From Parachlamydiales bacterium (lineage in GTDB: Bacteria; Chlamydiota; Chlamydiia; Chlamydiales; JAFEGQ01): 64,000 nucleotides of DNA. The stretch covers positions 5,690-69,689 of the forward strand of contig JBFWPF010000005.1 in the NCBI GenBank assembly GCA_050250135.1, read 5' to 3'. The notes under the pieces are model-generated. The model worked only from the letters and a program-made list of their open reading frames with translations, was not told the origin of the DNA and searched no databases. Made by a program: the position numbers and the translations under genes. How positions within the stretch are numbered: the stretch's first letter is position 1; every line of letters starts with the position of its first letter. Of the stretch, positions 1 through 64,000 are shown piece by piece.

Positions 1-2640
1 GTCGCTCTTTTGGGCCTCGTGGAGGGCGGCGGTGCGGAGGTAGCTGTCGTAGATGTCAGTGACGCCGTGCGAGAGGGCCGAGGCGATCTGAGGCTTGGAG
101 AAGCCATAGTCCTGGAAGACGGTGGCGATCCGGTTTTGGAGGAAGTCGAGGAGGGCGGGAATGGTGTTCGGATTTTGAGAGTAGGGGGCGTAGCAGGCCT
201 CGAGGGTCTCCTTAAGGGGGAGGTGGAGCCTTTCGGCGATGGTGATCCGGATGAGGGCGAGGGCTTGGCGCCTTAGGGCGAAGGGGTCGGAGGAGGAGGT
301 GGGGAGGAGGCCGAGGGAGAAGCAGGCGAGGAGGTTGTCGATCTTATCGGCGAGGGAGAGGAGGGCGCCGGCAGGGGTGGTCGGGAGGGAGCCCTTTTCG
401 CCGCGGGGCATCCAGTGCTCGTCGATGGCGTGGGCGACGGGGACGGGGAGGCCGTGGGCGAGGGCGTAGGCGTGCCCGACGGTCCCCTGGAGTTCGGGGA
501 ATTCGCCGACGAGTTTGGAGGCAAGGTCCGATTTGGCGTAGAGGGCGGCCATCTCGGCCTCGGCGAGGTTGCCCAGCTTGGTGCGGTCGTGGAGGGCCTT
601 CACTTGGGCGACGAGGCGGAGCGATTTGTCGTGGAGAGTGCCGAGCCCCTCGTGGAAGGTGATCGCCTTGAGTTGTTCGTTGAACTGGTCGAGGGGGACC
701 TTAAGGTCCTGCTGGAAGAGGAACTCCCCATCGGTTAGGCGGGCGGTCAGGACCTTCTCATTCCCTTTGCGGATCGTCTCGTTGGGGGTGTTGTCGCCGG
801 TGATCACAAAGCGGCTCTGGAGGGCGCCGCTGCCATTGGCGAGGGGAAAGTAGCGCTGGTGGTGGACCATCACCGAGATGGGGACCTCCTGCGGGATATT
901 GAGGAAGCGGCTGTCAAAGCTGCCGAGGAAGAGCTCGGGCCACTCAGTGAGGTTGACCACCTCAGGAAGGACGCGGGGAAGGGCAAGGGCCTCCCCTCCC
1001 GTTTCCCCCTCTAGGCGACTGAGCTGCTCAAGGATGGCGGTCTTCCGCTCTTCGGGATCGACCATCACATAGGCCTTCCTGAGGGTGGAGAGGTAGTCGG
1101 AGGGAGAGGAGAGGGAGAGGGGTTTATTCGCCCGCTGTCGGTGGCCATAGGTCGTCCTGCCAGAGGCGATGGAGCCGACCTGGAAGGGGAGGACCCATTT
1201 GCCGTGGAGGGCGACGATCCAGTGGAGGGGGCGGGCGTAGCTGATCTTGCTCCGCCCCCATCGCATTTTCTTGGGGAAGTCGATGTCGAGAATGAGGCTG
1301 GGGAGGGCTTCGGCGAGGAGGGAGTCGGTCCGTTGGGCGGGGATCTGGAGGTCGGCGTAGAGGTAACCCTCTCGGATTTCAACGCCCTCGAGGTGGTCGC
1401 GGTGCTGGGGCTCTCTGCCGATGGAGCGGAAGAACCCTGCCCCCGCTTTGGTGGGGTTGCCCGCCTCATCAAAGGCGGAGGTGAGGGGAGGGCCCCGCCG
1501 CTCAACCTGCTGAGCGGGCTTGAGGAGGGGGAGCCCTTCGATAAGGGCGGCGAGGCGGCGGGGGCTCCCGTAGACCTCGATTCTGGTGTAGGGGAACTCG
1601 CTCTTTTGGAGGAGCCGCTCTAGCTTCCCCTTGAGGCTTGCCATCGCCGTCGGGATGTAGGTGGCGGGGAGCTCCTCCGAGCCGATCTCAAGGAGGAAGG
1701 GGTGGACCTCGGATCTATCAGGGGCCGGCTTCTCCTTTTTGTCCGAAGGGGTCGTCCACTCATCCTCCCACCGGTCCATCAGAGGGAACTGGAGCTTGCG
1801 CCGCTCTTCGACGTAGCTCTCTGCTGCCGCTTTGGCCAGCCCCCGGATCTGCCCGATCGCTTTCGCCCGCTCGGGGACCGAGACAACCCCCCGCGCTTCA
1901 AGGGTGTTGAAGGTGTGGGAGGCCTTCATCACAAAGTCGTAGGCCGGGTAGGGGAGGCCGAGAGCGGCAAGGCGGTGGGCCTCCTTCACATAATCGGCAT
2001 AGTGGGAGCGGAGGGTGGCCACGTCGGCCTGCTCGAAGTTGTAGTGGCACCATTCGACCTCCCCTTTGTGGTAGAGGTCGCCGTAGGTGAGGTGGTCGTT
2101 CCACTTGAGGTCCCAGACGTTGTCGACCCCTTGGATCGTCATGGCGAGCCGCTCAAGGCCGAGCGCCATCTCAACCATGATCGGGTCGAGCTCAAAGCCG
2201 GCGACGCTCTGGAAGTAGGTGTACTGGGTGACCTCCATCCCATCCCGCCAGACCTCCCACCCTAGGCCGCTAGCGCCGAGGGAGGGCTGCTCCCAGTCGT
2301 CGTGGACAAAGCGGATGTCGTGGTCGGGGAGGTGGAACCCGATCGCCTCAAGCATCTGGAGGTAAAGCTCTTGAGGGTTGGGAGGGCTTGGCTTGAGGAC
2401 GATCTGGTACTGGTGGAAGAGCTGCATCCGATTGGGGTTATCTCCGTACCGGCCGTCGGTGGGGCGGCGGGAGATCTCGACGTAAGCGGCTCGGAAGGGC
2501 TCGGGGCCGAGGCACTTGAAGAAGGTATTGGGGTTAAAGGTACCCGCCCCCGTCTCCACATCGTGGCCGAGGCCGATCACACACCCCTGGGCTGCCCAAA
2601 AGGAGTCGAGTCTCGCAATTAACTCTTGAACCGTTAACAT
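1..2640 (-). CDS. glyQS: Glycine--tRNA ligase, fused alpha/beta subunits (3' end runs off the window)
   Basis: Missing from the ORF track; manual translation from ATG 2640 gives MLTVQELIARLDSFW..GAGTFNP..RRPTDGRYGDNPNR (GlyQ), reading in frame into LLEIGSEELPA (GlyS N-terminus). The fusion is typical of Chlamydiae. Confidence 0.95.
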   Translation of the reverse strand, partial: MLTVQELIARLDSFWAAQGCVIGLGHDVETGAGTFNPNTFFKCLGPEPFRAAYVEISRRPTDGRYGDNPNRMQLFHQYQIVLKPSPPNPQELYLQMLEAIGFHLPDHDIRFVHDDWEQPSLGASGLGWEVWRDGMEVTQYTYFQSVAGFELDPIMVEMALGLERLAMTIQGVDNVWDLKWNDHLTYGDLYHKGEVEWCHYNFEQADVATLRSHYADYVKEAHRLAALGLPYPAYDFVMKASHTFNTLEARGVVSVPERAKAIGQIRGLAKAAAESYVEERRKLQFPLMDRWEDEWTTPSDKKEKPAPDRSEVHPFLLEIGSEELPATYIPTAMASLKGKLERLLQKSEFPYTRIEVYGSPRRLAALIEGLPLLKPAQQVERRGPPLTSAFDEAGNPTKAGAGFFRSIGREPQHRDHLEGVEIREGYLYADLQIPAQRTDSLLAEALPSLILDIDFPKKMRWGRSKISYARPLHWIVALHGKWVLPFQVGSIASGRTTYGHRQRANKPLSLSSPSDYLSTLRKAYVMVDPEERKTAILEQLSRLEGETGGEALALPRVLPEVVNLTEWPELFLGSFDSRFLNIPQEVPISVMVHHQRYFPLANGSGALQSRFVITGDNTPNETIRKGNEKVLTARLTDGEFLFQQDLKVPLDQFNEQLKAITFHEGLGTLHDKSLRLVAQVKALHDRTKLGNLAEAEMAALYAKSDLASKLVGEFPELQGTVGHAYALAHGLPVPVAHAIDEHWMPRGEKGSLPTTPAGALLSLADKIDNLLACFSLGLLPTSSSDPFALRRQALALIRITIAERLHLPLKETLEACYAPYSQNPNTIPALLDFLQNRIATVFQDYGFSKPQIASALSHGVTDIYDSYLRTAALHEAQKSD

Positions 2641-2662
2641 GGGGGAAAGTGTAGCGGGTAGT

Positions 2663-3487
2663 ATGTCAAAGGTCAATTGGGAGGCCATTACAGGGGGGGA
2701 GCGGGCCGAGGAGGGGGCCGAGTTGCCCAGTATTTCGATCGTCATCCCCTCCTACAATTGCTCCCAAAAGATCGCCTGGAGTCTCGACAGCCTGCAGGGG
2801 CAGAGCTACCCCAACCTCGAGGTGATTGTGGTCGATGGGGGGTCGACCGACCGGACCCTCGAAGAGGTTCGCCGCCGCCGCCTTCAAGCCCTGCGGGTCT
2901 ACTCGGTGGCCGAGTACAACCGTTCGGAGATGTACAACCGGGGGATCTCGGTAGCCAGCGGCGACTACATCACCCTCCTTAGCCCAGGCGACACCTATCT
3001 CTACGAGGGGGCCCTCGATCAGGTGGTCAACCTGATGGAGGCAAAGGGGAGACCCGATCTGGTCTACTGCGGTGTTCTCCGCCGCGACTACACCGGCTCG
3101 ATCCGTACCGTGCTGCGGGACCTCTCCTATGAGCACCTCAGCCGGGGCCGGGTCCCCTCGAGCTTAGGGGCCAGCTTCTTCCGCCTCGACACGATCCGAC
3201 AGCTGGGAAAGCTCGATGCTTCGATCCGGCTGCGCGGCGGCTTTGACCTCGTCTGCCGCTTCTACCACCGCAAGAATCTGGTCGCTCAGCCCTGCGAGCG
3301 GGTGCTCGTGGAGCACGATCCCCGCATCCTGACGGCCCGGGCGACCCTTCGCCGGTTTTGGGAGACCCAGAAGGTGATTGGGCGCCACTTTGGCACAAGA
3401 GCGGCTCTCCGATTTTGGCTAGGACAAAACCACTGGGAGCTGATCCGACTCTGGTGGAAGAGCAAACGGTTTCACGTATGGACCTAA
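2663..3487 (+). CDS. GT2 family glycosyltransferase
   Basis: ISIVIPSYN, EVIVVDGGSTDRT and YNRGI..ASGDYI motifs; start 2663 preferred over 2639, which overlaps the glyQS start. Confidence 0.85.
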   Translation: MSKVNWEAITGGERAEEGAELPSISIVIPSYNCSQKIAWSLDSLQGQSYPNLEVIVVDGGSTDRTLEEVRRRRLQALRVYSVAEYNRSEMYNRGISVASGDYITLLSPGDTYLYEGALDQVVNLMEAKGRPDLVYCGVLRRDYTGSIRTVLRDLSYEHLSRGRVPSSLGASFFRLDTIRQLGKLDASIRLRGGFDLVCRFYHRKNLVAQPCERVLVEHDPRILTARATLRRFWETQKVIGRHFGTRAALRFWLGQNHWELIRLWWKSKRFHVWT

Positions 3488-4209
3488 AGGGGAATTACGG
3501 GTGGGATGCACCCGGGGTGATCCGCCTCCTGTTCTTGGTAGGGATCCTGTCGGTAGGTGCAGGCGGGGTCCTTTTTGCCCTTTTTGAGCGGACCGCTTTG
3601 GGCCTTGCCTGGTTTTTTCTCTGGATGACCACGATTGGGGCTTTCATCTGCTTTGTGGAGGCCTACTTGATGATCCGGTCGAGCAAAAAGGGGAAGTTCC
3701 AGGTGATCGACCGCCTCCTAGATGACCTCAAACTCAAAGGGGATGCGCAGGTCCTCGATGTGGGATGTGGCCGGGGAGCTCTCCTTATCTCGGCGGCAAA
3801 GCGGCTTCCTGAGGGAAAGGTGACCGGGATCGACATCTGGTCGGAAAAGGATCAGTCGGGCAACTCAACTTTCCACACCATGCAGAACATCCACCTAAAC
3901 GGAGTTGACGGGCATGCCGACATCGACACAGCCGATGCCCGAAACCTCCCCTTTCCCGATGCCACCTTCGATGCGATTGTGTCGTGTCTTATGCTCCACA
4001 ATCTCCCCTCGGCAAGGGAGCGGGAAAAGGCCCTTGCCGAAATGGTGAGGGTCCTTAAGCCGGGCGGCAAGATCGGCCTAATCGATTTCCGCCATGCCGG
4101 GGAGTACACCCATTCTCTGGAAAGAAAAGGCTTCCGGTGCCACCATCACGGTCCCTACTGGCGGATGTTCCCGCCGGCAACAATCGTGATCGCCCGTGCT
4201 CCTCATTAA
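3478..4209 (+). CDS. Membrane-anchored class I SAM-dependent methyltransferase
   Basis: Two N-terminal TM segments; VLDVGCGRG, LPFPDATFD and RVLKPGG motifs; ATG 3478 overlaps the upstream gene end. Confidence 0.88.
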   Translation: MDLKGNYGWDAPGVIRLLFLVGILSVGAGGVLFALFERTALGLAWFFLWMTTIGAFICFVEAYLMIRSSKKGKFQVIDRLLDDLKLKGDAQVLDVGCGRGALLISAAKRLPEGKVTGIDIWSEKDQSGNSTFHTMQNIHLNGVDGHADIDTADARNLPFPDATFDAIVSCLMLHNLPSAREREKALAEMVRVLKPGGKIGLIDFRHAGEYTHSLERKGFRCHHHGPYWRMFPPATIVIARAPH

Positions 4210-5125
4210 ATGTGTGCTGCTGTGCTTATCTTGCCTCTCCCTCGAAGAGAAGGTGAGCCGCTTGATGCTCTCGGCCTACGAAGAGGGGGTCGAGGTTGGC
4301 GCGGTGATCACCTACGGCGAAACGGTTCCGCCTCATCCCATTGTTGCAGTGGATCAGGAGGGGGGGAGGGTGGTCCGCTTCCGTAATGGCTTTACCCCAA
4401 TACCTTCTGCAGCCGAGCTGGGAGCCACCTATAGCGAAGAGGAGGTCTACCGGCTTTTCCGACAAGTCGGTTCGGAATTGCGACGCGCCGGCATCACTAT
4501 AAACTTCGCTCCTGTCGTCGACCTAAGCCAAAACGATCGCTCCTTTGGTCAGGATCCCGAAAAGGTCACCCGCTATGCAGGTGCGGTCATCGATGGGCTC
4601 CTAGATGCAGGTATTCTGCCCTGCTTGAAGCACTTTGTCGGTTATGGAAGCGCAAGCGGCGATGCTCACGCCGCCCTTCCGACAGCTGATTGGGATCCCG
4701 ATGCCCTCATTCCCTACCGTCATTTAGCGAGCTGGGTGCCAATGATCATGACTGCTCATCTCCGTATTCCTGCGCTCGATCCCGACCACTGCGCAACCCT
4801 CTCACCCACCATTGTGAGGGCCCTTTTGCGCGGGGAGCTCAATTTCAAAGGGGTGATCGTTACCGATTCCCTCACCATGCATGGTGTGTTGGAGGAGGCG
4901 GGGAGTTTGGAGGAGGCGGCGATTCAGGCACTCGAGGCTGGCTGTGATCTCCTCCTGTTGGGAGGGCGGGCCCTTTCAGGCGATCCCTTCGAGCCGCTCG
5001 AGAATGCTCGCCGCGTCCACAAAGCTGTTGTGGAGGCGGTCCACTCCGGCCGCCTCACCGAATCCCGCCTCGACGAGTCGGTGGAGAGGGTTGGCAATAT
5101 TTACAAGTGGTTGATTTCTAGATAA
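4196..5125 (+). CDS. nagZ: GH3 beta-N-acetylhexosaminidase (NagZ-like)
   Basis: AVDQEGGRV, NFAPVVD, RSFG, KHFVGYG..GDAH and IVTDSL motifs. Confidence 0.85.
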   Translation: MLLIKCVLLCLSCLSLEEKVSRLMLSAYEEGVEVGAVITYGETVPPHPIVAVDQEGGRVVRFRNGFTPIPSAAELGATYSEEEVYRLFRQVGSELRRAGITINFAPVVDLSQNDRSFGQDPEKVTRYAGAVIDGLLDAGILPCLKHFVGYGSASGDAHAALPTADWDPDALIPYRHLASWVPMIMTAHLRIPALDPDHCATLSPTIVRALLRGELNFKGVIVTDSLTMHGVLEEAGSLEEAAIQALEAGCDLLLLGGRALSGDPFEPLENARRVHKAVVEAVHSGRLTESRLDESVERVGNIYKWLISR

Positions 5126-5138
5126 TTAAGTATGTTTT

Positions 5139-5168
5139 TTGCGTAATAGTATCAAGGTATGATACTAT
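5139..5168 (+). promoter_or_regulatory. hicAB promoter with overlapping 9-bp inverted-repeat operator
   Basis: TTGCGT-18-TACTAT with extended TGn; ATAGTATCA-N5-TGATACTAT inverted repeat at 5146-5168. Confidence 0.65.
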
Positions 5169-5174
5169 AAAAAT

Positions 5175-5429
5175 GTGAGTAAAAAGCACCGCCGGACTCT
5201 GGAGCAGGTCTTTGAGACACCTCCGCCCTCCTCTGTTAAGTGGAAGGACGTGGAGGCCATGTTGACATCGCTCGGCGCGGATGTTAGAGAGGGCAGTGGA
5301 TCGCGAGTTCGGTTAGCACTCAATGGAATTCGGGCCACGTTTCATCGTCCTCACCCAAGGAAGGAAATAGATAAGGGAGCGTTGGTCTCATTGAGGCGAT
5401 TTTTGGAAAATGCTGGGATTAAACCATGA
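5175..5429 (+). CDS. hicA: HicA family toxin
   Basis: 84 aa; W.DVEAML..LGA..EGSGSRV..FHRPHP motif; precedes HicB. Confidence 0.92.
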   Translation: MSKKHRRTLEQVFETPPPSSVKWKDVEAMLTSLGADVREGSGSRVRLALNGIRATFHRPHPRKEIDKGALVSLRRFLENAGIKP

Positions 5430-5779
5430 TGGAATATAAAGGCTACACAGGGAAAGCCGAGTACGACGACAAGGCGAGAATATTTCACGGAGAGGTAATA
5501 GGCCTTAAGGACGTAATCACGTTTCAAGGGACCTCTGTAGATGAGTTAGAAAGGGCTTTTCGGGAGTCGGTGGATGATTATCTCGATTGGTGTAGAGAGC
5601 TGGGTCAGTCTCCAGAAAAGCCCTATTCTGGAAAGTTCTTATTGCGGGTTGATCCCTCGCTTCACCAGCAGGCAGCTTTAGAAGCTCATATGAAAGGGAT
5701 GAGCCTGAATGAGTATGTGACAATAGCTCTTGCTCAGCAACTATCCAAAAATGGCCACTTCCCCCCTCGCTCCCGATAG
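5426..5779 (+). CDS. hicB: HicB family antitoxin
   Basis: YKGY.G, F.G.SVDEL..AF.ESVDDYL, KPYSGKF.LR and C-terminal SLNEYV (RHH); ATGA overlap with hicA. Confidence 0.93.
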   Translation: MMEYKGYTGKAEYDDKARIFHGEVIGLKDVITFQGTSVDELERAFRESVDDYLDWCRELGQSPEKPYSGKFLLRVDPSLHQQAALEAHMKGMSLNEYVTIALAQQLSKNGHFPPRSR

Positions 5780-5782
5780 CCT

Positions 5783-7687
5783 CTATAACCCTAACCGATC
5801 TCTGGCTGCATTGAGGACCTTGCCGAGGAAGGTTGAGTAGTCCCACCCATTCATCTCCGCCATCAGGTTCCCCTTCCCATCCCAACACCAGCTGGGATTG
5901 GGATTCACCTCCAGGAGCTTGATTACCCCATTCTTATCGGCGCGATAGTCAAACCGGGCATAGTCCCGGCAGCCGAGCCGCTGGAAGAGAAGGACCGAGC
6001 TGTCAAAGAGTTGGCGGGCCTGCCACTCAGGGAGGGCCGCACGCCGGTACTTGATCGAGGTCCAGTAGGGAGAGTCGGGAAGCCACTTGCTCTCATACCC
6101 AAGAATCGGAGGGAGCCCCTCTGGGAGGGCCGAGTAGTCAACCTCAAGGATCGGAAGGAAAGCAAAATCCCCCTCGTTTCCGATAAGGGCGACCGAAAAC
6201 TCCCGGCCGGTCAGGTACTCCTGAACGAGGAAAGACTCGCCCGGGAGGGTGGCACGGAGCCAGTCGCAGTAGGCGATCAGCTCATCGGCCGTCTTAACGA
6301 CCGCCTTCTGAGTGATCCCGAGGCTGCTATCCCCCCGAACCGGTTTGACAAAGGCGGGAAGCTCGGCCGGAATAGCGGCTGAGCCGCTAGAGCCCTCCAG
6401 AAAGAGCTCATCGGGGACCGCAATCCCCATCTCCTTCGCCCACGCCCTAACGAGCCCCTTGTTGTAGCAGTGGGCCAAGCAGGCAGGTCCCCCGCCGCTA
6501 TAAGGGATCCCCAACATCTCGAGGAGGGCGGGGACATGGAGCTCATGGGTGGCATCGTTCCGGTACCCCTCATCGCAGAGGTTGAAGACAAAGCTCGGGG
6601 GGTGCTGGGTGAGGAGGGTCAGGTACTTGCTGTGGTCATCGAGGTAGCTGAACCGGTAGTCGCCCAGCGGCTCGAGCCCCTCCCGGAGCTTGTTGACCGT
6701 CGTGAGGTCTTCCGAGTTGAATTTCCCCTCCCGCTTGAGCCGGTCGGGGAGGCGGGGGTCACCGAGGAGGACGGTGCAGGGGAGGGGACTCCCCTTGCGC
6801 AACTTGGTGGTGGTTTTGGGAGCGGGGGGCGCCTTGGCTGGAGCCTGAGCACACAGGAGGAGGCGGTTCCCCATCATCCCGAGGTCGTTGCAGGCGCGGG
6901 TCGACTGGGCCTGGACGTTGCCTAACTCGGTAACCGTTGCAAAGCCCGATTCCTTCAAGGCCGCTACCAGCTCATCGGCGCGGTAGAGCCGCTCAGCATA
7001 GAACTGATCCTTAACGACACCCGTTTGGGCATCGACGACAAGCTCTCGGGAGATCAGGCGGTGGCCATCGGCGCTCAGGTGGCGCTCCCGGCAAACCAGC
7101 GATCCCTGATCAATCCACTCCCAGCTCTTAGGGGCAAAGTTCTGCCGCATCCAGGGGCCGTCGGTGATATCGAGGAAAAGGCGCCCCTCCGAGCTCAGGA
7201 GCCGGAAGACCTCTTTAAGGACGGCGATGTTCTCCTGCTCCCGCTCGAAGTAGCCGAAGGAGTTGCCCATCACGATGACCAGGTCAAAGGCCCCATCGGG
7301 GTAGCGGATCCGCCGGGCATCCCCCTCGCGGAAGACGACCGAGGTTAGCCCCCGCTGAGTCGCCCGCTTCCTTCCGAGGCGGACCAGGTAGCGGGAGCGG
7401 TCGATCCCCACGATATTGGGGTAGCCCCGGCTTGCCAGCTCAAGGCTATGGCGCCCTTGGCCGCAGCAGAGGTCGAGGATCCGGGCGTCCGGCTTGATCG
7501 CCGTCGCTTCGAGAACCAGGTCGATGTCCTGTTTGGTATTGGCTTGGTTTTCAACGACGTCGGCGTCGGTTTTGAGGTAGACCGAGTTGAAGAGGGTTCG
7601 CCACCACTCTTCGGTCAGATGGGATTCAAGATCGGTGAGGGGCCCCAAGCAGGGGCTAGGAGGGGACGGGGGAGGCTTTGTCGCCAT
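5783..7687 (-). CDS. SAM methyltransferase / D-Ala-D-Ala ligase-like ATP-grasp fusion
   Basis: N-terminal ILDLCCGQGRH and MGNSFGYF; C-terminal VFNLCDEG, FVKP..GDSSLGI, EYLTGREF, DYARFD.R and LEVNPNP. Confidence 0.85.
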   Translation of the reverse strand: MATKPPPSPPSPCLGPLTDLESHLTEEWWRTLFNSVYLKTDADVVENQANTKQDIDLVLEATAIKPDARILDLCCGQGRHSLELASRGYPNIVGIDRSRYLVRLGRKRATQRGLTSVVFREGDARRIRYPDGAFDLVIVMGNSFGYFEREQENIAVLKEVFRLLSSEGRLFLDITDGPWMRQNFAPKSWEWIDQGSLVCRERHLSADGHRLISRELVVDAQTGVVKDQFYAERLYRADELVAALKESGFATVTELGNVQAQSTRACNDLGMMGNRLLLCAQAPAKAPPAPKTTTKLRKGSPLPCTVLLGDPRLPDRLKREGKFNSEDLTTVNKLREGLEPLGDYRFSYLDDHSKYLTLLTQHPPSFVFNLCDEGYRNDATHELHVPALLEMLGIPYSGGGPACLAHCYNKGLVRAWAKEMGIAVPDELFLEGSSGSAAIPAELPAFVKPVRGDSSLGITQKAVVKTADELIAYCDWLRATLPGESFLVQEYLTGREFSVALIGNEGDFAFLPILEVDYSALPEGLPPILGYESKWLPDSPYWTSIKYRRAALPEWQARQLFDSSVLLFQRLGCRDYARFDYRADKNGVIKLLEVNPNPSWCWDGKGNLMAEMNGWDYSTFLGKVLNAARDRLGL

Positions 7688-7766
7688 GGCGGTCCGGGGT
7701 TAGGTTCAGTGCCTATTTTACCCTTTTTGCCAAGATTTCAGATAGTGATAATATGACAAGAAAAAA

Positions 7767-8681
7767 TTACGATTTCGGCGCTACCTCTTGATCGAAGAGC
7801 TGGTGAGCAAGGGTTCTGAGCTCATGGCCCGATTCACTGTTCGTTAGGAGCACAACGCCGATCCCCCGCTCGGGGAGCAAGGCGACGAGGGAGGAAAAGC
7901 CGGCAATCCCCCCTGGGTGGTAGAGCTCGATTTCTCCCCGGTAGTCGGTGATAAACCACCCAAGGCCATAGCCGTCACCAGCAGGTGTCCAGCTATAGGG
8001 GATGCGCGCCTCTTCGGCAGTGATGGAGAGCTGGTAGGCAACCCACTTCACCATATCCTCAATCGGCGCGCAAATAGCGCCTGCAGGGGCGACCGGTTCG
8101 GTGTTGCAATAGGGGACCGGTACCCATTGGTCATCTGTCCATCGATAACCAGGGGGAGTACCGGGAGGGTAACCGATAGTGGTTGCCTCCATCCCAAGGG
8201 GCCCCCAAATGTGCCTTCTGAGTAGCGCTTCATAGGACTGGCCAGTGGCCTGCTCAGCGACTCTACCGAGCGCAAGGTACATCACATTGCTGTATTCAAA
8301 GTGAGTTCCGGGCTCTCCAGTGATCGGAAGTTGGAGGGCCTCCTGTAGCAGCGCTTCTTGCGAAATCTCTCTGCTCTGCCACAATTCGTCAGCGCGGGGA
8401 GTGCCTGTCGTGTGGGTGGCGAGGTGGCGCAAGGTGGTCTGCCCATTGGAATAGGGAAGGTAGTTAGCAAGAGGGTCATCCCAGTTTAACCCCAATTGGG
8501 AGACGAGGTGGCAGGTGAAAGTTTTGGTGCACGAAGCAATAGGAAATGGGGTGTGGGCGTCGACCGGCCCCATTGTCCAGATTTCAGGGGCCTCTCCCAC
8601 CCGAACAATCCCCACCGCAAGGCCGGGGTTAGACAAGGCAGGGGCCGAAAATAAAATGAGAAGTAAGAAGAGGAATTTCAT
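7767..8681 (-). CDS. Secreted serine hydrolase (beta-lactamase class C / AmpH-like)
   Basis: Signal peptide MKFLFLLLILFSAPALS; SxxK (SCTK), LATHTTG, FEYSN and H.GG..GF motifs. Confidence 0.88.
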   Translation of the reverse strand: MKFLFLLLILFSAPALSNPGLAVGIVRVGEAPEIWTMGPVDAHTPFPIASCTKTFTCHLVSQLGLNWDDPLANYLPYSNGQTTLRHLATHTTGTPRADELWQSREISQEALLQEALQLPITGEPGTHFEYSNVMYLALGRVAEQATGQSYEALLRRHIWGPLGMEATTIGYPPGTPPGYRWTDDQWVPVPYCNTEPVAPAGAICAPIEDMVKWVAYQLSITAEEARIPYSWTPAGDGYGLGWFITDYRGEIELYHPGGIAGFSSLVALLPERGIGVVLLTNSESGHELRTLAHQLFDQEVAPKS

Positions 8682-8731
8682 GGTAGATATTTTAGCACAG
8701 GGGGGGAGCAAAGGCAAGGTAAGGTTCGCGC

Positions 8732-8760
8732 TTGCCACTTTTTTCCGAGGAGGGTAGGCT
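8732..8760 (+). promoter_or_regulatory. Putative sigma66/sigma70 promoter of pgsA
   Basis: TTGCCA-17-TAGGCT upstream of GTG 8792. Confidence 0.45.
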
Positions 8761-8791
8761 GGGTTCAATTTAATCTTTTCCGGGAGCCCGC

Positions 8792-9409
8792 GTGTCGATA
8801 CCCCACCTCCTCACCCTCTCCCGCATCCTGATCGCCCCCATCTTTGTCCTCTTCTACCTCTACTCCAATCCCTTAGAAATTAGCTTTCTGGAGCTCCCTT
8901 ACATCTTGTTTGCGCTACTGGTCATCGGGGAGCTCACCGATCTGCTGGATGGCTACTTTGCTCGCAAGTTCAACCAGGTAAGCGATTTGGGGAAGATCTT
9001 CGACCCGATGGCCGATAGCATCTTCCATATCTCGATCTTTTTCAGCTTTACCCAAGGGGTAGTCGACCTCCCCCTCCTCTTGGTCTTTGTCTTCCTCTAC
9101 CGCGATTCGGTCATCGCGACCCTCAGGACCGTCTGCGCCCTCAAGGGGTATGCCCTGGCTGCCCGCCCCAGCGGCAAGGTAAAAGCGGTTTTCCAAGCTC
9201 TTGTGGCCTTTACGATCGTCGCTCTGATGATCCCCCTCTCTCATGGCCATTTTTCCCTTCAGACTTTTCAGACAATTGCCCTCTGGCTCGTTGCTGGAGC
9301 GGCTCTCTACACGGCGGCCTCAGGGTTTGAGTACCTCTGGGCCAACCGATCGACTATCGGTAAACTACTCACAACAGGAAAGAAGAGGCGTGAAGGAAAA
9401 TCAAGTTGA
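8792..9409 (+). CDS. pgsA: CDP-diacylglycerol--glycerol-3-phosphate 3-phosphatidyltransferase
   Basis: TDLLDGYFARKFNQVSDLGKIFDPMAD CDP-alcohol phosphotransferase motif; chlamydial synteny. Confidence 0.92.
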   Translation: MSIPHLLTLSRILIAPIFVLFYLYSNPLEISFLELPYILFALLVIGELTDLLDGYFARKFNQVSDLGKIFDPMADSIFHISIFFSFTQGVVDLPLLLVFVFLYRDSVIATLRTVCALKGYALAARPSGKVKAVFQALVAFTIVALMIPLSHGHFSLQTFQTIALWLVAGAALYTAASGFEYLWANRSTIGKLLTTGKKRREGKSS

Positions 9410-10427
9410 GGTACTGGGGTTCGGAGCCCCGATCATGGATCTCATCTTGCGCGTTCCCCACGATTTTCTCGATTCGGTCCCCGGTAAGCGGGGAGGAATG
9501 GAGCCGATCACCCATAGGGCGATGCAAGAGATGGTAGCACGGAGCGGTGTCCAGCCGGTCACCTGCCCTGGAGGGAGTGCGGCTAACATGCTGAGGGGAC
9601 TAGCCCGGCTGGGCCACCCTTGCGCCATCGTGGGCAAGCGGGGGCTCGACCCGATGGGGGAGCACTATGTTCGAGCGATGAAGGAGGTAGGGGTCGGGGG
9701 CGCTCTCACGGAGACCCCAACACCGAATACGATTGTACTGAGTCTGGTGGAGCCGTGCGGGATGCGGACGATGCGCACCTACATGGGGGCGAGTCAGGAG
9801 CTGCAGGCCGCCGAGCTCGACCCAGAGGCTTTTAAGGGGATCCGCCATCTCCACATCGAGGGGTATGCCTTCTACAATCAGAGGCCCATGGAGCGGGCCA
9901 TCGAGCTGGCCAAAAGGGAGGGGGCAACCATCTCCCTCGACTTGGCCAGCTTTGAGGTGGTGGGGCGCTTTTTCGCGTCGATCGTGGAGACGCTGAGGGA
10001 GCAGGTCGATCTTGTATTTGCCAACGAGCTCGAGGCGGAGGAGATTACAGGCGAAAGGTGTGAGCAGGCGGTGGAGTGCCTTGGGGAGTGGTGTGAGACG
10101 GCCGTTGTGATGCTGGGGCGGAAGGGGGGGCTTGTAAAGCGGGGCTCGGAGAAGATCCGCTACTCGGCCGATGTGGTTGAGGACCCGATCGACACAACGG
10201 GCGCGGGCGACCTTTTTGCCAGCGGCTTTGTCAGCGGGATGCTCAAGGGGAGGCCGATCGAGGAGTGTGCAAGAGCAGGGGCCCTTGCAGGCCGGGCTGT
10301 GGTGCAGGTGATTGGCGCCGTTATCCCTGAGAGCCGGTGGCCAGCTCTGCTCCGGCAGATGCCAGGAGGGTCGCCCGCCGGTAGACCTCAAGATAGGCCT
10401 TCGCGGGCTCAGCCCAGCCTTGTGTGA
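9390..10427 (+). CDS. PfkB family carbohydrate/adenosine kinase
   Basis: PGGSAAN, VFANELEA and DTTGAGDLFASG motifs; GTG 9390 is the likely start. Confidence 0.9.
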   Translation: MKENQVEVLGFGAPIMDLILRVPHDFLDSVPGKRGGMEPITHRAMQEMVARSGVQPVTCPGGSAANMLRGLARLGHPCAIVGKRGLDPMGEHYVRAMKEVGVGGALTETPTPNTIVLSLVEPCGMRTMRTYMGASQELQAAELDPEAFKGIRHLHIEGYAFYNQRPMERAIELAKREGATISLDLASFEVVGRFFASIVETLREQVDLVFANELEAEEITGERCEQAVECLGEWCETAVVMLGRKGGLVKRGSEKIRYSADVVEDPIDTTGAGDLFASGFVSGMLKGRPIEECARAGALAGRAVVQVIGAVIPESRWPALLRQMPGGSPAGRPQDRPSRAQPSLV

Positions 10428-11730
10428 CGGCCATCCCAGCGGTGATGAGGGCCTCCCACCGCTGTGGCTCCTGTTGGTAGCAGGTGAGGGCGCGGTCGAA
10501 GGCGCGGTCGAAGCTCTCGACGCTGTAATCGGGGAAGAGAAAGCCGTTGGGGCGGTCTGAGGTGTCGGCGTCAAAGACGGTGTCGGCTAACCCCCCTGTA
10601 GCGCGGACGAGGGGGACACTCCCGTAGCGCATGGCGATCTGCTGAGTTAGGCCGCAGGGCTCATAGCGAGAGGGGACGATAAAGAGGTCGCAGGCCGCAT
10701 AGATCCGGTGGACGATCCCCTCATCCTGCTCCAGGTGGAGGTGGACATCGCCGCTCCCCTGAAACCGCCCCTTAAGCCACTCGAAGTGGTCGCGGATCCC
10801 CTGATCAGAGGTCGTCCCCAAGAGGACAAATTGCCCCCCCGATTCGACCGTTCGGATCAGGGCCCGCTCGATCAGCTCGAGCCCCTTCTGGGGGACTAGG
10901 CGGGCCACACACCCCACCATAAAGCCCTTCCGCTCAGCCATCCCCAGCTCCCTCTGGAGGGCCCGCCGACTCTCCTCCCTAGAAAAGGGGGCGGGGAGAT
11001 AGGGGTCGTTCTGGGGATTCCAGGCCTTGAGGTCGAGGGCGTTGAGGATCCCCGTCGTCCGGTCGGCCACCTGCCCAAGCACCCCATCCAGCCCAAACCC
11101 ATACTCGGGGGTAAGGATCTCCCGGGCGTAGGTGGGGGAGACGGTGGTGAGCCAGTGGGAGAAGAGGAGGGCCCCCTTCAGGAAGTTGATCCGGCTCTGA
11201 TCCCGAGGGTCGAGAAGGTCGTGGGGATTAAGGCCGCTCCCTTCGAGGAGAGAGGGGGGAAAGCGCCCCTGGTGTTCGAGGTTATGGATCGTGGTCACAA
11301 CGGGCGCTGCCATCCCCTCCTGCAGGCAGAGGGGGGCGCAAGGGGCGGTCATCCAGTCGTGGAGGTGGATCACATCGGGATGGAGCCGCTTGATAAGGGC
11401 GACGGCCGCCTGGCAGAAGGAGAGAAACCGCTCCCCGTCGTCTGGGCAGCCGTAGATCTCCCGGCGGTTGAAAACCCCGCTAATCGGGTCGATCAGGTAG
11501 AGGGTAAGCCCCTCATACCGCCCCGACCAGAGGCGGGCGGCAGGGAGCTCCGGCAAGGGGGCTAGCCCCTCGATCGGGGTCTCCTTAAGGGAGGCGTACT
11601 TAGGGAGTACTACAGAGACCTCATGCCCCATTGAGGCATGCTCGCGGGAGAGGCCCAAGAGGACATCTCCTAGCCCCCCCACCTTGGCGATTGGGGCCAA
11701 CTCGGTGGCGATATGGACGATATGGCTCAT
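10321..11730 (-). CDS. glgA: Glycogen synthase
   Basis: ELAPIAKVGGLGDV, IHLHDW, PSRYEPCGLTQ and TGGLADTV motifs. Confidence 0.96.
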   Translation of the reverse strand: MSHIVHIATELAPIAKVGGLGDVLLGLSREHASMGHEVSVVLPKYASLKETPIEGLAPLPELPAARLWSGRYEGLTLYLIDPISGVFNRREIYGCPDDGERFLSFCQAAVALIKRLHPDVIHLHDWMTAPCAPLCLQEGMAAPVVTTIHNLEHQGRFPPSLLEGSGLNPHDLLDPRDQSRINFLKGALLFSHWLTTVSPTYAREILTPEYGFGLDGVLGQVADRTTGILNALDLKAWNPQNDPYLPAPFSREESRRALQRELGMAERKGFMVGCVARLVPQKGLELIERALIRTVESGGQFVLLGTTSDQGIRDHFEWLKGRFQGSGDVHLHLEQDEGIVHRIYAACDLFIVPSRYEPCGLTQQIAMRYGSVPLVRATGGLADTVFDADTSDRPNGFLFPDYSVESFDRAFDRALTCYQQEPQRWEALITAGMAVTQGWAEPAKAYLEVYRRATLLASAGAELATGSQG

Positions 11731-11778
11731 ACCGCCTAATTATAACTAATTAACTAAAATATCAATTAGTTATGTAAT

Positions 11779-12960
11779 TTACTGGTTTTCTAGTATTATT
11801 CTAGAGATGTCTGGGTTTTCGATCCTCCCGTAGAGGATATACCCCTTCGCCGCCTCTGCCAGGCTCCCATCGAGGTCGTTTTTGCTAATCTCTTCGAACA
11901 GAGCCCCTTGCTTGGCGATCTCATCGTCACCTGTGTAGAGGTTGATCGGGGGGACCCCTAGGCTCTCCCCCATTCCGTTAAGGGTAGGCAGGAGGTAGTT
12001 TTTGGCCATCTCAGGGGTAATCGAACCCCTTGTCCAGACGTTTAGGCCGTTGATGAGGGGGATAGTCGAGCGGCTGACTCCCCACCAGAGGAAGGTTAGG
12101 GTGCCCGATCCGACCGAAATAACCCCTCCAATAGGAGCGGTAAGAAGACGGAAAGTTCCAACAGGGACCATGGCGGCTACGCGCAGGGCCCTATTTTCGG
12201 TCCAGGTTCCGGTGTACTCCCAGCCGTCGATTGTGGCATATTTGATCAGGTCGCCGAGCCGCCATGCGGCCATTACTCCAAGGCGTTGAGAGGTGTCGGT
12301 GAAGCCCTTAGCGGCCCAGTGCCACTCTTCGGGGGCGGGATGGAAGTAGCCGGCCGATTCCTCCCAGTAGGTCCACCACTCCCAAGGGAGCTCCTCAATT
12401 CCCCGGTTATAGCGGCCATGGACCAGCTCTTTAGGGGAGATGTTCCAGTACTGGTTAGAGCCATCTTTCTCCCAATTCCGGATAGTGGGGTCGATCCCGG
12501 TGAAGTTGTCCCGCGAGGCGACCACCTGCCATTTCTTGTAGTAGGGGTCGTAGCGATCGAAGGCGACCCCCTCCGATCCCTCGGGGAGGTGGGCCCTTCG
12601 GAATCGGGTCCCATCGGCCATCCAGCAGTCGAGCTCGTCATCGGGGAGCTGGAGGGCGAGCTGCCGAAGGCCATGAACTGCCTGGGTTGCCTCAGCCATT
12701 CTCTTCATCCCGTAGAGGTTAAAAGTCGTAGGCCGTTCGACCCCATCCTTGGAGCAGAGCCGAAGAGTGGCCACGTACATCTTTTCTCCCTTCCGATTCC
12801 CCTCGTCTAGGAGGATCTCTTCGATAAAGGTGTGCTGCAGGATGTCGGCGGCATCGTCCCGGTGGACCTGCTTTTCCCATTTATTGAGGTCAGAAGAGTC
12901 CTTATCTCGGAGGGGGAGGTAGGGGGCCTGCACGCCTAATAGCTTAGAAAGAGCATCCAT
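11779..12960 (-). CDS. Hypothetical protein with a C-terminal hydrophobic segment (possible effector/Inc-like)
   Basis: 393-aa ORF with AT-rich flanks, a Trp-rich middle and a long hydrophobic stretch; no recognised family. Confidence 0.7.
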   Translation of the reverse strand: MDALSKLLGVQAPYLPLRDKDSSDLNKWEKQVHRDDAADILQHTFIEEILLDEGNRKGEKMYVATLRLCSKDGVERPTTFNLYGMKRMAEATQAVHGLRQLALQLPDDELDCWMADGTRFRRAHLPEGSEGVAFDRYDPYYKKWQVVASRDNFTGIDPTIRNWEKDGSNQYWNISPKELVHGRYNRGIEELPWEWWTYWEESAGYFHPAPEEWHWAAKGFTDTSQRLGVMAAWRLGDLIKYATIDGWEYTGTWTENRALRVAAMVPVGTFRLLTAPIGGVISVGSGTLTFLWWGVSRSTIPLINGLNVWTRGSITPEMAKNYLLPTLNGMGESLGVPPINLYTGDDEIAKQGALFEEISKNDLDGSLAEAAKGYILYGRIENPDISRIILENQ

Positions 12961-13072
12961 AGAACCCCGTTTTTCTTTTATTATAGCATAGCCGACCCCA
13001 TAACGGCCATTAGTTCTAATAAAAAATTAATAATCACAATCCACTTAAGCCGAGGGGGATAAATCTAGGGGC

Positions 13073-13101
13073 TTGCGCGTAAATCGTCCCCTCTCTAAGC
13101 T
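13073..13101 (+). promoter_or_regulatory. Promoter upstream of the structured RNA and tRNA-Gln
   Basis: TTGCGC-17-TAAGCT. Confidence 0.55.
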
Positions 13102-13110
13102 CTGGCAATC

Positions 13111-13202
13111 GCGTGTAATCGTTGCTGGGCAACGAGTTATCCCATATTACGCGCAGTTCACTGCGAGGCCTTTGAGCCTCAGTCATATGGGACCCTACAC
13201 GC
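13111..13202 (+). ncRNA. Candidate structured RNA (five helices) directly 5' of tRNA-Gln
   Basis: Nested stems GCGTGTA/TACACGC, TCGTTGC/GCAACGA, TCCCATAT/ATATGGGA, CGCAG/CTGCG and GAGGC/GCCTC in 92 nt. Confidence 0.5.
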
Positions 13203-13205
13203 TGG

Positions 13206-13277
13206 TGGGGTGTAGCCAAGTGGTAAGGCAGCGGTTTTTGGTACCGCCACGCGGAGGTTCGAATCCTCCCACCCCAA
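13206..13277 (+). tRNA. tRNA-Gln(TTG)
   Basis: Acceptor TGGGGTG/CACCCCA, D-arm GCCAAGTGGTAAGGC, anticodon arm GCGGT-TTTTGGT-ACCGC, T-arm GGAGG-TTCGAAT-CCTCC; CCA not encoded. Confidence 0.96.
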
Positions 13278-13280
13278 TTG

Positions 13281-13449
13281 GAAGTCAGCATTGTAGGGGT
13301 TTAGCGCCCCATAGGGCCCAGCAGCCACCTGGCCTCTTAACTTGCAGTCGTCGCCCATAGCGCTTTGGCTATGGGCCTCCTCCCGCAAGTCAAGATTCCA
13401 GGCACCTGCTGGGCCCTCTGTGGCGCTCTCCCCCTCCAACGCTGACTTC
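13281..13449. repeat. Palindromic element, copy 1 (169 bp)
   Basis: Ends GAAGTCAGC/GCTGACTTC; inner arms AGGGCCCAGCAG/CTGCTGGGCCCT; centre TCGTC-GCCCATAGC-gctttg-GCTATGGGC-CTCCTC. Confidence 0.88.
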
Positions 13450-13480
13450 GGGGTGTAGCCTCAATATAGACTGGAGAAAT

Positions 13481-14398
13481 ATGGACACAGTACTCTTTGC
13501 AGGGAGCTCCCACGGGAAGCTGGCCGAGCGGGTGGCAAAGGCGAGCGGGATCGAGCTCGGAAAGGTCGCCCTCACCACCTTCCCCGATGGGGAGACCTCG
13601 GTAGAGATCCTCGAGCCGGTGCGCGACCGGGAGGTCTTCGTCCTTCAAACACTCGCCACCCGCCCCAACGACTACCTGATGGAACTGCTCATCCTGGTCG
13701 ATGCGCTCAGCCGAGCCTCGGCCGGGAGGATCACGGTGGTGCTCCCCTATTTCGCCTACGCGCGGCAAGACCGAAAAGGGGATGTGCGGGCGCCGATCAC
13801 CGCAAGGCTTGTGGCCGATCTGCTAGAGGCAGCCGGGGCCGACCATGTGGTGGCAGTCGACCTGCACGCCGAGCAGATCCAGGGCTTTTTCCGGGTCCCC
13901 CTCGATAACCTCCATGCGGCCAGGGTCCTCCTGCCCGAGGTGAAGGGGCTTGGGGTTGGTGTAGTCGTAAGCCCCGACGTGGGGAGCATCAAGATCGCCC
14001 GCCGCTTTGCGCTGGAGCTGGGCTGTCCCTTTGCCACCGTCGACAAGGTGCGGGGGCGAGAGCAGGTGGTGGCCGAAGGGGTGATCGGCGATGTGGCGGG
14101 AAAGGTTGCCCTCCTCTGTGACGATATGTGCACCACGGGAGGGACCCTAGTGGCTGCGGCAGAGGCGCTCGCCCAGGCAGGGGCAAAGCGGGTCTATGCC
14201 GCCCTCTCCCACGGCCTCTTTGTCGGGACGGCGCTGGAGGAGATCGGCCGCTCCCCGATTGAGAGGCTTTTTGTTACCGATACAGTGGCCGGCATACCCC
14301 GCCACCCAAAAGTTACCGTTCTGCCGGTAGCCCCCCTCTTAGGTGAGGCTCTGGCTCGGCTGAGCGAATCAGAATCCCTATCAACATTGCTTAACTGA
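13481..14398 (+). CDS. prs: Ribose-phosphate pyrophosphokinase
   Basis: FPDGE, PYFAYARQDRK, DLHAEQIQGFF, VVSPD.G and DDMCTTGGT motifs. Confidence 0.96.
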   Translation: MDTVLFAGSSHGKLAERVAKASGIELGKVALTTFPDGETSVEILEPVRDREVFVLQTLATRPNDYLMELLILVDALSRASAGRITVVLPYFAYARQDRKGDVRAPITARLVADLLEAAGADHVVAVDLHAEQIQGFFRVPLDNLHAARVLLPEVKGLGVGVVVSPDVGSIKIARRFALELGCPFATVDKVRGREQVVAEGVIGDVAGKVALLCDDMCTTGGTLVAAAEALAQAGAKRVYAALSHGLFVGTALEEIGRSPIERLFVTDTVAGIPRHPKVTVLPVAPLLGEALARLSESESLSTLLN

Positions 14399-14407
14399 GG
14401 ATAAACC

Positions 14408-14959
14408 ATGGAACTTACCATCGAAAAACGGGACGCTAGTCGCAAAAGGGAGTGCAAACGGCTCCTGCGCGAGGGGCGGATCCCTTGTGTGATTTATGGA
14501 AAAGCAGGGAAGTCGACCCCGATGTCGATCTCGACTGCTGAGTTTGGAGCGGCGCTGCGCGGGATCAAGGGCGGCTGCCTCCCCACCACCCGCTTCTCGC
14601 TCAAAGGGGAAGGGGATGCGGTCGTCAAGGATATTCAGTACCACCGGACCACCTACGACGTGATCCACCTCGACTTTGAGCTGATCGAAGAGGGGCAAGA
14701 GATCGAGGTCTCGGTGCCGATCCATTGCGTCGGTGCCGATCAAGCCCCTGGGATCAAGACGGCGGGCGGCGTCCTCCGTCAGGTGATCCGGATGCTCCCC
14801 GTGCGGGCCCTTCCCGGCAAGATTCCGAGTGAGGTGGTGATCGATGTCTCGGGCCTTGAGATGAAGCAGACGAGACGGCTGCGCGACATCGCCCTCCCCG
14901 ATGGGGTGAAGCCCCGCCGGAAGCTGGATGATGTGGTGGTGGTGATCGCGAAGCGATGA
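14408..14959 (+). CDS. rplY: 50S ribosomal protein L25/Ctc
   Basis: R.EGRIPCVIYG and VKDIQYH...VIHLDF; prs-rplY-pth order. Confidence 0.95.
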   Translation: MELTIEKRDASRKRECKRLLREGRIPCVIYGKAGKSTPMSISTAEFGAALRGIKGGCLPTTRFSLKGEGDAVVKDIQYHRTTYDVIHLDFELIEEGQEIEVSVPIHCVGADQAPGIKTAGGVLRQVIRMLPVRALPGKIPSEVVIDVSGLEMKQTRRLRDIALPDGVKPRRKLDDVVVVIAKR

Positions 14960-15519
14960 TCCGCCTCATCGTTGGGCTCGGCAATCCGGGCAAAGAGTAC
15001 GAGCGAACCCGTCACAACTTGGGTTTTCTCGTGACAGGCCGGCTTGCCGAGGAGTGGGGTATTCCGATGAAGCGGGATCGGAAGTTTTTAGGGTGGATAG
15101 GCCGAGGGAGGGTTGGCGAAGCCGACCTCCTCCTTCTGATGCCCTCCACCTACATGAATGAGAGCGGACGGGCGGTCCAGAAGGTGTGCGCCTACTACGG
15201 AATTGGGCCGGCTGAGGTGGTGGTGATTGCCGATGACGCTGCCCTCCCCTTTGGGGAGCTTAGGCTCCGCCCAGGAGGGAGCAGCGGGGGGCACAACGGG
15301 CTGAAGAGCATCGAACAGGCGCTCGGGTCCCAAGGGTATGTGCGGCTTAGGATCGGGGTTGGCCACCGCGGGGAGCTGGCGAGCCACGTGCTGGGCCCCT
15401 TTAACAAGGAGGAGGGGGAGGCGTTGCCCGCCCTTCTCGACAGGGGAGCCGCGATTTTAGCCCGGCTTGCCGCAGAGCCGCTAGAATTAGTGATGAATGA
15501 GGTGAATCGAAAGGAGTAA
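14956..15519 (+). CDS. pth: Peptidyl-tRNA hydrolase
   Basis: LIVGLGNPG..Y..TRHNLGF, TYMNESG and GGHNGLKS motifs. Confidence 0.97.
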   Translation: MIRLIVGLGNPGKEYERTRHNLGFLVTGRLAEEWGIPMKRDRKFLGWIGRGRVGEADLLLLMPSTYMNESGRAVQKVCAYYGIGPAEVVVIADDAALPFGELRLRPGGSSGGHNGLKSIEQALGSQGYVRLRIGVGHRGELASHVLGPFNKEEGEALPALLDRGAAILARLAAEPLELVMNEVNRKE

Positions 15520-15521
15520 CC

Positions 15522-15863
15522 ATGACCGAAAAACAGCAACTTTATGAGGGGATGTATATCCTCAACGCGGCCTTGAGCGACGCTGCTCGGGCGGCCGCGC
15601 TGCAGAAACTTCAAGAGGAGATCGCCTCTCAAGGTGGGGTGATCGAAAAGACCCTCGACTGGGGACGGCGCCGCCTCGCCTACGAGGTAGAGGGGAAGCG
15701 GGAGGGGTACTACTACCTCCTCTACTTCCGCGCCCCTACTCCGGCGATGAAGGAGCTATGGCACAACTACGGACTCAATCCCGACCTGCTCCGCTTTATG
15801 ACGATGCGGACCGAAAAGGTCTTGAGCGAGGTCAAGTTCAAACCCCTACCAGGAGAGCTATAA
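15522..15863 (+). CDS. rpsF: 30S ribosomal protein S6
   Basis: YEGMYIL and [12 protein letters not shown] motifs. Confidence 0.95.
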
Positions 15864-15864
15864 C

Positions 15865-16119
15865 ATGGGAACCAAGCTGAAGTCGCGGGGCCGCCCTAGA
15901 AGGACCCGCAAGAGGAAATCGTGCCCCTTTACCGCAGCAGGGATGAGGGAGATCGATTACAAAGATGTCGACACCCTGCGGCGATTTATCACCGAACGGG
16001 GTAAGATTTTGCCTAAGCGGATCACCGGCGTTTCGGCCTACCACCAGCGCTTGCTGGCTGCGGCCATCAAACGGGCCCGCTACATGGCCCTATTGCCCTT
16101 TGTAGGGGAGGAGTCCTAG
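15865..16119 (+). CDS. rpsR: 30S ribosomal protein S18
   Basis: [31 protein letters not shown]. Confidence 0.97.
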
Positions 16120-16698
16120 ATGAAAGAACAAACTCAAAAGAAGGCAGCCCCAGGCTGCACCCTCCTACTCCTCGACGATATCGAGGGGCTCGGCCGAAAG
16201 GGGGAGATCGTAGTGGCCAAACCGGGCCATGTCCGAAATTTCCTTATTCCCAACAAGAAGGCGGTGATCGCCGACAACAACGCGCTCCGGATCCAAGAGA
16301 GGCTCCGCGTTGAGCGGGCCAAGCAGGCTCAGATCGACAAGGTCGCCTCTGAGCAGCTCGCCTCCCAGGTCAATGGGCTCACCCTGAGCACCCATGTCAA
16401 GGTCGACCCAGACGGGCGGATGTATGGCTCAGTTGCCGCTGCCGACATCGTGGAGATCCTCGAGCGGGAGAACATCCACATCGAACGGCGATTCGTCGCC
16501 CTTCCCAAGCCGATTAAAGAGACCGGTCTCCACCCGATCGAGCTCCGGCTTAAAGAGGGGATTATGGCCTCCTTCAAACTGAAGGTGATCCCCGAAGGGA
16601 TGGAGGATCTTCCTGAGCTAACCCCGAATGAGCCCCCCCTCGTAGAGGCGGCCAGCGAGGTTCCAGCTGTTGAAGGGGAAGGGCATGAAGAGGCTTAA
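16120..16698 (+). CDS. rplI: 50S ribosomal protein L9
   Basis: LG.KGEIV..KPGHVRNFLIP and G.MYGSV motifs; acidic C-terminal tail. Confidence 0.95.
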   Translation: MKEQTQKKAAPGCTLLLLDDIEGLGRKGEIVVAKPGHVRNFLIPNKKAVIADNNALRIQERLRVERAKQAQIDKVASEQLASQVNGLTLSTHVKVDPDGRMYGSVAAADIVEILERENIHIERRFVALPKPIKETGLHPIELRLKEGIMASFKLKVIPEGMEDLPELTPNEPPLVEAASEVPAVEGEGHEEA

Positions 16699-17674
16699 TC
16701 TTCCCGACGATAAGTGGATTGTGGTGACGGGCGCAGCCGGCTTTGTCGGCTCCGCCCTGATCCGCTACCTCAACGACTGCGGCTTCACCTCGATCATAGC
16801 CGTCGACGACCTCGGTGAGGGGGAGAAGTGGCGGAATCTCGTGGGCAAGGAGTTTGCTGAGCTCCTCCCGATCGCCGGCCTTCCCGATTGGCTCGACGGC
16901 CGCGAGACCGAAATCCAGGCCTTTCTCCATATGGGGGCGATCTCGAGCACAGTCGAGACCGATGCTGACCGCCTCCTCGACATCAATACCCGCTACACCC
17001 AGCTCTTAGCGACCTACGCCCTCGAGCATGGGATCCGTTTTATCTACGCCTCGTCGGCGGCCACCTACGGGGATGGCTCGCAGGGTTTCTCGGATGATCA
17101 CGAGAAGCTTAAATCGCTCCGCCCCCTCAACATGTATGGCTATTCGAAGCACCTCTTTGACCTCTGGGCCAAGAAGGAGGGGGCGCTCGACACCATCGTA
17201 GGGCTGAAGTTCTTCAACCTCTTTGGTCCTAATGAGCACCACAAAGGGCGGATGAGCTCGGTGATCCCCCACTTTGTCGATCAGATCGAAGAGAAGGGAG
17301 AGGTCCGCCTCTTCAAGTCCTCCGACCCGAAGCGGTATGCCGATGGGGAGCAGGAGCGGGACTTCCTCTACATCAAGGATGCGGTGGGGATGGCGTGCAG
17401 CTTCCTCCAGAGCGAAGCGGCCGGCCTCTACAACATTGGGAGTGGGAAGGCGACGACCTTTAAGGCCCTCGCCCACGCCGTTTTTAATGCGCTGGGCAAG
17501 CCCGAGAAGATCAAGTATATCCCGATGCCAGAGGACCTGGTCGGGAAGTACCAGAACCACACCTGCGCCGACATGCGCAAGTTTAGCCGCCACCTGCCCG
17601 ATTGGGTGGCGACCCCGATCGGCGATGCTGTCGCCGACTATGTCCATCACCTAAAACAAAGCCAAACGTGGTAG
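16685..17674 (+). CDS. hldD: ADP-L-glycero-D-manno-heptose 6-epimerase
   Basis: IVVTGAAGFVGS, HMGAISST, YASSAATYG, PLNMYGYSK and E.HKGRM.S motifs. Confidence 0.93.
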   Translation: MKRLNLPDDKWIVVTGAAGFVGSALIRYLNDCGFTSIIAVDDLGEGEKWRNLVGKEFAELLPIAGLPDWLDGRETEIQAFLHMGAISSTVETDADRLLDINTRYTQLLATYALEHGIRFIYASSAATYGDGSQGFSDDHEKLKSLRPLNMYGYSKHLFDLWAKKEGALDTIVGLKFFNLFGPNEHHKGRMSSVIPHFVDQIEEKGEVRLFKSSDPKRYADGEQERDFLYIKDAVGMACSFLQSEAAGLYNIGSGKATTFKALAHAVFNALGKPEKIKYIPMPEDLVGKYQNHTCADMRKFSRHLPDWVATPIGDAVADYVHHLKQSQTW

Positions 17675-18603
17675 CCCTCTCCCCTAGGCGGATCCTCCTG
17701 GTGGGGGATCTCGCCCTTGACCGCTACACCCACGGCACCGTCTCCCGGATCTCTCCGGAGGCCCCCGTCCCGATCCTCCACGCCACCCGCGTCGAGGAGC
17801 GGGCCGGGATGGCCGGCAACGTCGCCCTCGGCCTTGCCGCTCTCCACCAAGAGGTAGTCCTGCTGGCCCGTGTTGGTGATGACGCCGCCTGCGAGGCGAT
17901 CTGCAGCAGCTTAGAGGGGATCGACCTGGCCCTAGAAAAGGAGCTCGGATGGGAGACGCCGATTAAGCATCGCCTAATGGCTGGCCAGCAGCTCCTCCGC
18001 GTCGATACCGAGCGGATCCGCCCCCTCACCCCTAAAACAGAGATCGGCATCTGCTCGAAAATAGAGCGCCTACTCGACGACATCGACGCTGTTGCCATCT
18101 CCGATTACGGCAAGGGTTTTTGCACCCCGACACTCCTTGCCGCCCTTCTCTCGGCCGCCAAAAAGCGCTCCATCCCCACGCTAGTCGACCCAAAGGGGCG
18201 CGACTTTACCCGTTATGCGGGTGCCACGCTGATCAAACCTAATCATGCCGAAGCGTGCCATGCGGCCAACCTCGATCCCCACACCCCTTTGGAAGAGGTA
18301 GCCGCTGCCCTCCACTCCCAAATCGAGATGAACTACCTGGTCGTTACCCGATCGGAGAAGGGGATTTCGATCTTTCCTAAAGAGGGGGGGCACGACAATG
18401 TCCCCGCTACACCGCTTCAGGTGCGCGATGTGACCGGCGCTGGCGATACGGTTCTCGCGGTCCTTACTGCCGCCGTTGCTAGCGGCCTCTCCCTTCGAGA
18501 GGGGTGCCAGCTGGCCAACCAGGCCGCCAGCCTCGCCGTCCAGCGCCTCGGCTGCGTCCCCATCACCCTCGAGGAACTTACTCCCTTGGCATCTTCTCTT
18601 TGA
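17668..18603 (+). CDS. hldA: D-glycero-D-manno-heptose-7-phosphate kinase (HldE kinase domain only)
   Basis: VGDLALD.Y..G..RISPEAPVP, SDYGKG, VDPKG and DVTGAGDTV; no adenylyltransferase domain. Confidence 0.88.
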   Translation: MVALSPRRILLVGDLALDRYTHGTVSRISPEAPVPILHATRVEERAGMAGNVALGLAALHQEVVLLARVGDDAACEAICSSLEGIDLALEKELGWETPIKHRLMAGQQLLRVDTERIRPLTPKTEIGICSKIERLLDDIDAVAISDYGKGFCTPTLLAALLSAAKKRSIPTLVDPKGRDFTRYAGATLIKPNHAEACHAANLDPHTPLEEVAAALHSQIEMNYLVVTRSEKGISIFPKEGGHDNVPATPLQVRDVTGAGDTVLAVLTAAVASGLSLREGCQLANQAASLAVQRLGCVPITLEELTPLASSL

Positions 18604-19411
18604 GCTCGGGGTAGAGCTCTAAGCATTTTGCCGTCCATACGGGATGCCTGGCCAGCGCTGTTGGAGGAATAATCGTCATCTTGCTGAAGTCTTTTATAAA
18701 GAATCGCAAGAAGGGATTCCTCACCTCGTAACTTACTGGGGAGGGTCTATCTTCCTTTCCGCTTAGTTCCGTCCAGGTTCCCTTGTCAACAGCAGGCAGC
18801 TGCGGCCACCAGCTGACCCACTGGATCGATACCAGCGCCTTGCCCTCCTGATCGATAAAGAGCAATTCCGCCTCCCCAGCCTGCTCTCTTGCAAAAAAGA
18901 GACCATCCGTACCCTTACGGACCCAGATCCGTTCAAAGCCCGTAGCGCAGTAGGGAGATTGGAAGAAAATCTGATCATCGTAGGCAAGGGGATGGGAGGC
19001 TAGGAATTGTTGGAAAGTTGGGTAGCAGCGGCTCAACCCACGGGGGTGCCACTTCTTGGCAAGGTCGTTCCACCCCCGTTCGATCATGCTATTCGGAGGC
19101 AGGAGGGGCCGAGACACCCATTGACCTTCGATCGGCTTTACCTCTTTCATCCAGACCTCCGCCATCCACTCTAGCCAGGTCGAGCAGACCCGCTCGGCTT
19201 TGCCCCGTTCAGGCAGTACATGTTCACGGGGGTAGCCCCCTCTCCAGGGGCGGGGGTCACAAATCTCTCAGCTTGCAGTCGTCGCCCATAGCTATGGCTA
19301 TGAGCTCCTCCTTTAAGCTGAGATCTTTGCAACCCGCGCTCCCTAGCGAGGGGACCCCCCCTCGTGAACACGTACTTCAGGCAGAGGCAAATAACCAAAC
19401 ACGAGTGGCAT
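18578..19411 (-). pseudogene. Hypothetical gene interrupted near its 5' end by palindromic copy 2 (3' part 18578-19165 still open)
   Basis: AAGGA SD and ATG at 19411 (MPLVFGYLPLPEV); the element adds TAG and TGA in this frame; removing 156 bp gives one continuous ORF into LPERGKAERVCSTWLEWMAEVW. Confidence 0.6.
19217..19374. repeat. Palindromic element, copy 2 (158 bp, TA..TA)
   Basis: Ends TACATGTTCACG/CGTGAACACGTA; 59-nt core identical to 46606-46664; centre TCGTC-GCCCATAGC-tatg-GCTATGAGC-TCCTCC. Confidence 0.93.
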
Positions 19412-19645
19412 AATGTCCTTAACGTCTAAAGCGGTGTAGTCCATAAATAACATCCTTGGGTTTTTCCGTTAAAGGATATCTATTGTCGAAATAGAGATAT
19501 AGCGCTTTTGCATTGGCCTAGGGAGGAAAGTTCAATTCGCTCTATTTCAGCAACTTGAGTCAAATTAAAATAAAAAGTTTGCGTATTTCTGGGAAGGGGC
19601 GGTATGGGAGGTAATACCTGCATTTTGGAGCCCGGAAAAGTGAGC

Positions 19646-20698
19646 ATGGACGCGAAAGGACTGATAGAGAGGCATCTGGAGGCCTACACCGAGGCAAATG
19701 GGGCGCTCGCTAAGCTAGAGCGCCGTCTCAAGGAGGAGACCGACACAGCCCTGATCGACTGGGTAGACCACCTCTGCCTAGCCGATCATGGGCGACTGTC
19801 GCCTGAATTGGAGAGAGCGGGCTATCGGAAGGTGGGGTCGGACCCCCACTATGATCTATTGCAGCGGCAGGGGCTCCCTTCAGTTCTGGTCTATGATGCT
19901 GACCACTTCCATATGCGGGGGGCAGCGGTGCGGGCCGATTCGGTCGCCGATTACCTGATGGTGCGGGGGATCTCCTCCGCTATTGAGGGGGCACCGCTGG
20001 GCAACTACCGTAGGGTGTCGGTGGCGAGCGAGGGGGGGGTGGCCCTGTGGGTCGTAGAGCGGCGGGGCCCGTTTACTTTGGAGCTCTCAGCGAGGCGGAC
20101 CGGCGGACCAGAGCGGGGAATGCGGGCGCGCGAGCTCTGCCGGAGCCGCCCCAGGGTCTGGCAGGATGGCGCGGCAGCGCTCAAGCAGGCCAGAGGAAGG
20201 ATAGAGCAGATGATCGAGCTGGTGGGGCAGTCGGTGGCGGCTAGCCTCTTCTTGGAGACGGAGCGGGACTACTGGCAACACCGGTCTGCGCCTGGGATGT
20301 TGCAAAAGGTGCGGCAAGATGGGCTCGGTCTGGGATGGGCCAACCGGCGGCGCCATATTTTCTACACGAGTGAGGGGCTGCGGGCTAAGACGGCTGAGCT
20401 GTTTGAGCTGCTCGGATTTGAAGGGGGCATCCACAAAGACAATGGGGAGCAGATCGAGGTGGTGAGTGGGAAGGGGGCCGAAAGGTGGTGCCTGCTCCAC
20501 GGCGACTCGTTGCTGCGGGCGGGTCTCTATGCCCTTGAGGTGGCGATGGCGGCAGAGCCAGAGCGGTCTCAGGCCCACTGGCCGGTAGGAGAGGAGCAGC
20601 TCGCTGAGCTCGTTTCCAAAGGGGTTCTTACGGAAGAGGAGGCCACTCAGATCAGAGAAGAGGGAGCTCCCGGTAGCCTATTGATGGCAAAGCAGTAA
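19646..20698 (+). CDS. Hypothetical protein (possibly VOC/glyoxalase-like)
   Basis: Long ORF with host-like codon use; DWVDH, ERDYWQ and QDGLGLGWAN segments; start could be 19604. Confidence 0.7.
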   Translation: MDAKGLIERHLEAYTEANGALAKLERRLKEETDTALIDWVDHLCLADHGRLSPELERAGYRKVGSDPHYDLLQRQGLPSVLVYDADHFHMRGAAVRADSVADYLMVRGISSAIEGAPLGNYRRVSVASEGGVALWVVERRGPFTLELSARRTGGPERGMRARELCRSRPRVWQDGAAALKQARGRIEQMIELVGQSVAASLFLETERDYWQHRSAPGMLQKVRQDGLGLGWANRRRHIFYTSEGLRAKTAELFELLGFEGGIHKDNGEQIEVVSGKGAERWCLLHGDSLLRAGLYALEVAMAAEPERSQAHWPVGEEQLAELVSKGVLTEEEATQIREEGAPGSLLMAKQ

Positions 20699-20729
20699 TC
20701 GCCCAAAATAGGCTCAAGAGGTGTGTGCA

Positions 20730-21935
20730 ATGTGGAAGCTGCTGTTAGGATCGTTGCTGGCTATTCTCCCCTTAACCGCCCAAACCCCCTCCTGGACCGG
20801 GTTGGTCGAGGGGACCGACCAGTTCACCCTCGACCTCTACAAGGCGATTTCACCGGCGCCTGGTAACCTCATCATCTCCCCCTTCTCTCTGTCAACGGCT
20901 CTTGCGATTCCCTATGTAGGAGCTAAAGGGAGGACGGCGCAGGAGATGCAGCGGGTGCTCTACTACCCTCAAGTAGGGGGAGCTGCCCTCGCTCAAATCT
21001 TCACCGATCTTGCCGACCACCTGAGCAGCGATAAGGGAGAGGGGCTCGAGCTCCGAATCGCCCGCAGCCTCTGGGTACAAGAGGATCTCTCCCTCGCTCA
21101 CCCCTTTCAGAAGGTGATGGAGGAGACTTTTAGAGGGGGGCTTCAGGAGGTCGATTTCAAGATGCCCAAGATCGCCCGCCGAGAAATTAATGCGTGGGTG
21201 AAAGAGGAGACGGGAGGGAGGATCACCGACCTGATGCCCGAAGGGTCGGTGACGCCGGCCGATCGGATGATCTCGGTCTCGGCCCTCTACCTTCGGGCCA
21301 ACTGGACCCTCCCCTTCGACCCCCGCAAGACCCAAGATGAGCCCTTTTCGATTTCCCCAAGTCAGCAGATCAAAACTCCTCTGATGCACGGACAGATGCG
21401 CCTCCCCCACCTGGCGGGGGATCGGCTCGAGGCGATCGCCCTCCCCTATGAGGGAGGAAAAGAGGGGGTGCAATTGGCGATGCTGATCCTCTTGCCAAAG
21501 ACGGGGGAGCTGGGCGAATTTGAGCAGGCGCTCTCCCTCGACCTTCTCAAGGGGATCCTCGAGCAGATGAGCCTTAAAGAGGTCGCCGTGACCCTCCCCA
21601 GGTTCCGGATGTCGACCCGCCTCTACGCCAAGGATGTGCTTGAGGGGCTAGGGATGACAACCCCCTTCTCGAGGCAGGCCGACTTTTCGGGGATCGACGG
21701 AGGCAAGGGACTTCAGCTCAACGCCGCCATCCACCAGGCCTACATCGATGTCGACGAATATGGGACCGAAGCCACAGCGGCCTCGGCCGTCTCAGTCGGG
21801 GTCACCTCCGCTCCGGCCAAAGAGAGTGAAGTCGCCTTTGTCGCCGACCACCCCTTCCTTACCGTTGTTCTTGACGCCGGCTCAGGTCAAATTTTATTTA
21901 TAGGTCGTGTCGAAAACCCCTCCTCCGAGGTTTAA
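20730..21935 (+). CDS. Secreted serpin
   Basis: Signal peptide; NLIISPFS, INAWV..T.G.I, hinge EYGTEATAASA and FVADHPF signature. Confidence 0.94.
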   Translation: MWKLLLGSLLAILPLTAQTPSWTGLVEGTDQFTLDLYKAISPAPGNLIISPFSLSTALAIPYVGAKGRTAQEMQRVLYYPQVGGAALAQIFTDLADHLSSDKGEGLELRIARSLWVQEDLSLAHPFQKVMEETFRGGLQEVDFKMPKIARREINAWVKEETGGRITDLMPEGSVTPADRMISVSALYLRANWTLPFDPRKTQDEPFSISPSQQIKTPLMHGQMRLPHLAGDRLEAIALPYEGGKEGVQLAMLILLPKTGELGEFEQALSLDLLKGILEQMSLKEVAVTLPRFRMSTRLYAKDVLEGLGMTTPFSRQADFSGIDGGKGLQLNAAIHQAYIDVDEYGTEATAASAVSVGVTSAPAKESEVAFVADHPFLTVVLDAGSGQILFIGRVENPSSEV

Positions 21936-22097
21936 CCCCTGATGGCAGCCTATCGTCCTGACGGCAGCGACAGTGAGCGGCCATCTGGAGCACATCCCTC
22001 CTTACCCGGGTTTGCAAACCCGGCCTCGTCACGATGTGCACCATCTGACCACCCCCTGATGCCCCTTCAGGACGATAGGTTGCCATCAGGGGTTTAA
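21931..22097. repeat. Palindromic element, copy 3 (167 bp)
   Basis: Arms CCCCTGATGGCAGCCTATCGTCCTGA/TCAGGACGATAGGTTGCCATCAGGGG; centre CTCCT-..CCGGGTTT-gc-AAACCCGG-..TCGTC; homologous to the reverse complement of 43666-43832. Confidence 0.92.
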
Positions 22098-22119
22098 TTT
22101 TTCGGGGGATAGAGGTATC

Positions 22120-22854
22120 ATGATTGTCCACTCGGCCGGCCGCACTGACATTGGCCTAGTCCGCACCCGAAATGAAGATGAGTGGGCCCAGATCCCAGAA
22201 CTTCACTTTTATGCCCTTGCCGATGGGATGGGGGGGCACAAGGCAGGAGATGTGGCCGCCAAGCGGGCAGTGGCAACGGCAATCGACTACGCCCGGGCTC
22301 ATGCGGGGAAGGAGTCGGGTAAGTTGCTGATTGCCAAGGCATTAGATGCGGCAAATCGGGAGGTCTACCGCCTGGCCAAGGGGGACCCCAACCTAAAGGG
22401 GATGGGGACGACCCTCTGCCTTCTCCGGATTGAGGGGGAGCGGGCCTACTTTGGTCATGTGGGGGATAGCCGGATCTACCGGATGAGGGGAGGGGAGCTT
22501 CTTCAGCTGACTGAGGACCACTCGCTGGTCTCTCAGCTGATCCGGGCGGGGCAACTGCGGCCGGAGGAGGAGCAGGCGAGGGCCTACCGCCATGTGGTGA
22601 CCCGGGCGGTGGGGACCCGTTCGAAGGTCCTCCCCACCTTGGGGGAGATCGAGGTGGCTAAGGGGGACCTCTTCCTCCTTTGCAGCGATGGCCTCTCCGA
22701 CCAGCTGAGCGGAAAGGAGATTGCCGGCGTGCTAAGGGGGGTGGCGGGTGTCGCCGAGGGGGCCGAGAGGCTGATCGAGGCGGCAACGGTGGCAGGTGGG
22801 GATGACAATACGACTGTGATTGTGGTGAGCATCGGTGAGGAGAATCTACCTTGA
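22120..22854 (+). CDS. PP2C-type Ser/Thr phosphatase
   Basis: TDIG..R..NED, ADGMGGH, GMGTT, HVGDSRIY, LCSDGL and GG.DN.T motifs. Confidence 0.95.
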   Translation: MIVHSAGRTDIGLVRTRNEDEWAQIPELHFYALADGMGGHKAGDVAAKRAVATAIDYARAHAGKESGKLLIAKALDAANREVYRLAKGDPNLKGMGTTLCLLRIEGERAYFGHVGDSRIYRMRGGELLQLTEDHSLVSQLIRAGQLRPEEEQARAYRHVVTRAVGTRSKVLPTLGEIEVAKGDLFLLCSDGLSDQLSGKEIAGVLRGVAGVAEGAERLIEAATVAGGDDNTTVIVVSIGEENLP

Positions 22855-23908
22855 TAACAACGCGACAACACCGCTCGACCCGAGAGTGGCCGAGGCGATG
22901 GCGCTTGACCTGCTCCCTGCGAACCCCTCCAGCGTCCATTGGTATGGCAGGGAAGCGCGCAACCGGCTAACCAAAGCCCGTCGGACCGTTGCTGAAGTCC
23001 TGGGCATCCTTCCAAGTGAGGTTGTCTTTACCTCAGGTGGTACCGAATCGCTCTGCACCGTGTTGCAGGGAATGGAGGGGCATATCCTCTCCTCCAATCT
23101 GGAACATCCGGCGGTCTATGAGACCCTGCAAAGGCGGGGGAGCGCGACCTTTCTTGAGCCGGGCCCCTATGGAGCCCCCACCCCTGAGCAGGTCGAGCGG
23201 GCGATTCAGCCCAATACCCGCCTGATCGCCCTGATGGCGGTCAACAATGAGACCGGCGCTGTGACCGATATTGAGGGGATCGCTCGAGTGGCCCAGTCGG
23301 CGAATATCCCCTTGCTCGTTGATGCAGTAGCTCTCATGGGCAAGGGGCCCTTGCCCCTCTTTCCCGGGGTTTCGGCTATTGCCCTCTCGGGCCACAAGTT
23401 TCACGGACCAGCCGGCATAGGGCTCCTTATCCTGCGCACCCCTTTTCGGTGCCCCTCCCTTTTGACTGGAGGAGGGCAGGAGGGGGGGAGGCGCCCTGGG
23501 ACCGAAAACCTGATGGGGATCATCGGCCTTGCCAAGGCGGTTGAGCTCCTCGACCTCTCGGCGATTGCCCATATGTCCCTCCTGAGGGAGCGGCTTGAGG
23601 GGGGGATTTTGCGCCGTTTTCCCGAGGCGAAGATCAATGGAGAGGGGCCTCGAATTTGCAACACAGCCAATATCGCCTTTGGCGACCTTGAAGCGGAGGC
23701 GCTGATGATGAATCTCGATTTAGAGGGGGTAGCGGTAAGCCATGGCTCGGCCTGTACCTCGGGGTCGTTAGAGCCCTCCCGTGTTCTCCTCAATATGGGC
23801 TACTCCCGCCAGCGGGCGGCCGCCTCCCTCCGCTTCTCCCTCAGCCGCTTCAACACCTCGGAGGAGATCGATCTCACACTCGAAATCCTCTCAAAATTAA
23901 TGAATTAA
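22835..23908 (+). CDS. iscS: Cysteine desulfurase (NifS/IscS family)
   Basis: YLDNNATT, FTSGGTE, VNNETG, SGHKFHGP and S.GSAC.SG motifs. Confidence 0.92.
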   Translation: MRRIYLDNNATTPLDPRVAEAMALDLLPANPSSVHWYGREARNRLTKARRTVAEVLGILPSEVVFTSGGTESLCTVLQGMEGHILSSNLEHPAVYETLQRRGSATFLEPGPYGAPTPEQVERAIQPNTRLIALMAVNNETGAVTDIEGIARVAQSANIPLLVDAVALMGKGPLPLFPGVSAIALSGHKFHGPAGIGLLILRTPFRCPSLLTGGGQEGGRRPGTENLMGIIGLAKAVELLDLSAIAHMSLLRERLEGGILRRFPEAKINGEGPRICNTANIAFGDLEAEALMMNLDLEGVAVSHGSACTSGSLEPSRVLLNMGYSRQRAAASLRFSLSRFNTSEEIDLTLEILSKLMN

Positions 23909-23912
23909 GTAA

Positions 23913-23974
23913 GACCAAAATAAAGGCAACTTTCGTTTGGTCCGGACCAAACGAAAGCTGCCTTTATTTTGGTC
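23913..23974. repeat. 62-bp near-perfect loopless palindrome between convergent genes (possible bidirectional terminator or REP doublet)
   Basis: 31-bp arms with one mismatch, centred on TCC|GGA; each arm is itself a hairpin. Confidence 0.85.
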
Positions 23975-23977
23975 CAA

Positions 23978-25222
23978 CTATCTGAGCGATTTGATGCCGA
24001 CGACTTTGGGGCCGAGGAGGCCCGACTCGACGACCGAAAGCTCAAAGTCGCCGACCCGCACCGTATCCCCCTCCTCGGGGGGATGGTCGAGGCGGGTCCG
24101 GAGAAGGTCCCCAAAGGTCTCCCCCTCCTTCCCCTCCAACCGGGTGTTGTAGAGGGCATTGAACTCTTCGACCGGTGTGTCAGCAGGGAAGGAGCGCTCG
24201 ACTAAGAGCCTCCCCTTGGGAAGGCGTAAGGGGCCCTGCACCTGGTACTCGGGGGCCTTGCCAAAGAGCTCCTCTAGGATGTCCTCGAGCGTGAGCAGGC
24301 CAATCGCCCGCCCCTCCTGATCGAGGACGACCGCCACATCCTGGTTGTTGTGGCGGAACTGCTTGAGGATCTCGGTGAGGGGCATCGTGTGGGTGATAAA
24401 CCAGGGCTGGCGGGCGTAGTGGCGAAGGGGCTCTTTATCGCTGACTAGGACGACGTCGCGAGGGAAAGCAATGGCGACGATGTGGCTGCGCGTCTCGTAG
24501 TAGAGGGGAAGGCAGGGGACCCGGAAGTGGGAGAGCCCTTTTCGCATATCTCCCATCCGCGCATCCCACCGGAGCATCCGGATGGAGGGGAGGGGAGTCA
24601 TCGCCTCCTTGGCGACTTTAGCGCGCAGGCTAAAGATGTTGGTGACGAGCCTGTTGAAGGGGTCGGCCTCGCCCCCCCTCTCGATCTCCTCCTCGGGCCC
24701 CTCAACGATATGCTCGAGCTCCTCGCGGGAGAGCATGTTGAGGCTCGTCCGCCGCTTGGCACCGATAACGAGGGAGGCCAGGCGGGAGATGCCGGCGATA
24801 AGCCAGATGACCGGTTTGAGGAGGAGGGAGGTGGTGTAGACGACCGGTATGCCGAGCATTGCGACCTGCTCAGAGTAGCGGCGGGCGGCAAACATCGGGG
24901 CGATCTCGGCAAAGACCATCACGAGGAAGACCTGAGTGAGAGGGGCGATGTCGGGGTTGAGCCCAAAGCCGAGGTAGACCCGGCGGCTACACTCGGAGCC
25001 GACCTGAAGGGCGAGGTTGACCATCACGAGGGTGGTCCCAAAGAGCTTTGAGGGGTCCTGCAGGAGGGTCCGGATCCAGCGGGCCCGCTTGTAACCCCTC
25101 CCCTCGTAGTACTGGAGGCGGATCTTGTTAAACGAGACGAGCGCCATCTCCTGCATCGAGTAGAGGGACTGGATGGCGATGCAAGCAAGGGTAGCAAAGA
25201 TCCAAAAGAGGAGATCTTCCAT
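23978..25222 (-). CDS. CNNM/DUF21-CBS-CorC hemolysin-family protein
   Basis: SMQEMALVS, TTLVMVNLA, FAEIAP and GLLTLEDILEELFG; ATG 25222 abuts the upstream paralog stop. Confidence 0.9.
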   Translation of the reverse strand: MEDLLFWIFATLACIAIQSLYSMQEMALVSFNKIRLQYYEGRGYKRARWIRTLLQDPSKLFGTTLVMVNLALQVGSECSRRVYLGFGLNPDIAPLTQVFLVMVFAEIAPMFAARRYSEQVAMLGIPVVYTTSLLLKPVIWLIAGISRLASLVIGAKRRTSLNMLSREELEHIVEGPEEEIERGGEADPFNRLVTNIFSLRAKVAKEAMTPLPSIRMLRWDARMGDMRKGLSHFRVPCLPLYYETRSHIVAIAFPRDVVLVSDKEPLRHYARQPWFITHTMPLTEILKQFRHNNQDVAVVLDQEGRAIGLLTLEDILEELFGKAPEYQVQGPLRLPKGRLLVERSFPADTPVEEFNALYNTRLEGKEGETFGDLLRTRLDHPPEEGDTVRVGDFELSVVESGLLGPKVVGIKSLR

Positions 25223-26460
25223 TAGGGACTCCTTATCCGGCGGATATAGACCCGGCGGATCCGATTCGGATCGGCTGCTAGGATCTGAAAGAGGAGGTCT
25301 GACTCGATATGGCGGGCTCCCGCTTGGGGGAGGGAGCCGATCCGGTCGGCCAGCCACCCCCCAATGGTCACGAGGCTCCGCGGATTCGGTAGGGTGACCC
25401 CAAAGAGCTCCCGCAGCTCAGTTAGCTCGAGTTTCCCCGAGGCAATCACCACGTCGGGCCCCGCTCGGGTGTAGAGGGTCTGGGTGTCCCGCTGGTCGGC
25501 GATCTCCCCAACGACCACCTCTACCAGGTCCTCACGGGTGACGAGTCCCGTTGCCGATCCATATTCATCGACGACGATCGCCATCGCCCCTCCCCCCTCA
25601 TTGAACTTCTGGAGAAGGGCTTTGGCAGGCATCGTCTCGGGGACAAAGAGGGGCTTGCGACTGATTCTCACCACATCTTTGCCACTTTGTATCCGCTCCC
25701 GTTGCAAAAGGAAGTCGGTTGCCTCGATGATCCCCACCACATGCTCAAGGTCCCCATGGCAAACCGGTACGCGGGTGCACTGCTGCTCCACAAAGGCCTC
25801 GGCGAGGTTCTCGACCGGCTCTTCCCGGTCGTAGAGGATCAGATCCCCTCGTGGGCGCATTAGCTCCTTCACATGGGCCTGTTGGAAGGCGAGGGTGCCT
25901 CGGATCAGCTCTGACTCTTCTCGGGTTAGGATCCCGTGCCTCTCGGAGAGATCGAGGGCGTGCCCGAGCTCCTCCTGAGAGATCTCCTTGCGGGGTTTTA
26001 GGCAAAAGAAGGTGACTTGGGAGACGTAGCCTGCAATGGCGGTGATTGCCCGACGGATGGGGGAGAGAAGTTGGTGAAGAAAGGCGATAAAGGGGACGAC
26101 CCATCGGGCGATCTGCTCGTTGTTGGCGAGCGCGACCGTTTTAGGGAGGAGCTCTCCAAACACGAGGGTGAGTCCCAGAGGCACCCCCACGGTGAGGAGC
26201 CATGCTGAGGTGGTCCCAAATAGGCTTGAGGCGACGTTCTGGACCAGGATATTGACCAGAACGTTTCCCATTAGAATCGTCACTAAAAGGCCGCGGGGCC
26301 GTGACATCAGCCGGGCGATCAGCCGTTTTTTCGGGTCGAGCTCCCGCCGGTAGGCGCGCAGCTGCATCGAGGAGAGGGAGAAGAGGGCCGTCTCTGAGCC
26401 CGAAAAGAGGCCGGAGAGGAGGACAAAAAGGGCCATTGCGCCGATCAGCACCGCTGTCAT
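25222..26460 (-). CDS. CNNM/DUF21-CBS-CorC hemolysin-family protein
   Basis: FSGSETALFSL, TILMGN, FGELLPK and VVDEYG..GLVT.EDLVE..VGEI.D motifs. Confidence 0.93.
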   Translation of the reverse strand: MTAVLIGAMALFVLLSGLFSGSETALFSLSSMQLRAYRRELDPKKRLIARLMSRPRGLLVTILMGNVLVNILVQNVASSLFGTTSAWLLTVGVPLGLTLVFGELLPKTVALANNEQIARWVVPFIAFLHQLLSPIRRAITAIAGYVSQVTFFCLKPRKEISQEELGHALDLSERHGILTREESELIRGTLAFQQAHVKELMRPRGDLILYDREEPVENLAEAFVEQQCTRVPVCHGDLEHVVGIIEATDFLLQRERIQSGKDVVRISRKPLFVPETMPAKALLQKFNEGGGAMAIVVDEYGSATGLVTREDLVEVVVGEIADQRDTQTLYTRAGPDVVIASGKLELTELRELFGVTLPNPRSLVTIGGWLADRIGSLPQAGARHIESDLLFQILAADPNRIRRVYIRRIRSP

Positions 26461-26729
26461 CGGTAGACCCTCTGCCCTTTGGGCACAAGACCTAATTTGG
26501 CCATCAGCACCTGTTCCATAAGGGCGGGATCGTCATAGGCCGCCAGCCGCTCCTCCATCTCCCGAATCTCTCCGTCGAGCGTTCCGATAAGCTGCCGATT
26601 CTCTGCAATGGCCCCCCTCAGCCGTTCCTGCTCTCCCTGCACGCGCAAGCTCGCCACATCATATACCCCATAGCAGAGGAGGCCGAAGAGGAGGACCCAC
26701 CAGGAGCGGACCACCTGCTGCCACATCAT
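26457..26729 (-). CDS. Small membrane coiled-coil protein (FtsB/septum-initiator-like)
   Basis: One TM segment, a coiled coil and DP..E..L...LGLVP.GQ; translationally coupled to dcd. Confidence 0.65.
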
Positions 26730-27295
26730 GGTCTCGGCAAAGTGATACCCCGCTGTCCCATGTACTTCCCCTTTTTATCGGCGTACGTTAGCTGGCACAT
26801 CTCCTCTGCTTTGAAGAAGAGGAGCTGGGCAATCCCCTCGCCTGCATACACCTTGGCGGGTAGGGGGGTTGTGTTTGAGATCTCAATGGTCACATGCCCC
26901 TCCCACTCGGGTTCGAGTGGGGTCACGTTCACAATGATGCCGCACCGGGCATAGGTCGATTTTCCCAAGCAGATCACCAGGATATCTTTTGGGATCCGGA
27001 AATACTCGACGCTTCTTGCCAGCGCAAAGGAGTTAGGGGGGATCAGGCAGGTTTCGGCCTCAATGTCGACGAAGGCATCGGCGCTAAAATTCTTGGGGTC
27101 GACAATCGAGTTGTAGACATTGGTGAAGACCTTAAACTCACCCGCGATCCGCAGGTCGTAGCCGTAGCTCGAGACGCCGTAGCTGATCTTCCGGTTTCCC
27201 TCCTGATCGGCAGAGACCTGACCCGCTTCGAAGGGCTCGATCATCCCCGCCTCTTGCGCCATCTTTCGGATCCAATGGTCCGGTTTCACTGCCAC
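26726..27295 (-). CDS. dcd: dCTP deaminase
   Basis: [21 protein letters not shown] and PLEPEWEG motifs. Confidence 0.96.
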
Positions 27296-27359
27296 AATAC
27301 CCTCCTGTATCCTCGAAGTTCATGTTAAGAGGGGAGGGAGGTAAAAGGCAACGCGATCT

Positions 27360-27884
27360 TTAGTCTACTGGCGGAGCGCTAGGTAGGGGAAAGGCATTCA
27401 CTGGCCAAGGGAAGTGAATCTGAGGCGCTAAAAGGTCGTAGGGGTAGGGCTCACTGGGCGGCTTGGGCCCCTCGTCGGGTCCGAGCCAGAGGTGGCAAAG
27501 GGGTTCGTAGGGCTGAAGGGTACCCCAGCCATAGAAGAGGGCGGTGAGGGCTGGAGCAAGGTTGGAGGAGAGTTCGCCGATGAGATAGCCTGCAAAGGGG
27601 AGGAGAAGGGTGCCGTACCCAATCGTCTGGCGCCAAGGGGTTGCCTTAAGACGGGTGATCTTTGTCTTGTGCTTGGCGACCTCCCCATCGCTTGCCAGGC
27701 ACCCAATGGTCTGGAGGGCGATGCCGAGGGTGTAGGCCTGCCCTAGCCTTAAGGTCAAGACCTTTGGCCCGGCGGCTCCTACCATCCCGATGAGCAGGAG
27801 GGCGCTGCGCGAGGTCAGCTGCTCCTGCAGCCAGATACCCGGCCATTCGCCCCCCTTGCATCCGACTTGTCCCTCAAAACTCAT
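27360..27884 (-). CDS. Hypothetical membrane protein, paralog A
   Basis: VGC...EWP...L.EQL and YG.G....EPL motifs shared with the neighbour; several TM segments. Confidence 0.72.
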   Translation of the reverse strand: MSFEGQVGCKGGEWPGIWLQEQLTSRSALLLIGMVGAAGPKVLTLRLGQAYTLGIALQTIGCLASDGEVAKHKTKITRLKATPWRQTIGYGTLLLPFAGYLIGELSSNLAPALTALFYGWGTLQPYEPLCHLWLGPDEGPKPPSEPYPYDLLAPQIHFPWPVNAFPLPSAPPVD

Positions 27885-27894
27885 GACACTCTCG

Positions 27895-28341
27895 TTAAAT
27901 AGAAATGCGCTGCCTATTCTCCTGCATCAGTAGCGGCTCCCACACATGAACCACACCGAAGCCATAGCAGAAGGCAAAGGCAGGCGGGAGCCAATCTTGG
28001 AAAGAGCAGCCCAGCAGATAGCCGATACCTGAAAAGACAACCATCCGCACGGCGACCTCAGACCAACTCCTCCCCTTTGCTAATGAGATGAAATCTCGTC
28101 GGTCGTCGCTATGTGTTTGGCCAGTCACCGGATTAGGCGCATTACCTGCATAGGCAATGGTATTGAACGCCACGCCGATGGCGGCTGCGGCGAGGGTCTT
28201 GGTGTTGACGATCCCCCCTCCGATGGCGAGTCCCATCCCGGCGAGAATGCCGAGGTTTACCGAGCCTAGCTGCTCCTTAAGCGCCACAGCGGGCCACTCG
28301 GCTGGTGTGCAGCCCACTGCACGTTCATTCCAAAGGGTCAT
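27895..28341 (-). CDS. Hypothetical membrane protein, paralog B
   Basis: MTLWNERAVGCTPAEWPAVALKEQL; ATG 28341 aligns with the paralog start and avoids overlap with ruvB. Confidence 0.72.
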   Translation of the reverse strand: MTLWNERAVGCTPAEWPAVALKEQLGSVNLGILAGMGLAIGGGIVNTKTLAAAAIGVAFNTIAYAGNAPNPVTGQTHSDDRRDFISLAKGRSWSEVAVRMVVFSGIGYLLGCSFQDWLPPAFAFCYGFGVVHVWEPLLMQENRQRISI

Positions 28342-28429
28342 CTGACAACTTCTTTTTTGGTTTTTCGATAAGAGTATAGCAGATGCCCGCTTCCTTGTAA
28401 AGGGAAAATAGGGTACAACCCAGCTCCAT

Positions 28430-29416
28430 ATGAACGAGCGATTTATCGAGTCGAACCTGAAGCGGCCCGACCCCACCTTTGAAACCCCCCTTAGGCCAAA
28501 GCGGTTAGAGGACTTTGTGGGGCAGGAGGGGGTTTGCGATCGCCTCTCGGTTTTGCTGGAGGCGGCTAAAGGGAGGAGAGAGCCCCTGCCCCATGCCCTC
28601 TTCTGCGGCCCCCCAGGGCTGGGGAAGACGACCCTTGCTCATATTCTGGCCCGCCAGATGGGTTCAAAAATAACTGTGACATCGGGTGCGGTGATCGACA
28701 AGGCGGGCGATCTAGCGGGTCTATTGACCCACTTAGAGGCGGGCGATCTCCTCTTTATCGATGAGATTCACCGCCTGCCGCGGGCTGTCGAGGAGTACCT
28801 CTATCCGGCGATGGAGGACTTTACCCTCGACCTGATGCTCGACTCGGGGCCAGCCGCCCGCTCAGTTCAGGTCGAGCTCAAGCCCTTTACTCTGATTGGC
28901 GCCACGACGCGCACTGGGCAGCTCACTAGCCCTTTGCGCTCCCGCTTTGGGATGACGCTCCGCCTCGACTACTACGAGGAGGGGGCCCTGACCCAGATTG
29001 TGGAGCGGTCGGCCCGCCTCTTGGGCATGGAAATGGGGGAGGGGGCCGCGGCGGAGCTTGCTGGGCGGGCGCGGGGCACCCCTCGCGTGGCGAACAACCT
29101 GCTGAGATGGGTGCGCGACTACGCCCAGATCCGCGCGGGGGGTGAGGTGTCGCGCGAGGTGGTCGAGCGGGCCCTTGCGATGCTTGAGATCGATGCTCTT
29201 GGCCTTGACGAGATGGACAAGCGCCTCCTGGCCATCCTCTGCAACCAGTATGAGGGGGGACCGGTCGGGTTGAGCACGCTCGCCGTTGCGCTCGGGGAGG
29301 AGAAACAGACTCTCGAGGAGGTCTACGAGCCCTATTTGATCCTGCGCGGCCTGATCAAGCGGACACCTCGCGGACGGCAGGCGACACCCCTCGCATTTTC
29401 AGCCCTAGGCAAATAA
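28430..29416 (+). CDS. ruvB: Holliday junction branch migration helicase
   Basis: LRP..L..FVGQ, GPPGLGKTT, FIDEIHRL, GATTR and RGTPR motifs. Confidence 0.97.
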   Translation: MNERFIESNLKRPDPTFETPLRPKRLEDFVGQEGVCDRLSVLLEAAKGRREPLPHALFCGPPGLGKTTLAHILARQMGSKITVTSGAVIDKAGDLAGLLTHLEAGDLLFIDEIHRLPRAVEEYLYPAMEDFTLDLMLDSGPAARSVQVELKPFTLIGATTRTGQLTSPLRSRFGMTLRLDYYEEGALTQIVERSARLLGMEMGEGAAAELAGRARGTPRVANNLLRWVRDYAQIRAGGEVSREVVERALAMLEIDALGLDEMDKRLLAILCNQYEGGPVGLSTLAVALGEEKQTLEEVYEPYLILRGLIKRTPRGRQATPLAFSALGK

Positions 29417-29464
29417 CCCCGCCTCAAGTAGGCTAAGCTAAAGCAGTGTTCGCGAGGGCTTGTG

Positions 29465-30646
29465 ATGTTTAAGGCGGTTTTGTTAGGGCTAACCACTCTC
29501 CTCTTGGTCTCCACTCCAGGTTGGGCAAAAGAGGCAACGATCAAGGTGCTGATCGCCACCGACCTGCCCGAAGCGCAGGTGAGGACCGACGGGGGCTACC
29601 GGGTGAAAAACCCCCAGACCGGTAAAACGATTACCCGAAGCCTCCTTAGCAAGAACTACCAGGTCCTCCCCATGGCCACCGGCCTTAAGTGGGGCGAGGA
29701 ATTTCCCGGCATCTACCAGATCACGATTGCGCCTCGCAATGCCGACCAGCCGATCATTTTCAACGGCGCCGAGTACCCCGGCGTCCTCCACATCTACCAG
29801 GTGGAAAGGGGCCTCAGCGTCGTCAACGAGGTCCCTGTCGAGGCCTACGTAAAGCTCCTCCTCACCAACAAGCTCCAGGGGCGCCCTTCGACCGAGGTCC
29901 TATCGGCCCTTGTGATCGCTCAACGGACGAGCGCCTATTTCGATCTCCAGAAGGGGCCGACGGCCTACTGGCAGGTTAGGGCGCAGGAGGTTGGCTATTT
30001 CCCGAGGGCCATTCCCACCTCCATTGAACGGGTGGCCAAGCGGACCGAGAATATGGTCCTGGTCTCCGATACCGCCCCGGGCAAGGCCTTCCCCGCCGTC
30101 TGGACCGAAAATTGCGGAGGAAAGACCGCCCCTTACGCCCTCCTCTTCCGAAAAGGGGTAGCGGTCTCCCTGCCCGGCGTCGATGCCCCCCTTGCCCTCC
30201 GCGACAAGGGAGCCTCCGCCTGGAACTACACCCTCTCTAAAGGGGACCTTGCCGCCGCTGCGAGCCTAAACAGTATTAGCCACATCAACCTCTTCACCGA
30301 CCCCCACTCGGGGAAGGTCTACTCGGTCCGCCTCTTCGATGGAGAGCGGTGGCGCGACTTTGACTACTTCACCTTCCAGAAGCTAGTCGGCAGCGAGCAC
30401 CTCGTCAGTAGCGATTTCTCAGTGACCGTCGAAGAGGACCAGGTCCACTTCCACGGCTACGGCGAGGGGCATGGGGTAGGCCTTTGCCTCCACAGCGCTG
30501 AGGAGATGGCCAAGCGGGGGCAGAATGCCCGGGATATCCTAAAGGCCTTCTTCCCCACCACCCAGATTGAGGTGGTTTCGGGGGAGACCGCCGCCCTTCA
30601 GCCCCGCCGCGGCTCCCAGCCCTCCCTGATCCGCCGTAGCCTATAG
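29465..30646 (+). CDS. SpoIID/LytB domain protein
   Basis: Signal peptide; VVNEVPVEAYV, A..IA.RT.A and G.G.GHGVGLC motifs; chlamydial ruvB-spoIID-glgX synteny. Confidence 0.88.
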   Translation: MFKAVLLGLTTLLLVSTPGWAKEATIKVLIATDLPEAQVRTDGGYRVKNPQTGKTITRSLLSKNYQVLPMATGLKWGEEFPGIYQITIAPRNADQPIIFNGAEYPGVLHIYQVERGLSVVNEVPVEAYVKLLLTNKLQGRPSTEVLSALVIAQRTSAYFDLQKGPTAYWQVRAQEVGYFPRAIPTSIERVAKRTENMVLVSDTAPGKAFPAVWTENCGGKTAPYALLFRKGVAVSLPGVDAPLALRDKGASAWNYTLSKGDLAAAASLNSISHINLFTDPHSGKVYSVRLFDGERWRDFDYFTFQKLVGSEHLVSSDFSVTVEEDQVHFHGYGEGHGVGLCLHSAEEMAKRGQNARDILKAFFPTTQIEVVSGETAALQPRRGSQPSLIRRSL

Positions 30647-30755
30647 CCCCTACTGCAGGGAAATTAAAATATATTCTATATTATTATTTTTGTTGCAATA
30701 TTCTTTGCGTTGAGTTATTGTTTTTACACGAACGTAACAAACGCATGAGGTAATC

Positions 30756-31637
30756 ATGGAAGACACTCTAATAACAAGTAAATATTTTAGCGCAACTGAG
30801 ACTGGCGAGGCCAACTTTCAGGCCTTTAAAGAGGGTGCGCGGACCCTACCCCCTTTTGTCCCCTATCAGCCCGATCAGACCCTTATTAACGCGGCGAATC
30901 AGCGAGCCAGCCTCTTTACCCGGGCCGGATGGCTAACCATCGCCATCGGGGCGGCCGCTCTTTTCATCCCTAACCGGGCCCGCTTGGCAGGTCTGCTTGC
31001 CCTTCCAGTCGCCGGTGGCTTCTTCGTAGCAAGCCACCAAAAGAAGAGCTGGATCAAGAGTGAGCAGGATAAGGCAATCGTCAAGGATCAGTCTGCTGAG
31101 CTAAGCAAGATCTACGAAGAGATGGCAGGCTACCTAACTGAGCGGCAAAAGAGCCTCGAAGCTGAGATCGTGGGTGAGTTTAACAAACGGATGATGGACG
31201 CTAAAGCAGGTGACTGGGGTGATCGCATTGCGATTAGAAAGGAGATCAAGGAGACGTCTCTCCAAGAGCACCAGAAGCAGCTAGCCCCGAGACTGGTTAA
31301 AATGATAGAGAATGAGGACACGAATACCGGTTGGAACTTCCTGATCTACTCGTGCGCATGGCGGGCCGAGGCAGAGGGCCAGGCCCTTAGCAACGTTTAT
31401 CAGGAAAAAATGAAAGAGCTGATGGAAGACCTAGAGGCGATTCCTGCTCCTGTGTCAGAAGCTTCTCCTGCTGAACAGCAGTTCGGAGCGCTTTCCCACG
31501 CTAGCAACGGATCGCTGCCTACCTTCGGTACACCAGAGGCTGTGAAGAGCGCCTTTGGGGGTCGCATTGAGGCCTTTACCGACATGAGCAGCGAGAAGTG
31601 GCAGCTCAGGGCCGTTGAGGTTGAGAGCGCCGAATAA
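30756..31637 (+). CDS. Inc-like hypothetical protein, paralog 1
   Basis: GAGG SD; bilobed hydrophobic hairpin followed by coiled coil; IYEEM..YL..R...LE.EI...FN motif. Confidence 0.78.
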   Translation: MEDTLITSKYFSATETGEANFQAFKEGARTLPPFVPYQPDQTLINAANQRASLFTRAGWLTIAIGAAALFIPNRARLAGLLALPVAGGFFVASHQKKSWIKSEQDKAIVKDQSAELSKIYEEMAGYLTERQKSLEAEIVGEFNKRMMDAKAGDWGDRIAIRKEIKETSLQEHQKQLAPRLVKMIENEDTNTGWNFLIYSCAWRAEAEGQALSNVYQEKMKELMEDLEAIPAPVSEASPAEQQFGALSHASNGSLPTFGTPEAVKSAFGGRIEAFTDMSSEKWQLRAVEVESAE

Positions 31638-31649
31638 GCCAGCAAGGCA

Positions 31650-31677
31650 AGGCCCCCATCCCCAAGGATGGGGGCCT
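31650..31677 (+). terminator. Putative intrinsic terminator hairpin
   Basis: 12-bp stem AGGCCCCCATCC-ccaa-GGATGGGGGCCT just after stop 31637; weak T tail. Confidence 0.55.
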
Positions 31678-31730
31678 AGTCTTCTTAGTCGCGATCCGGT
31701 TATACTATTTAGCAGCAGTTGGAGGCTCTT

Positions 31731-32459
31731 ATGGAGGCTATTAGCTCTACCTACCTCGATCCTAAGTTATCGCCTGCGGACAATCTTGCCCTTGTGCTAA
31801 AGGGGCAATTCGAGGTGACGCCCCTTCCTAAAATCGACGATGATTGGGAGGGGATCTACTGGCTCCTCTCCAAGGGGCTGATCGGCCTTAGTTTCGGGCT
31901 AGGGTCCGTTAGCCTGGCTGTCATCCGGTCGGGTGTCTTTATCCGTCACTACAGCACCGTCGGTGTTATCCCCGCCTTCTTTGCCTCCTTTATCGGTTAC
32001 CGCCTGGCAGAGGGTCGGCTCAAGGAGGAGAAGCGGAAGAATTACGACTTGAAGATTGAGCTAGTAGACCAGCACATAAAGGCCACTGGAAAGGTCTATG
32101 AGGGGATCGTGGATCATCTTAAGGAGCGGCGCCAGAACGCTGAGCTAAAGGTGATGGAGGTCTTCAATAATAAAGAAATTACCGAACAGATTGGTTGGTT
32201 GCACATTGAAGAGGCCTTTAGGGAGGTGCCCGAAGCGATGGAGCTAATCGACCTCCGGAAGGCGCTTCGAGGAGCCTTCAAAGCGAGGTATGGTAAGCGC
32301 TTTATCCCCGACTTTCACGGACTGACCCCCCTGATTGCTCAATGGAAGACGGAACTCGATCTTTCACCGAATAGCTGGAGGAGCTCCAATATAGATCTCC
32401 TATCAGGCGCCCACCTCGTGCAGAATGAAAGCCACCACTGGACAATCCAACGCCAATAA
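31731..32459 (+). CDS. Inc-like hypothetical protein, paralog 2
   Basis: GGAGG SD; YLDPKL...N; two TM segments; VYEGI..HLKERR..E..V...FN. Confidence 0.78.
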   Translation: MEAISSTYLDPKLSPADNLALVLKGQFEVTPLPKIDDDWEGIYWLLSKGLIGLSFGLGSVSLAVIRSGVFIRHYSTVGVIPAFFASFIGYRLAEGRLKEEKRKNYDLKIELVDQHIKATGKVYEGIVDHLKERRQNAELKVMEVFNNKEITEQIGWLHIEEAFREVPEAMELIDLRKALRGAFKARYGKRFIPDFHGLTPLIAQWKTELDLSPNSWRSSNIDLLSGAHLVQNESHHWTIQRQ

Positions 32460-32469
32460 TGAGGACTTT

Positions 32470-33312
32470 ATGGACGTAACACATGCCACACCCTTGTACT
32501 TAGACCCAAAGCTCCCTTCGGAACAAAATGTGGAGCGCTTCTTTAACGGGGCCTACGATGTTGCCCCCTTCATTCCCGACCTAAGTCAAGTGGTGAAATG
32601 GGAGCGGGCGACAAGGCTCCTTGTTTGGGGGGGCTGGGCCTCACTGGCTGCCGGCCTTTTCACGGTGGCCTTTGTGAAGGGGCGGCGCCTCTACGGCCTG
32701 CTGGCTATCCCCGTCTCAATCGGCACCTACTGGGGAAGCTGCGAGACAGAGGAAAAAGCCTATGACGAGCGAAAGCGGGTTAATGTGGCAAAGGACAACG
32801 CTAAACAGAGCATTGAGGAGAGCCGAGAGCCGATCTACGAGGGCATGAGAAAGCACTTGGTTAAGCGGCGCCTAGAGATCGAGGCAAAGGTGATCGAGGC
32901 CTTCAATGAGGCAAAAGAGACGCGAGGACCTGTTCCGGAGGAGGTACAAGCGCTAGGTACGGGCGAGGTATCCGATAGGGTCCCCAAGTGGCGCCCTGAG
33001 GTGGAGGGACACGCTATTAAAAAGGCCTATGAAGAGCACGGTGCTGAGGCTGTAAGGCTGCGCTCCTCCTTCCTCAAAGCCTATCAGGGGGCTATTAAGC
33101 ACTGGGGTGAGGATTGGAAGGTTCCCGACTGGTTGGAGTACCAAAATCTCAACAAGGCATGGGAGGTTGGGCCTGAGAACATGAAATTTGATTTGGCGTA
33201 TTACGCGACGAAGATCTTTGCGCCGGGGACTGACTACAGCTGCGAATGGACTTTGGGAGAGTCAAAGGAGTGTTGCTTTGTGCTTAGGCCTCCCTATTCG
33301 TGGAGGAACTAA
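32470..33312 (+). CDS. Inc-like hypothetical protein, paralog 3
   Basis: GAGG SD; YLDPKLPSEQN..RF..GA.DVAP; two TM segments; IYEGM..HL.KRRLEIE. Confidence 0.8.
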   Translation: MDVTHATPLYLDPKLPSEQNVERFFNGAYDVAPFIPDLSQVVKWERATRLLVWGGWASLAAGLFTVAFVKGRRLYGLLAIPVSIGTYWGSCETEEKAYDERKRVNVAKDNAKQSIEESREPIYEGMRKHLVKRRLEIEAKVIEAFNEAKETRGPVPEEVQALGTGEVSDRVPKWRPEVEGHAIKKAYEEHGAEAVRLRSSFLKAYQGAIKHWGEDWKVPDWLEYQNLNKAWEVGPENMKFDLAYYATKIFAPGTDYSCEWTLGESKECCFVLRPPYSWRN

Positions 33313-34084
33313 CGTTTCCGCTTACCTCGATATCACTCTAACTCCTGAGGAGAACTTCGGCCGCTTCTATAGCGGAGCGGTCGATGTTGCGCCGCCGACC
33401 CTTCCGTGCAAAGCGGAGGCAGAGCGGTGGGATAAGGTGACCCGCCGGCTTGAAGGGGGTATGGCCTTCTCCTTAGGGGCAGGGTTTAGCCTACTCGCCC
33501 TTGCCACTGGGCATCGCCGGTATGGCCTCCTCTTTCTCCCCGTTGCAGCGGGTTGCTGGAAGGTTAGCCAAAAAACAGGGGAGTGGGCAGAGGGGGAGCG
33601 GATGAGGGCCCGTGAGGAAAAGAGGGGGGCCAAGGGGAAGCAAGTCAATGATCGCGAGACGATCTACAAGGGGATGAAGGATTACCTCATCAAGCGGCGC
33701 CTAGAGATCGAGGGAGAGGTGATCAAGGCCTTTAATGGGCAAGAGAGGAAGCCTTCAAAGCCGATTATTGGCATCAGCGGGTATCAGTCGGTCGCTATAC
33801 CTGCCTATTGGCGGCCTGAGGAGGAGGGGAAAGGACTTGTTCAGACCTACCAAAAGGCAGGAGCCCCCTTTATCCAGATGAAGCAGCAGTTTCTGCAGGC
33901 CTGTGAGGGCTCCCAAAAGACCCCCTTTCACTTGGAGTATGGGGAGCTCTACCGAGAATGGAAGGCCCTCCCTGATAAGCCGCAATTTGCGAACACACAG
34001 GTGGTGGCGCAGCTCTTTGCCCCGAAAGTCTCCTGTGTCTTAGAGGGCACGACCTGGAAAATCCAACGACTACCCCCTCTTTAG
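33278..34084 (+). CDS. Inc-like hypothetical protein, paralog 4 (start uncertain)
   Basis: YLD.TL..EENF.RF..GAVDVAP; two TM segments; IYKGM..YL.KRRLEIE; TTG 33278 has AAGGAG 7 nt upstream. Confidence 0.72.
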   Translation: MCLGLPIRGGTNVSAYLDITLTPEENFGRFYSGAVDVAPPTLPCKAEAERWDKVTRRLEGGMAFSLGAGFSLLALATGHRRYGLLFLPVAAGCWKVSQKTGEWAEGERMRAREEKRGAKGKQVNDRETIYKGMKDYLIKRRLEIEGEVIKAFNGQERKPSKPIIGISGYQSVAIPAYWRPEEEGKGLVQTYQKAGAPFIQMKQQFLQACEGSQKTPFHLEYGELYREWKALPDKPQFANTQVVAQLFAPKVSCVLEGTTWKIQRLPPL

Positions 34085-36025
34085 GAGGAGGGCTGAGTAG
34101 CTCTCCATCTCGTAGGGGTGAGCGGGATCGAGGGGGAAGGCCTCCCCGTCAGGGGAGAAGTCGTGGGGGGGGTGGAGGGCAGTATCGGCAATGCGGAGCC
34201 AGGGCTTGCCAGGAGGAAGGCGGACCTCCCGCCTCTTCCAGCTCGCATTAAACGCAATGTAGAGATCGTTCAGCGCCAGCGCAATAAAACGGCGCCCCCA
34301 GTTGGGGCTCCCCAGGTCGGGGCCGTAGAGGATCACCTGCTTGGGCTCCTTCCCCCTCTTGTTGGACCACAGGTCAGATAGCCGCTTCCACATCTCCGCG
34401 ATGACCTTCCGGTTTTCAGTGGCGGGGAGGGAGAGCTCGGGGGGGAGGGGCTGCGGGACCTCCCACAGCAGGGGCCCCTTCGTTAGCCCAGGATTGGCCT
34501 TGCGGAAGGCGATGAGCCCCTGGGTAAAGCGGAGGAGGTCCTCATCCTGTTTGTCCCAAGGGAAGTAGCTCAAGGCATTATCCTGACACCAGGTGTTGTT
34601 GTTCCCCTTTTTGGTCTGGCTCACCTCATCCCCCATCTGAATCATCGGCAGGCCTCGGGCGATGAGGAGGGCGAGGAGGTGGTTGCGCTTCTGGCGGGCC
34701 CGAAGGCTCAGGATCGCCGGGTCGTCGGTCGGCCCCTCAACGCCACAATTCCAGCTGTCGTTGTGGCTGGAGCCATCCCGGTTCCCCTCCCCATTGGCCT
34801 GGTTGTGCTTGTCGTTGTAGGAGACCAGGTCGGTGAGGGTAAAGCCATCGTGGGAGGTGACAAAGTTGACGGGGGAGGTAGAGGGGTAGATCTGCGGGGA
34901 GCCGAGTAGGGAGGAGGCAAAAGGGGCAACAAGCCCATCGGCCCCCTTGAGGAAGCGGCGGGCAGTATCGCGAAAGGCCCCATTCCACTCGCTCCAGGGG
35001 CCCCAGCGGGGGAACTGGCCAAGTTGGTAGGTGCCCAGATCCCACGGCTCGGCGATTAGCTTGACCTTGGAGAGGAGGGGATCGGCGCGGATGGCGGCCA
35101 GGAGTGGGGGGTCGTCGAGGATCTCCCCATTGTCCCCCCGAGTGAGTATGGAGGCGAGGTCAAAGCGGAAGCCGTCGACCCCCATTTCGCGGCTCCAGTA
35201 GCGGAGGCTATCGAGGATAAGAGTTTGGGTCGGCTGGGTGTTTGGAGAGAGGGTGTTGCCACAGCCCGAGTAGTTGGTGTGGACGCCGTTATCGAGGATG
35301 TAGTGGTCGGGGGAGAGGGCGTGGGGGCCATCGCCGGTGTGGTTGTAGACGACATCGAGTATCACCTCAATTCCGGCCCGATGGCACTCGCGGACGAGGG
35401 TTTTGAACTCCCCGATAGGGTCAACCGAGGCGTAGCCGCTCATGGGGGCAAAAAAGCCAAGGCTCCCATACCCCCAGAAGTTCTTTAGCCGCTCGCCGGT
35501 TTTGGGGTGGTGCCCCTTATAGGAATAGGGGTCGAACTCGAAGATGGGGAGGAGCTCGATGGCGTTGATGCCGAGCTGCTGGAGGTAGGGGAGGCGCTCG
35601 ACTAGGCCGAGGAAGGTGCCCGGGTGGGCAACGGGAGCAGAGGCGGTGAAGGCGCGCACATGGAGCTCATAGACGATCAGGTCGCTAAGGGGGCGGCCTG
35701 GGCTTGTCACCCCTTGCCAATCAAAGGGGGGAGGGTTGACGACAAGGGCTTTTGCCCGGTAAGCCCCCTTGCGGCTCCAGCACTCGGTGTCGACAAAGGC
35801 AAGGGCGTAAGGGTCGAGGAGCCCCTTGCGGCCATCAAGGGTGTAGGTGTAGGGAACCCCCGCCCCAACCCCCTCGACCTCGACCTCCCAGGTGGCCCCC
35901 TTCTTCTGGAGGGGGACCTTCCGGTGCGGGAGGACAAGGGTGACCTCGGCGGCCGAAGGGGCGTAGAGGGCAAAGGTGACCCCCCGCTTGGTGACGGTGG
36001 CCCCTAGTGGGGTAGTGCTTTCCAT
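34070..36025 (-). CDS. glgX: Glycogen debranching enzyme / isoamylase
   Basis: YELHVR.FT, NFWGY, DVVYNHT, DGFRFDLA, LIAEPWD and NFVTSHDGFTL motifs. Confidence 0.95.
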   Translation of the reverse strand: MESTTPLGATVTKRGVTFALYAPSAAEVTLVLPHRKVPLQKKGATWEVEVEGVGAGVPYTYTLDGRKGLLDPYALAFVDTECWSRKGAYRAKALVVNPPPFDWQGVTSPGRPLSDLIVYELHVRAFTASAPVAHPGTFLGLVERLPYLQQLGINAIELLPIFEFDPYSYKGHHPKTGERLKNFWGYGSLGFFAPMSGYASVDPIGEFKTLVRECHRAGIEVILDVVYNHTGDGPHALSPDHYILDNGVHTNYSGCGNTLSPNTQPTQTLILDSLRYWSREMGVDGFRFDLASILTRGDNGEILDDPPLLAAIRADPLLSKVKLIAEPWDLGTYQLGQFPRWGPWSEWNGAFRDTARRFLKGADGLVAPFASSLLGSPQIYPSTSPVNFVTSHDGFTLTDLVSYNDKHNQANGEGNRDGSSHNDSWNCGVEGPTDDPAILSLRARQKRNHLLALLIARGLPMIQMGDEVSQTKKGNNNTWCQDNALSYFPWDKQDEDLLRFTQGLIAFRKANPGLTKGPLLWEVPQPLPPELSLPATENRKVIAEMWKRLSDLWSNKRGKEPKQVILYGPDLGSPNWGRRFIALALNDLYIAFNASWKRREVRLPPGKPWLRIADTALHPPHDFSPDGEAFPLDPAHPYEMESYSALLLKRG

Positions 36026-36139
36026 ATCGAGTCCTATACAAAAGTTTTGTGTTTAGAGCGAGTGGCGCTTGATCTTAATCAGCGCGCTGTGAGACAACGG
36101 AATGCTAGTACTAAGCGGCCGTTGTGGAGGACGAATCCG

Positions 36140-36667
36140 ATGTCAAAAGAGAATGCCGAAGCCAACCTGAAGGAATTTGGGAAGGAGCTGGGTCTTGAGG
36201 GGCTCCAGTTTGACGAGAACAACACCTGTATATTGGGGATCGATGACCAGTTCTCGATGCACCTCACCTACGAGCCCCATTCGGACCGGCTCTATATCTA
36301 CTCCCCCCTTCTGGATGGGCTGCCCAAGGATGATAAGTACCGCCTCCGCCTCTACGAGCGGCTCCTAGAGGGGTCGATGCTTGGCGGGCAAATGGCGGGG
36401 GGTGGCGTGGGAGTGGCGGTGAAGGAGGAGCTGATCCTGATCCACTGCACCCTCGACATGGCCCATGCCGATCGGCAGGCGCTGAGAGCCTTTGCTCCCC
36501 TCTATGTCGATGTGGTAGAGAAGTGGCGCAAGGCGTGTGAGGATCTGGCGCAAGGGCGGGAGCCAACGGTTGACTTTACCCCTGGAGCGCCTAGTGGGGC
36601 AGGGAAACCTCCTCCACCTCAGCAGAAGCCAGGTGGGAAGCCAGGTGAAGGATTTATTCGAGCATAG
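36140..36667 (+). CDS. slc1: CesT-family type III secretion chaperone (Slc1/CT043-like)
   Basis: FDENNTCIL.ID..FS.HLTYE..SDRLY.Y.PLLDGLP and LLEGSMLGGQMAGGGVG; glgX-slc1-ssb-pepA order; GGAGG SD. Confidence 0.88.
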   Translation: MSKENAEANLKEFGKELGLEGLQFDENNTCILGIDDQFSMHLTYEPHSDRLYIYSPLLDGLPKDDKYRLRLYERLLEGSMLGGQMAGGGVGVAVKEELILIHCTLDMAHADRQALRAFAPLYVDVVEKWRKACEDLAQGREPTVDFTPGAPSGAGKPPPPQQKPGGKPGEGFIRA

Positions 36668-36676
36668 GGGGATAAG

Positions 36677-37105
36677 ATGAATTGGATTGTGTTAGCGGGC
36701 CATCTGGGCGATGACCCTGAAGAGCGGATGACACCAGGGGGGCAGAAGGTGACCTCCTTTCGGATCGCCTGCAACACCCGAAAGGGGGGGCAGGATGAGA
36801 CCACCTGGTACCGGGTGACCGTATGGGGGGACCGATTTGACCGGATGATGCCCTACGTGAAGAAGGGGAGCGCCCTGATTGTAACGGGAGAGCTCCACAA
36901 GCCCCAGATCTATACAGGAAAGGATGGGGAGCCTAGAGTGGGCCTTGAGGTGACGGCGGAGAATATCCGCTTCAGCCCGTTTGGCAAGGGGGGAGAGAGG
37001 CAGCAGTCCCAGCAGGGGAGCGCCTTCGGGAACCCGGTTAGCCCCGGAGCGAGCCCCGCCCCAGCCTTTGCGGCCGACGCCTCCGATGACGATTTGCCGT
37101 TCTAA
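36677..37105 (+). CDS. ssb: Single-stranded DNA-binding protein
   Basis: N...L.G.LG.DPE, T.W..VTVWG and C-terminal DDDLPF. Confidence 0.97.
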   Translation: MNWIVLAGHLGDDPEERMTPGGQKVTSFRIACNTRKGGQDETTWYRVTVWGDRFDRMMPYVKKGSALIVTGELHKPQIYTGKDGEPRVGLEVTAENIRFSPFGKGGERQQSQQGSAFGNPVSPGASPAPAFAADASDDDLPF

Positions 37106-37114
37106 GAGAAGACC

Positions 37115-38608
37115 ATGCTTGAGTTGACGACCGCAACCGATGTGGCTAAGCGGAAAGGGGCTGGCGCAACGATTCTCCCTGTTTGGGAATCGACCGGCTC
37201 AAAAAAGGGGGGAGTCCTGGCCTGCCCTGACGATCCCTCTTTGAAAGGGGCGGAGCGCCCCCTCGAGCTTGGCGATTTTTCGGGTAAAGCGGGTAAGGGA
37301 GATCTCGTCTATACCGACGGGGGGAAAGAGAAGCGCTTTCTCCTGATCGGCTTGGGCAAAGAGGGGGAGCTGACCGTTGAAGGGCTCCGCCAGAGCTACG
37401 CGGCGGCGGTCGGTATAGCCCGCTCAGCCCGCCTCACCAGTGTCAATGTCCTCCTGCCCACCGTCAAGGGGCTCTCCCTCTCCGATGTCGTTCGAGGGAT
37501 ATCTGAGGGGCTCCTTCTGGCCAACGAGTCGTTTGACCGGCTTAAGTTCGAGAAGCTCAAGGAGGAGACGATCCTCCTGAAAAAGGCCTGCCTCGTGGGG
37601 GTACCGGCGAAAGTAGCCGCAGAGATCGAGAGTCACCTAGCGGTGGCCGAAGGGGTCCACTTTGCCCGCGACCTGATCAACCGAAATGCTGACGATATTA
37701 CGCCCCAAGGTTTGGGCGAGATTGTGAAGGACCTGGCGAAAAGCACCCCTAAGCTCAAGGCGACGGTCCACGGCAAGGAGTGGATCGAGAAAGAGAAAAT
37801 GGGGCTCCTCCTCGCGGTGAACAGGGGCTCAGCCCATGATCCCGCTTTTATCATCCTCGAATACAAGGGCAGCCCTAAGGGGAAAAAGCACACCGTCATC
37901 GTCGGTAAGGGGGTCACCTACGATACCGGGGGTCTCAACCTAAAGCCGACTGGCCATATGGAGACGATGCGGACCGATATGTCGGGCGCAGCCGCGGTCA
38001 TTGGGACCCTCTTAGCGGTGGCCAAACTGGGGCTAAAGGTCAACGTCACAGCCGTCGTAGCGGCGACCGAAAACATGATCGATGCCCGCAGCTACAAGCC
38101 GGGCGATGTCTATAGCGCCAGGACCGGCAAGACGGTTGAGATCGACAACACCGATGCGGAGGGGAGGCTGACCCTGGCCGATGCCCTCTCCTACGCGATT
38201 GACAAGCTTAACCCGACCGAGGTGATCAACCTCTGCACCCTAACGGGTGCTATTGTGGTCGCTCTTGGCGAAGAGATCGCCGGGCTGATGAGCAACAATG
38301 ACGAGCTTGCAGCCGACCTTGTCCAAGCGGGTGAGACGAGTGGCGAGCTTCTGTGGAGGATGCCCCTCCACAAGAGCTACAAGAAGATGCTCCACTCCGA
38401 TATCGCCGACATTAAGAACTGTGGCGGACGGAAGGGCTCTTCGATCACCGCTGCCCTCTTTATTGGGGAGTTTGTCGGAAAGACCCCTTGGGCCCACCTC
38501 GACATCGCCGGCACGGCTTACCCCGACAAGGCGGCCCCCCTCTCGCCCAACCGGGCAACAGGCTACGGCGTCCGCCTCCTGATCGACCTTCTAAGAGAAA
38601 GAGGTTAG
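37115..38608 (+). CDS. pepA: Leucyl aminopeptidase (M17)
   Basis: VGKGVTYDTGG..LK, DMSGAA, NTDAEGRL.LAD and WAHLDIAG motifs. Confidence 0.96.
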   Translation: MLELTTATDVAKRKGAGATILPVWESTGSKKGGVLACPDDPSLKGAERPLELGDFSGKAGKGDLVYTDGGKEKRFLLIGLGKEGELTVEGLRQSYAAAVGIARSARLTSVNVLLPTVKGLSLSDVVRGISEGLLLANESFDRLKFEKLKEETILLKKACLVGVPAKVAAEIESHLAVAEGVHFARDLINRNADDITPQGLGEIVKDLAKSTPKLKATVHGKEWIEKEKMGLLLAVNRGSAHDPAFIILEYKGSPKGKKHTVIVGKGVTYDTGGLNLKPTGHMETMRTDMSGAAAVIGTLLAVAKLGLKVNVTAVVAATENMIDARSYKPGDVYSARTGKTVEIDNTDAEGRLTLADALSYAIDKLNPTEVINLCTLTGAIVVALGEEIAGLMSNNDELAADLVQAGETSGELLWRMPLHKSYKKMLHSDIADIKNCGGRKGSSITAALFIGEFVGKTPWAHLDIAGTAYPDKAAPLSPNRATGYGVRLLIDLLRERG

Positions 38609-38988
38609 GGCTGCCAGTAGGCCCTGATGTAGTTGCCGCCGACAGCGGCTGTGACCAGGATAAGAGCACCTAGTCGGGTTGGTAGGTCGATAGGCATCAA
38701 GAAACTAGAGATAAGTAGAGCGAGGGAACCACACCGAAAAAAGGGTTGCATGTGCGCCCGGTCGGCCAGGCCCGGAAAGGAGCGGTAAAGCACGCTACCA
38801 AGTAGGTCCGCACCAGTGGCAATAGCAATCGAGGTAGGCAACCACCTTTGAAGGTGGGCGGCATTGTTCCAATAGGAGAGTCCAACCGTAAGGAATCCAA
38901 GTGCCCCTATTCCCAACTTAATAGGAGCGAGCTGTTCCCCTTCCGGCTTTAAGGTCAGCACAGGGCCAAAGACACCTATATTCTCCAT
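38605..38988 (-). CDS. Small hypothetical multi-pass membrane protein
   Basis: 127 aa from ATG 38988 with a purine-rich SD; about four hydrophobic segments. Confidence 0.6.
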   Translation of the reverse strand: MENIGVFGPVLTLKPEGEQLAPIKLGIGALGFLTVGLSYWNNAAHLQRWLPTSIAIATGADLLGSVLYRSFPGLADRAHMQPFFRCGSLALLISSFLMPIDLPTRLGALILVTAAVGGNYIRAYWQP

Positions 38989-39048
38989 GACATTGCCTCT
39001 TCCTTTGTGAACAGTGTACGATGAACATCCCTTTGAGGTAAAGACCAA

Positions 39049-39627
39049 TTGTTTGACAGTACGCTATTTAGCAACACAAAGGCGGGCTACCTCCCTCGTG
39101 TGACCTTCTATGATGCTGAGGCGGAGCGGTATGCCGGGGCCCTGTGGCGGAAGCGAGGGCGGGATCCCGAGCGGGAGTGGCTCGGCGCCTTCCACGGCCC
39201 CGATCTGCAGGCAGGGCGGGTCGCCCCCCTCACCGTCCGCTACATCGACGAGCGGCTCGGGCATGGCGTCTTCTCTGAGGCCCCCCTGGCAAAAGGGGAC
39301 TACGTCGGGGTCTATACCGGCATCCTGATCCGGCGGGACCTGCTCAGAAAGCGGGTCAACGACTACTGCTTCCGCTATCCCGTTGAGGCTTATTCGCTTA
39401 GGCCTCTTATGATCGATGCGGGTCAGCAGGGGAATGAGATGCGCTTTGTGAACCACAGCGACCGCCCCAATTGTGAGACGATCGGGGTCCCCTACCGGGG
39501 GCTGGTCTACCTCCTTGTCCGCGCCGCCGCCCCCATCGCCAAAGGAGAGCAGCTCACCATCGATTACGGCCCCGCCTACTGGCGCCACCGAAAACGGCGC
39601 GCAAAGCTCTCAAATATAGTAACTTAA
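39049..39627 (+). CDS. SET-domain protein-lysine methyltransferase
   Basis: G.GVF, YTG, RFVNHS..PN and EQLTIDYG..YW motifs. Confidence 0.92.
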   Translation: MFDSTLFSNTKAGYLPRVTFYDAEAERYAGALWRKRGRDPEREWLGAFHGPDLQAGRVAPLTVRYIDERLGHGVFSEAPLAKGDYVGVYTGILIRRDLLRKRVNDYCFRYPVEAYSLRPLMIDAGQQGNEMRFVNHSDRPNCETIGVPYRGLVYLLVRAAAPIAKGEQLTIDYGPAYWRHRKRRAKLSNIVT

Positions 39628-39683
39628 TTTTTGTTGTGGATAGATTGAATTTGGTGTATCTAAAGAGTTAGGAGGGTGTACAT

Positions 39684-39830
39684 ATGGCGAACCCCAAGAA
39701 GGCTCGAAAGACTAAGATGCACAAGCCCAAGAAGGTAAAGGCGCAGACGGCGGCCTCATGGCGCCGAGAGGTGAGGGAAAAGTACGGGAAGGAGCCCCAC
39801 GCCCGCCCCACCCCCCAAGAGCACTCCTAG
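39684..39830 (+). CDS. Small Lys/Arg-rich protein (48 aa, not in ORF track)
   Basis: AGGAGG SD; MANPKKARKTKMHKPKKVKAQTAASWRREVREKYGKEPHARPTPQEHS*. Confidence 0.7.
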   Translation: MANPKKARKTKMHKPKKVKAQTAASWRREVREKYGKEPHARPTPQEHS

Positions 39831-39888
39831 ACATTTACATTTATGAGGCAAATAGGTCATTGTAGGCTCCACTATTAGGGAGGAAACC

Positions 39889-40296
39889 ATGACCAAAGTG
39901 GTTCTGAAAATGGGGGCTAATCTCCGATCGGAGGGGGGTGTCCCAGGCGCACCGGCCGTTGTGGCCGATGGCCCCAAGGCCTACGGAGGGCTCGAAGAGG
40001 TGATGGGGCCGACCGACCTCTTTGCCTTTTCCCTGGGGGCCTGCATCCTCACCATGATGGGGATCAAGGCGGGCCAGCTCAAGCTCGATCTGGGGGAGGT
40101 GGTCGCCGAGGTCGAGAAGAAGATGGTGATGAAGCCCAAGCTGATGGTCGGGAAGTTTGTGATCCGGGTCTCGGTGCCAGGAGCTGTCCCCGAGGAGGCG
40201 CGAGGGGCCCTTGAAGCGATCGCGCGCGACTGCCCAATCTTTCTGAGCCTGGGGCCAAGCGTTGAGAAGGAGCTCACCTTTGAATGGGCCAGCTAA
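39889..40296 (+). CDS. OsmC/YhfA family protein
   Basis: D.P...GG....GP.DL...SLGAC and a second Cys in CPI..SL; GGAGG SD. Confidence 0.88.
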   Translation: MTKVVLKMGANLRSEGGVPGAPAVVADGPKAYGGLEEVMGPTDLFAFSLGACILTMMGIKAGQLKLDLGEVVAEVEKKMVMKPKLMVGKFVIRVSVPGAVPEEARGALEAIARDCPIFLSLGPSVEKELTFEWAS

Positions 40297-40985
40297 TCGC
40301 CATCATCCAGGCGCGGATGGGGTCGAGGCGCCTTCCGGGCAAGGTGCTGCGAGAGGTGGGGGGAGAGCCCCTGCTGGGCCACATGCTCAGCCGAGTGGCG
40401 AAGGCCCGCTCTCTCGATGGCTATGGGGTAGCGACAACCGATAGGGAGAGCGACGATCCGGTCGCAGCCTTTTGCGAGGAGCGGGGTGTTCCCTGCTATA
40501 GGGGCTCAGAAAAGGATGTCCTAAAGCGCTACGTGGGCGCGGCCGAGCACTTTGGGGCCGAGGCCATTGTCCGCCTAACAGCCGATTGCCCCCTCATCGA
40601 CCCCCTCATCCTCGACCAGGTCGCCACCTATTTTCAGGCCCACGATTTCGACTACGTCTCCAACACCCAGGACCGCTCCTACCCCCGAGGGATGGATGTT
40701 GAGGTCTTTTCTCGGGCGGCCCTCGAGCAGGCCGCCGAGGAGGCGGTCGACCCCTACGACCGGGAACATGTGACCTCCTATCTTTACAACAAGCAGGGGC
40801 GGTTTCGGGTGGGAAGGCTGGAGATGCGGCTGACCGTTGACCATGAGGCCGATCTCGAGTTGATCGGGCGACTTCTCGGAAAATTGGAGGGGCGCGATTA
40901 TCGGCTAGCCGATATTGTGAGCCTGTTGCAGACCCATCCCGAATGGGTCTCGATCAACGGCCATTTGATTCAGGAAGAGGGATGA
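40284..40985 (+). CDS. SpsF/PseF-like nonulosonate cytidylyltransferase family protein
   Basis: IIQARMGS.RLPGKVL, RGSE.DVL.RY, VRLTADCP, REHVT and RLTVD motifs. Confidence 0.88.
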   Translation: MGQLIAIIQARMGSRRLPGKVLREVGGEPLLGHMLSRVAKARSLDGYGVATTDRESDDPVAAFCEERGVPCYRGSEKDVLKRYVGAAEHFGAEAIVRLTADCPLIDPLILDQVATYFQAHDFDYVSNTQDRSYPRGMDVEVFSRAALEQAAEEAVDPYDREHVTSYLYNKQGRFRVGRLEMRLTVDHEADLELIGRLLGKLEGRDYRLADIVSLLQTHPEWVSINGHLIQEEG

Positions 40986-42001
40986 GCGTCTTTGTTATCG
41001 CCGAGGCGGGCAGCAACTGGCGGATGGGGGCCCCGAAACGGGATCTCCAGATGGCAAAAATGCTGATTGATATTGCAGCTGAGGCGGGGGCCGATGCGGT
41101 CAAATTTCAGGTCTTCCGAGCAGGGACCATCTACGCAGCCGGGTCGGGGGCCTGCTCCCACCTGAAGGAGAAGGGGGTAGGGGAGCCGATTGGGAAGGTC
41201 TTTGAGGACCTCGAAATGCCGGCCGAAATGATCCCCGAGCTAGCAGCCCATTGCCAAGAGAGGGGAGTAGCCTTTATGGCCTCAGCCTTCTCGGAGGAGA
41301 CCTTCCGCCTTGTCGACCCGTACGTTGCGCTCCACAAGATCGCCTCGCCCGAGCTCCATGACCTCTCCCTGCTGAAGCTGGCGGCCGGGTCGGGCAAGGC
41401 AACCCTCCTCTCAACTGGCCTCTCCACCCTGGAAGAGATCGGCTGGGCGGCAGGTCACTTCAAGGAAAATATTACCCTTCTGCAGTGTACCGTTCAGTAC
41501 CCGACCGATCCCGCCTCAGCTAACCTCCTCGCCATGCAGACCCTTGCCGAGACCTTTGGGCTCCCGGTCGGCCTGTCCGATCATACCCGCGATCCGATCA
41601 TTGCCCCGGTCTCAGCTGTGGCCTTGGGAGCCCAGGTGATCGAGAAGCACTTCACGGTCCATAACCGTCTGGTCGGCCCCGACCACAGTTGGGCGATAAC
41701 GGGTGAGGAGCTGGCCCAGATGGTGAGGGCGATCCGCCTTGCTGAGCAGATGAGGGGAGATGGAGAGAAGGCCATACTCCCAGTAGAGGAGCCGCTGCGC
41801 CGCTTCTCCCGCCGCTCGTTGCAAGCCCTTTGCCCCATCCCAAAAGGGACCCCCTTGCAATTAGGGGCCAATGTTGCCATTCTGCGGCCAGGTACACAGT
41901 CCCAGGGGCTCGCCCCCCGCCTCGCCTCAAAAATTGAGGGAAGGCGAGCCCTGCGCGATATTGAGGCGGGGTCTGGGATCACAGAGCAGGACATTGCATG
42001 A
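40982..42001 (+). CDS. N-acetylneuraminate synthase family (NeuB/SpsE/PseI) with C-terminal SAF domain
   Basis: FVIAEAG.N, GADAVKFQ, KIAS, LSTG, VGLSDHT, IEKHFT and LRPG motifs. Confidence 0.92.
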   Translation: MSVFVIAEAGSNWRMGAPKRDLQMAKMLIDIAAEAGADAVKFQVFRAGTIYAAGSGACSHLKEKGVGEPIGKVFEDLEMPAEMIPELAAHCQERGVAFMASAFSEETFRLVDPYVALHKIASPELHDLSLLKLAAGSGKATLLSTGLSTLEEIGWAAGHFKENITLLQCTVQYPTDPASANLLAMQTLAETFGLPVGLSDHTRDPIIAPVSAVALGAQVIEKHFTVHNRLVGPDHSWAITGEELAQMVRAIRLAEQMRGDGEKAILPVEEPLRRFSRRSLQALCPIPKGTPLQLGANVAILRPGTQSQGLAPRLASKIEGRRALRDIEAGSGITEQDIA

Positions 42002-42648
42002 GCCCAACCCCTTTGAAGGCCCTCTTTCTGGATTTTGACGGCACCATCGCCGATAGCCTTAACCTCCTCTACCGGGTCTATTGCGAATTTCTCAATCACT
42101 ACGGAAAAAAGGGGAGCCCCGAAGAGTTTGCTGAGCTCAACGGCCCCGCCATGTCGGAGGTCCTCCAGATCCTCAAGGAGCGGCACGGGATCAATGGAAA
42201 CGCAAGTGAATTATTTGGTGACTACCAGAAAAAGCTCCTCCAGATCTATGCCGAGCAGGTTGAGCCCTATGAGGGGACGATCCCCTTTCTCGATGAGATT
42301 GCCGACCGGAAGATTGCCTGTTACATCGTGACTTCCGCCTCGGCCCCCCTTGTGGAGGCCTTTCTCACCCGCCATGCCCTCACCCCCAAGATTCAAGAGG
42401 TGATCACCCCGCACGGCCTCTCCCGCTCCAAGCCCGATCCCGGTATCTACCTGCGGGCCTTGGCTAGGAGTGGCGCAAAGCCTACCGATGTGATTGCCGT
42501 CGAGGACTCCCATAACGGGATACTGGCGGCGACCAGGGCTGGTATTCCTACTGTGGCGATTGGGCATGAGAGCCGTCCTGACATCGCCACCTCTGGGGTG
42601 ATCTGTCACGCCGCCTGCTGGGAAGAGGTTCTTCCATTATGTCACTGA
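41998..42648 (+). CDS. HAD family phosphatase
   Basis: DFDGT..DS, VTS, KPDP and EDS.NG motifs. Confidence 0.9.
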   Translation: MSPTPLKALFLDFDGTIADSLNLLYRVYCEFLNHYGKKGSPEEFAELNGPAMSEVLQILKERHGINGNASELFGDYQKKLLQIYAEQVEPYEGTIPFLDEIADRKIACYIVTSASAPLVEAFLTRHALTPKIQEVITPHGLSRSKPDPGIYLRALARSGAKPTDVIAVEDSHNGILAATRAGIPTVAIGHESRPDIATSGVICHAACWEEVLPLCH

Positions 42649-43670
42649 GAATTCTCCTCCTCCCCCCTGGTACTCCGGCTATTCGGGGAACGGTGCGGAT
42701 GGTGCGGGAAAATCCCGATGAGTGCTCGGTTCTTGTGTACAGCGCTGATGCTGACCCCTCCCCCTTTTCCCTCTCCCTCTTCGACAACTACTTCAAGGTC
42801 CCCCCTCTCCACGACCCCGCTTACATTCCTGCGGTGCTTCACCTTTGTCAGCGGGAGGGGATAGACCTGATCCTGTTCCATCATGATGAAGAGACCGCTC
42901 TCTACATGGCCCATCAAGAGGCTTTTGAAGCCATCGGGACCCGCCTTGTGGCCTCCCCTCACCAGGCGGTCAAGACCGCCACCCACAAGGCCCATCTCTA
43001 TGAAGCTTTGGGGAGGGAGGGGATCCCCCTTCCGCGCTACGAGCTTGTCACCGCAGAAAACTGTGAGGAGGTGGCGGTGGCCTTGGGCTATCCCGACCAT
43101 GACCTGATCGTCAAGCCCCCGAACTGCTGGGGAGCAAACGGGGTCTACCAGCTTACCGCCCGCCCCCTTCCCTGGGATCAGCGCCTTCGCCTCCCGATGA
43201 TCACCCTCCCGCAGCTTAAGGCGAGCCTCGACCGCCCGGTCCTCATGCTCGAGTACTTGCCCGGTGCGGAGTACTCGGTCGATGCTTTTCTCGGCTCGCA
43301 AGTGGCCATTGCCCTTCCTCGGCGGCGTGACCGCATTGTGGGGGGGCTTGCGATTCAAACCACCCTAGAAGATCAACCTGAATTAGCAGAGCTTACCCTA
43401 AAGGCTGGCCGGGCGCTTGGCCTGCGCTATGTCTATGGGATGCAGTTTAAGTGTGACAGTGAGGGGAGGCCCCGCCTCCTCGAGTGCAATCCGCGGATTC
43501 AGGGGAGCTCCGTTGCCTCGTGGGGGAGTGGGCTCAATCTGATTTGGCTTGCGGTGCGCGAGGCTCTTGGCGAGCCTCCCGCCGACCTTCCCCGCCCCCT
43601 TCATGGGGCGACCTACGCCCGCCATTGGGGAGGAGTTGTCACCGCCGGAGACCGCTCCTGGGAGGTTTAA
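42639..43670 (+). CDS. ATP-grasp protein (stand-alone CarB-like)
   Basis: IVKP...GA.G, EYLPGAEYSVD and LECNPR..G motifs. Confidence 0.85.
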   Translation: MSLRILLLPPGTPAIRGTVRMVRENPDECSVLVYSADADPSPFSLSLFDNYFKVPPLHDPAYIPAVLHLCQREGIDLILFHHDEETALYMAHQEAFEAIGTRLVASPHQAVKTATHKAHLYEALGREGIPLPRYELVTAENCEEVAVALGYPDHDLIVKPPNCWGANGVYQLTARPLPWDQRLRLPMITLPQLKASLDRPVLMLEYLPGAEYSVDAFLGSQVAIALPRRRDRIVGGLAIQTTLEDQPELAELTLKAGRALGLRYVYGMQFKCDSEGRPRLLECNPRIQGSSVASWGSGLNLIWLAVREALGEPPADLPRPLHGATYARHWGGVVTAGDRSWEV

Positions 43671-43832
43671 CACCTGATAGCGATCTATCGTTCTGAGGGG
43701 GCGGCAGGGGGTGTTCGGATGGCGCACATCGCGACGAGGCCGGGTTTGTAAACCCGGGTAAGGAGGGATGGGCTCCAGATGACCGCCTACTGTCGATGCC
43801 CTCAGAACGATAGGTCGCAATCAGGGGTTTAA
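43666..43832. repeat. Palindromic element, copy 4 (167 bp, inverted relative to copy 3)
   Basis: Arms CCTGATAGCGATCTATCGTTCTGAGGG/CCCTCAGAACGATAGGTCGCAATCAGG; centre GACGA-..CCGGGTTT-gt-AAACCCGG-..AGGAG. Confidence 0.92.
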
Positions 43833-43838
43833 TCCCTT

Positions 43839-44330
43839 TTAGAAACCAACGCCAAAGGTAAGGGTAGCGGCGGGCTGTCGGTAGATCACCGTTGGGCTAC
43901 CCGTTGGGATAGCGGGCTGATGGATCCCTGCCTCGACAAAGGCCAGGACCCGGGTGTGGGTGATCAAGGCATACCCGATTACCCCCTCGCCAAAGAGGCC
44001 AACAAAGTTATGCCCCTCGTTCTTCAGCCGGCCATAGCCGAGTCCAAGCCCCCCGTAGAGGCTGTGCTTCCATCCGGGGGTGAGGAAGAAGAGAAAGAGC
44101 CCCTTACCAAGGATCAGGTGGTCGCTTCCTGAGTGTTCGATGTAGTCGACGCTCAGGTCGACGCCGCTATGGCCGGTAACCACCCGGATCCCCCCTCCAG
44201 CGGCTACCCCGGGATCGGTGTGGGGAGCCTCAAGTGTGCCCGCCCCCAATTTTCCGTACCGGTAGCTGAACCAATTTTCGTCAGCAAAGCTAGCTGTGGT
44301 CAGAGCGAGGAGGAGGAGGAGCTTTTTCAT
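43839..44330 (-). CDS. Small outer-membrane beta-barrel-like protein
   Basis: Signal peptide MKKLLLLLALTTASFA; Gly/aromatic alternating strands (YGGLGLGYG); terminal GVGF. Confidence 0.72.
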   Translation of the reverse strand: MKKLLLLLALTTASFADENWFSYRYGKLGAGTLEAPHTDPGVAAGGGIRVVTGHSGVDLSVDYIEHSGSDHLILGKGLFLFFLTPGWKHSLYGGLGLGYGRLKNEGHNFVGLFGEGVIGYALITHTRVLAFVEAGIHQPAIPTGSPTVIYRQPAATLTFGVGF

Positions 44331-45010
44331 CAAAAACCTATTCCGAGTTCAAGGGTTATCGGGAGGAGTATACCATTTTCCCGGAAACAGGGAAGCTTTG
44401 CGTCGAGCTCGACGAAGAAAAGTCGCACGGCCCCCTTTTCCCATCTCCATTGGAGGCCACCAGCGCAGTTAATGAGAGCGCCGCTGAACCGATCGGCCAC
44501 CGTTCCCTTGAGCATAAAACCCCCAATCCCGGCGCCGAGGTAGGGGGTGCAGCGGTAGTGGGGTGTCAGGTAGAGAAGCCCCATCCCCCGTCCGTAGAGG
44601 AGGGTGAGCTGTTCGACACTTTGGTCCCCAAAGGCCTGGTTGTGGTGAAGTATGCCCGCCGACAGATCCCAGCCGAAACACCCCCCTTTGGCGCTGCGGA
44701 CCCCAAGGCCAGCGGAGATCACCGGATCGAGCGCCTCCGGGTGGAAGGAGAGGGTCCCGCCGCCCCCTTTTACGTAGGCAAAGCGCCCCTCTCCCCATGC
44801 GAGAGGAGAGGCCAGGAGAAAGAGGGCTACAAGGCACGCCCTTAAAAAGTTATAGCGTCGCCCTCTTGCTGCATCGGCCACCTTGTTGATCTCGCTCCTC
44901 ACCCATAGCGCTTTGGCTATGGGCTTCGTCGCGATTTCAATAATCTGGCTCGATTCGCTAAGAGGCCGCCTGCTATAACTTTTTGAGGACGTACCTAACA
45001 AGTACTTCAT
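44330..45010 (-). CDS. Outer-membrane beta-barrel-like paralog carrying an in-frame palindromic insert
   Basis: PYLGAGIGG and terminal GIGF; about 52 aa encoded by palindrome copy 5 lie between MKYLLG and CLVALFLLASPLAWG. Confidence 0.72.
   Translation of the reverse strand: MKYLLGTSSKSYSRRPLSESSQIIEIATKPIAKALWVRSEINKVADAARGRRYNFLRACLVALFLLASPLAWGEGRFAYVKGGGGTLSFHPEALDPVISAGLGVRSAKGGCFGWDLSAGILHHNQAFGDQSVEQLTLLYGRGMGLLYLTPHYRCTPYLGAGIGGFMLKGTVADRFSGALINCAGGLQWRWEKGAVRLFFVELDAKLPCFRENGILLPITLELGIGF
44835..44993. repeat. Palindromic element, copy 5 (159 bp, inside a CDS)
   Basis: Arms ACGCCCTTAAAAAGTTATAGC/GCTATAACTTTTTGAGGACGT; centre CTCCTC-aCCCATAGC-gctttg-GCTATGGG-ctTCGTC. Confidence 0.9.
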
Positions 45011-45087
45011 CGGGCTACCTTGGCAAACTAAAGGGAAACAACGTTAGCCCTAGCGACGCATAATGTCAACCGAGCCATAATGGGGGG

Positions 45088-45990
45088 ATGAAGTCGGCCG
45101 ACCCGAATGCCTTTCTCGCTCTCAAGGAGTTGCCCCCCCTGACTCTGATCACGGGGGGCTCGCCCTATGACCGCGAGGGGCTGTTGCGCAAACAGGGGCT
45201 CTCCGGCGGCCTCTCATGCGATGAGTTGAGCCCTAAGCGGCTGGCCGAAGAGCTCTCGAGCGGCTCTCTATTTTCCCAAAGAAGAACCCTCCTCCTGCGC
45301 CGCCTCTCCCACCTCAGCGAGGAGGGGAGTGGGCTGCTCGTGACCTACTGCGAGCGGCCAGGCCCCGAGCTGCGGGTGGTGGCTGAGGGGGAGAGCTGCC
45401 CGGCGGGCCTTGCGGCAAGCGCGGGCCTTCACCTCGACCTAGGAAAGCTCCCCCCTTGGGAGGAGGAGCGGGCCGTTGTCAGCTGGCTACAGAAGGAGGG
45501 GAACCTGCCCCCTCAACTGGCGGCTCTTTTGGTCGAGCGGGCCTCTCCTGACAAGGAGCGCCTCGCCCTCGAACTCGAAAAGCTCCGCCTCCACGGGGGC
45601 CCCGTTACCCGCGAGCTGATCGAGGCTCTCGTCCCCGCCAGCCCCCACGGGTCGGTTTGGGAGGTGGGGCGGGCGATCCTCACCCGCGATCCGAAGCGGG
45701 CAGCTGCTCTACTAGAGGCGATGGGGGAGGGTATCGGTCTCTTTGGGACGCTCGCTGCGCTGAGGAGTCAGTTTGAGACCCACCTCTTAGCCCTCGAAGG
45801 GGGCCCTGCCGATCTCCCCAAGCTAAAGGGGCGGCAGCTGGAGCGGACGGTGGAGCTGGCCAGGCGGTATGGGGGCCCCTCATTGCGGCAGGGGCTCGTT
45901 GCGATCGGCCGGTTAGAGGGGGAGGCCAAGAGGCGGGCGCTCTCTGAGGAGGCCGCCCTCCTCCAGCTCGTTACCGCTCTTGCATCCTGA
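45088..45990 (+). CDS. holA: DNA polymerase III delta subunit-like
   Basis: SGSLFS.R.L, L..ELEKL..H..PVT..I..LV and VW.....I pattern; chlamydial position downstream of pepA. Confidence 0.7.
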   Translation: MKSADPNAFLALKELPPLTLITGGSPYDREGLLRKQGLSGGLSCDELSPKRLAEELSSGSLFSQRRTLLLRRLSHLSEEGSGLLVTYCERPGPELRVVAEGESCPAGLAASAGLHLDLGKLPPWEEERAVVSWLQKEGNLPPQLAALLVERASPDKERLALELEKLRLHGGPVTRELIEALVPASPHGSVWEVGRAILTRDPKRAAALLEAMGEGIGLFGTLAALRSQFETHLLALEGGPADLPKLKGRQLERTVELARRYGGPSLRQGLVAIGRLEGEAKRRALSEEAALLQLVTALAS

Positions 45991-46522
45991 TCTTGAGAAA
46001 TTCGGGGTCGAGGTAGACGGCGCGGAGCTGGTCGAGATCCCCTTCCACCAGGCGGAGAAGGTCGGGATCGGTCACACTGCTCCTCGCCTGCTCGTAGGCC
46101 ACCTGTAGCTCCTGGCTGAGCGCACTGTGGATGGCCTCGAGCGAGCCGCTCCGCTCCTTTTTTAGCCTCACCTCAAGCCGCTGCCGGACGCCCAGAACGA
46201 AGGGGAACCCAAGCCGCTCCTCCAGCATCTCTAAGATATTGGGGAGGCTGTGGATCGCATCCAGCGCCTCAATCTCCTTGGCAAAGGCCCACCTCGTCTC
46301 CTCATCGAGCGGGGTTTGGGGCTGGGGCCCCCCAATCCCAAACTCCCGCTTAGCTCCCAAGAGCGTTTGGTTCACCTGCAAGCTCGCCTCCCTCGCGATC
46401 GGTTCCAGGCCCGCGACATGGCGGACCCTCTTCTCGATCGCCGTCCGGACAGCCGCCTCCAGGGCAGCCTCGATATCTCCCTGGATGAAGGTGACGAGGT
46501 AAAAGATCCGCTCCTTATCCAC
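45971..46522 (-). CDS. Hypothetical helical protein
   Basis: ORF from GTG 46522 with GGGGAG upstream; host-like codon use. Confidence 0.6.
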   Translation of the reverse strand: MDKERIFYLVTFIQGDIEAALEAAVRTAIEKRVRHVAGLEPIAREASLQVNQTLLGAKREFGIGGPQPQTPLDEETRWAFAKEIEALDAIHSLPNILEMLEERLGFPFVLGVRQRLEVRLKKERSGSLEAIHSALSQELQVAYEQARSSVTDPDLLRLVEGDLDQLRAVYLDPEFLKIRMQER

Positions 46523-46562
46523 TTGACGCCCCTCCCCCGAGCTGCTTATCCTGCCTCCATGG

Positions 46563-46720
46563 TACATATTCACGGGGATAGCCCTCTCCCTAGGGGCGCA
46601 GCTCGCAAATCTCTCAGCTTGCAGTCGTCGCCCATAGCTATGGCTATGAGCTCCTCCTTTAAGCCGAGATCTTTACAACCCGCGTCCCCTAATGAGAGGA
46701 CTCCCCCTCGTGAACACGTA
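46563..46720. repeat. Palindromic element, copy 6 (158 bp, TA..TA)
   Basis: Ends TACATATTCACG/CGTGAACACGTA; same subfamily as copy 2, with compensatory arm changes. Confidence 0.93.
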
Positions 46721-46726
46721 CCCTAT

Positions 46727-47194
46727 ATGGCTCTATATACTCTGCCTACTTCCATTCCCAAAAGGGCAAAGGGGTGCACCCTATGCCACGTCCCATTTAA
46801 AATAGGGGAGGAGCTGATCAGCACCCTCGCCAGTGAGACCCGCTCCGACTACTGCCTCTCCTGTTGGAAAGGGGAGGAGGGGGGCTCGGCTTGGCGGGTA
46901 AAGGTCCTCAAGACCAAAAAGGAGAAGGGGGAGCGGTTCCTCGACCTCTTTGAGAGGGGCCTTGCCCTCCTTCGGCGCTACCTCGACGAGGGCGACTCCA
47001 AAGCCTATACCCTCGCCCTCTATCTCCAGCGGCAGGGGGCCCTCCAAAAGCTCAAGGCGCTCCGGACCAAGGAGCCCAAGGTCCTCTTTGAGGTGATCGA
47101 AACGGGGGAGACCCTGGCGATCCCCGTAGCTGACCCCACCCCCCCCGGCCCACTCGAGAAGGAGCTGATGGCCGCCCTTACCGATGGACTTTAA
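46727..47194 (+). CDS. Hypothetical CxxC/CxxC zinc-ribbon-like protein
   Basis: CTLCH...F..GE...S and R.DYCLSCW; overlaps the xerD start; start may instead be 46559, reading through copy 6. Confidence 0.7.
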   Translation: MALYTLPTSIPKRAKGCTLCHVPFKIGEELISTLASETRSDYCLSCWKGEEGGSAWRVKVLKTKKEKGERFLDLFERGLALLRRYLDEGDSKAYTLALYLQRQGALQKLKALRTKEPKVLFEVIETGETLAIPVADPTPPGPLEKELMAALTDGL

Positions 47195-48029
47195 GGGGGC
47201 CTGCCGCGAATTTCTCGCCTACGTGGGCTCCGAGCGGGGCCTTTCGCCCAACACCATATCCGCCTACGAGCGGGACTTAGAGAGCCTTGGCACTTTCCTC
47301 GGGGGCTCTCCCCTAACCGCCGAGCGCATCATCGACTACCTCGCCGCCCAGAAGAGCTCTCCCGCTACCCTTTCGCGCCGCCTTGCCGCCTTCAAGAGCG
47401 CCTGCCGCTTCTGGAAACGGGAGGGGACCCTCAAAACAAACCCCGCTGCCGACCTCGATTCGCCCAAGCTGTGGAAACGCCTCCCCCACTTCCTCTCCAA
47501 CAGTGAGGTCGAAGCGCTCCTCGCCGCCCCCGATCCCACCACCGCAACAGGGGTCCGGGACCGGGCGATCCTCGAGCTCCTCTACGCAAGCGGCCTCCGT
47601 GTCTCCGAGCTGTGTAGCTTGAACATTTACAGCGTGGGCGAGGGGACCGTACGGGTCCGTGGCAAAGGGGGGAAGGAGCGGGTCGTCCCCGTCGGCTCCA
47701 AGGCCCTGGCCGCCCTCGACCACTACCTCGCGACCTTCCGCCAGGCCGAGGCCGACCCCCTCTTCCTCACCAGCCGGGGCAAGCGGATCGACCGCGTCAT
47801 GGTCTGGCGCCAGATCAAGAGCTATGCCAAGAGGGCCGGAATCACCAAGCCCTTAAGTCCCCATACCTTGCGCCACTCCTTTGCGACCCACCTCCTCGAT
47901 AACGGGGCCGAGCTGCGGGTGATCCAGGAGATGCTCGGCCACAGCGACATTGGCACCACCGACCGCTATACCCACGTCACCACCTCCCGCCTCCGGGAGG
48001 CCTTCGACTCCTACCATCCAAGATCCTAA
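47184..48029 (+). CDS. xerD: Tyrosine recombinase XerD
   Basis: ERGLSPNT..AY..DL, RDRAILELLYASGLRVSEL, GKG.KERVVP, HTLRHSFATH and QEMLGH..I.TT..YTH motifs. Confidence 0.9.
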   Translation: MDFKGACREFLAYVGSERGLSPNTISAYERDLESLGTFLGGSPLTAERIIDYLAAQKSSPATLSRRLAAFKSACRFWKREGTLKTNPAADLDSPKLWKRLPHFLSNSEVEALLAAPDPTTATGVRDRAILELLYASGLRVSELCSLNIYSVGEGTVRVRGKGGKERVVPVGSKALAALDHYLATFRQAEADPLFLTSRGKRIDRVMVWRQIKSYAKRAGITKPLSPHTLRHSFATHLLDNGAELRVIQEMLGHSDIGTTDRYTHVTTSRLREAFDSYHPRS

Positions 48030-48068
48030 CCCGCTCATTATCAACATATAATGATAAAATAAATTGTA

Positions 48069-48097
48069 TTGTAATTTTAATCCCATCTTGATATAAT
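48069..48097 (+). promoter_or_regulatory. Near-consensus sigma66/sigma70 promoter
   Basis: TTGTAA-17-TATAAT with extended TGn in an AT-rich island upstream of 48120. Confidence 0.65.
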
Positions 48098-48119
48098 CAA
48101 TGGACAACAAGGCAAATTA

Positions 48120-48923
48120 ATGGAAAAAACAGGACCTGTTACTCCCTACATGGCCCTTTCGCTCCCCCTGGTTGGGGCGGGTATCGGCGCGCTAGTAGCC
48201 TTCAATCCCTGGTACCCTACCAGCCGGCTGATGAAGGGGGCTTTGATTACCCTCCCTGCTGTGGCGGGTATGGTGATCGCCCGGGCGCTCCAACCCAAGG
48301 AGCTGGATTTCTCCCCAAGGGGATGCGCGCAGAGGGACCCGCCCATATTTGGGAAAGATTGTCTGAGACGCTATGGCGAGTCTGCTAAAAGGGACGGGGT
48401 AACGCTCTATCCCATCCCCGATTCCACCAAGAATTTGACCTTTGGCAAAGCCTTTGTCAACGATCTCCACCGCCAGGCCAGCAACACCTTTTTCGTGACC
48501 GGTTCAGACCAGGACCCTGTCGTTTGGCAAATGGACCTCCAGGGCGCGGAAAATGAGGGCGCCCTACCGGCAATGGTAGAGAAGCTGCGGAGTGAGGATG
48601 TTACCTCGATTGAGATCGAGCGGCTCTGTGAGGTTTGGTTTCAAGGGCCGGCCCTCGATGGAATGAAGCCTATCATGATTGAATACAACGTCATGTTGAG
48701 CCAACAACCTATTATCAGAACGCAGGAGGAGACTCTGCGAACCGATAAGATCTGGCGAGGTGATTTGGGGCTCATGTACCAAACGGAAAGCAGCTGGAGC
48801 TCGGAAGAGGAAAACCCCCGCTATTTTATTGCGCGCACCACCATCAATGTCACCACGGGATTTGGGGAATACTCCTACCGGATGGCAGAGGCTCCTAACA
48901 AGCTGCAGTTTGATCTAGCCTAA
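48120..48923 (+). CDS. Hypothetical protein with N-terminal bilobed hydrophobic domain (Inc-like)
   Basis: Two TM segments in about the first 55 residues with a short loop, then a soluble domain; own promoter. Confidence 0.72.
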   Translation: MEKTGPVTPYMALSLPLVGAGIGALVAFNPWYPTSRLMKGALITLPAVAGMVIARALQPKELDFSPRGCAQRDPPIFGKDCLRRYGESAKRDGVTLYPIPDSTKNLTFGKAFVNDLHRQASNTFFVTGSDQDPVVWQMDLQGAENEGALPAMVEKLRSEDVTSIEIERLCEVWFQGPALDGMKPIMIEYNVMLSQQPIIRTQEETLRTDKIWRGDLGLMYQTESSWSSEEENPRYFIARTTINVTTGFGEYSYRMAEAPNKLQFDLA

Positions 48924-50366
48924 TTTCTTCTTTAGAAGCTCGTTGACGGCATCGGGGGCCGCTTTCCCTTGCGTGGCCTTCATCACCTGACCCACCAAGA
49001 AACCAAAGGCCTTTGCCTTGCCCGCTTGGAAGTCGGCAACCGATTGGGGGTTGTCGGCAAGGACCTTGTCGACGATCACCTCGATTTCGCCGAGGTCAGA
49101 GACCGGTTTGTAGATCTCTGGCTTTGCCTCAATAATCGTCTCGGGATCGGCAGGTGAAGCGACCATCTCATCCGCCAGCTGCTTGGCTAGCCGTCCCGTG
49201 ATCGTCCCCTCCTGAATCAGGGCGACCAGTTTGCCGATGTGGGCCGGCGCGATCGCTGTCTTGTAGAGGGGAGTGGCCGACTCCTTAAGCCTGCCAAAGA
49301 ACTCGACGGTGATCCAGTTAGCCAGCTGCTTGGGCGCTTTGCAGTGGGAGAGGGCCTCCTCAAAGTAGTCAGCCAGGTGCTTTTCGGTGGTGAGGATGCC
49401 AGCGGTGTAGGGGGTGAGGCCCAGCTCCTCGACATACCGCTTCTTGCGATCGTAGGGGAGCTCGGGGAGGGCCTCGCGGATCTTGTCGATGTAGGGTTGA
49501 GTGAGGATCAGGGGAGGGAGGTCGGGTTCGGGGAAGTAGCGGTAGTCGGCCGCCGCCTCCTTGCGTCGCATCACCTTCGTCTCGCCCGTGTTGGGGTCGA
49601 AGCGAAGTGTGCAGGAGTGCATCACCTCTTCGGGCGCCTTGTCGGGGTGCTGCTCGTAGAGGCGGATCTGCCGCTTCACCTCCGACTCAAGGGCAAGCTC
49701 GAGGAAGGTGAAGGAGTTCATGTTCTTGATCTCAGCCTTGGGTCGCAAGGTTGGATCGCCAAAGGGGCGGACCGAGACGTTGATGTCCATCCGAAACTGC
49801 CCCTCCTCCATGTTGCAGTCAGAGGCGCCCACATACTCGAGTATTGCCTTCACCGCCTTGCCGTAGGCTGAGGCCTCTTTTGGAGTGTGCATGCAGGGAT
49901 CGGAGACGATTTCGAGGAGGGGAGCCCCGGCCCGGTTGTAGTCGATCCCGGCAAAGCTACTAAAGTGCTTGAGCATCCCGGCATCATCTTCGAGGTGGGC
50001 ATGCTCGATCGTGAAGGTCATCTCCTCACCCTCGACATCGGCCACCACCTGACCGCCGATGAGGATCGGCTCATCGAACTGGGTGATCTGAAAGTTGCGA
50101 GGGGAGTCGGGGTAGAAGTAGGACTTGCGGTCGAACTTGCTGAAGAGGGGGATATGGGCACCAATTGCGCAGCCGAACTGGACCGCCTTGCGGACCGCCT
50201 CTTTGTTCAGGACGGGGAGGGCGCCGGGTTGACCGGTGCAGACGACCGAGATGTTGGTATTGGGCTCATCTCCAAAGCGGTTGGGCGCGGGGCTGAAGAT
50301 CTTGCTCTTGGTATTCAGCTGCGCATGGATCTCAAGACCAATGACCGTCTCCCACACCGGCTTCAT
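48915..50366 (-). CDS. gatB: Asp/Glu-tRNA amidotransferase subunit B
   Basis: VIGLEIHAQL, FDRK.YFYPD, DYNRAG.PLLEIV and DYRYFPEPDL motifs. Confidence 0.97.
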   Translation of the reverse strand: MKPVWETVIGLEIHAQLNTKSKIFSPAPNRFGDEPNTNISVVCTGQPGALPVLNKEAVRKAVQFGCAIGAHIPLFSKFDRKSYFYPDSPRNFQITQFDEPILIGGQVVADVEGEEMTFTIEHAHLEDDAGMLKHFSSFAGIDYNRAGAPLLEIVSDPCMHTPKEASAYGKAVKAILEYVGASDCNMEEGQFRMDINVSVRPFGDPTLRPKAEIKNMNSFTFLELALESEVKRQIRLYEQHPDKAPEEVMHSCTLRFDPNTGETKVMRRKEAAADYRYFPEPDLPPLILTQPYIDKIREALPELPYDRKKRYVEELGLTPYTAGILTTEKHLADYFEEALSHCKAPKQLANWITVEFFGRLKESATPLYKTAIAPAHIGKLVALIQEGTITGRLAKQLADEMVASPADPETIIEAKPEIYKPVSDLGEIEVIVDKVLADNPQSVADFQAGKAKAFGFLVGQVMKATQGKAAPDAVNELLKKKLG

Positions 50367-51805
50367 AGCTGAGGCTCCTTAATGTGATCGGTACGGGTTT
50401 GGTAGGCGTGGGCAATCTGGATCACGCGGGCGTCGGCCTTTTGCGGGCCGAGGAGCTGGAGGCCGATCGGCTTTTTCTCCTTGGAGAAGCCGGAGGGGAT
50501 GCTGATGCCGGGCAGACCGGCGAGGTTAGCCGAGGCGGTGTAGATGTCGGCCAGGTACTCCTCCAGCGGCTCGAGCTTTCGCTCCTTGGGATAGGCGGTG
50601 AGGGGGCTTGTGGGGAGGGCGATGACGTCACACTTTTTGAAGGCCTCAGCATGCTCGCGGATCATCAGCGTTCGGACCCGCTGCGCCTTCTTGTAGTAGG
50701 CATCCTGGAACCCCGAGGAGAGGACAAAGGTACCGAGGAGGATCCGCCGCTTCACCTCGGCCCCAAAGCCCTCCTCTTTGGAAAAGTCATAAATTTCAGA
50801 GAGGGTTTTGGCGCGGGAGGAGCGGAGCCCGTAGCGGATCCCGTCGAAGCGGGCGAGGTTGGTGGAGGCCTCGGCGGGGGCAAGGATGTAGTAGATGGGG
50901 ATCGCAAAGCGGATCAGGTCGAGGGTGATCTCCACCGTCTGCGCTCCCAGATCCCTCATCGCCTGAACCGCCGCTTCAAAGTTAGCCCGCAGCTCAGCAT
51001 CGAGATCCTGAAGGAGGGCCGTCGGGACCCCAATTTTTACCCCTTTTAGATCCTGTTTAAGGCCGGAGAGGATAGAGGGCGCCTGCTCGGGGATGCTGGT
51101 GGCATCGTAAGGGCAGTGGCCAGCCATCACCTCCATGATCAGGCCGCAGTCGGCAACGCTGGTCGAAAAGGGGCCGATCTGGTCGAGGGAGGAGCCAAAG
51201 GCGACAAGGCCATAGCGGGAGAGGCGGCCGTAGGTCGGCTTAAAGCCGACGATGCCGCAGAGGGCGGCCGGCTGCCGGACCGATCCGCCGGTCTCACTTC
51301 CCAGAGCAAGGGGGGCAAAGCGGGCGCAGACCGCGGCGGCCGACCCGCCGCTGCTCCCGCCCGGGATGCAGTCGAGGTTCCAGGGATTGGAGGTCGATTG
51401 AAAAGCGGAGTGGGTCGTGCTCGACCCCATCGCAAATTCGTCGAGGTTGGTCTTTCCGATAAGGACCGCATCCTCCTCCTCTAAGCGGCGGATGACGGTG
51501 GCGTCGAAAGGGGCGCGGTAGTTGTGCAGAATCTGGGAGCCGCAGGTGGTGATCTCCCCGGCGATGTTAATATTGTCCTTAATGGCGACCGGGACTCCGG
51601 CAAGCTTGCCGAGCTTCTCCCCCTTTTTCCGCTTCTCATCGATGCGGGCTGCGGCCTTGTGGGCCCGCTCCTCCAGCACCTTCAGGAAGGCCCCTACCTG
51701 CTCGTCATGCTCTTTGATCCGCTTGAGGTGGTCTTCGAGAACAGCGGTTGCGCTCTCCTCTCCCTTGGTGACCCGATCTCGTATCTCTAGGGCGCTCCGC
51801 TTCAC
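50363..51805 (-). CDS. gatA: Asp/Glu-tRNA amidotransferase subunit A
   Basis: GKTNLDEFAMGSS, GGSSGGSAAA, GS.TGGSVRQPA and SNLARFDG-like motifs. Confidence 0.97.
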   Translation of the reverse strand: MKRSALEIRDRVTKGEESATAVLEDHLKRIKEHDEQVGAFLKVLEERAHKAAARIDEKRKKGEKLGKLAGVPVAIKDNINIAGEITTCGSQILHNYRAPFDATVIRRLEEEDAVLIGKTNLDEFAMGSSTTHSAFQSTSNPWNLDCIPGGSSGGSAAAVCARFAPLALGSETGGSVRQPAALCGIVGFKPTYGRLSRYGLVAFGSSLDQIGPFSTSVADCGLIMEVMAGHCPYDATSIPEQAPSILSGLKQDLKGVKIGVPTALLQDLDAELRANFEAAVQAMRDLGAQTVEITLDLIRFAIPIYYILAPAEASTNLARFDGIRYGLRSSRAKTLSEIYDFSKEEGFGAEVKRRILLGTFVLSSGFQDAYYKKAQRVRTLMIREHAEAFKKCDVIALPTSPLTAYPKERKLEPLEEYLADIYTASANLAGLPGISIPSGFSKEKKPIGLQLLGPQKADARVIQIAHAYQTRTDHIKEPQL

Positions 51806-52104
51806 GATTCGATCACCGGGGGGACTTGGATGAGCCCGCCGACATGGGCGGGGGAATTTTCTAGGAAGGTCTGCCTAGCCAGAAGTCGGCTCTCTTCGAT
51901 CCGATCCTCCCGCATAGGGGAGGGGGACTCGCCGAGGACGAAGTTGCAGGGGGGAACCTCTTCGGTGTCGATCCCCTCTAGCTGCTCGAAATAGGCGACG
52001 ATATCGGTCAGGTTTTTGCAGAGGCGGGTCCGCTCTTCAGCTGTCGCATCGATCCGGCACAGCTCCACCAAATGGTCGATTGTCTCAGGGGTAATCTCGC
52101 TCAT
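51802..52104 (-). CDS. gatC: Asp/Glu-tRNA amidotransferase subunit C
   Basis: 100 aa upstream of gatA; L..L.RI, MRED and VP.VI pattern. Confidence 0.92.
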   Translation of the reverse strand: MSEITPETIDHLVELCRIDATAEERTRLCKNLTDIVAYFEQLEGIDTEEVPPCNFVLGESPSPMREDRIEESRLLARQTFLENSPAHVGGLIQVPPVIES

Positions 52105-52230
52105 AGCACTGTGAAGTGTACGGAGGCAGCCCTATATTGTAAACCGCCCTGCGACCCAGAAACGCCCCAGGGATAAAACCTCTACGGCCCAGATACCGGT
52201 TTGGGTTGCCCGAATAGTTTGCAAATATTT

Positions 52231-53151
52231 TTAGAAATTAAAGAAGGCTTTTGCGCCGGCGTAGAAGGTGACGTTGAGCTCCCGGTAGGTGAGGAGGTCG
52301 GCGAGCTGGGTGTAGATCTTGACCCAGCCGGCAGGGAGGCAGCCCACATAGGCCTCAACCCCAAAACGGGTAGTGGCATGGTGGTCGAGCCTGAGCTCAA
52401 AGCCCCAGCTCCGGTACTCCCAAATGGCCTCGGGAACCGGTTCATTGGGGGCGGCCCGCTGCCGGTTCCGGAGGAAGTGGGCGGCAAAGGCAAGGGAGGT
52501 GTCCTTGGTAAAGCAATAGGTGACCGCCATATCGGTGGGGTAGACAAGGGAGAGCTTCACCTTTCGCCGGATCATGGTGTCGATCCCAATGACGGGGCGG
52601 ACAAACCCTTTGCGCTTGCCGGCGATCCAGAGTATCCCCATGTGGAAGCCGAGATTGGGGCACCAGTCGTAGCGCCCCGCTAGAATCCCGTGGTAGTCGC
52701 CATAGCGTCCCAGGTTGGCTTGGGTGGTCTGCCACCACAGGCCGACCATCCCGGTCCAGAGCCAGCGGGGTATTCGCCTTGTGTAGCCGGAGAGGGAGAG
52801 GTTCAGTTCGGGAAATCCGGTGTCGTGGAAGTAGGGGTTGTCGGTCAGGTCGAAGGTCGACCAATCGTAGCCGAAGTTGACAGCAAGGGCGGAGCAGGGG
52901 TCGACACAGAGGGTGTAGCGGAGGTTGACCTGCCCCTGCGAATAGGAGAGGTAGCCCCCTAGGGGGTCGTCGATATGCGCCCGCCCCGTGATGAGGTACT
53001 CGGCATCGCTGTGCCAGGGAAAGACATAGGCATAGTAGACGATGGCATCCCATTGGCAGCAGGTCCCCTTGTTCGGGTCCTGCGACTCAAAGCGGAACGA
53101 GTCGGCGAAAAGGGCGAGGGGAAAGAGCAAGAGCGGCAAAAGGCGTTTCAT
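52231..53151 (-). CDS. Putative outer-membrane beta-barrel protein
   Basis: Signal peptide MKRLLPLLLFPLALFA; aromatic-rich alternating strands; terminal Phe (FFNF). Confidence 0.72.
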   Translation of the reverse strand: MKRLLPLLLFPLALFADSFRFESQDPNKGTCCQWDAIVYYAYVFPWHSDAEYLITGRAHIDDPLGGYLSYSQGQVNLRYTLCVDPCSALAVNFGYDWSTFDLTDNPYFHDTGFPELNLSLSGYTRRIPRWLWTGMVGLWWQTTQANLGRYGDYHGILAGRYDWCPNLGFHMGILWIAGKRKGFVRPVIGIDTMIRRKVKLSLVYPTDMAVTYCFTKDTSLAFAAHFLRNRQRAAPNEPVPEAIWEYRSWGFELRLDHHATTRFGVEAYVGCLPAGWVKIYTQLADLLTYRELNVTFYAGAKAFFNF

Positions 53152-53173
53152 GGGGATGGTTAATACCACGACA

Positions 53174-54751
53174 TCAACACAAAAGGCTAGTCCCGCCTTG
53201 CATTCGGGTGAGCTCATCGCGCCGGGCCTGGCCGGAAACGGGACGGATGGTGGTGAGGGTTCTGCCCTGCTGCTCCTCTTTGGCGATGGCAAAGTGGTGG
53301 TCGGCTTGGCGGGCCACCTGCGCTAGGTGGGTGATACAGAGGACTTGCCGCCCCGTCGCAATCGTCCCCAGTTTTTGGCCGACAAGCACGGCCGTTTCCC
53401 CTCCCATGCCACTGTCGATCTCATCGAAGATCAGGGTGGGGGTCCTCTCAAGGCCGCTCAGAGCCGTTTTAAGGGCGAGGAGGAGGCGGGAGAGCTCGCC
53501 GCCGCTGGCACACTTGCGGACAGGGAGTCTCCCCTCGCCAGGGTTGGGGGCAAAGAGGAACTCGACCCCATCGCCACCGGTAAGGGAGAGGGGAGTGGGG
53601 GTGATCTCGATCTCGAACTCGGCCTTGGCGAGGTTGAGGGGACGGAGGTGGGCGCAGGCGGCCTCTGCGAGGATTTTGGCTGCCTTTTTCCGCTCACCTG
53701 TAAGGACCATGGCGAGCTCTGTGCACCGGGCTTGTTCAGCCTGCAGTTGTCGCCCCAGTTCAGCTAGCCGCTCCTCACCGCCCCCGACTTGCTGCAGCTC
53801 CGATTCGATCTGGTGCTGGTAGGCAACTAGATCGGGGCCATACCGCTTCTTCAACCGCTCTAAGAGGGCAAGGCGGCTCGCAATGGCCTCTTGCCGCTCA
53901 GGATTGTGCTGCAAGCGGTCGGCATAGCTTCGGAGGGTGTGGGTCAGGTCTCGGACCTCGACCAAGACCCCCTCGAGATCGGCAGTGTGAGAGGGGTCGA
54001 GTTTTCCCATCCGCTGGAGCGCCTTTTGGCACTGGGCGAGGAGGGTGAGCGCTCCCCCCTCCCCATCGAGCGCTTCGATGGCCTCATAGCTTTTCTGCGC
54101 AAGCTCTTCGGAGTGGGTGAGCTTGGAGTACTCCTGGAAAAGGGTCTCCTCCTCTCCCTCCTGCGGTGCAGCGGCGGTGAGCTCTTCTAGCTCAGCTTGC
54201 AAACGGGCCTCCCTTTTTGCCCGCTCCTCAGCGCTGTCGGTCAAGCGGCGAAAGCTCTCCTCGAGTTCCTGGCAGCGGCGATAGCTCTTTTCGTAGTGGC
54301 TCGTGTCGATTTTGCCGTAGAGGTCGACCGTCTCGAGGGGATAGCTTGGGGTAGTGAGGCGGATGTTGGCGCTCTGCCCGACCACGTCAAGGAGGGTGGC
54401 AGCGAGCCGTTTTAAAAAGGTGGTCTGGACCATCTGTTGGTTGACAAAGGCGCGGCCAGGAAGCTCGCGGGAGATGATCAGATCGCCGCCCGGTTCATGT
54501 TCTATCCCGGCCTCAGCAAGGAGGGAGAGGGCCTCGGGAAGGGGAGAGAAGGCAGCTTCGACCCGCGCTCTATCGCAGCCCGAGCGGATCAGATCGGTGT
54601 CGGCCCGGCCGCCCAAAGCGAGAGCCAGAGCCTTTAGGATTGCCGACTTGCCCGCCCCTGTCTCACCGGTCAGGACCGTGAGGCCCCCTTCAAAATCGAG
54701 ATGGGCCGATTCGATTAGGACAATGTTCCGGATGGAGAGGGACTTTAGCAT
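53174..54751 (-). CDS. recN: DNA repair protein RecN
   Basis: TGETGAGKS, coiled coil, ASGGELSR, IFDEID.G..G and CITHL.QVA motifs. Confidence 0.95.
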   Translation of the reverse strand: MLKSLSIRNIVLIESAHLDFEGGLTVLTGETGAGKSAILKALALALGGRADTDLIRSGCDRARVEAAFSPLPEALSLLAEAGIEHEPGGDLIISRELPGRAFVNQQMVQTTFLKRLAATLLDVVGQSANIRLTTPSYPLETVDLYGKIDTSHYEKSYRRCQELEESFRRLTDSAEERAKREARLQAELEELTAAAPQEGEEETLFQEYSKLTHSEELAQKSYEAIEALDGEGGALTLLAQCQKALQRMGKLDPSHTADLEGVLVEVRDLTHTLRSYADRLQHNPERQEAIASRLALLERLKKRYGPDLVAYQHQIESELQQVGGGEERLAELGRQLQAEQARCTELAMVLTGERKKAAKILAEAACAHLRPLNLAKAEFEIEITPTPLSLTGGDGVEFLFAPNPGEGRLPVRKCASGGELSRLLLALKTALSGLERTPTLIFDEIDSGMGGETAVLVGQKLGTIATGRQVLCITHLAQVARQADHHFAIAKEEQQGRTLTTIRPVSGQARRDELTRMQGGTSLLC

Positions 54752-55635
54752 GCCCGTAGGATATCCCGTGTCGTTTTAAAGTGGAGCTTGCCGGTCTTTT
54801 CGAGGACCTGCTGCCCATGTTTGGCGACGAGGGCGCACCCGGTCTCGACTATCCCGTTGTTGGCCCCTTTTGGAAGGGGGATCCCCCACTCTTCGCTGAG
54901 CTGGTCGAGCCCCTTTAGGAAGGCAGCCCGGGCTAGGATGGAGGCCGCTGCAACAACGGGGTCCGATTCGGCCCTGACCCGTTGGGTCACCTTGAGGGTG
55001 ACCCCCCGTTTAGCCAGAGCCCTGTCGAGGACGTGGGGATAGGCAAACTGGTCGACGAGGGCCGCCTTAGCGCCTGTTTTCTCTTGCAAAGAACCGATCG
55101 CGGCCGCGTGGGCCCAGGCAAGGAGGGAGTTTAGGTTGCCGAATTTCTGGTAGAGCTCATTGTACTTGGTAGGAAAGAGGCGGACGATCTCCCAGGGGCA
55201 GAGCTCCCCAATCTCTTTGGCTAGCTGGCGCACCTTGCCATCGGGGAGTCTTTTGGAGTCGATCACCCCCATCTTGACCAGCCTCTCGATCTTCTCTCTG
55301 TCGGCGTAGACAGCGGCGATGCAGAGGGGGCCAAAGTAGTCCCCCTTGCCCGCCTCGTCCGAGCCGATGCGGGCGCTGTAGTCGACCTCAGCTGCCACCC
55401 CGTAGGTGAAGGTTCCCAACACTTCGGGTTCGAGAAAGTAGGTGATAAAGTCGGGGGCCCCTTTCCCCTGCACGACCAGTTTGCCCGAGTCGTAAAGGGT
55501 GAGGCTGACCCCCTCCCCCTTAGCGGCAAAGCGGGTGTGGAGGGGCTGGCTGAAGGAGAAGCCGCGACCGGCAAGGGCGGTGCGGAGGGTCTCTTCAAGC
55601 GCCAGATCGATCTGGGTAACGAAGGGGGTAGCCAT
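54745..55635 (-). CDS. rnhC: Ribonuclease HIII
   Basis: N-terminal LY.SGKLVVQG (TBP-like); IGSDEAGKGDYFGP, DSK.L and AAASILAR motifs. Confidence 0.95.
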   Translation of the reverse strand: MATPFVTQIDLALEETLRTALAGRGFSFSQPLHTRFAAKGEGVSLTLYDSGKLVVQGKGAPDFITYFLEPEVLGTFTYGVAAEVDYSARIGSDEAGKGDYFGPLCIAAVYADREKIERLVKMGVIDSKRLPDGKVRQLAKEIGELCPWEIVRLFPTKYNELYQKFGNLNSLLAWAHAAAIGSLQEKTGAKAALVDQFAYPHVLDRALAKRGVTLKVTQRVRAESDPVVAAASILARAAFLKGLDQLSEEWGIPLPKGANNGIVETGCALVAKHGQQVLEKTGKLHFKTTRDILRAC

Positions 55636-55663
55636 GGACTAAGTGTAGCAGGCACCCTTCAAC

Positions 55664-55692
55664 TTGACCAGATTTGCCTCTCGCTCTAGGAT
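55664..55692 (+). promoter_or_regulatory. Putative promoter of the HTH gene
   Basis: TTGACC-17-TAGGAT. Confidence 0.5.
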
Positions 55693-55723
55693 GAGCGAGG
55701 ATCCCTCTCTCTACGGGTAACAC

Positions 55724-56140
55724 ATGAGTCAAACAGTCGAAAGTAAAGAGAAGTTAACTCACGATATCTTCCGGCTCAAACGGGCCGAGATGAACCTCTC
55801 TCTTAAAGAGGTGGAGAACGCCACCTCGATCCGGATAGCCTACCTGCAGGGGATTGAAGAGGGGCGAATCGGCTCCCTCATCTCCCCCGTTTACGCTCGG
55901 GGCTTTGTGAAGCAGTACGCCGCCTTTCTCGGCCTCGACGGAGAGCGCCTTGTCCGGGCCAATCCCGAGCTCTTTGGAGCGCGGGAGCAGCAGGACTTTG
56001 CCTACGGCATCGGGACCCTCGAAGTTCGGGGAAGCCCAGGCGGCGGGGTCAAGTGGCTCCCGAACCTTCTCTGGGCAGGGGGGATCGCGATCGTCCTGGC
56101 AGGGGCCTACTACTTTGCCAAATCGATGGGGCTACTGTGA
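55724..56140 (+). CDS. HTH protein with C-terminal TM segment (chlamydial RodZ/CT009-like)
   Basis: LSLKEVENATSIR..YL..IEEG..Y.RGF.KQYA.FLGLD, then a TM segment; divergent from rnhC as in Chlamydia. Confidence 0.85.
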   Translation: MSQTVESKEKLTHDIFRLKRAEMNLSLKEVENATSIRIAYLQGIEEGRIGSLISPVYARGFVKQYAAFLGLDGERLVRANPELFGAREQQDFAYGIGTLEVRGSPGGGVKWLPNLLWAGGIAIVLAGAYYFAKSMGLL

Positions 56141-57264
56141 ATTTCCTCCTGCTGACGGGGCTAACCGACGCCCCTCTGCAGGACCTCGGGGGTCTAACCC
56201 CTCTTCAGAAAGCCCACACCCCCAACCTAGATCGACTAGCCCAAGAGGGGGGGTGCCTCCTCTTCGAACCCCCTAAGTGGGGGGGGATCGAGACGACCCT
56301 ATTGGCGATGCTCGGCGTGGAGGAGGGGCTCGATGAGCCAAGCGCCGCTGCCCTGGAAGCGGCGGCTCTCGGCATTGAGCTCAGGGGGGATGAGACCCTC
56401 TACTGCGCCCGCCTGGTCTCAGCAGGGGGTGGAGCGATCGTTGAGGTGGGCGATGAGCTGGTCAGCGATACGGAGGGGGCCCTTCTGTGCGAGGCCCTGA
56501 GCGCCGAGTTTGCTGCGGAGGGACTCCAGTTTGTCTCGATCCAAGGCCCCCGCTGTTTGATGATCAGTCGGACCCCTTTCGGCCCCCTCCCTGGACCGGG
56601 CCCAAGCCCATTTGAGGTGGTCGGAGAGCGGTGGAAGGCCCTTTTGCCAAAAGGGATGCGGGCTACTCTTGGTAAACTGCTCGATCGGGTGGGGGAATCT
56701 CTAGCCGAGCATGAGGTCAACCAGCTCCGCTCCGACCTGGAGGAGGTGCCGATCAATGCGCTGTGGGTGTCGGAAGGGGGCGGGGTGCCGAGGTGGATGG
56801 GCACCTATCGGGGCCCTGTGGGGGTGGAGATCTGGTGTGTCTCTTCTCTTGTCCAAGGGATCGCCGTTAGCTTGGGGCTCCCTTGCCGCCAGCTAGGTCA
56901 TGGCCTCCGGATGGATCGGGAGATCGAAGGGCTAGTTCGCAAATTGGAAGTCCGCCCCTTAGATATTCGCCTAATCGAGCTTCCCCACCTCTGGGAGAGC
57001 ACTTACAAGGGGGACCTGCTGGAAAAGATCAAGCGGATCGAGTACCTCGACCGCCACCTGATCGGCCCCCTGACAGAGATGGGGGAGCTGGCCGTCCTGC
57101 CGCTGCGCCACACCGATATTCGGATCGGTCAGGTGATGAGGGGACCGATCCCCATGGTCACGACCCTTCCGGGCGATCCCCTCCCCTCCTTCGACGAGGC
57201 GACCTTCTCTCAGCTCACTTTGACGCCGTTAAATAGGGCACTTTTGCTGCCAGCTGCGCGGTGA
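56137..57264 (+). CDS. Degenerate ApgM-like (cofactor-independent phosphoglycerate mutase family) protein
   Basis: [34 protein letters not shown] and GD..EKIK.IE..D; metal ligands appear substituted. Confidence 0.7.
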
Positions 57265-58336
57265 TCTGGCGCGGCTTTGCCGCCTCGCCGTACTCCCCCC
57301 GTTTGTAGGCCGCCGCCATCTCCTCGAGGGTGACAATCGGCACATCGCCAGCGTGGCCCGCCTGTCCAAATTCCTTCATCCGCGCCTCACACACCTTCTC
57401 CATCGCATCGCGCGCTGGTGTTAGGTACTTGCGCGGATCAAACTCGGCCGGTTTCTCATCGAATAGCTTTCGGATCGCGCCAGTCATCGCAAGGCGACTA
57501 TCGGTGTCGACGTTGACCTTCCGAACGCCCGCCTTGATCCCCCGCTGGATCGCCTCCACAGGGACACCAAAGGTGGGGGGCATTTTTCCGTTGTGGTCGT
57601 TGATGATCTTGAGCAGCTCTTGGGGGACCGAGGAGGAGCCGTGCATCACCAGGTGGCACTTGGGGAGCCGCTTATGGATCTGCTCGATCCGCTCGATCGA
57701 GAGGACCTCACCCGTCGGTTTTTTGTCGAACTTGTAGGCGCCGTGGCTTGTGCCGCAGGCGATGGCTAGCGCATCGACCCCGGTCCGCTCGACAAAGTCG
57801 GCCGCTTGATCGGGATCGGTGAGGAGCTGCTCCAGAGAGAGTCTCCCCTCAGCTCCATGCCCATCCTCCTTCTCTCCCTCACCGGTGTCGAGCCGGCCCA
57901 AAACGCCCAGCTCTCCCTCAACGGAGACGCCGAGGGTGTGGGCCATGTCGACCACAGCTCGGGTAACGGCGACGTTGTACTCATAGCTGGCAGGTGTCTT
58001 CCCATCGGCCTCGAGGGAGCCATCCATCATCACGCTCGTAAAGCCCTGCTTAATCGCGCTCAGGCAGGTGTCTGGGCTATTCCCGTGGTCTTGGTGCATG
58101 ACGATCGGGATCTCGGGGTAGAGCTCAGCGGCGGCCAGCATCAGGTGGCGGAGGAAGGCATCCTGCGAATACTGCCGCGCTCCCCGACTTGCCTGAATGA
58201 TCACTGGACTTTGGGTCTTGCGTGCAGCGGCCATGATCGCCTGAATCTGCTCCATGTTGTTCACGTTGAGGGCAACGCAACCGAATCCCTTCTTGGCAGC
58301 ATAGTCTAAGAGGGGACGTAAAGGGATGAAGGGCAT
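57215..58336 (-). CDS. fba: Class II fructose-bisphosphate aldolase
   Basis: [39 protein letters not shown] and LVMHGSSS motifs. Confidence 0.96.
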
Positions 58337-58439
58337 AAGGCAACTCCTGTAACCGGTTTTGCTTCAGGCTATAGGAGTAGAGGGGTAAAGCACAAGAGCT
58401 AGCGGTGCCAGAAATGGGCCTAGTTGTTATACGGGCAGT

Positions 58440-58607
58440 ATGGGTAAGCATTTAGCTCCTTTGAGCCACATCCCGCTTGTGGGGACCCTTCATCTGCGTC
58501 GCGGAGCTCCTCCCCCAGGGCGCGGGGCCCTGGGGTCGTCACTCCACTCGCATCTGCCAGGCCCGCACGTCGCGGGATGCGTCTACAGGAGCTAAATACT
58601 TACCTAT
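58440..58607. repeat. Palindromic element, copy 7 (about 168 bp)
   Basis: Arms ATGGGTAAGCATTTAGCTCCT/AGGAGCTAAATACTTACCTAT; centre CTCCTC-CCCCAGGGC-gcggg-GCCCTGGGG-TCGTC. Confidence 0.88.
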
Positions 58608-60675
58608 GGTCCAACACCGCTTCACCAACCGGCTGATCCACGAGTCCTCCCCTTATTTGCAGCAACATGCACATAACCCGGTCGACTGGAGACCCTGGGG
58701 CGATGAGGCGATCGGAGAGGCTAAGAGTCAGAATAGGCCTATCTTCTTGTCGATCGGATACGCCACCTGCCACTGGTGCCACGTGATGGAGCGGGAGGCC
58801 TTCGATAGCGTCGAAGTGGCTCAATTATTAAATGAAAATTTTATTTGCATTAAGGTCGATCGGGAGGAGCTCCCGCAGGTCGATGCCATCTACATGGACT
58901 TTGCCCAGGCAATGTTGGGAGGGCTGGGGGGATGGCCGCTTAATGTGATGCTGACACCCGACCTAAAGCCCTTCTTTGCGGCGACCTACTTACCGATAGA
59001 GAGCAGTGGAACCGAGGTGGGGCTCATGGAGGTGCTCGAGCGGATCCGGCAGATCTGGTCGGGCCCTGAGCGGGAGGCACTGTTTGAGCAGGCGGAGCAT
59101 CTAGTAGCGGAGATGGCGGAGCACCTGCAGGTGGGCGAGGGGGAGGTGCCGGGGGAGCACCTGGTGACGGCGGTGATGGAGATTTTGTTTCGAGTTGCCG
59201 ATTCTCAGCACGGGGGGATCCAGGGGGCGCCGAAGTTTCCGATGGCCTATCACGTCAATACGGTGTTGGCCTTTGCGAAGAAGACAGGGGACAGCCGGGC
59301 CCTGTTTTACGCGGGGCGTACCCTTGATCAGATGGCAGCGGGGGGCATTTACGACCATTTGGGGGGCGGGTTTGCCCGCTACACAGTTGATGAGGGGTGG
59401 CTCCGGCCCCACTTTGAAAAGATGCTGCTCGACAACGGGCTGCTGGCGTTGGCCTACCTAAAGGGGTGGCGGGTGATGCGGCAGGGCCGCTATGAGCAGG
59501 TAGCCCGCGATACGCTCGACTATTTGCTCCGAGAGATGGTCCACGAGTCGGGGGGCTTTTTGTCGGCTGAGGATGCCGATTCGGAGGGGCAGGAGGGGCT
59601 CTTTTACACCTGGACATTGAGTCAGGTGATCGAGGTGCTGGGTCACGAGGAGGGGCACCTCTTTGCCGACTACTTTGGGGTGACCTCGGAGGGGAACTGG
59701 GAGGGGCGAAATATCTTGTATCAGGTGGAGCCCTTAGACCACTTTGCGCAGCGCCATGGCCTCGATCGGGAGCAGTTTGCCGAGAAGCTGACCGAGATGC
59801 GGTGGAAGATGTGGCAGGCGCGGGAGGCGCGGGAGCACCCCCTTAAGGATGACAAGGTAGTGGCGGGTTGGAACGGACTGGCGATCCGGGCCTTTGCCGA
59901 GGGGGGGATCGCTTTTGGGGAGGAGCGCTACCTGCAGCAGGCAGAGCGGTGCGCTCGGCTAGTGCGAGGGGAGATGTGGCGCGAGGGGCGCCTTTTGCGC
60001 CGCTGGCGGGAAGGGGAGGTAGGGTGCTCGGCTTGTATCGAGGATTACGCCTACCTGATCTCGGGTCTTCTCAGCCTCTTTGAAGCGGGGCGGGGGAGTG
60101 AGTGGCTGGTCTTCGCGATGGAGCTCGCTAGGGTGGTGAGCGCTGAGTTTAAGCAGGAAGGGGGCCCCTTCTACCGGACGGCTGCTGGGGATGAGCACCT
60201 GATCTTGCGCCTTGTGGATCTGTATGATGGGGCCGAGCCCTCGGGGAATGCGGTCCACTGTGAAAACTTGATCCGCCTCTTCCATCTGACGGGAGCGGAG
60301 TCCTATTTGGGAGAGGCCGAGGAGGTGCTCGCCTATGCCCGCACCTTTATTGAGCAGCATCCCGTTGGGGGGATGTACCACCTGCTCGCCTTAGAGCGCT
60401 ACCTGAACAAGGAGGCACCCCTCCTCGTCGTGGCCCTCGATGGGGAGGGGAGCTTGAAGGGGGAGATCGCGAGGGCGATAGGGGAGAGTGGAGCCCCCTT
60501 TATTAATGTGATCTGGCGCTACGAGGGAGATGAGGCCCTTTTCGAGCGGATCCCCCTTGTTCGGGAGCAGCGCCCCATCGAGGGGAAGACGACCCTCTAT
60601 CTCTGCAAGAATCGCACTTGCGCTGCGCCGACGACCGATCGGAGCGCTATCCTCCAGCAAATCCGGGCGTTGTGA
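58606..60675 (+). CDS. Thioredoxin-domain DUF255 / YyaL (SSP411-like) protein
   Basis: [40 protein letters not shown] and PHFEKML motifs. Confidence 0.93.
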
Positions 60676-60717
60676 AAGGCGTTGCCCCGGAAGGGGCATT
60701 CCGCCACAATCGGGTCT

Positions 60718-62625
60718 ATGAAAGGGATAACACGAGAAGGGCGGGCCCTCGATTTGATTCGGGAGGGTGCGTCAGCATTAGCTAAGGGCAGGCAGGAGGC
60801 GGTGGCCCTCTTTGCTAAGGCCGAGGAGCTCTCGGAGGAAAGCCCCCTTGTCCTCTACTGGATCGGCTTAGCTTGGCTCTCCTATGGAAGGGAGGGGAGG
60901 GAGCAGGGGTGGCTTAAGGCTCGGGAGTTTTTCGAGCGGGCGACCTTGCAGGATGGGACCCTCTCTTGCGCCTGGAAGGGGCTCGGGTGTGCCCTAGGGC
61001 AGCTGGGGGCAGCCTACGGTGAGCTTGAGCTCTTCCAAAAGGGAGATGAGGCCTTCCGGCGGGGGTGCGTGGATGATCCCGATCTCCACTCGGAGTGGGG
61101 AAAGATGCTGACCCTTTGCGGCGCGCTTTCGGAGGAGGGGATCGACTATCGGCATGCGCTAGAGCGGTTTGAGCAGGCGGAGCGTCTAGGGGCCAAAGGG
61201 GCCGACTTTTGGATCGAGAAGGGGAGGGTCTACCGGGCCCTTAGCGACCTAACCTGTGACCGGACCCACCTCCTCCGGGCGATCAGCGCCTTTGAGCAGG
61301 GGGCCGACCTCCCAGAGGGGCGCCTTGAGATGGCGCGGACGCTGGCCTACCTCTACGCCCTCGAAGGGGGGCGGCTCTCCTTCGATCGGGCACAGGTCGC
61401 CTTTGTAGCGGCGGCGATGGCCGACCCCACTTCAGCTAAGGTAAAGATTGAGTGGGCCCGCCACCTGATCGCAGGGGCTGGGGGAGTTAAAGAAGAGCGT
61501 TTCCTCAAGGAGGCGATGGAAAAGATCGCCGCCGCTGAGATGGCGGGAGGGGATCCAGTCCTCTGCGCCTACCTAAAGGTTAAGGGGCTTATCGGAAGGG
61601 GCGAGGAGCTCGGCCCCCTCTATGAGGCGCAAGGGGTCGGTGAGGAGTGTGTCGGTCGTATGCCGACCGAGCCGCTCGCCTACTGCGCGCTCGCTGAGAG
61701 CTTGGAGGCCCTTGGCGACTATTTTGCGGAGGCCCCTTATGTGGAGGAGGCCCTCTCCCATTTCCAACACGCCCTGACCCTCGATGGAGGGTGCCTGGAG
61801 GCCCATCTCGGGATGGCCCGCCTTATGGCTCTCTTAGCAGGAGGCGAAGAGGAGCGGCCGATGCTGGAGCAGGCGATCGGCCACGCGGCAGCTGCCTCCC
61901 GCTCGCCCCTCCATGCTGCCACAGCCCACCACCTCTGGGGAGTCGCCCTGGCCAAGCTGGCCGAGATCCGGAGCAGGAGCCTGCTTGCTCGCGAGGCGGT
62001 TGACCACTTTGAGCAGGCGATTGCGTTAAAGGGGGGACCGGGAGGCGTTGATGATCATGAGTGGCTCTTCCACTACGGGTGTGCCCTCGATCTGCTTGGG
62101 ACCTTCCACGACGATGAGGGGATCCACTACCGGGCGATCCAGGTCCTTGAGGCGGTGCTTGCAAACAACGCCGAGGACCCGAGCATCCGCTTTCAGCTTG
62201 CCATGGCCTATGTCCATTATGGGGAGCTTGCCTGCGATCCCGAGGCCTTTGATAAGGCGCTCCTCCATTTCGCTGAAGTAGCGGCCATTAGGCCCGATGA
62301 GGAGGCGGTTTGGGATGAGTGGGGGTGCAGCCTCCTCTCCTACGCCCACCTCGTCGACGATCCCGCCCATTTGGAGGAGGCCGATCGGCTCCGGCGGGAT
62401 GCGCGGGAGAAGCTCTTAGTGGCGCTCAAGTTGGGGGGGCACGAGGCCCTCTACCACCTCGCTTGGCTTTACGCTGAGGTGGGGGAGCACCAAACGGCCA
62501 CCACCTTTTTGGAGCGGGCCGCTGAGAAAGGGGTCCTCCCCTCCCGCGACCAACTGCTGGAGGAGGAGTGGCTGGAAGCGCTCCGCCACACCGAGGCCTT
62601 CCGCGATTTCCTCGACCGCATCTAG
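60718..62625 (+). CDS. TPR-repeat protein (chlamydial type)
   Basis: Repeated W/Y..G.AL..L and A...FEQA helical units; C-terminal YHLA..YA and L.EEWL..LR....F. Confidence 0.8.
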   Translation: MKGITREGRALDLIREGASALAKGRQEAVALFAKAEELSEESPLVLYWIGLAWLSYGREGREQGWLKAREFFERATLQDGTLSCAWKGLGCALGQLGAAYGELELFQKGDEAFRRGCVDDPDLHSEWGKMLTLCGALSEEGIDYRHALERFEQAERLGAKGADFWIEKGRVYRALSDLTCDRTHLLRAISAFEQGADLPEGRLEMARTLAYLYALEGGRLSFDRAQVAFVAAAMADPTSAKVKIEWARHLIAGAGGVKEERFLKEAMEKIAAAEMAGGDPVLCAYLKVKGLIGRGEELGPLYEAQGVGEECVGRMPTEPLAYCALAESLEALGDYFAEAPYVEEALSHFQHALTLDGGCLEAHLGMARLMALLAGGEEERPMLEQAIGHAAAASRSPLHAATAHHLWGVALAKLAEIRSRSLLAREAVDHFEQAIALKGGPGGVDDHEWLFHYGCALDLLGTFHDDEGIHYRAIQVLEAVLANNAEDPSIRFQLAMAYVHYGELACDPEAFDKALLHFAEVAAIRPDEEAVWDEWGCSLLSYAHLVDDPAHLEEADRLRRDAREKLLVALKLGGHEALYHLAWLYAEVGEHQTATTFLERAAEKGVLPSRDQLLEEEWLEALRHTEAFRDFLDRI

Positions 62626-62664
62626 GGCATGTGCAAAGTCTGCGCCAGTTGTTCATTGCCTACC

Positions 62665-62991
62665 CTCAAGTTGATTAGAAAATTTTACCACAGAGGGCAC
62701 AGAGAAGCACAGAGGTGATCTTATTCCTTCGGAATAAGATCACACAGCTGCTCCCCAGGGGGAGGCCCCTGGGGAGCAATCCCAGCGTTCCCATCGCCTA
62801 TCTATTGTAGCCCTAACGTAGGGCGGACTATTTTGTCCCCCGGGCCATCCCCGGGGGACAGGCTGTTTTGGCCTATTCCGGAGGAATGGGCCAAACTAGA
62901 GACCGTGCCCCATGGACATCCGTTTTGCTTCCTACACCCCCTCTGTGCCTCTCTGTGCCCTCTGTGGTAAAAATCTCTATATCAACTTGAG
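62665..62991. mobile_element. 327-bp non-coding element with long terminal inverted repeats enclosing five hairpins (MITE-like or structured RNA)
   Basis: CTCAAGTTGA/TCAACTTGAG and TTTTACCACAGAGGGCACAGAGA.GCACAGAGG with its complement; internal hairpins at 62715-43, 62749-78, 62810-24, 62834-60 and 62867-95. Confidence 0.7.
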
Positions 62992-63134
62992 CCAGCTAAT
63001 GGGTGACACGTCCTAGAGCCATAGACACGGAAGGCGGACTGGAGATTCAGAAAAATTAAAGATTGCGCAAAGTTTTTGTTGCGCCCCATCGCCCTCTCTG
63101 GCAAACTCAAATTTAAGTGCCATAGGAGGGGACG

Positions 63135-64000
63135 ATGGAAATGCAAGCTTCTACTCCCGCGCCCGCTCAAGGGGACAAGCGCTTCATACCCATCCACGAC
63201 CAAATCCCGAACTTGAGCCCTTATGCGAAGGTGATTCCGATTTCGGAGAGGGTGTTTGCGGCGCAGCCAGTAGAGAGTGGGCCGATTACCTTTTGGGACT
63301 TGGAAAAGGGGGGGACGTCTACTTGGGAGAACAAGAACGGGTGTCGCTACCTCAACCGGTGGGGGGATAAGGCCTACTTTGGGGCTAACGGGAGTTGGTC
63401 GGGAAGCCTCTTTGAGCTCGGTTTGGAAGAGCTAAAGGAGCCTGAGAGTCGCCCCTATATCCGCAACACTATCCGGAAGGTCTGCCCGCTGACCGATGGG
63501 CGGACGGTGACCCTAACCGACAAACACGTTCGCTACTGGGGCTCCGATCAGCAGTTGCAGCAAGAGATCGTTACGGGCTCTCAATTTGTGGGGGGTGGGG
63601 AAACGGCCAATGAGTTGGTCTACCTCTGGGAGCATGCCGAGAAGGGGGAGCAGCTTCGCGCCTGCTCGATCCGTCCCCAGGGCCCTAATGAGATTATGCC
63701 CAAACCTTATCACACCGCCCCTGCCGACTCCCGCTACCTCTTTGCCGAGTCGGCGATCCTCTCCCTCACCACCAATGAGCAGAAGGAGGTGGTCTGTGAG
63801 GCCCTTGTGAGCCAGGAAAATGGTGAGCTCAAACCCCTGTGGAAAACGGTGGTCCTCAAGGAAGAGTCGGTGCCGATGAGCAGCAGCATGGGGAGCCTCT
63901 TGATCACCCCTTCTACCCTTGTGTGGGCAGGAGAAAATCAAGAGGCCTATGCCTTCCGAACGGTTGAGGGAGAGCGGGGGAGGGTCTTTACTCTCCGCAA
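63135..64000 (+). CDS. Hypothetical protein, possible beta-propeller (partial, runs off the window)
   Basis: Missing from the ORF track; AGGAGG SD and ATG 63135; frame open to 64000; WD-like ITFWD, VRYWG and VYLWE segments. Confidence 0.75.
   Translation, partial: MEMQASTPAPAQGDKRFIPIHDQIPNLSPYAKVIPISERVFAAQPVESGPITFWDLEKGGTSTWENKNGCRYLNRWGDKAYFGANGSWSGSLFELGLEELKEPESRPYIRNTIRKVCPLTDGRTVTLTDKHVRYWGSDQQLQQEIVTGSQFVGGGETANELVYLWEHAEKGEQLRACSIRPQGPNEIMPKPYHTAPADSRYLFAESAILSLTTNEQKEVVCEALVSQENGELKPLWKTVVLKEESVPMSSSMGSLLITPSTLVWAGENQEAYAFRTVEGERGRVFTLR

Follow-up and report, generated by a model that had tools for sequence, protein, structure and literature searches.

A 64,000-nt stretch of a Parachlamydiales draft genome (contig JBFWPF010000005.1, positions 5,690 to 69,689; here called the window) contains seven long palindromes of similar length, with different arms and similar centres. 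This raises the question of what kind of element they are, how such elements move, and why one centre is found between unrelated arms. A sequence-only reading had described them as a single structure-defined family, non-autonomous and mobilised in trans. We found that they are indeed structure-defined and non-autonomous, but that they belong to several families, not one. These families probably form a superfamily of non-autonomous palindromic MITEs of environmental chlamydiae, built on a common hairpin chassis and similar in behaviour to Rickettsia RPEs.

All seven palindromes were found at the positions first reported (Table 1). An inverted-repeat search listed six of the seven and missed e6, which aligns to its own reverse complement and shares 89% identity with e2 across 158 nt. 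Alignment and family clustering recovered the five arm types described earlier: e1, e2 with e6, e3 with e4, e5, and e7. The e1 element is a singleton in the arm clustering (group 13). The paired changes described within arm types are present in the sequence: where e3 has GTCCTGA/TCAGGAC, e4 has GTTCTGA/TCAGAAC, and where e2 has CCCCTC/GAGGGG, e6 has CCTCTC/GAGAGG.

Table 1. Palindromic elements of the window and the adjoining tRNA gene.
Feature	Position	Strand	Description
tRNA-Gln	13206..13277	+	3' end abuts e1
e1	13281..13449	+	single-copy palindrome, 169 bp; arms 65 nt at 80%
e2	19216..19375	+	GTACATGTTCACG-type; arms 46 nt at 72%
e3	21931..22097	+	ACCCCTGAT-type; arms 34 nt at 91%
e4	43666..43832	-	e3 family, 85% identical to e3; arms 34 nt at 88%
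e5	44834..44994	+	GTACGCCCTTAAAAAG-type; arms 25 nt at 88%
e6	46562..46722	+	e2 family; flanking 8-mers CCTCCATG and CCTATATG
e7	58444..58603	+	GTAAGC-type, IS66-like termini; arms 21 nt at 90%

The reported location of the palindromes at gene edges holds against crude ORF-based gene calls. Both e3 and e4 overlap a TAA stop codon, three others (e2, e5, and e7) are in divergent 5' regions, e6 is at a gene start, and e1 is 4 nt 3' of tRNA-Gln. The e3 element proper spans 21935-22093 and has TTA on either side, the left flank holding the TAA stop of the upstream ORF. The e4 element proper (43670-43828) also has TTA/TTA flanks and sits between convergent ORFs. The e7 element, between divergent ORFs, stops 2 nt short of a possible ATG. 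An identical 8-bp duplication, TTCAGGCA, flanks e2 at 19208-19215 and 19376-19383. The 8-mers flanking e5 are GCTACAAG on the left and CTAACAAG on the right, and flank comparison found no target duplication around e1. The sequence-only reading saw no transposase in the window, and a search with six transposase Pfam families gave no match in the contig that contains it (C5).

Further copies are numerous. The 1.70-Mb draft genome contains 126 palindromic repeats of at least 130 bp, about 1.5% of its DNA, and these fall into at least 14 arm families. The length is 150 to 179 bp in 92 of 127 self-palindromic loci. The elements have terminal inverted repeats, and they contain no transposase gene because they are too short (under ~300 bp) to hold one. 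The commonest family is the ACCCCTGAT type to which e3 and e4 belong, with 58 copies, a median nearest-neighbour identity of 96%, and a median pairwise identity of 84%. The families of e2/e6, e5, and e7 have 8, 14, and 11 full-length copies, respectively. For e5, the best match to model R1 scores 81 bits.

The elements are mobile, because copies are nested, target-site duplications are family-specific, and an insert in ksgA is missing from orthologues. In five cases, a ACCCCTGAT-family copy has inserted into or abuts another element whose intact target is known, and the duplicated targets are TTTAA, TATAA, TCTGA, TTTAA, and TTAAA. The length of the duplication is specific to the family, at 2, 3, 6-7, or 8 bp. 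Identical 3-bp flanks were found in 34 of 50 anchored copies of the ACCCCTGAT family. Identical 8-bp flanks were found in three GTAC/GTAA families (2/6, 3/11, and 3/9 copies, the last being the e7 family), and two more families have identical flanks of 3 bp (4/5 copies) and 2 bp (6/10 copies). These nested insertions and duplications bear out the claim of non-autonomous elements mobilised in trans. The ksgA insert is in frame, is about 50 aa long, and is absent from five aligned orthologues, which thus provide an empty site. There are four further putative in-frame insertions, including one in dnaX; in the commonest family, 41 of 52 copies retain one open frame. The elements occupy mostly AT-rich intergenic spots, stop codons, the neighbourhoods of tRNA, tmRNA, and 5S genes, and other elements; only occasionally are they within genes.

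Duplication lengths this varied (2, 3, 6-7, and 8 bp) point to several kinds of transposase, and the ends of the elements are modular. Two group-1 subfamilies are alike over their middle 100-120 nt (~65-90% identity in 20-nt windows), yet they have unrelated ends (the terminal 17-20 nt) and duplications of different length. The terminal 17 nt of one family are common to the end of a putative IS5-type insertion sequence, and this terminus recurs near contig ends. At one contig end it is adjoined by a reading frame ending in IATRYEKLARNF, of which a 26-aa fragment matches the C-terminal end of Pfam DDE_Tnp_1_2 with an E value of 0.007, below the cut-off of that family. An IS66 element starts with GTAAGCGT and has only its first 8 nt in common with the e7 family. 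No autonomous partner of the commonest family was found in the draft assembly, which breaks at insertion sequences; its termini occur outside catalogued elements at four places, with no full insertion sequence. The sequence-only reading had proposed looking for an HUH/RAYT or IS630-type transposase. The former is not borne out: Y1_Tnp (PF01797) had no match in this 91%-complete genome, and the element ends suggest enzymes of the IS5 and IS66 types instead. For IS630, one family has 2-bp TA duplications that would be compatible, but the terminus of that same family adjoins the putative IS5-type C-terminus.

The common feature of the families is the centre. The arrangement YTC[C/G]TC-hairpin-YTC[G/C]TC is present in 84 of 123 full-length copies; the other 39 lack the motif as defined by our regular expression, and in groups 1, 2, 8, and 12 the centre is variant or missing. 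In e5, the centre reads GCTCCTCA-CCCATAGC-GCTTTG-GCTATGGG-CTTCGTCGC. The hairpins have stems of 7-9 bp and loops of 4-6 nt with TCGTC and CCTC alongside. Both flanks of the hairpin carry a tag, and the whole is set within a longer helix. We scanned the genome for [CGT]TC[CG]T[CT] followed by a perfect hairpin (6 bp or more) and then by the same motif again. There were 73 matches, 65 within catalogued palindromes and 8 outside, and five shuffled genomes gave 0, 4, 2, 0, and 5. The flanking motifs are therefore far above chance. They had been said to occur in either order. Both orders do exist (74 copies have CTCCTC..TCGTC and 7 have TCGTC..CTCCTC), but the swapped order is confined to the e2/e6 family and e1, in which it reads TCGTC-hairpin-CTCCTC on the plus strand. 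The pyrimidine loop motif of e4 is on the minus strand. The swap was probably one event, because e1 and the e2/e6 family have a core of ~50 nt in common.

The centre is conserved across genomes. We searched 301 genomes of the order with a pattern for the centre and used the reversed pattern as a control. This genome gave 55 matches versus 3 for the control, and other genomes gave 114 versus 0, 23 versus 2, 21 versus 1, 19 versus 0, 10 versus 0, and 8 versus 0. They have the same architecture and loop motifs, with different arms and hairpin sequences. Long hairpins centred on the motif were found at 16 of 18 fetched foreign loci; the remaining two, from one genome, have only a central hairpin of ~75 nt. 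In an alignment of 46 sequences, 84.9% of cells are paired, versus 60% after shuffling, and two-sided changes occur at all 18 pairs. The covariation score is 0.516, versus 0.149 for shuffled alignments (0 of 500 reach the observed score) and 0.05-0.09 for slid controls, although the alignment was fitted to the structure model and a mobile DNA palindrome keeps its pairing even without selection on the folded strand. Across the families of the order, the apical and outer stems have changed sequence many times, whereas the unpaired loop letters are constant.

The two strands of an element are not predicted to fold equally well. With DNA parameters, the strand carrying GACGA and GAGGAG (the purine-loop strand) is the more stable in 80 of 84 copies, with a mean folding energy of -56.1 kcal/mol versus -47.4 kcal/mol for the other strand. 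Copies within a family share descent and are not independent, so the fair count is by family, and the purine-loop strand folds better in all 11 motif-bearing families here. The same is true of 17 of the 18 elements taken from 10 other genomes. The purine-loop strand mostly has 2-8 G.T pairs (0-8 overall), and the other strand mostly has 0-2. This asymmetry, as computed, is a new finding.

A second new finding is that the orientation of the elements follows GC skew in two genomes. On a 3.9-Mb contig of another genome, the elements are split 33:11 between the strands outside the interval 0.74-2.69 Mb but 13:40 within it (Fisher 7e-7; 0 of 500 permutations), and the switch agrees with GC-skew sign over 20 windows sampled. 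In this genome, the association is modest and depends on window size: of three skew windows tried, ±5 kb gave p 0.28, ±10 kb gave p 0.048, and ±20 kb gave p 0.004 (two-by-two counts 28, 10 / 19, 27). The polarity is equal in both genomes.

We suggest that three modules make up each of these imperfect palindromes of ~160-170 bp: outer ends, paired arms, and the conserved centre. The outer ends, of ~17-35 nt, would be the terminal inverted repeats for one particular transposase per family, and movement would depend on IS5-type, IS66-type, and other transposases encoded elsewhere. The centre would consist of a short closing stem (often GC/GC), an internal loop of TCCTC / TCGTC, and an apical hairpin whose pairing is conserved and whose sequence is free. 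On the purine-loop strand, the loop may pair as G.A/A.G on either side of a single C-G pair, and arm mismatches would become G.T wobbles. The centre and arms may be kept because the GACGA..GAGGAG strand must fold while single-stranded, most likely at the replication fork. Loss by deletion or excision may be more frequent for copies with the better-folding strand on the lagging-strand template, and we propose that orientation therefore follows GC skew. More tentatively, the chassis could be old and order-wide, propagating or surviving as a folded strand whose purine loop is read by a putative conserved factor of the host or element; the outer 17-35 nt would be swapped to suit the available transposase, and replication direction would decide persistence.

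The centre might instead be merely inherited from one old palindromic element, slowly mutating and without a function of its own. Partial similarity around the centre does link families, both between e1 and e2/e6 and between the group-1 subfamilies, and only one lineage has the motifs in swapped order. We think this unlikely, because frequent change in the stems while the unpaired loop letters stay is the reverse of neutral decay, and because the G.T asymmetry has the same polarity throughout the 11 unrelated arm families here and in nearly all foreign elements. G.U-type wobbles concentrated on one strand would also suit a purine-loop strand that works as RNA, and host-serving RNA roles have been proposed for REP, ERIC, and Correia elements. 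The elements here could then be terminators, processing sites, or transcript stabilisers. Their placement is suggestive: an element lies within 60 bp of 10 of 36 tRNA/tmRNA genes, two surround one 5S rRNA gene, and convergent gene pairs hold 34 of 114 elements versus 16% of all neighbouring pairs. But orientation tracks GC skew and not the local gene strand (p 0.82), and where the flanking genes are co-directional it is unbiased with respect to them (24 purine-sense versus 17 pyrimidine-sense, p 0.35). In addition, the hairpins have no T run and match no Rfam family. The sole Rfam match in the window is tRNA, and 20 element loci searched at E up to 1 gave only adjoining 5S, tRNA, and tmRNA genes plus plant miRNA hairpins, which were weak and far under their thresholds. 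An RNA role is thus quite improbable.

A third alternative makes the centre a REP-like unit, mobilised by an HUH enzyme of the RAYT type or by a hairpin-specific enzyme, that either inserted into pre-existing palindromes or is itself the true mobile part; we regard it as very improbable. Single-strand transposons have a replication-linked orientation, which the link to GC skew here would fit. IS200/IS605-type HUH single-strand transposons, however, are not known to make target duplications, and whole elements here carry them. Moreover, solo centres were not found, since the 8 matches outside long palindromes compare with 0-5 in shuffled genomes, and this 91%-complete genome has no Y1_Tnp match. 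Hairpins tagged with CGTC or CCTC form a known superfamily, RPE-4 and RPE-6 among them, with some members inside longer palindromes (excerpts of PMC3733652), and a TCGTC or CCTC tag lies beside the hairpin here as well. The A/T-pair stem starts and CCA tail of the CGTC units described in those excerpts are absent here; stems begin with C/G in most families, and no CCA tail was seen at the centre hairpins.

The superfamily of palindromic MITEs that we favour can be set beside four known systems. Like REPINs with their RAYTs, the elements are hairpin-forming repeats with a conserved unpaired tag, but GTAG is absent from the foot of the central hairpins, Y1 transposase is unmatched in the 91%-complete genome, and target duplications are present. 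The CGTC/CCTC-tagged REPs of Di Nocera et al. 2013, in the parts of PMC3733652 consulted, are short hairpins with an unpaired CGTC or CCTC tag; for the CGTC type, the stem is 8-9 bp, the loop 4-5 nt, and the tag CGTC (or CCTC/TGTC). There they are free-standing 20-40 bp units or dimers, some nested in longer palindromes and some in genes, with A/T-pair stem starts, CCA tails, and no dedicated transposase known. The unit here is never alone and has neither an A/T-pair stem start nor a CCA tail. Classical bacterial MITEs (Correia/NEMIS, ERIC, RUP, Nezha, and others), as outlined in the relevant part of PMC10969869, are small, non-coding, multi-copy elements that are mobilised in trans, often into AT-rich targets, and show nested insertions; they end in terminal inverted repeats and make short duplications of the target. 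Small size, terminal inverted repeats, family-fixed duplications, and nesting are common to both. However, each classical family derives from one insertion sequence type, whereas here at least four duplication classes go with one length, whole-length palindromy, and one centre, and the terminal 17 nt alone match the candidate partner insertion sequence. RPEs are outlined in the same source as ~150-bp palindromic repeats of several families, intergenic or in frame in housekeeping genes, to which they add peptide (PMC10969869). The likeness is one of form and behaviour only: palindromic, ~150 bp, several families, an intracellular lineage, and in-frame insertion. The phylum is different, and clear terminal repeats, family-specific duplications, and a candidate insertion sequence partner here point to DDE transposases. 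A common centre across end-types, strand asymmetry, and orientation bias do not figure in the portion of the RPE description in PMC10969869 that we compared. If the more tentative reading of an old, order-wide chassis is correct, these elements would represent a new class of modular, strand-polar MITE and, in parallel to Rickettsia RPEs, a ready source of new peptide segments in essential proteins.

All seven palindromes that the sequence-only reading had placed in the window lie where it put them, and its division of their arms into five types was borne out (e1; e2 and e6; e3 and e4; e5; e7). Six of the seven appeared in our inverted-repeat listing; e6, the one not listed there, is 89% identical to e2. 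We compared G000, the 1.70-Mb Parachlamydiales bacterium draft genome (45 contigs, about 58% G+C), with itself and obtained 7,628 non-self alignments, of which 3,974 were 160 to 179 bp long. Repeats at 432 loci made up 9.0% of the genome. Alignment with their own reverse complement was found for 127 loci, 92 of them 150 to 179 bp. Clustering of 98 palindromes (130 to 210 bp) gave 14 groups with 54, 11, 6, 5, 5, 4, 3, 2, 2, 2, 1, 1, 1, and 1 members. A search of the genome with the same 98 yielded 181 loci, 126 of them at least 130 bp, and all 181 together cover about 25 kb (1.5%). We class the elements as palindromic miniature inverted-repeat elements (MITEs) with a behavior like that of the Rickettsia palindromic elements (RPEs). 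The observation made on the window is confirmed, and its interpretation as a non-autonomous family mobilized in trans is supported; the observations fit MITEs moved by several DDE transposases.

The motif YTC[C/G]TC stands on both sides of the apical hairpin in 84 of the 123 full-length copies, in the order CTCCTC..TCGTC in 74, reversed in 7, and with C at both central positions in 3. As direct repeats, the two loop strands are almost identical; those of e3 are CCTCCTTAC and CCTCGTCAC, and most copies of the e3 family have CCTCCTCAC in place of CCTCGTCAC, one letter off the other loop strand. Their central letters differ (C in one strand, G in the other), which in our reading allows a single C-G pair in mid-loop. 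A stricter scan for centers, with the stem required to be perfect and 6 bp or longer, found 73 sites, 65 of them inside catalogued elements, versus 0 to 5 in shuffled genomes. Therefore, the center that had been noticed as shared by the seven copies is not a chance feature, and it has no independent existence. We had considered a dispersed small hairpin as the seed of the palindromes in G000 and dropped this idea, as solo centers were not found.

The structure model R1, built from 8 centers, is too narrow and serves for structural alignments only; its search of G000, in which 150 of 396 candidates were scored, found at least 30 places. When 46 centers were aligned to R1, 84.9% of cells paired (60.0% when shuffled), both sides had changed in 18 of 18 pairs, and the covariation score was 0.516 (0.149 when shuffled, with 0 of 500 shuffles reaching the observed value, and 0.05 to 0.09 with partners slid), figures to be read with the alignment fitted to the structure and with palindromic DNA staying paired anyway. 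The loop letters TC..CTC and TCG..TC were almost invariant in this alignment. Among eight copies of the commonest family, which includes e3 and e4, both-side changes occurred at 8 of 60 predicted pairs. An Rfam search of the window and of 20 element loci matched the elements to no family and gave no hit that would support a likeness of the purine loop to a hammerhead or k-turn.

The arm DNA of e3 was absent by BLAST from 40 of 40 relatives. We counted the pattern SCTCCTC-N18-30-TCGTCRC against a reversed control in 301 genomes of the order; a separate survey meant for the phylum drew same-order genomes only, and its scope is that order. The counts were 55 versus 3 in G000 and 114/0, 23/2, 21/1, 19/0, 10/0, 8/0, 7/0, 7/0, and 6/1 in other families of the order. 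Most of the 301 genomes were at background, including about 30 of one 1.0- to 1.3-Mb genus. We took 18 loci from 11 genomes, and 16 of them folded as hairpins of about 140 to 175 nt centered on the motif, with arms and apical stem sequences each their own. Two loci of one genome have only the central hairpin of about 75 nt. These foreign elements were called by folding; a palindrome search that allowed no indels under-called them. One foreign locus has, by eye, an 8-bp duplication, GAGGAATG. The arms are lineage-specific, and the center alone travels. In a wide contig scan, the matches listed were mostly chance occurrences in GC-rich genomes. Six listed matches titled chlamydial or Verrucomicrobiae had z scores of -4.0 to -15, and six from other phyla, at +1.8 to -3.1, were not strongly structured. 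The structured matches bore the titles of Parachlamydiales, Parachlamydiaceae, Chlamydiae, and Simkaniaceae MAGs and of one Verrucomicrobiae MAG, and on these grounds we regard the lineage as chlamydial. A MAG with the latter title carries chlamydial-type elements (loci L131 and L142), and its label may be worth rechecking.

Gene calls in G000 were crude and ORF-based (1,386 ORFs with the longest possible start). On these calls, most elements (93 of 123) fall between genes; 17 overlap the called 5' end of a gene, 8 overlap its 3' end, and 5 are contained in ORFs. Many of the 17 overlaps are probably over-extended starts, because the calls use the longest possible start. Elements lie between convergent genes in 34 of 114 cases, compared with 16% of all neighboring pairs. 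A separate 72-bp near-perfect palindrome (36-nt arms, 92% identity, no spacer), outside all element families, also lies between convergent ORFs, possibly serving as a bidirectional terminator. The five intragenic copies are all of the commonest family, and each is in frame. Their hosts, from a reading of the translations, are a KsgA/RsmA-like methyltransferase, a DnaX-like protein, a LysE-like membrane protein, an ankyrin-repeat protein, and a protein of unknown function. One frame is open in 41 of 52 copies of this family. The ksgA gene provides an empty orthologous site of the kind that the proposed mobility predicts: five orthologues are gapped by about 50 residues exactly at the element. 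The KsgA query gave two matches in 10 of 12 relatives (residues ~5 to 112 and 165 to 325), which are only 6 to 17 codons apart in the relatives' own DNA.

Elements also lie within 60 bp of 10 of the 36 tRNA/tmRNA genes. Two elements from different families enclose a 5S rRNA gene. There are elements on either side of the tmRNA gene: one lies 36 nt upstream, and two stand in tandem at the 3' end, where the first of the two pairs with the acceptor end of the tmRNA. A tRNA at locus L073, from a genome of another family, is followed by an element whose arms are similar (CCA-TTTCGATT..). Right after e1, the first 11 nt of the tRNA-Gln gene (window 13207 to 13217) are repeated in GGGGTGTAGCC, which could have been left behind by a second tRNA copy or by a rearrangement. 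Another repeat family, containing ..TTTTACCACAGAGGGCACAGAGAAGCACAGAGG.., has about seven copies of 240 to 620 bp, often adjoining palindromic elements; its copy in the window has 40-nt inverted arms, 93% identical and 224 nt apart.

The commonest family, ACCCCTGAT...ATCAGGGGT, has inserted into other elements; at five such places the target is known in its uninterrupted form, and a short target is duplicated at all five. Its 3-bp flanks are identical in 34 of 50 anchored copies and have one mismatch in 12 more; a 5-bp reading, TNNNA, fits as well. Identical flanking 8-mers occur in 2 of 6, 3 of 11, and 3 of 9 copies of three GTAC/GTAA-type families. The TACCAAT-type family has 3-bp TAA/TTA flanks (4 of 5 copies), 6 of 10 copies of the GGGCGTGTAATC-type family are flanked by 2 bp, TA in most cases, and a sixth end-type, ACCCGACTTGCC, has a 6- to 7-bp duplication in 3 of 3 copies by eye. 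The duplication lengths differ, and therefore the transposases differ. The GGGCGTGTAATC and ACCCGACTTGCC subfamilies have the middle 100 to 120 nt in common (13 to 18 of 20 positions identical per window), and their termini are unrelated (8 of 20 and 3 of 11 identical). Contigs assembled from three DNA runs over window 43000 to 59000 broke at element centers, and none bridged an empty site; they had only short internal skips, which resemble other, shorter copies, so they speak neither for nor against polymorphism. Some mini-palindromes of 40 to 75 bp consist of two facing termini of one family with the core absent.

Six transposase Pfam families were searched for in G000, and their matches all lie outside contig C5, of which the window is 5690-69689, in agreement with the earlier statement that the window holds no transposase. 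They comprise DDE_3 (two places), rve (two places), DDE_Tnp_1 (four places, of which three adjoin a contig end), DDE_Tnp_1_2 (one contig end), and IS66 (one place). The IS66 inverted repeats start GTAAGCGTAAAGG and have GTAAGCGT in common with the e7 family. An HUH/RAYT transposase had been proposed as a possible mover, and G000 contains no Y1_Tnp match. The GGGCGTGTAATC terminus recurs elsewhere: at four contig ends it lies about 100 to 125 nt in, and four further occurrences are internal and uncatalogued. The start of contig C10 also has this terminus, preceded by a reading frame that ends IATRYEKLARNFLGGVYLASALIWLN. This frame aligned with the end of Pfam DDE_Tnp_1_2 at an E value of 0.007, and its 17 bits fall short of the cut-off of 29. 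The end of this putative insertion sequence (IS) and the GGGCGTGTAATC-type MITE have only about 17 nt in common, so the MITE did not arise from the IS by simple deletion. We also sought an IS parent of the commonest family, and none of the four terminus matches outside elements was a full IS. Two of the four are elements that interrupt an rve-type gene and an IstA-like transposase gene, and both truncated frames continue into the element (..PLIVTYR..). Groups of 5 to 9 contig ends have common repeats of about 127 nt, likely the assembler word length; several insertion sequences have thus collapsed, and their interiors are absent from the bin.

Positions of the elements and of other features (window coordinates, or contigs C3 to C29 of the draft genome G000)
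Feature	Position	Remark
e1	window 13281	
e2	window 19216	
e3	window 21931	
e4	window 43666	minus strand
e5	window 44834	
e6	window 46562	
e7	window 58444	
Repeated tRNA-Gln start	window 13450-13463	
72-bp palindrome	window 23908-23979	
TTTTACCACAGAGGGCACAGAGAAGCACAGAGG repeat	window 62676-62979	
TTTTACCACAGAGGGCACAGAGAAGCACAGAGG repeat	C5:68312-68685	
TTTTACCACAGAGGGCACAGAGAAGCACAGAGG repeat		C7 end
TTTTACCACAGAGGGCACAGAGAAGCACAGAGG repeat	C11:3633-3731	
5S rRNA gene with two elements	C13:46404-46891	locus L027
tmRNA gene with elements	C29:9980-10885	locus L028
Mini-palindrome	C3:13561-13627	adjoins ATPase gene (~410-430 aa, P-loop GPRQ.GKTT), paralogous to that at C10
Mini-palindrome	C11:16985-17046	
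Mini-palindrome	C12:8546-8620	
Mini-palindrome	C10:37598-37638	adjoins ATPase gene paralogous to that at C3
TnpB-like ORF, 362 aa	C4:27805-28890	reading of translation
TnpB-like ORF, 362 aa	C4:48173-49258	second copy
Truncated rve-type gene	C16:8604-9142	by commonest family
Truncated IstA-like gene	C6:5870-7322	by commonest family
Common contig end	C25:1-127	
Common contig end	C29:1-130	
Common contig end	C15:1-128	

The strand that carries the purine loop (GACGA..GAGGAG) was the more stable one in 80 of the 84 motif-bearing copies with DNA parameters (mean -56.1 versus -47.4 kcal/mol) and in 82 of 84 with RNA parameters. The center alone contributes only about 2 kcal/mol of this difference, and the remainder comes from the arms, in which G.T pairs number mostly 2 to 8 (0 to 8 overall) on the purine-loop strand and mostly 0 to 2 on the other. 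The polarity holds in 11 of 11 motif-bearing arm families in G000 and in 17 of 18 foreign elements. Because arm sequences are unrelated between families, these observations are largely independent. Such a pattern would be expected if one strand must fold. It would not be expected of duplex DNA or of a cruciform, because every G.T pair on one strand corresponds to an A.C mismatch on the other. A mutation bias acting in situ would not account for the pattern, since deamination of the G-rich strand, if exposed, would create G.T pairs on the strand opposite to the one that has them.

The palindromic ends are symmetric, and orientation is defined only by the center and the arm mismatches. We found no significant bias relative to flanking co-directional genes (24 versus 17, P = 0.35) and no link with the local majority gene strand in G000 (P = 0.82). 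In G000, 55 of 84 copies have the pyrimidine-loop strand on the G-rich strand, with P values of 0.004, 0.048, and 0.28 for GC skew taken over ±20, ±10, and ±5 kb. In the window, the pyrimidine motif is on the plus strand in six of seven copies, and the contig skew is +0.058. On a 3.9-Mb contig of another genome, 73 of the 97 copies listed had the same polarity, and orientation switched at points half a chromosome apart that coincide with the sign change of GC skew in 20 sampled windows; the strand of long ORFs had no such switch pattern on this contig. The center, the common length, the one-strand wobble, and the replication-linked orientation together suggest that the purine-loop strand would fold as a single strand in the cell. 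In this scenario, deletion or excision would more often remove copies that have their stronger hairpin on the template of the lagging strand. In E. coli, asymmetric palindromes are known to be deleted in an orientation-dependent manner. The center itself may serve transposition, persistence, or a host function.

Palindromes that invade proteins as RPEs do have so far been treated as a peculiarity of Rickettsia. The same behavior in a second, unrelated intracellular lineage would make them a recurrent outcome rather than an oddity. The modular build, with one center, one length, and swappable transposase-specific ends, is unusual among bacterial MITEs, and the swappable ends offer a natural experiment on the change of helper enzyme in non-autonomous elements. 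The G.T/G.A asymmetry and the link of orientation to replication bear on the old question of whether such repeats act as DNA or RNA, and hairpin formation in vivo is now testable. In practice, the repeats break assemblies and yield false start codons and fused ORFs; they should be masked or annotated in chlamydial MAGs.

We found no prior description of three features: interchangeable ends, here on one conserved core; one-strand polarity, with the wobble and G.A pairs on one strand in common across families and genomes; and an orientation tied to replication. Literature searches that combined MITEs or palindromic repeats with chlamydial names returned nothing relevant among the titles listed. 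The chlamydial elements do not belong to the REPIN/RAYT class. Their center is similar to the CGTC/CCTC-tagged hairpins of Di Nocera et al., which include RPE-4 and RPE-6 and are sometimes nested in longer palindromes (PMC3733652). However, the chlamydial elements lack what defines these hairpins there: a stem that starts with A/T pairs, a CCA tail, and occurrence as free-standing units. Closest in behavior are the Rickettsia RPEs, described as about 150 bp long, in ten families, with many in-frame insertions (PMC10969869), and the likeness drawn here is one of behavior.

Follow-up and report, generated by a model that had tools for sequence, protein, structure and literature searches.

The sequence makes it probable that a non-autonomous MITE-like element now sits inside the leader of a putative outer-membrane protein gene and is translated in the gene's own frame, giving a 73-residue leader that would most likely be exported and removed. 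The gene lies on the reverse strand of the window (the whole 64,000-nt stretch of DNA that was analysed), where a sequence-only reading had described an in-frame palindrome within a signal peptide; the open reading frame and its quoted translation were confirmed, at 226 aa. The host ORF, the element and the duplicated target are located at:

44330..45010 (-): host ORF, putative small outer-membrane beta-barrel protein with an insert-bearing leader; 226 codons plus stop (ORF list)
44834..44994 (-): MITE-like palindromic element of family A, 161 nt, with 95% identity to the majority sequence of the family (14-copy alignment, hairpin)
44972..44994 (-): 5′ terminal inverted repeat, 23 nt (repeat arms, motif search)
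44834..44856 (-): 3′ terminal inverted repeat, 23 nt (repeat arms, motif search)
44995..45002 (-): upstream copy of the 8-bp target duplication, CTTGTTAG (flank comparison)
44827..44833 (-): downstream copy of the target duplication, CTTGTAG, one T short (flank comparison, frame arithmetic)

The palindrome is the inverted repeat that had been proposed, although the alignment of 14 copies moves its bounds from 44835-44993 to 44834-44994; in contigs of the sequencing runs, other copies have loose ends at positions 44836 and 44994. The outer arms of the window copy (44832-44856 and 44972-44996) are 25 nt long and 88% complementary, and there are inner arms as well. The RNA from 44820-45010(-) is predicted to fold into a single long hairpin of -93.3 kcal/mol that begins 16 nt past the ATG, as compared to a mean of -54.6 (sd 4.1) for 200 shuffled sequences, none of which folded as well (z = -9.45). 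Because of this hairpin's stability and the RNase III encoded in the genome, the host transcript may be cut or poorly translated.

The palindrome is a mobile repeat, having dispersed copies, terminal inverted repeats and target-site duplications. In particular, there are 34 matches to family A across the 1.7-Mb genome, and an nhmmer profile search of the genome yields 14 full-length copies and 12 shorter or more divergent loci on 19 contigs. Eight of the 14 aligned copies have a length of 161 nt, and the copies are 80-96% identical to the majority sequence. The 23-nt terminal motif occurs 30 times with at most 5 mismatches, 29 of these at the ends of listed copies. Across the 13 two-ended copies, the 8-bp duplication matches at 8/8 positions in three, 7/8 in three, 6/8 in two, 5/8 in two, 4/8 in two and 2/8 in one, where chance gives about 2/8. 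A TA duplication within a GTAC target (IS630 style) was considered and dropped after the 8-bp duplications were seen. Overall, family A has the characteristics of a MITE: a short length without room for a transposase, terminal inverted repeats, a fixed-length target duplication and many dispersed copies. No pair of terminal motifs 1-2 kb apart, as expected of a parent insertion sequence, was present in the 45 contigs of this 91%-complete assembly, where repeats often go unassembled. The element was found in 0 of 60 genomes from relatives, with one 32-nt match only (G029); a 17-mer scan of genome contigs gave 14 single matches, all short chance matches of 20-49 nt by profile; and a two-anchor family-A pattern found nothing in metagenome contigs.

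An intact family-A insertion adds 161+8 = 169 nt and shifts the reading frame. In the window copy, CTTGTTAG and CTTGTAG match at 7/7 positions once one T is omitted, and it is because this T is missing from the downstream duplication copy that the insert is in frame. The added coding sequence, composed of the element and the 8-bp duplication minus one nucleotide, is 161+8-1 = 168 nt or 56 codons, and not the 52-53 codons counted earlier. Without the T deletion, the downstream frame would be a 122-aa ORF (44469-44837). The absent T resembles a compensating deletion that may have been selected for, and this suggests retention of the host gene. The frame in use is stop-free in 5 of the 14 family-A copies, and the window copy's other five frames have 2-4 stops each.

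The start and leader of the host ORF comprise:

45018..45021 (-): Shine-Dalgarno-like AAGG, 7 nt upstream of the ATG (sequence read, genome-wide SD use)
45008..45010 (-): ATG, the pre-insertion start and most likely also the present start (in frame with the canonical leader once the insert is removed)
44810..44839 (-): the present leader's hydrophobic core, ACLVALFLLA, whose first residues derive from the element end and the duplicated target (Kyte-Doolittle)
44792..44800 (-): predicted signal-peptidase I site A-W-G, cut after G73 (-3/-1 rule on the sequence)

When the 168 nt are removed by coordinates, a canonical 17-residue leader is restored and is followed by the unaltered mature sequence, with 171 codons in frame. 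This restoration had been anticipated, although the leader reads MKYLLALFLLASPLAWG and not MKYLLG(C)LVALF... as supposed. The insert is stop-free with a basic end, as first described; it has 11 K/R versus 4 D/E and finishes with RGRRYNFLRA just before the hydrophobic core. The 9-residue Kyte-Doolittle maximum is 3.14 in the present leader (residue 58, ACLVALFLL) and 2.73 with the insert taken out (LLALFLLAS). Signal-peptidase I sites follow the -3/-1 rule, and a Sec-type leader was defined by a basic n-region, a hydrophobic core of about 7-15 residues and small residues at -3 and -1; the present leader is predicted to have all three, with RGRRYNFLRA as the n-region, ACLVALFLLA as the core and A-W-G before E. 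Genome-wide, SD-like 4-mers precede 39% of 264 well-bounded starts, versus 19% in a within-gene control window. The n-region, at 58 residues, is far beyond the usual range. Two other leader types were rejected. A lipoprotein reading was judged by eye against the lipobox rule, where L-R-A-C has an R at -2; in a Tat reading of RRYNFL, the spacing is one residue off, TatC was not found in the 91%-complete genome, and beta-barrel proteins use Sec. A search of 43700-45400 for sigma-70-like promoters found 0, with 0.5 expected, so that this absence is uninformative.

According to the proposed mechanism, a MITE-like element landed between codons 5 and 6 of a Sec-type leader and duplicated 8 bp of its target. 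Loss of one T from the downstream duplication copy would then allow the 168 nt to be read through as 56 codons, using the one orientation and frame of the window copy that is stop-free. The former ATG and its SD-like AAGG remain in place, and translation would still start at 45010. The element would contribute a long basic stretch ending in RGRRYNFLRA, while its end and the duplicated target would rebuild the start of the hydrophobic core, where CLV replaces YLL. With the remaining core and the A-W-G site untouched, the 73-residue leader would most likely still be exported and removed. As the core and cleavage site survive, the mature protein would be unchanged, and we propose that this is why a family-A insertion persisted here when others are intergenic. 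Among the 24 family-A loci examined, a long open frame is present at only the window copy (237 aa stop to stop; the runner-up has 126), and the other copies are mostly intergenic at inconsistent positions, according to a crude gene map. In simulations at 2-5% divergence, a neutral 504-nt frame acquires no stop with P 0.47-0.74, or P 0.04-0.27 when indels are assumed to occur at 0.1 per substitution. Because such a frame often stays stop-free, the intact ORF is weak evidence of function.

The host gene is an orphan, and weak evidence points to a putative small outer-membrane beta-barrel. Part of this evidence comes from its neighbour:

43839..44333 (-): paralogous small outer-membrane protein gene, whose ATG overlaps the upstream gene's stop as TGATG (ORF list, pairwise comparison)

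The paralogue has the short, ordinary signal peptide previously ascribed to it and is 30% identical to the host protein over 82 residues (pairwise E 4e-6). It matches Pfam OMP_b-brl (PF13505) with an E of 0.005 and 17.5 bits, under the 28.7 cut-off. For the 226-aa host protein, there is no match to OMP_b-brl even at E <= 10, none to any Pfam family (ESPR included) at E <= 0.1, and no NCBIfam match; its language-model features score 0.97 to OMP_b-brl clusters, with 17/30 matches. The C-termini of the host protein and paralogue (...LELGIGF and ...LTFGVGF) fit a C-terminal strand in which hydrophobic residues alternate and the last residue is F. A single-sequence AlphaFold model of the host protein was unusable (pLDDT 33.5), and there was no match to PDB sequences at E <= 10. 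Orthologues were not found in 40 relatives; the protein matches only itself among 5.8 billion clustered proteins, and among 1.84 billion representatives it matches itself and two others, limited to short repeated stretches of long proteins. A search of metagenome contigs found neither an orthologue nor an empty-site allele. Four TLC ATP/ADP translocases and a weak OmcB-type match fit the proposal of a chlamydial host, although these markers separate it only weakly from Rickettsiales. The order has at least 47 families with 0.8-3.6-Mb genomes.

Other explanations change where translation starts, or whether the gene functions at all. It is possible, though unlikely, that translation begins within the element, at the GTG of codon 44 or 37; the element would then donate the start and the basic n-region of a 30- or 37-residue leader, with the old ATG unused or yielding a short-lived product. 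The two candidate starts are:

44879..44881 (-): in-frame GTG, codon 44, possible internal start with a 30-residue leader and GGAG 14-17 nt upstream (alignment)
44900..44902 (-): in-frame GTG, codon 37, start of the public gene call of 190 aa (public gene call)

The codon-44 leader would have an n-region with a net charge of +3 and the same core and cleavage site, and in the DNA alignment 7 of 14 copies have ATG here while 4 have GTG; however, its spacing from the GGAG is long. Codon 37 is used by the public call, which does not start at 45010, but it lacks an SD-like motif in its 20 upstream nt, and the predicted fold pairs both GTGs in the hairpin's 3′ arm. RNase III could cut the stem and part the old ATG from the rest, yet that ATG has kept its AAGG at a 7-nt spacing and, on the crude gene map, no other family-A copy was seen to provide an adjacent gene with its start. 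Slightly less likely still is that the insertion inactivated the host gene, leaving a young pseudogene whose open frame and missing T arose by chance. At low divergence, a neutral frame of such length is often stop-free (the P of 0.47-0.74 above), the codon-usage score per codon is 0.18 for the host ORF versus 0.36 for its neighbours, and orthologues were not found in the searches described. Nevertheless, the insertion sits in the window copy's one stop-free orientation and frame (1/6), the only indel visible in the duplication exactly cancels the frameshift, and the F-ending C-terminal strand, hydrophobic core and cleavage site are all intact. The host stop also overlaps the downstream paralogue's ATG, and keeping the frame would therefore also keep translational coupling.

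It is very unlikely that the hairpin is more than a tolerated parasite and is kept as a regulator, either an RNase III target or a translational brake on a two-gene outer-membrane protein operon. The very stable stem directly after the start codon and the presence of RNase III favor such a role, as does the cutting of Correia transcripts by RNase III at inverted repeats in Neisseria, described in a review (PMC10969869). However, most other family-A copies are intergenic with no consistent position, and the window copy, at 95% identity to the majority sequence, is inside the family range of 80-96% and so not specially conserved. We give almost no weight to an assembly artefact, in which the metagenome assembly of this contig used a repeat copy to link two flanks that do not belong together. 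The whole element is unspanned by any single Logan contig, and records 2 and 7 of run X1 overlap by 7 nt at the hairpin loop, but these contigs cross each target-duplication junction with 0 differences and at similar depth (18.8 and 25.7). Further, the flanks share the 8-bp target and, once joined, restore an uninterrupted canonical leader that is in frame with the mature sequence, as a chimeric join would not. No joints skipping the element occur in contigs from runs X1-X3, which drop rare variants and of which none spans the whole element; among the sequencing runs listed, none is recorded as RNA. Read-through of the inserted element from the former ATG remains the preferred explanation.

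The genome contains a second palindromic family, family B, whose 157 nt and 5-bp duplication (TNNNA) together make 54 codons and which occupies 67 loci. One of its copies is in the window:

43666..43832 (no strand assigned): family-B copy, 157 nt, with TTTAA duplicated at both sides, just 3′ of the paralogue (repeat search; high summed depth)

Family B lies in frame within homologues of KsgA, LysE and DnaX. For example, the KsgA homologue carrying it matches Pfam RrnaAD at 1.4e-50, and its PDB alignment is split at query 157/220 versus chain 107/121. Frames of at least 150 aa hold 12 of the 67 loci, and a Pfam family was present in 7 of the 10 such frames sent to Pfam; three in-frame cases are firmly supported, with at most about 7 candidates among the 67 loci. 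Palindromes are therefore read through in frame at other places in this genome too, in the KsgA-, LysE- and DnaX-like genes. Family A itself does not share the habit of RPEs, as 1 of 24 loci is involved and an intact insertion of 169 nt breaks the frame. As judged from these predicted proteins, RPE-like read-through would be a habit of this genome, via a minority of family-B loci.

The leader and its element resemble several known systems. ESPR leaders of autotransporters and two-partner secretion proteins have an N-terminal extension followed by an ordinary n-h-c signal peptide, and they are Sec-handled and cleaved, which indicates that long leaders can work. The present leader is likewise N-terminally extended before an ordinary n-h-c region; in contrast, it belongs to a 226-aa protein without a Pfam ESPR match, and its extension would be recent and transposon-derived and not a conserved domain. 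Correia elements duplicate a TA target, whereas the duplication is 8 bp in family A and 5 bp (TNNNA) in family B, and Rfam finds one tRNA and no other family in the 64-kb window. According to the review PMC10969869, Correia, ERIC, RUP and Nezha elements share with these families a short, non-autonomous structure bounded by terminal inverted repeats, as well as target duplications, strong RNA hairpins and a large number of dispersed copies. The review describes RNase III cleavage of Neisseria Correia transcripts at inverted repeats, cites Delihas 2007 for intragenic ERIC copies with open frames, and makes no mention of signal-peptide insertion.

PMC10969869 also presents RPEs (Ogata et al. 2000, 2002) as ~150-bp palindromic repeats read in frame, housekeeping enzymes included; for three RPE families in R. 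conorii, it places nearly half of the copies in frame within genes. The likeness consists of ~150-bp palindromes in an obligate intracellular bacterium and an in-frame peptide in host proteins, here by family B in KsgA, LysE and DnaX. The host differs, being chlamydia-like, and the likeness to RPEs is one of architecture and, for family B, of in-frame read-through. Moreover, inverted repeats and 8-bp duplications are clear in family A, which breaks the frame unless compensated. Frequent in-frame insertion into genes was seen in neither family: 1 of 24 family-A loci is intragenic and at most about 7 of 67 family-B loci are in-frame candidates, compared to the near half given for R. conorii in that review.

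In-frame read-through of a mobile palindrome is a known kind of event from Rickettsia, here in a new lineage. It is doubtful that this chlamydia-like lineage is an independent second 'Rickettsia case', with palindromic MITEs routinely written into proteins as portable coding cassettes. If it were, family B would add 54 stop-free codons wherever inserted; family A, through its outward SD-like motif, ATG/GTG and basic stretch, could create or remodel translation starts and n-regions; and the outer-membrane protein leader would show the origin of an extended signal peptide in progress. Design is not demonstrated by the data: by chance alone, one unit length in three is divisible by three, and at this G+C it is common for a single frame out of six to be open. 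The cleaved leader would here be a permissive landing site, with its core rebuilt from the duplicated target and its frame restored by the loss of one base, and long signal peptides could plausibly arise by such transposon insertions. There is also a warning for annotation, as the public gene call begins inside the transposon and conserved enzymes, KsgA among them, contain element-derived peptides.

The open reading frame at 44330-45010 (-) has 226 codons and the sequence quoted in the sequence-only reading. It contains an inverted repeat with 25 nt outer arms (44832-44856 and 44972-44996) that are 88% complementary and are continued by inner arms. The RNA from 44820-45010(-) is predicted to fold into a single long hairpin with a free energy of -93.3 kcal/mol, while 200 dinucleotide shuffles have a mean of -54.6 (sd 4.1, z = -9.45) and none is as stable. 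The open frame, the inverted repeat and the hairpin's z-score bear out the observation of a palindrome within this frame, a real feature far beyond chance.

The window lies at G000:C5:5690-69689 of the source genome, an assembly of 1.70 Mb in 45 contigs with 58% G+C and 91% completeness, where the palindrome (family A) has 34 matches. Searching with a profile of 14 aligned copies yields 14 full-length loci and 12 shorter or more divergent ones. The copies share the ends GTACG...CGTAC with 23 nt terminal inverted repeats, are 161 nt long in 8 of 14 cases, and are 80-96% identical to their majority sequence (95% for the window copy). Both ends are present in 13 copies, whose 8-nt flanks agree at 8/8 positions in three, 7/8 in three, 6/8 in two, 5/8 in two, 4/8 in two and 2/8 in one, the pattern of an 8-bp target-site duplication that erodes as copies age. 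Because its copies are dispersed, with inverted repeats and a target duplication, family A is a MITE-like non-autonomous transposon; it is a MITE in its size, inverted repeats, target duplication and copy number. Its summed depth in the source run, 129-459 against 18.8 for the gene flank, is as expected of a multi-copy repeat. No parent insertion sequence with family A ends occurs in the metagenome-assembled, 91% complete source assembly. The element was not found in the 60 related genomes searched, apart from a single 32-nt match in one of them (G029), and a pattern scan of metagenome contigs gave no match. Separately, 14 matches from a 17-mer scan of species genomes were rejected as short chance matches.

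The insertion can be dissected into three parts, all on the gene strand:

44834-44994 (-): family A element, window copy
45002-44995: upstream flank CTTGTTAG, the 8-mer target copy
44833-44827: downstream flank CTTGTAG, the same 8-mer minus one T

The flanks CTTGTTAG and CTTGTAG match at 7/7 positions once the gap is placed. The element plus a full duplication adds 169 nt and shifts the frame, and the shifted-frame reading downstream of an intact insertion is a 122-aa ORF at 44469-44837; with one T missing, 168 nt, or 56 codons, are added to the host frame. When these 168 nt are cut out by coordinates, the ATG remains in frame with an unchanged mature sequence, and the leader becomes MKYLLALFLLASPLAWG, a textbook n-h-c signal peptide. 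This internal reconstruction, which substitutes for comparison with an orthologue, shows that 45010 was the start before insertion, with the element landing between codons 5 and 6. It replaces the earlier estimate of a 52-53 codon insert and the earlier restored leader, MKYLLG(C)LVALF. The mechanism then proposed, in-frame read-through of a palindrome within a cleaved leader, is supported in outline; its refined anatomy comprises a target duplication of 8 bp, the loss of 1 nt that compensates for the frameshift, and a hydrophobic core restored by the target copy.

Among the 56 added residues are 11 K/R and 4 D/E, and the stretch finishes with RGRRYNFLRA. The element's last base and the duplicated target encode C-L-V, which substitutes for the displaced Y-L-L and thereby regenerates the hydrophobic core as ACLVALFLLA. 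The Kyte-Doolittle maximum is 3.14 in the present leader and 2.73 with the insert taken out. The c-region, S-P-L-A-W-G, and all downstream sequence are unaltered; the mature protein would be identical to the pre-insertion product, provided that the leader is cut after G73. The long leader probably remains functional.

Initiation at 45010 with read-through of the element is most likely, in preference to two in-frame GTG codons inside it. The old ATG retains AAGG at a 7-nt spacing, and SD-like 4-mers precede 39% of 264 well-bounded ATG starts, compared to 19% in a control window. The GTG at codon 37 (44900-44902), which starts the public 190-aa gene call inside the transposon, has no SD-like motif nearby, and that call is likely a mis-annotation caused by the insert. 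The GTG at codon 44 is preceded by GGAG at a distance of 14-17 nt, and a start there would leave a neat leader of 30 residues; in the DNA alignment, 7 of 14 copies carry ATG at this position. Both GTGs are paired within the 3' arm of the predicted hairpin. The review PMC10969869 reports RNase III cleavage of the stem in Correia elements, and the source genome encodes RNase III (238 bits, above cut-off). Cleavage of the host-gene stem is possible, and could reduce expression or free an internal start.

The insertion may have been retained in a working gene or the gene may have decayed, and there are arguments on both sides. The window copy is read in its single stop-free orientation and frame, the other five frames having 2-4 stops each; the only visible indel cancels the frameshift from the insertion; and the hydrophobic core, cleavage site and C-terminal strand are all intact. 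An intact frame alone is, however, weak evidence: in simulated neutral decay, a 504-nt frame stays stop-free with a probability of 0.47-0.74 at 2-5% divergence, falling to 0.04-0.27 when indels are assumed at 0.1 per substitution. Every other family A locus among the 24 examined avoids long frames, which favors a living gene; the window copy sits in a frame of 237 aa stop to stop, and the next longest is 126. By a crude codon-usage gene map, the remaining loci are intergenic or reach only some dozens of nt (about 60 at most) into the start or end of a neighboring ORF. In three runs of a single study, the contigs, which drop rare variants, contain no allele without the element. The runs that contain the sequence carry the label landfill metagenome, and none of those listed is recorded as RNA. 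No Logan contig spans the whole element; two contigs of one run (X1) enter it, one per flank, with 0 differences and a 7-nt overlap at the loop. That both flanks carry one target sequence, and join into a seamless leader, argues strongly that they belong together.

The host gene is, across these searches, an orphan. Its protein was not found in 40 relatives and matches only itself among 5.8 billion clustered proteins, itself and two repeat-limited sequences among 1.84 billion representatives, and nothing in metagenome contigs, Pfam, NCBIfam or, at E <= 10, the PDB. AlphaFold on the single sequence was uninformative (pLDDT 33.5). The adjoining small gene at 43839-44333 (-) encodes a paralogue with 30% identity over 82 residues (E 4e-6), which matches Pfam OMP_b-brl at 17.5 bits, below the 28.7 threshold. 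The host protein's language-model features reach 0.97 to OMP_b-brl clusters (166-184 residues; 17 of 30 matches). Both proteins have leaders and C-termini of alternating hydrophobic residues ending G-x-G-F. Together, the paralogue's match, the language-model features, the C-termini and the leaders suggest an outer-membrane beta-barrel. At 44328-44334, the host stop overlaps the paralogue's ATG (TGATG), which suggests a two-gene operon whose members are probably translationally coupled.

Both bacterial MITEs and their in-frame read-through are already established: the review PMC10969869 gives Rickettsia palindromic elements (RPEs) as the extreme case and also cites ERIC, BOX and Anabaena elements that lie within genes. 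The read-through in the host gene works like these known elements; its likeness to RPEs does not imply membership of an RPE family. Searches of open-access full text turned up no relevant report of such palindromic elements in chlamydiae.

The comparison with RPEs is apt because of a second palindromic family, B, with 67 loci in the source genome, of which 56 reach 140 nt or more. Its length is 157 nt in 52/56 copies, and its 5-bp duplication, TNNNA, is perfect in 36/56, 4/5 in 12 and at most 3/5 in 8, so that each insertion adds 162 nt, or 54 codons. One of six frames of the majority sequence is stop-free. Example and composite loci are:

43666-43832 of the window: family B copy directly 3' of the paralogue
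G000:C4:69305-69471, C22:27829-27995 and C11:50148-50276: family B loci
G000:C1:44612-44926, C14:12253-12564, C38:7785-8029 and C10:23864-23935: nested or chimeric A/B elements

Family B also inserts into TTAAA within the family A terminal repeat, giving rise to the chimeras on C1, C14 and C38. Open frames of at least 150 aa hold 12 of the 67 loci, and a Pfam family was found in 7 of 10 family-B-bearing frames sent to Pfam; flank codon usage indicates coding on both sides for 2/56 full-length copies. The firmest in-frame cases are three. In a KsgA/RsmA homologue, the RrnaAD match (E 1.4e-50) spans the insert of about 50 residues, which immediately precedes the conserved VVA-x-LPY stretch and splits the alignment to PDB chain 6ifs_A at query 157/220, chain 107/121. 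In a LysE-type transporter the Pfam match spans a 43-residue copy, and in a DnaX homologue the insert follows domain III. Less certain are an ankyrin protein with the insert beyond its recognised domains, an IS3-type transposase (rve + HTH_21; G000:C16:8196-9224) with an in-frame copy near the C-terminus after its domains, and Cof-type HAD and FMN_bind proteins, where the insert precedes the domain and may be untranslated. Overall, family B keeps the frame by arithmetic and occurs in genes, whereas family A breaks it and is found once in a gene, with repair. The genome-wide insertions of family B into conserved genes somewhat raise the interest of the case. In G055, a genome of the same order but a different family, inverted ends like those of family B bound elements about 392 nt long (L065:1506-1897 and L067:1506-1896), so transposition machinery may be shared between distant lineages of the order.

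The 1.7-Mb source genome has four TLC ATP/ADP translocases (G000:C10:19059-20513, C3:11937-13391, C20:13186-14646 and C19:16883-18211), compared to 0/14 control genomes, which indicates obligate intracellular life. A weak OmcB-type (Chlam_OMP6) match scores 27.5 bits, below the 34.1 cut-off, and is found in 0/14 controls. The order comprises at least 47 families with genomes of 0.8-3.6 Mb, and the translocases, the OmcB-type match and this breadth all fit a chlamydia. TatC was not found in the source genome. At 40943-43670 of the window, consecutive genes encode a NeuB/PseI-like sialic or pseudaminic acid synthase (E 3e-78, short of the equivalog cut-off), a HAD phosphatase and an ATP-grasp protein; they may form a cluster for nonulosonic-acid surface sugars, which would be unusual in a chlamydia-like genome.
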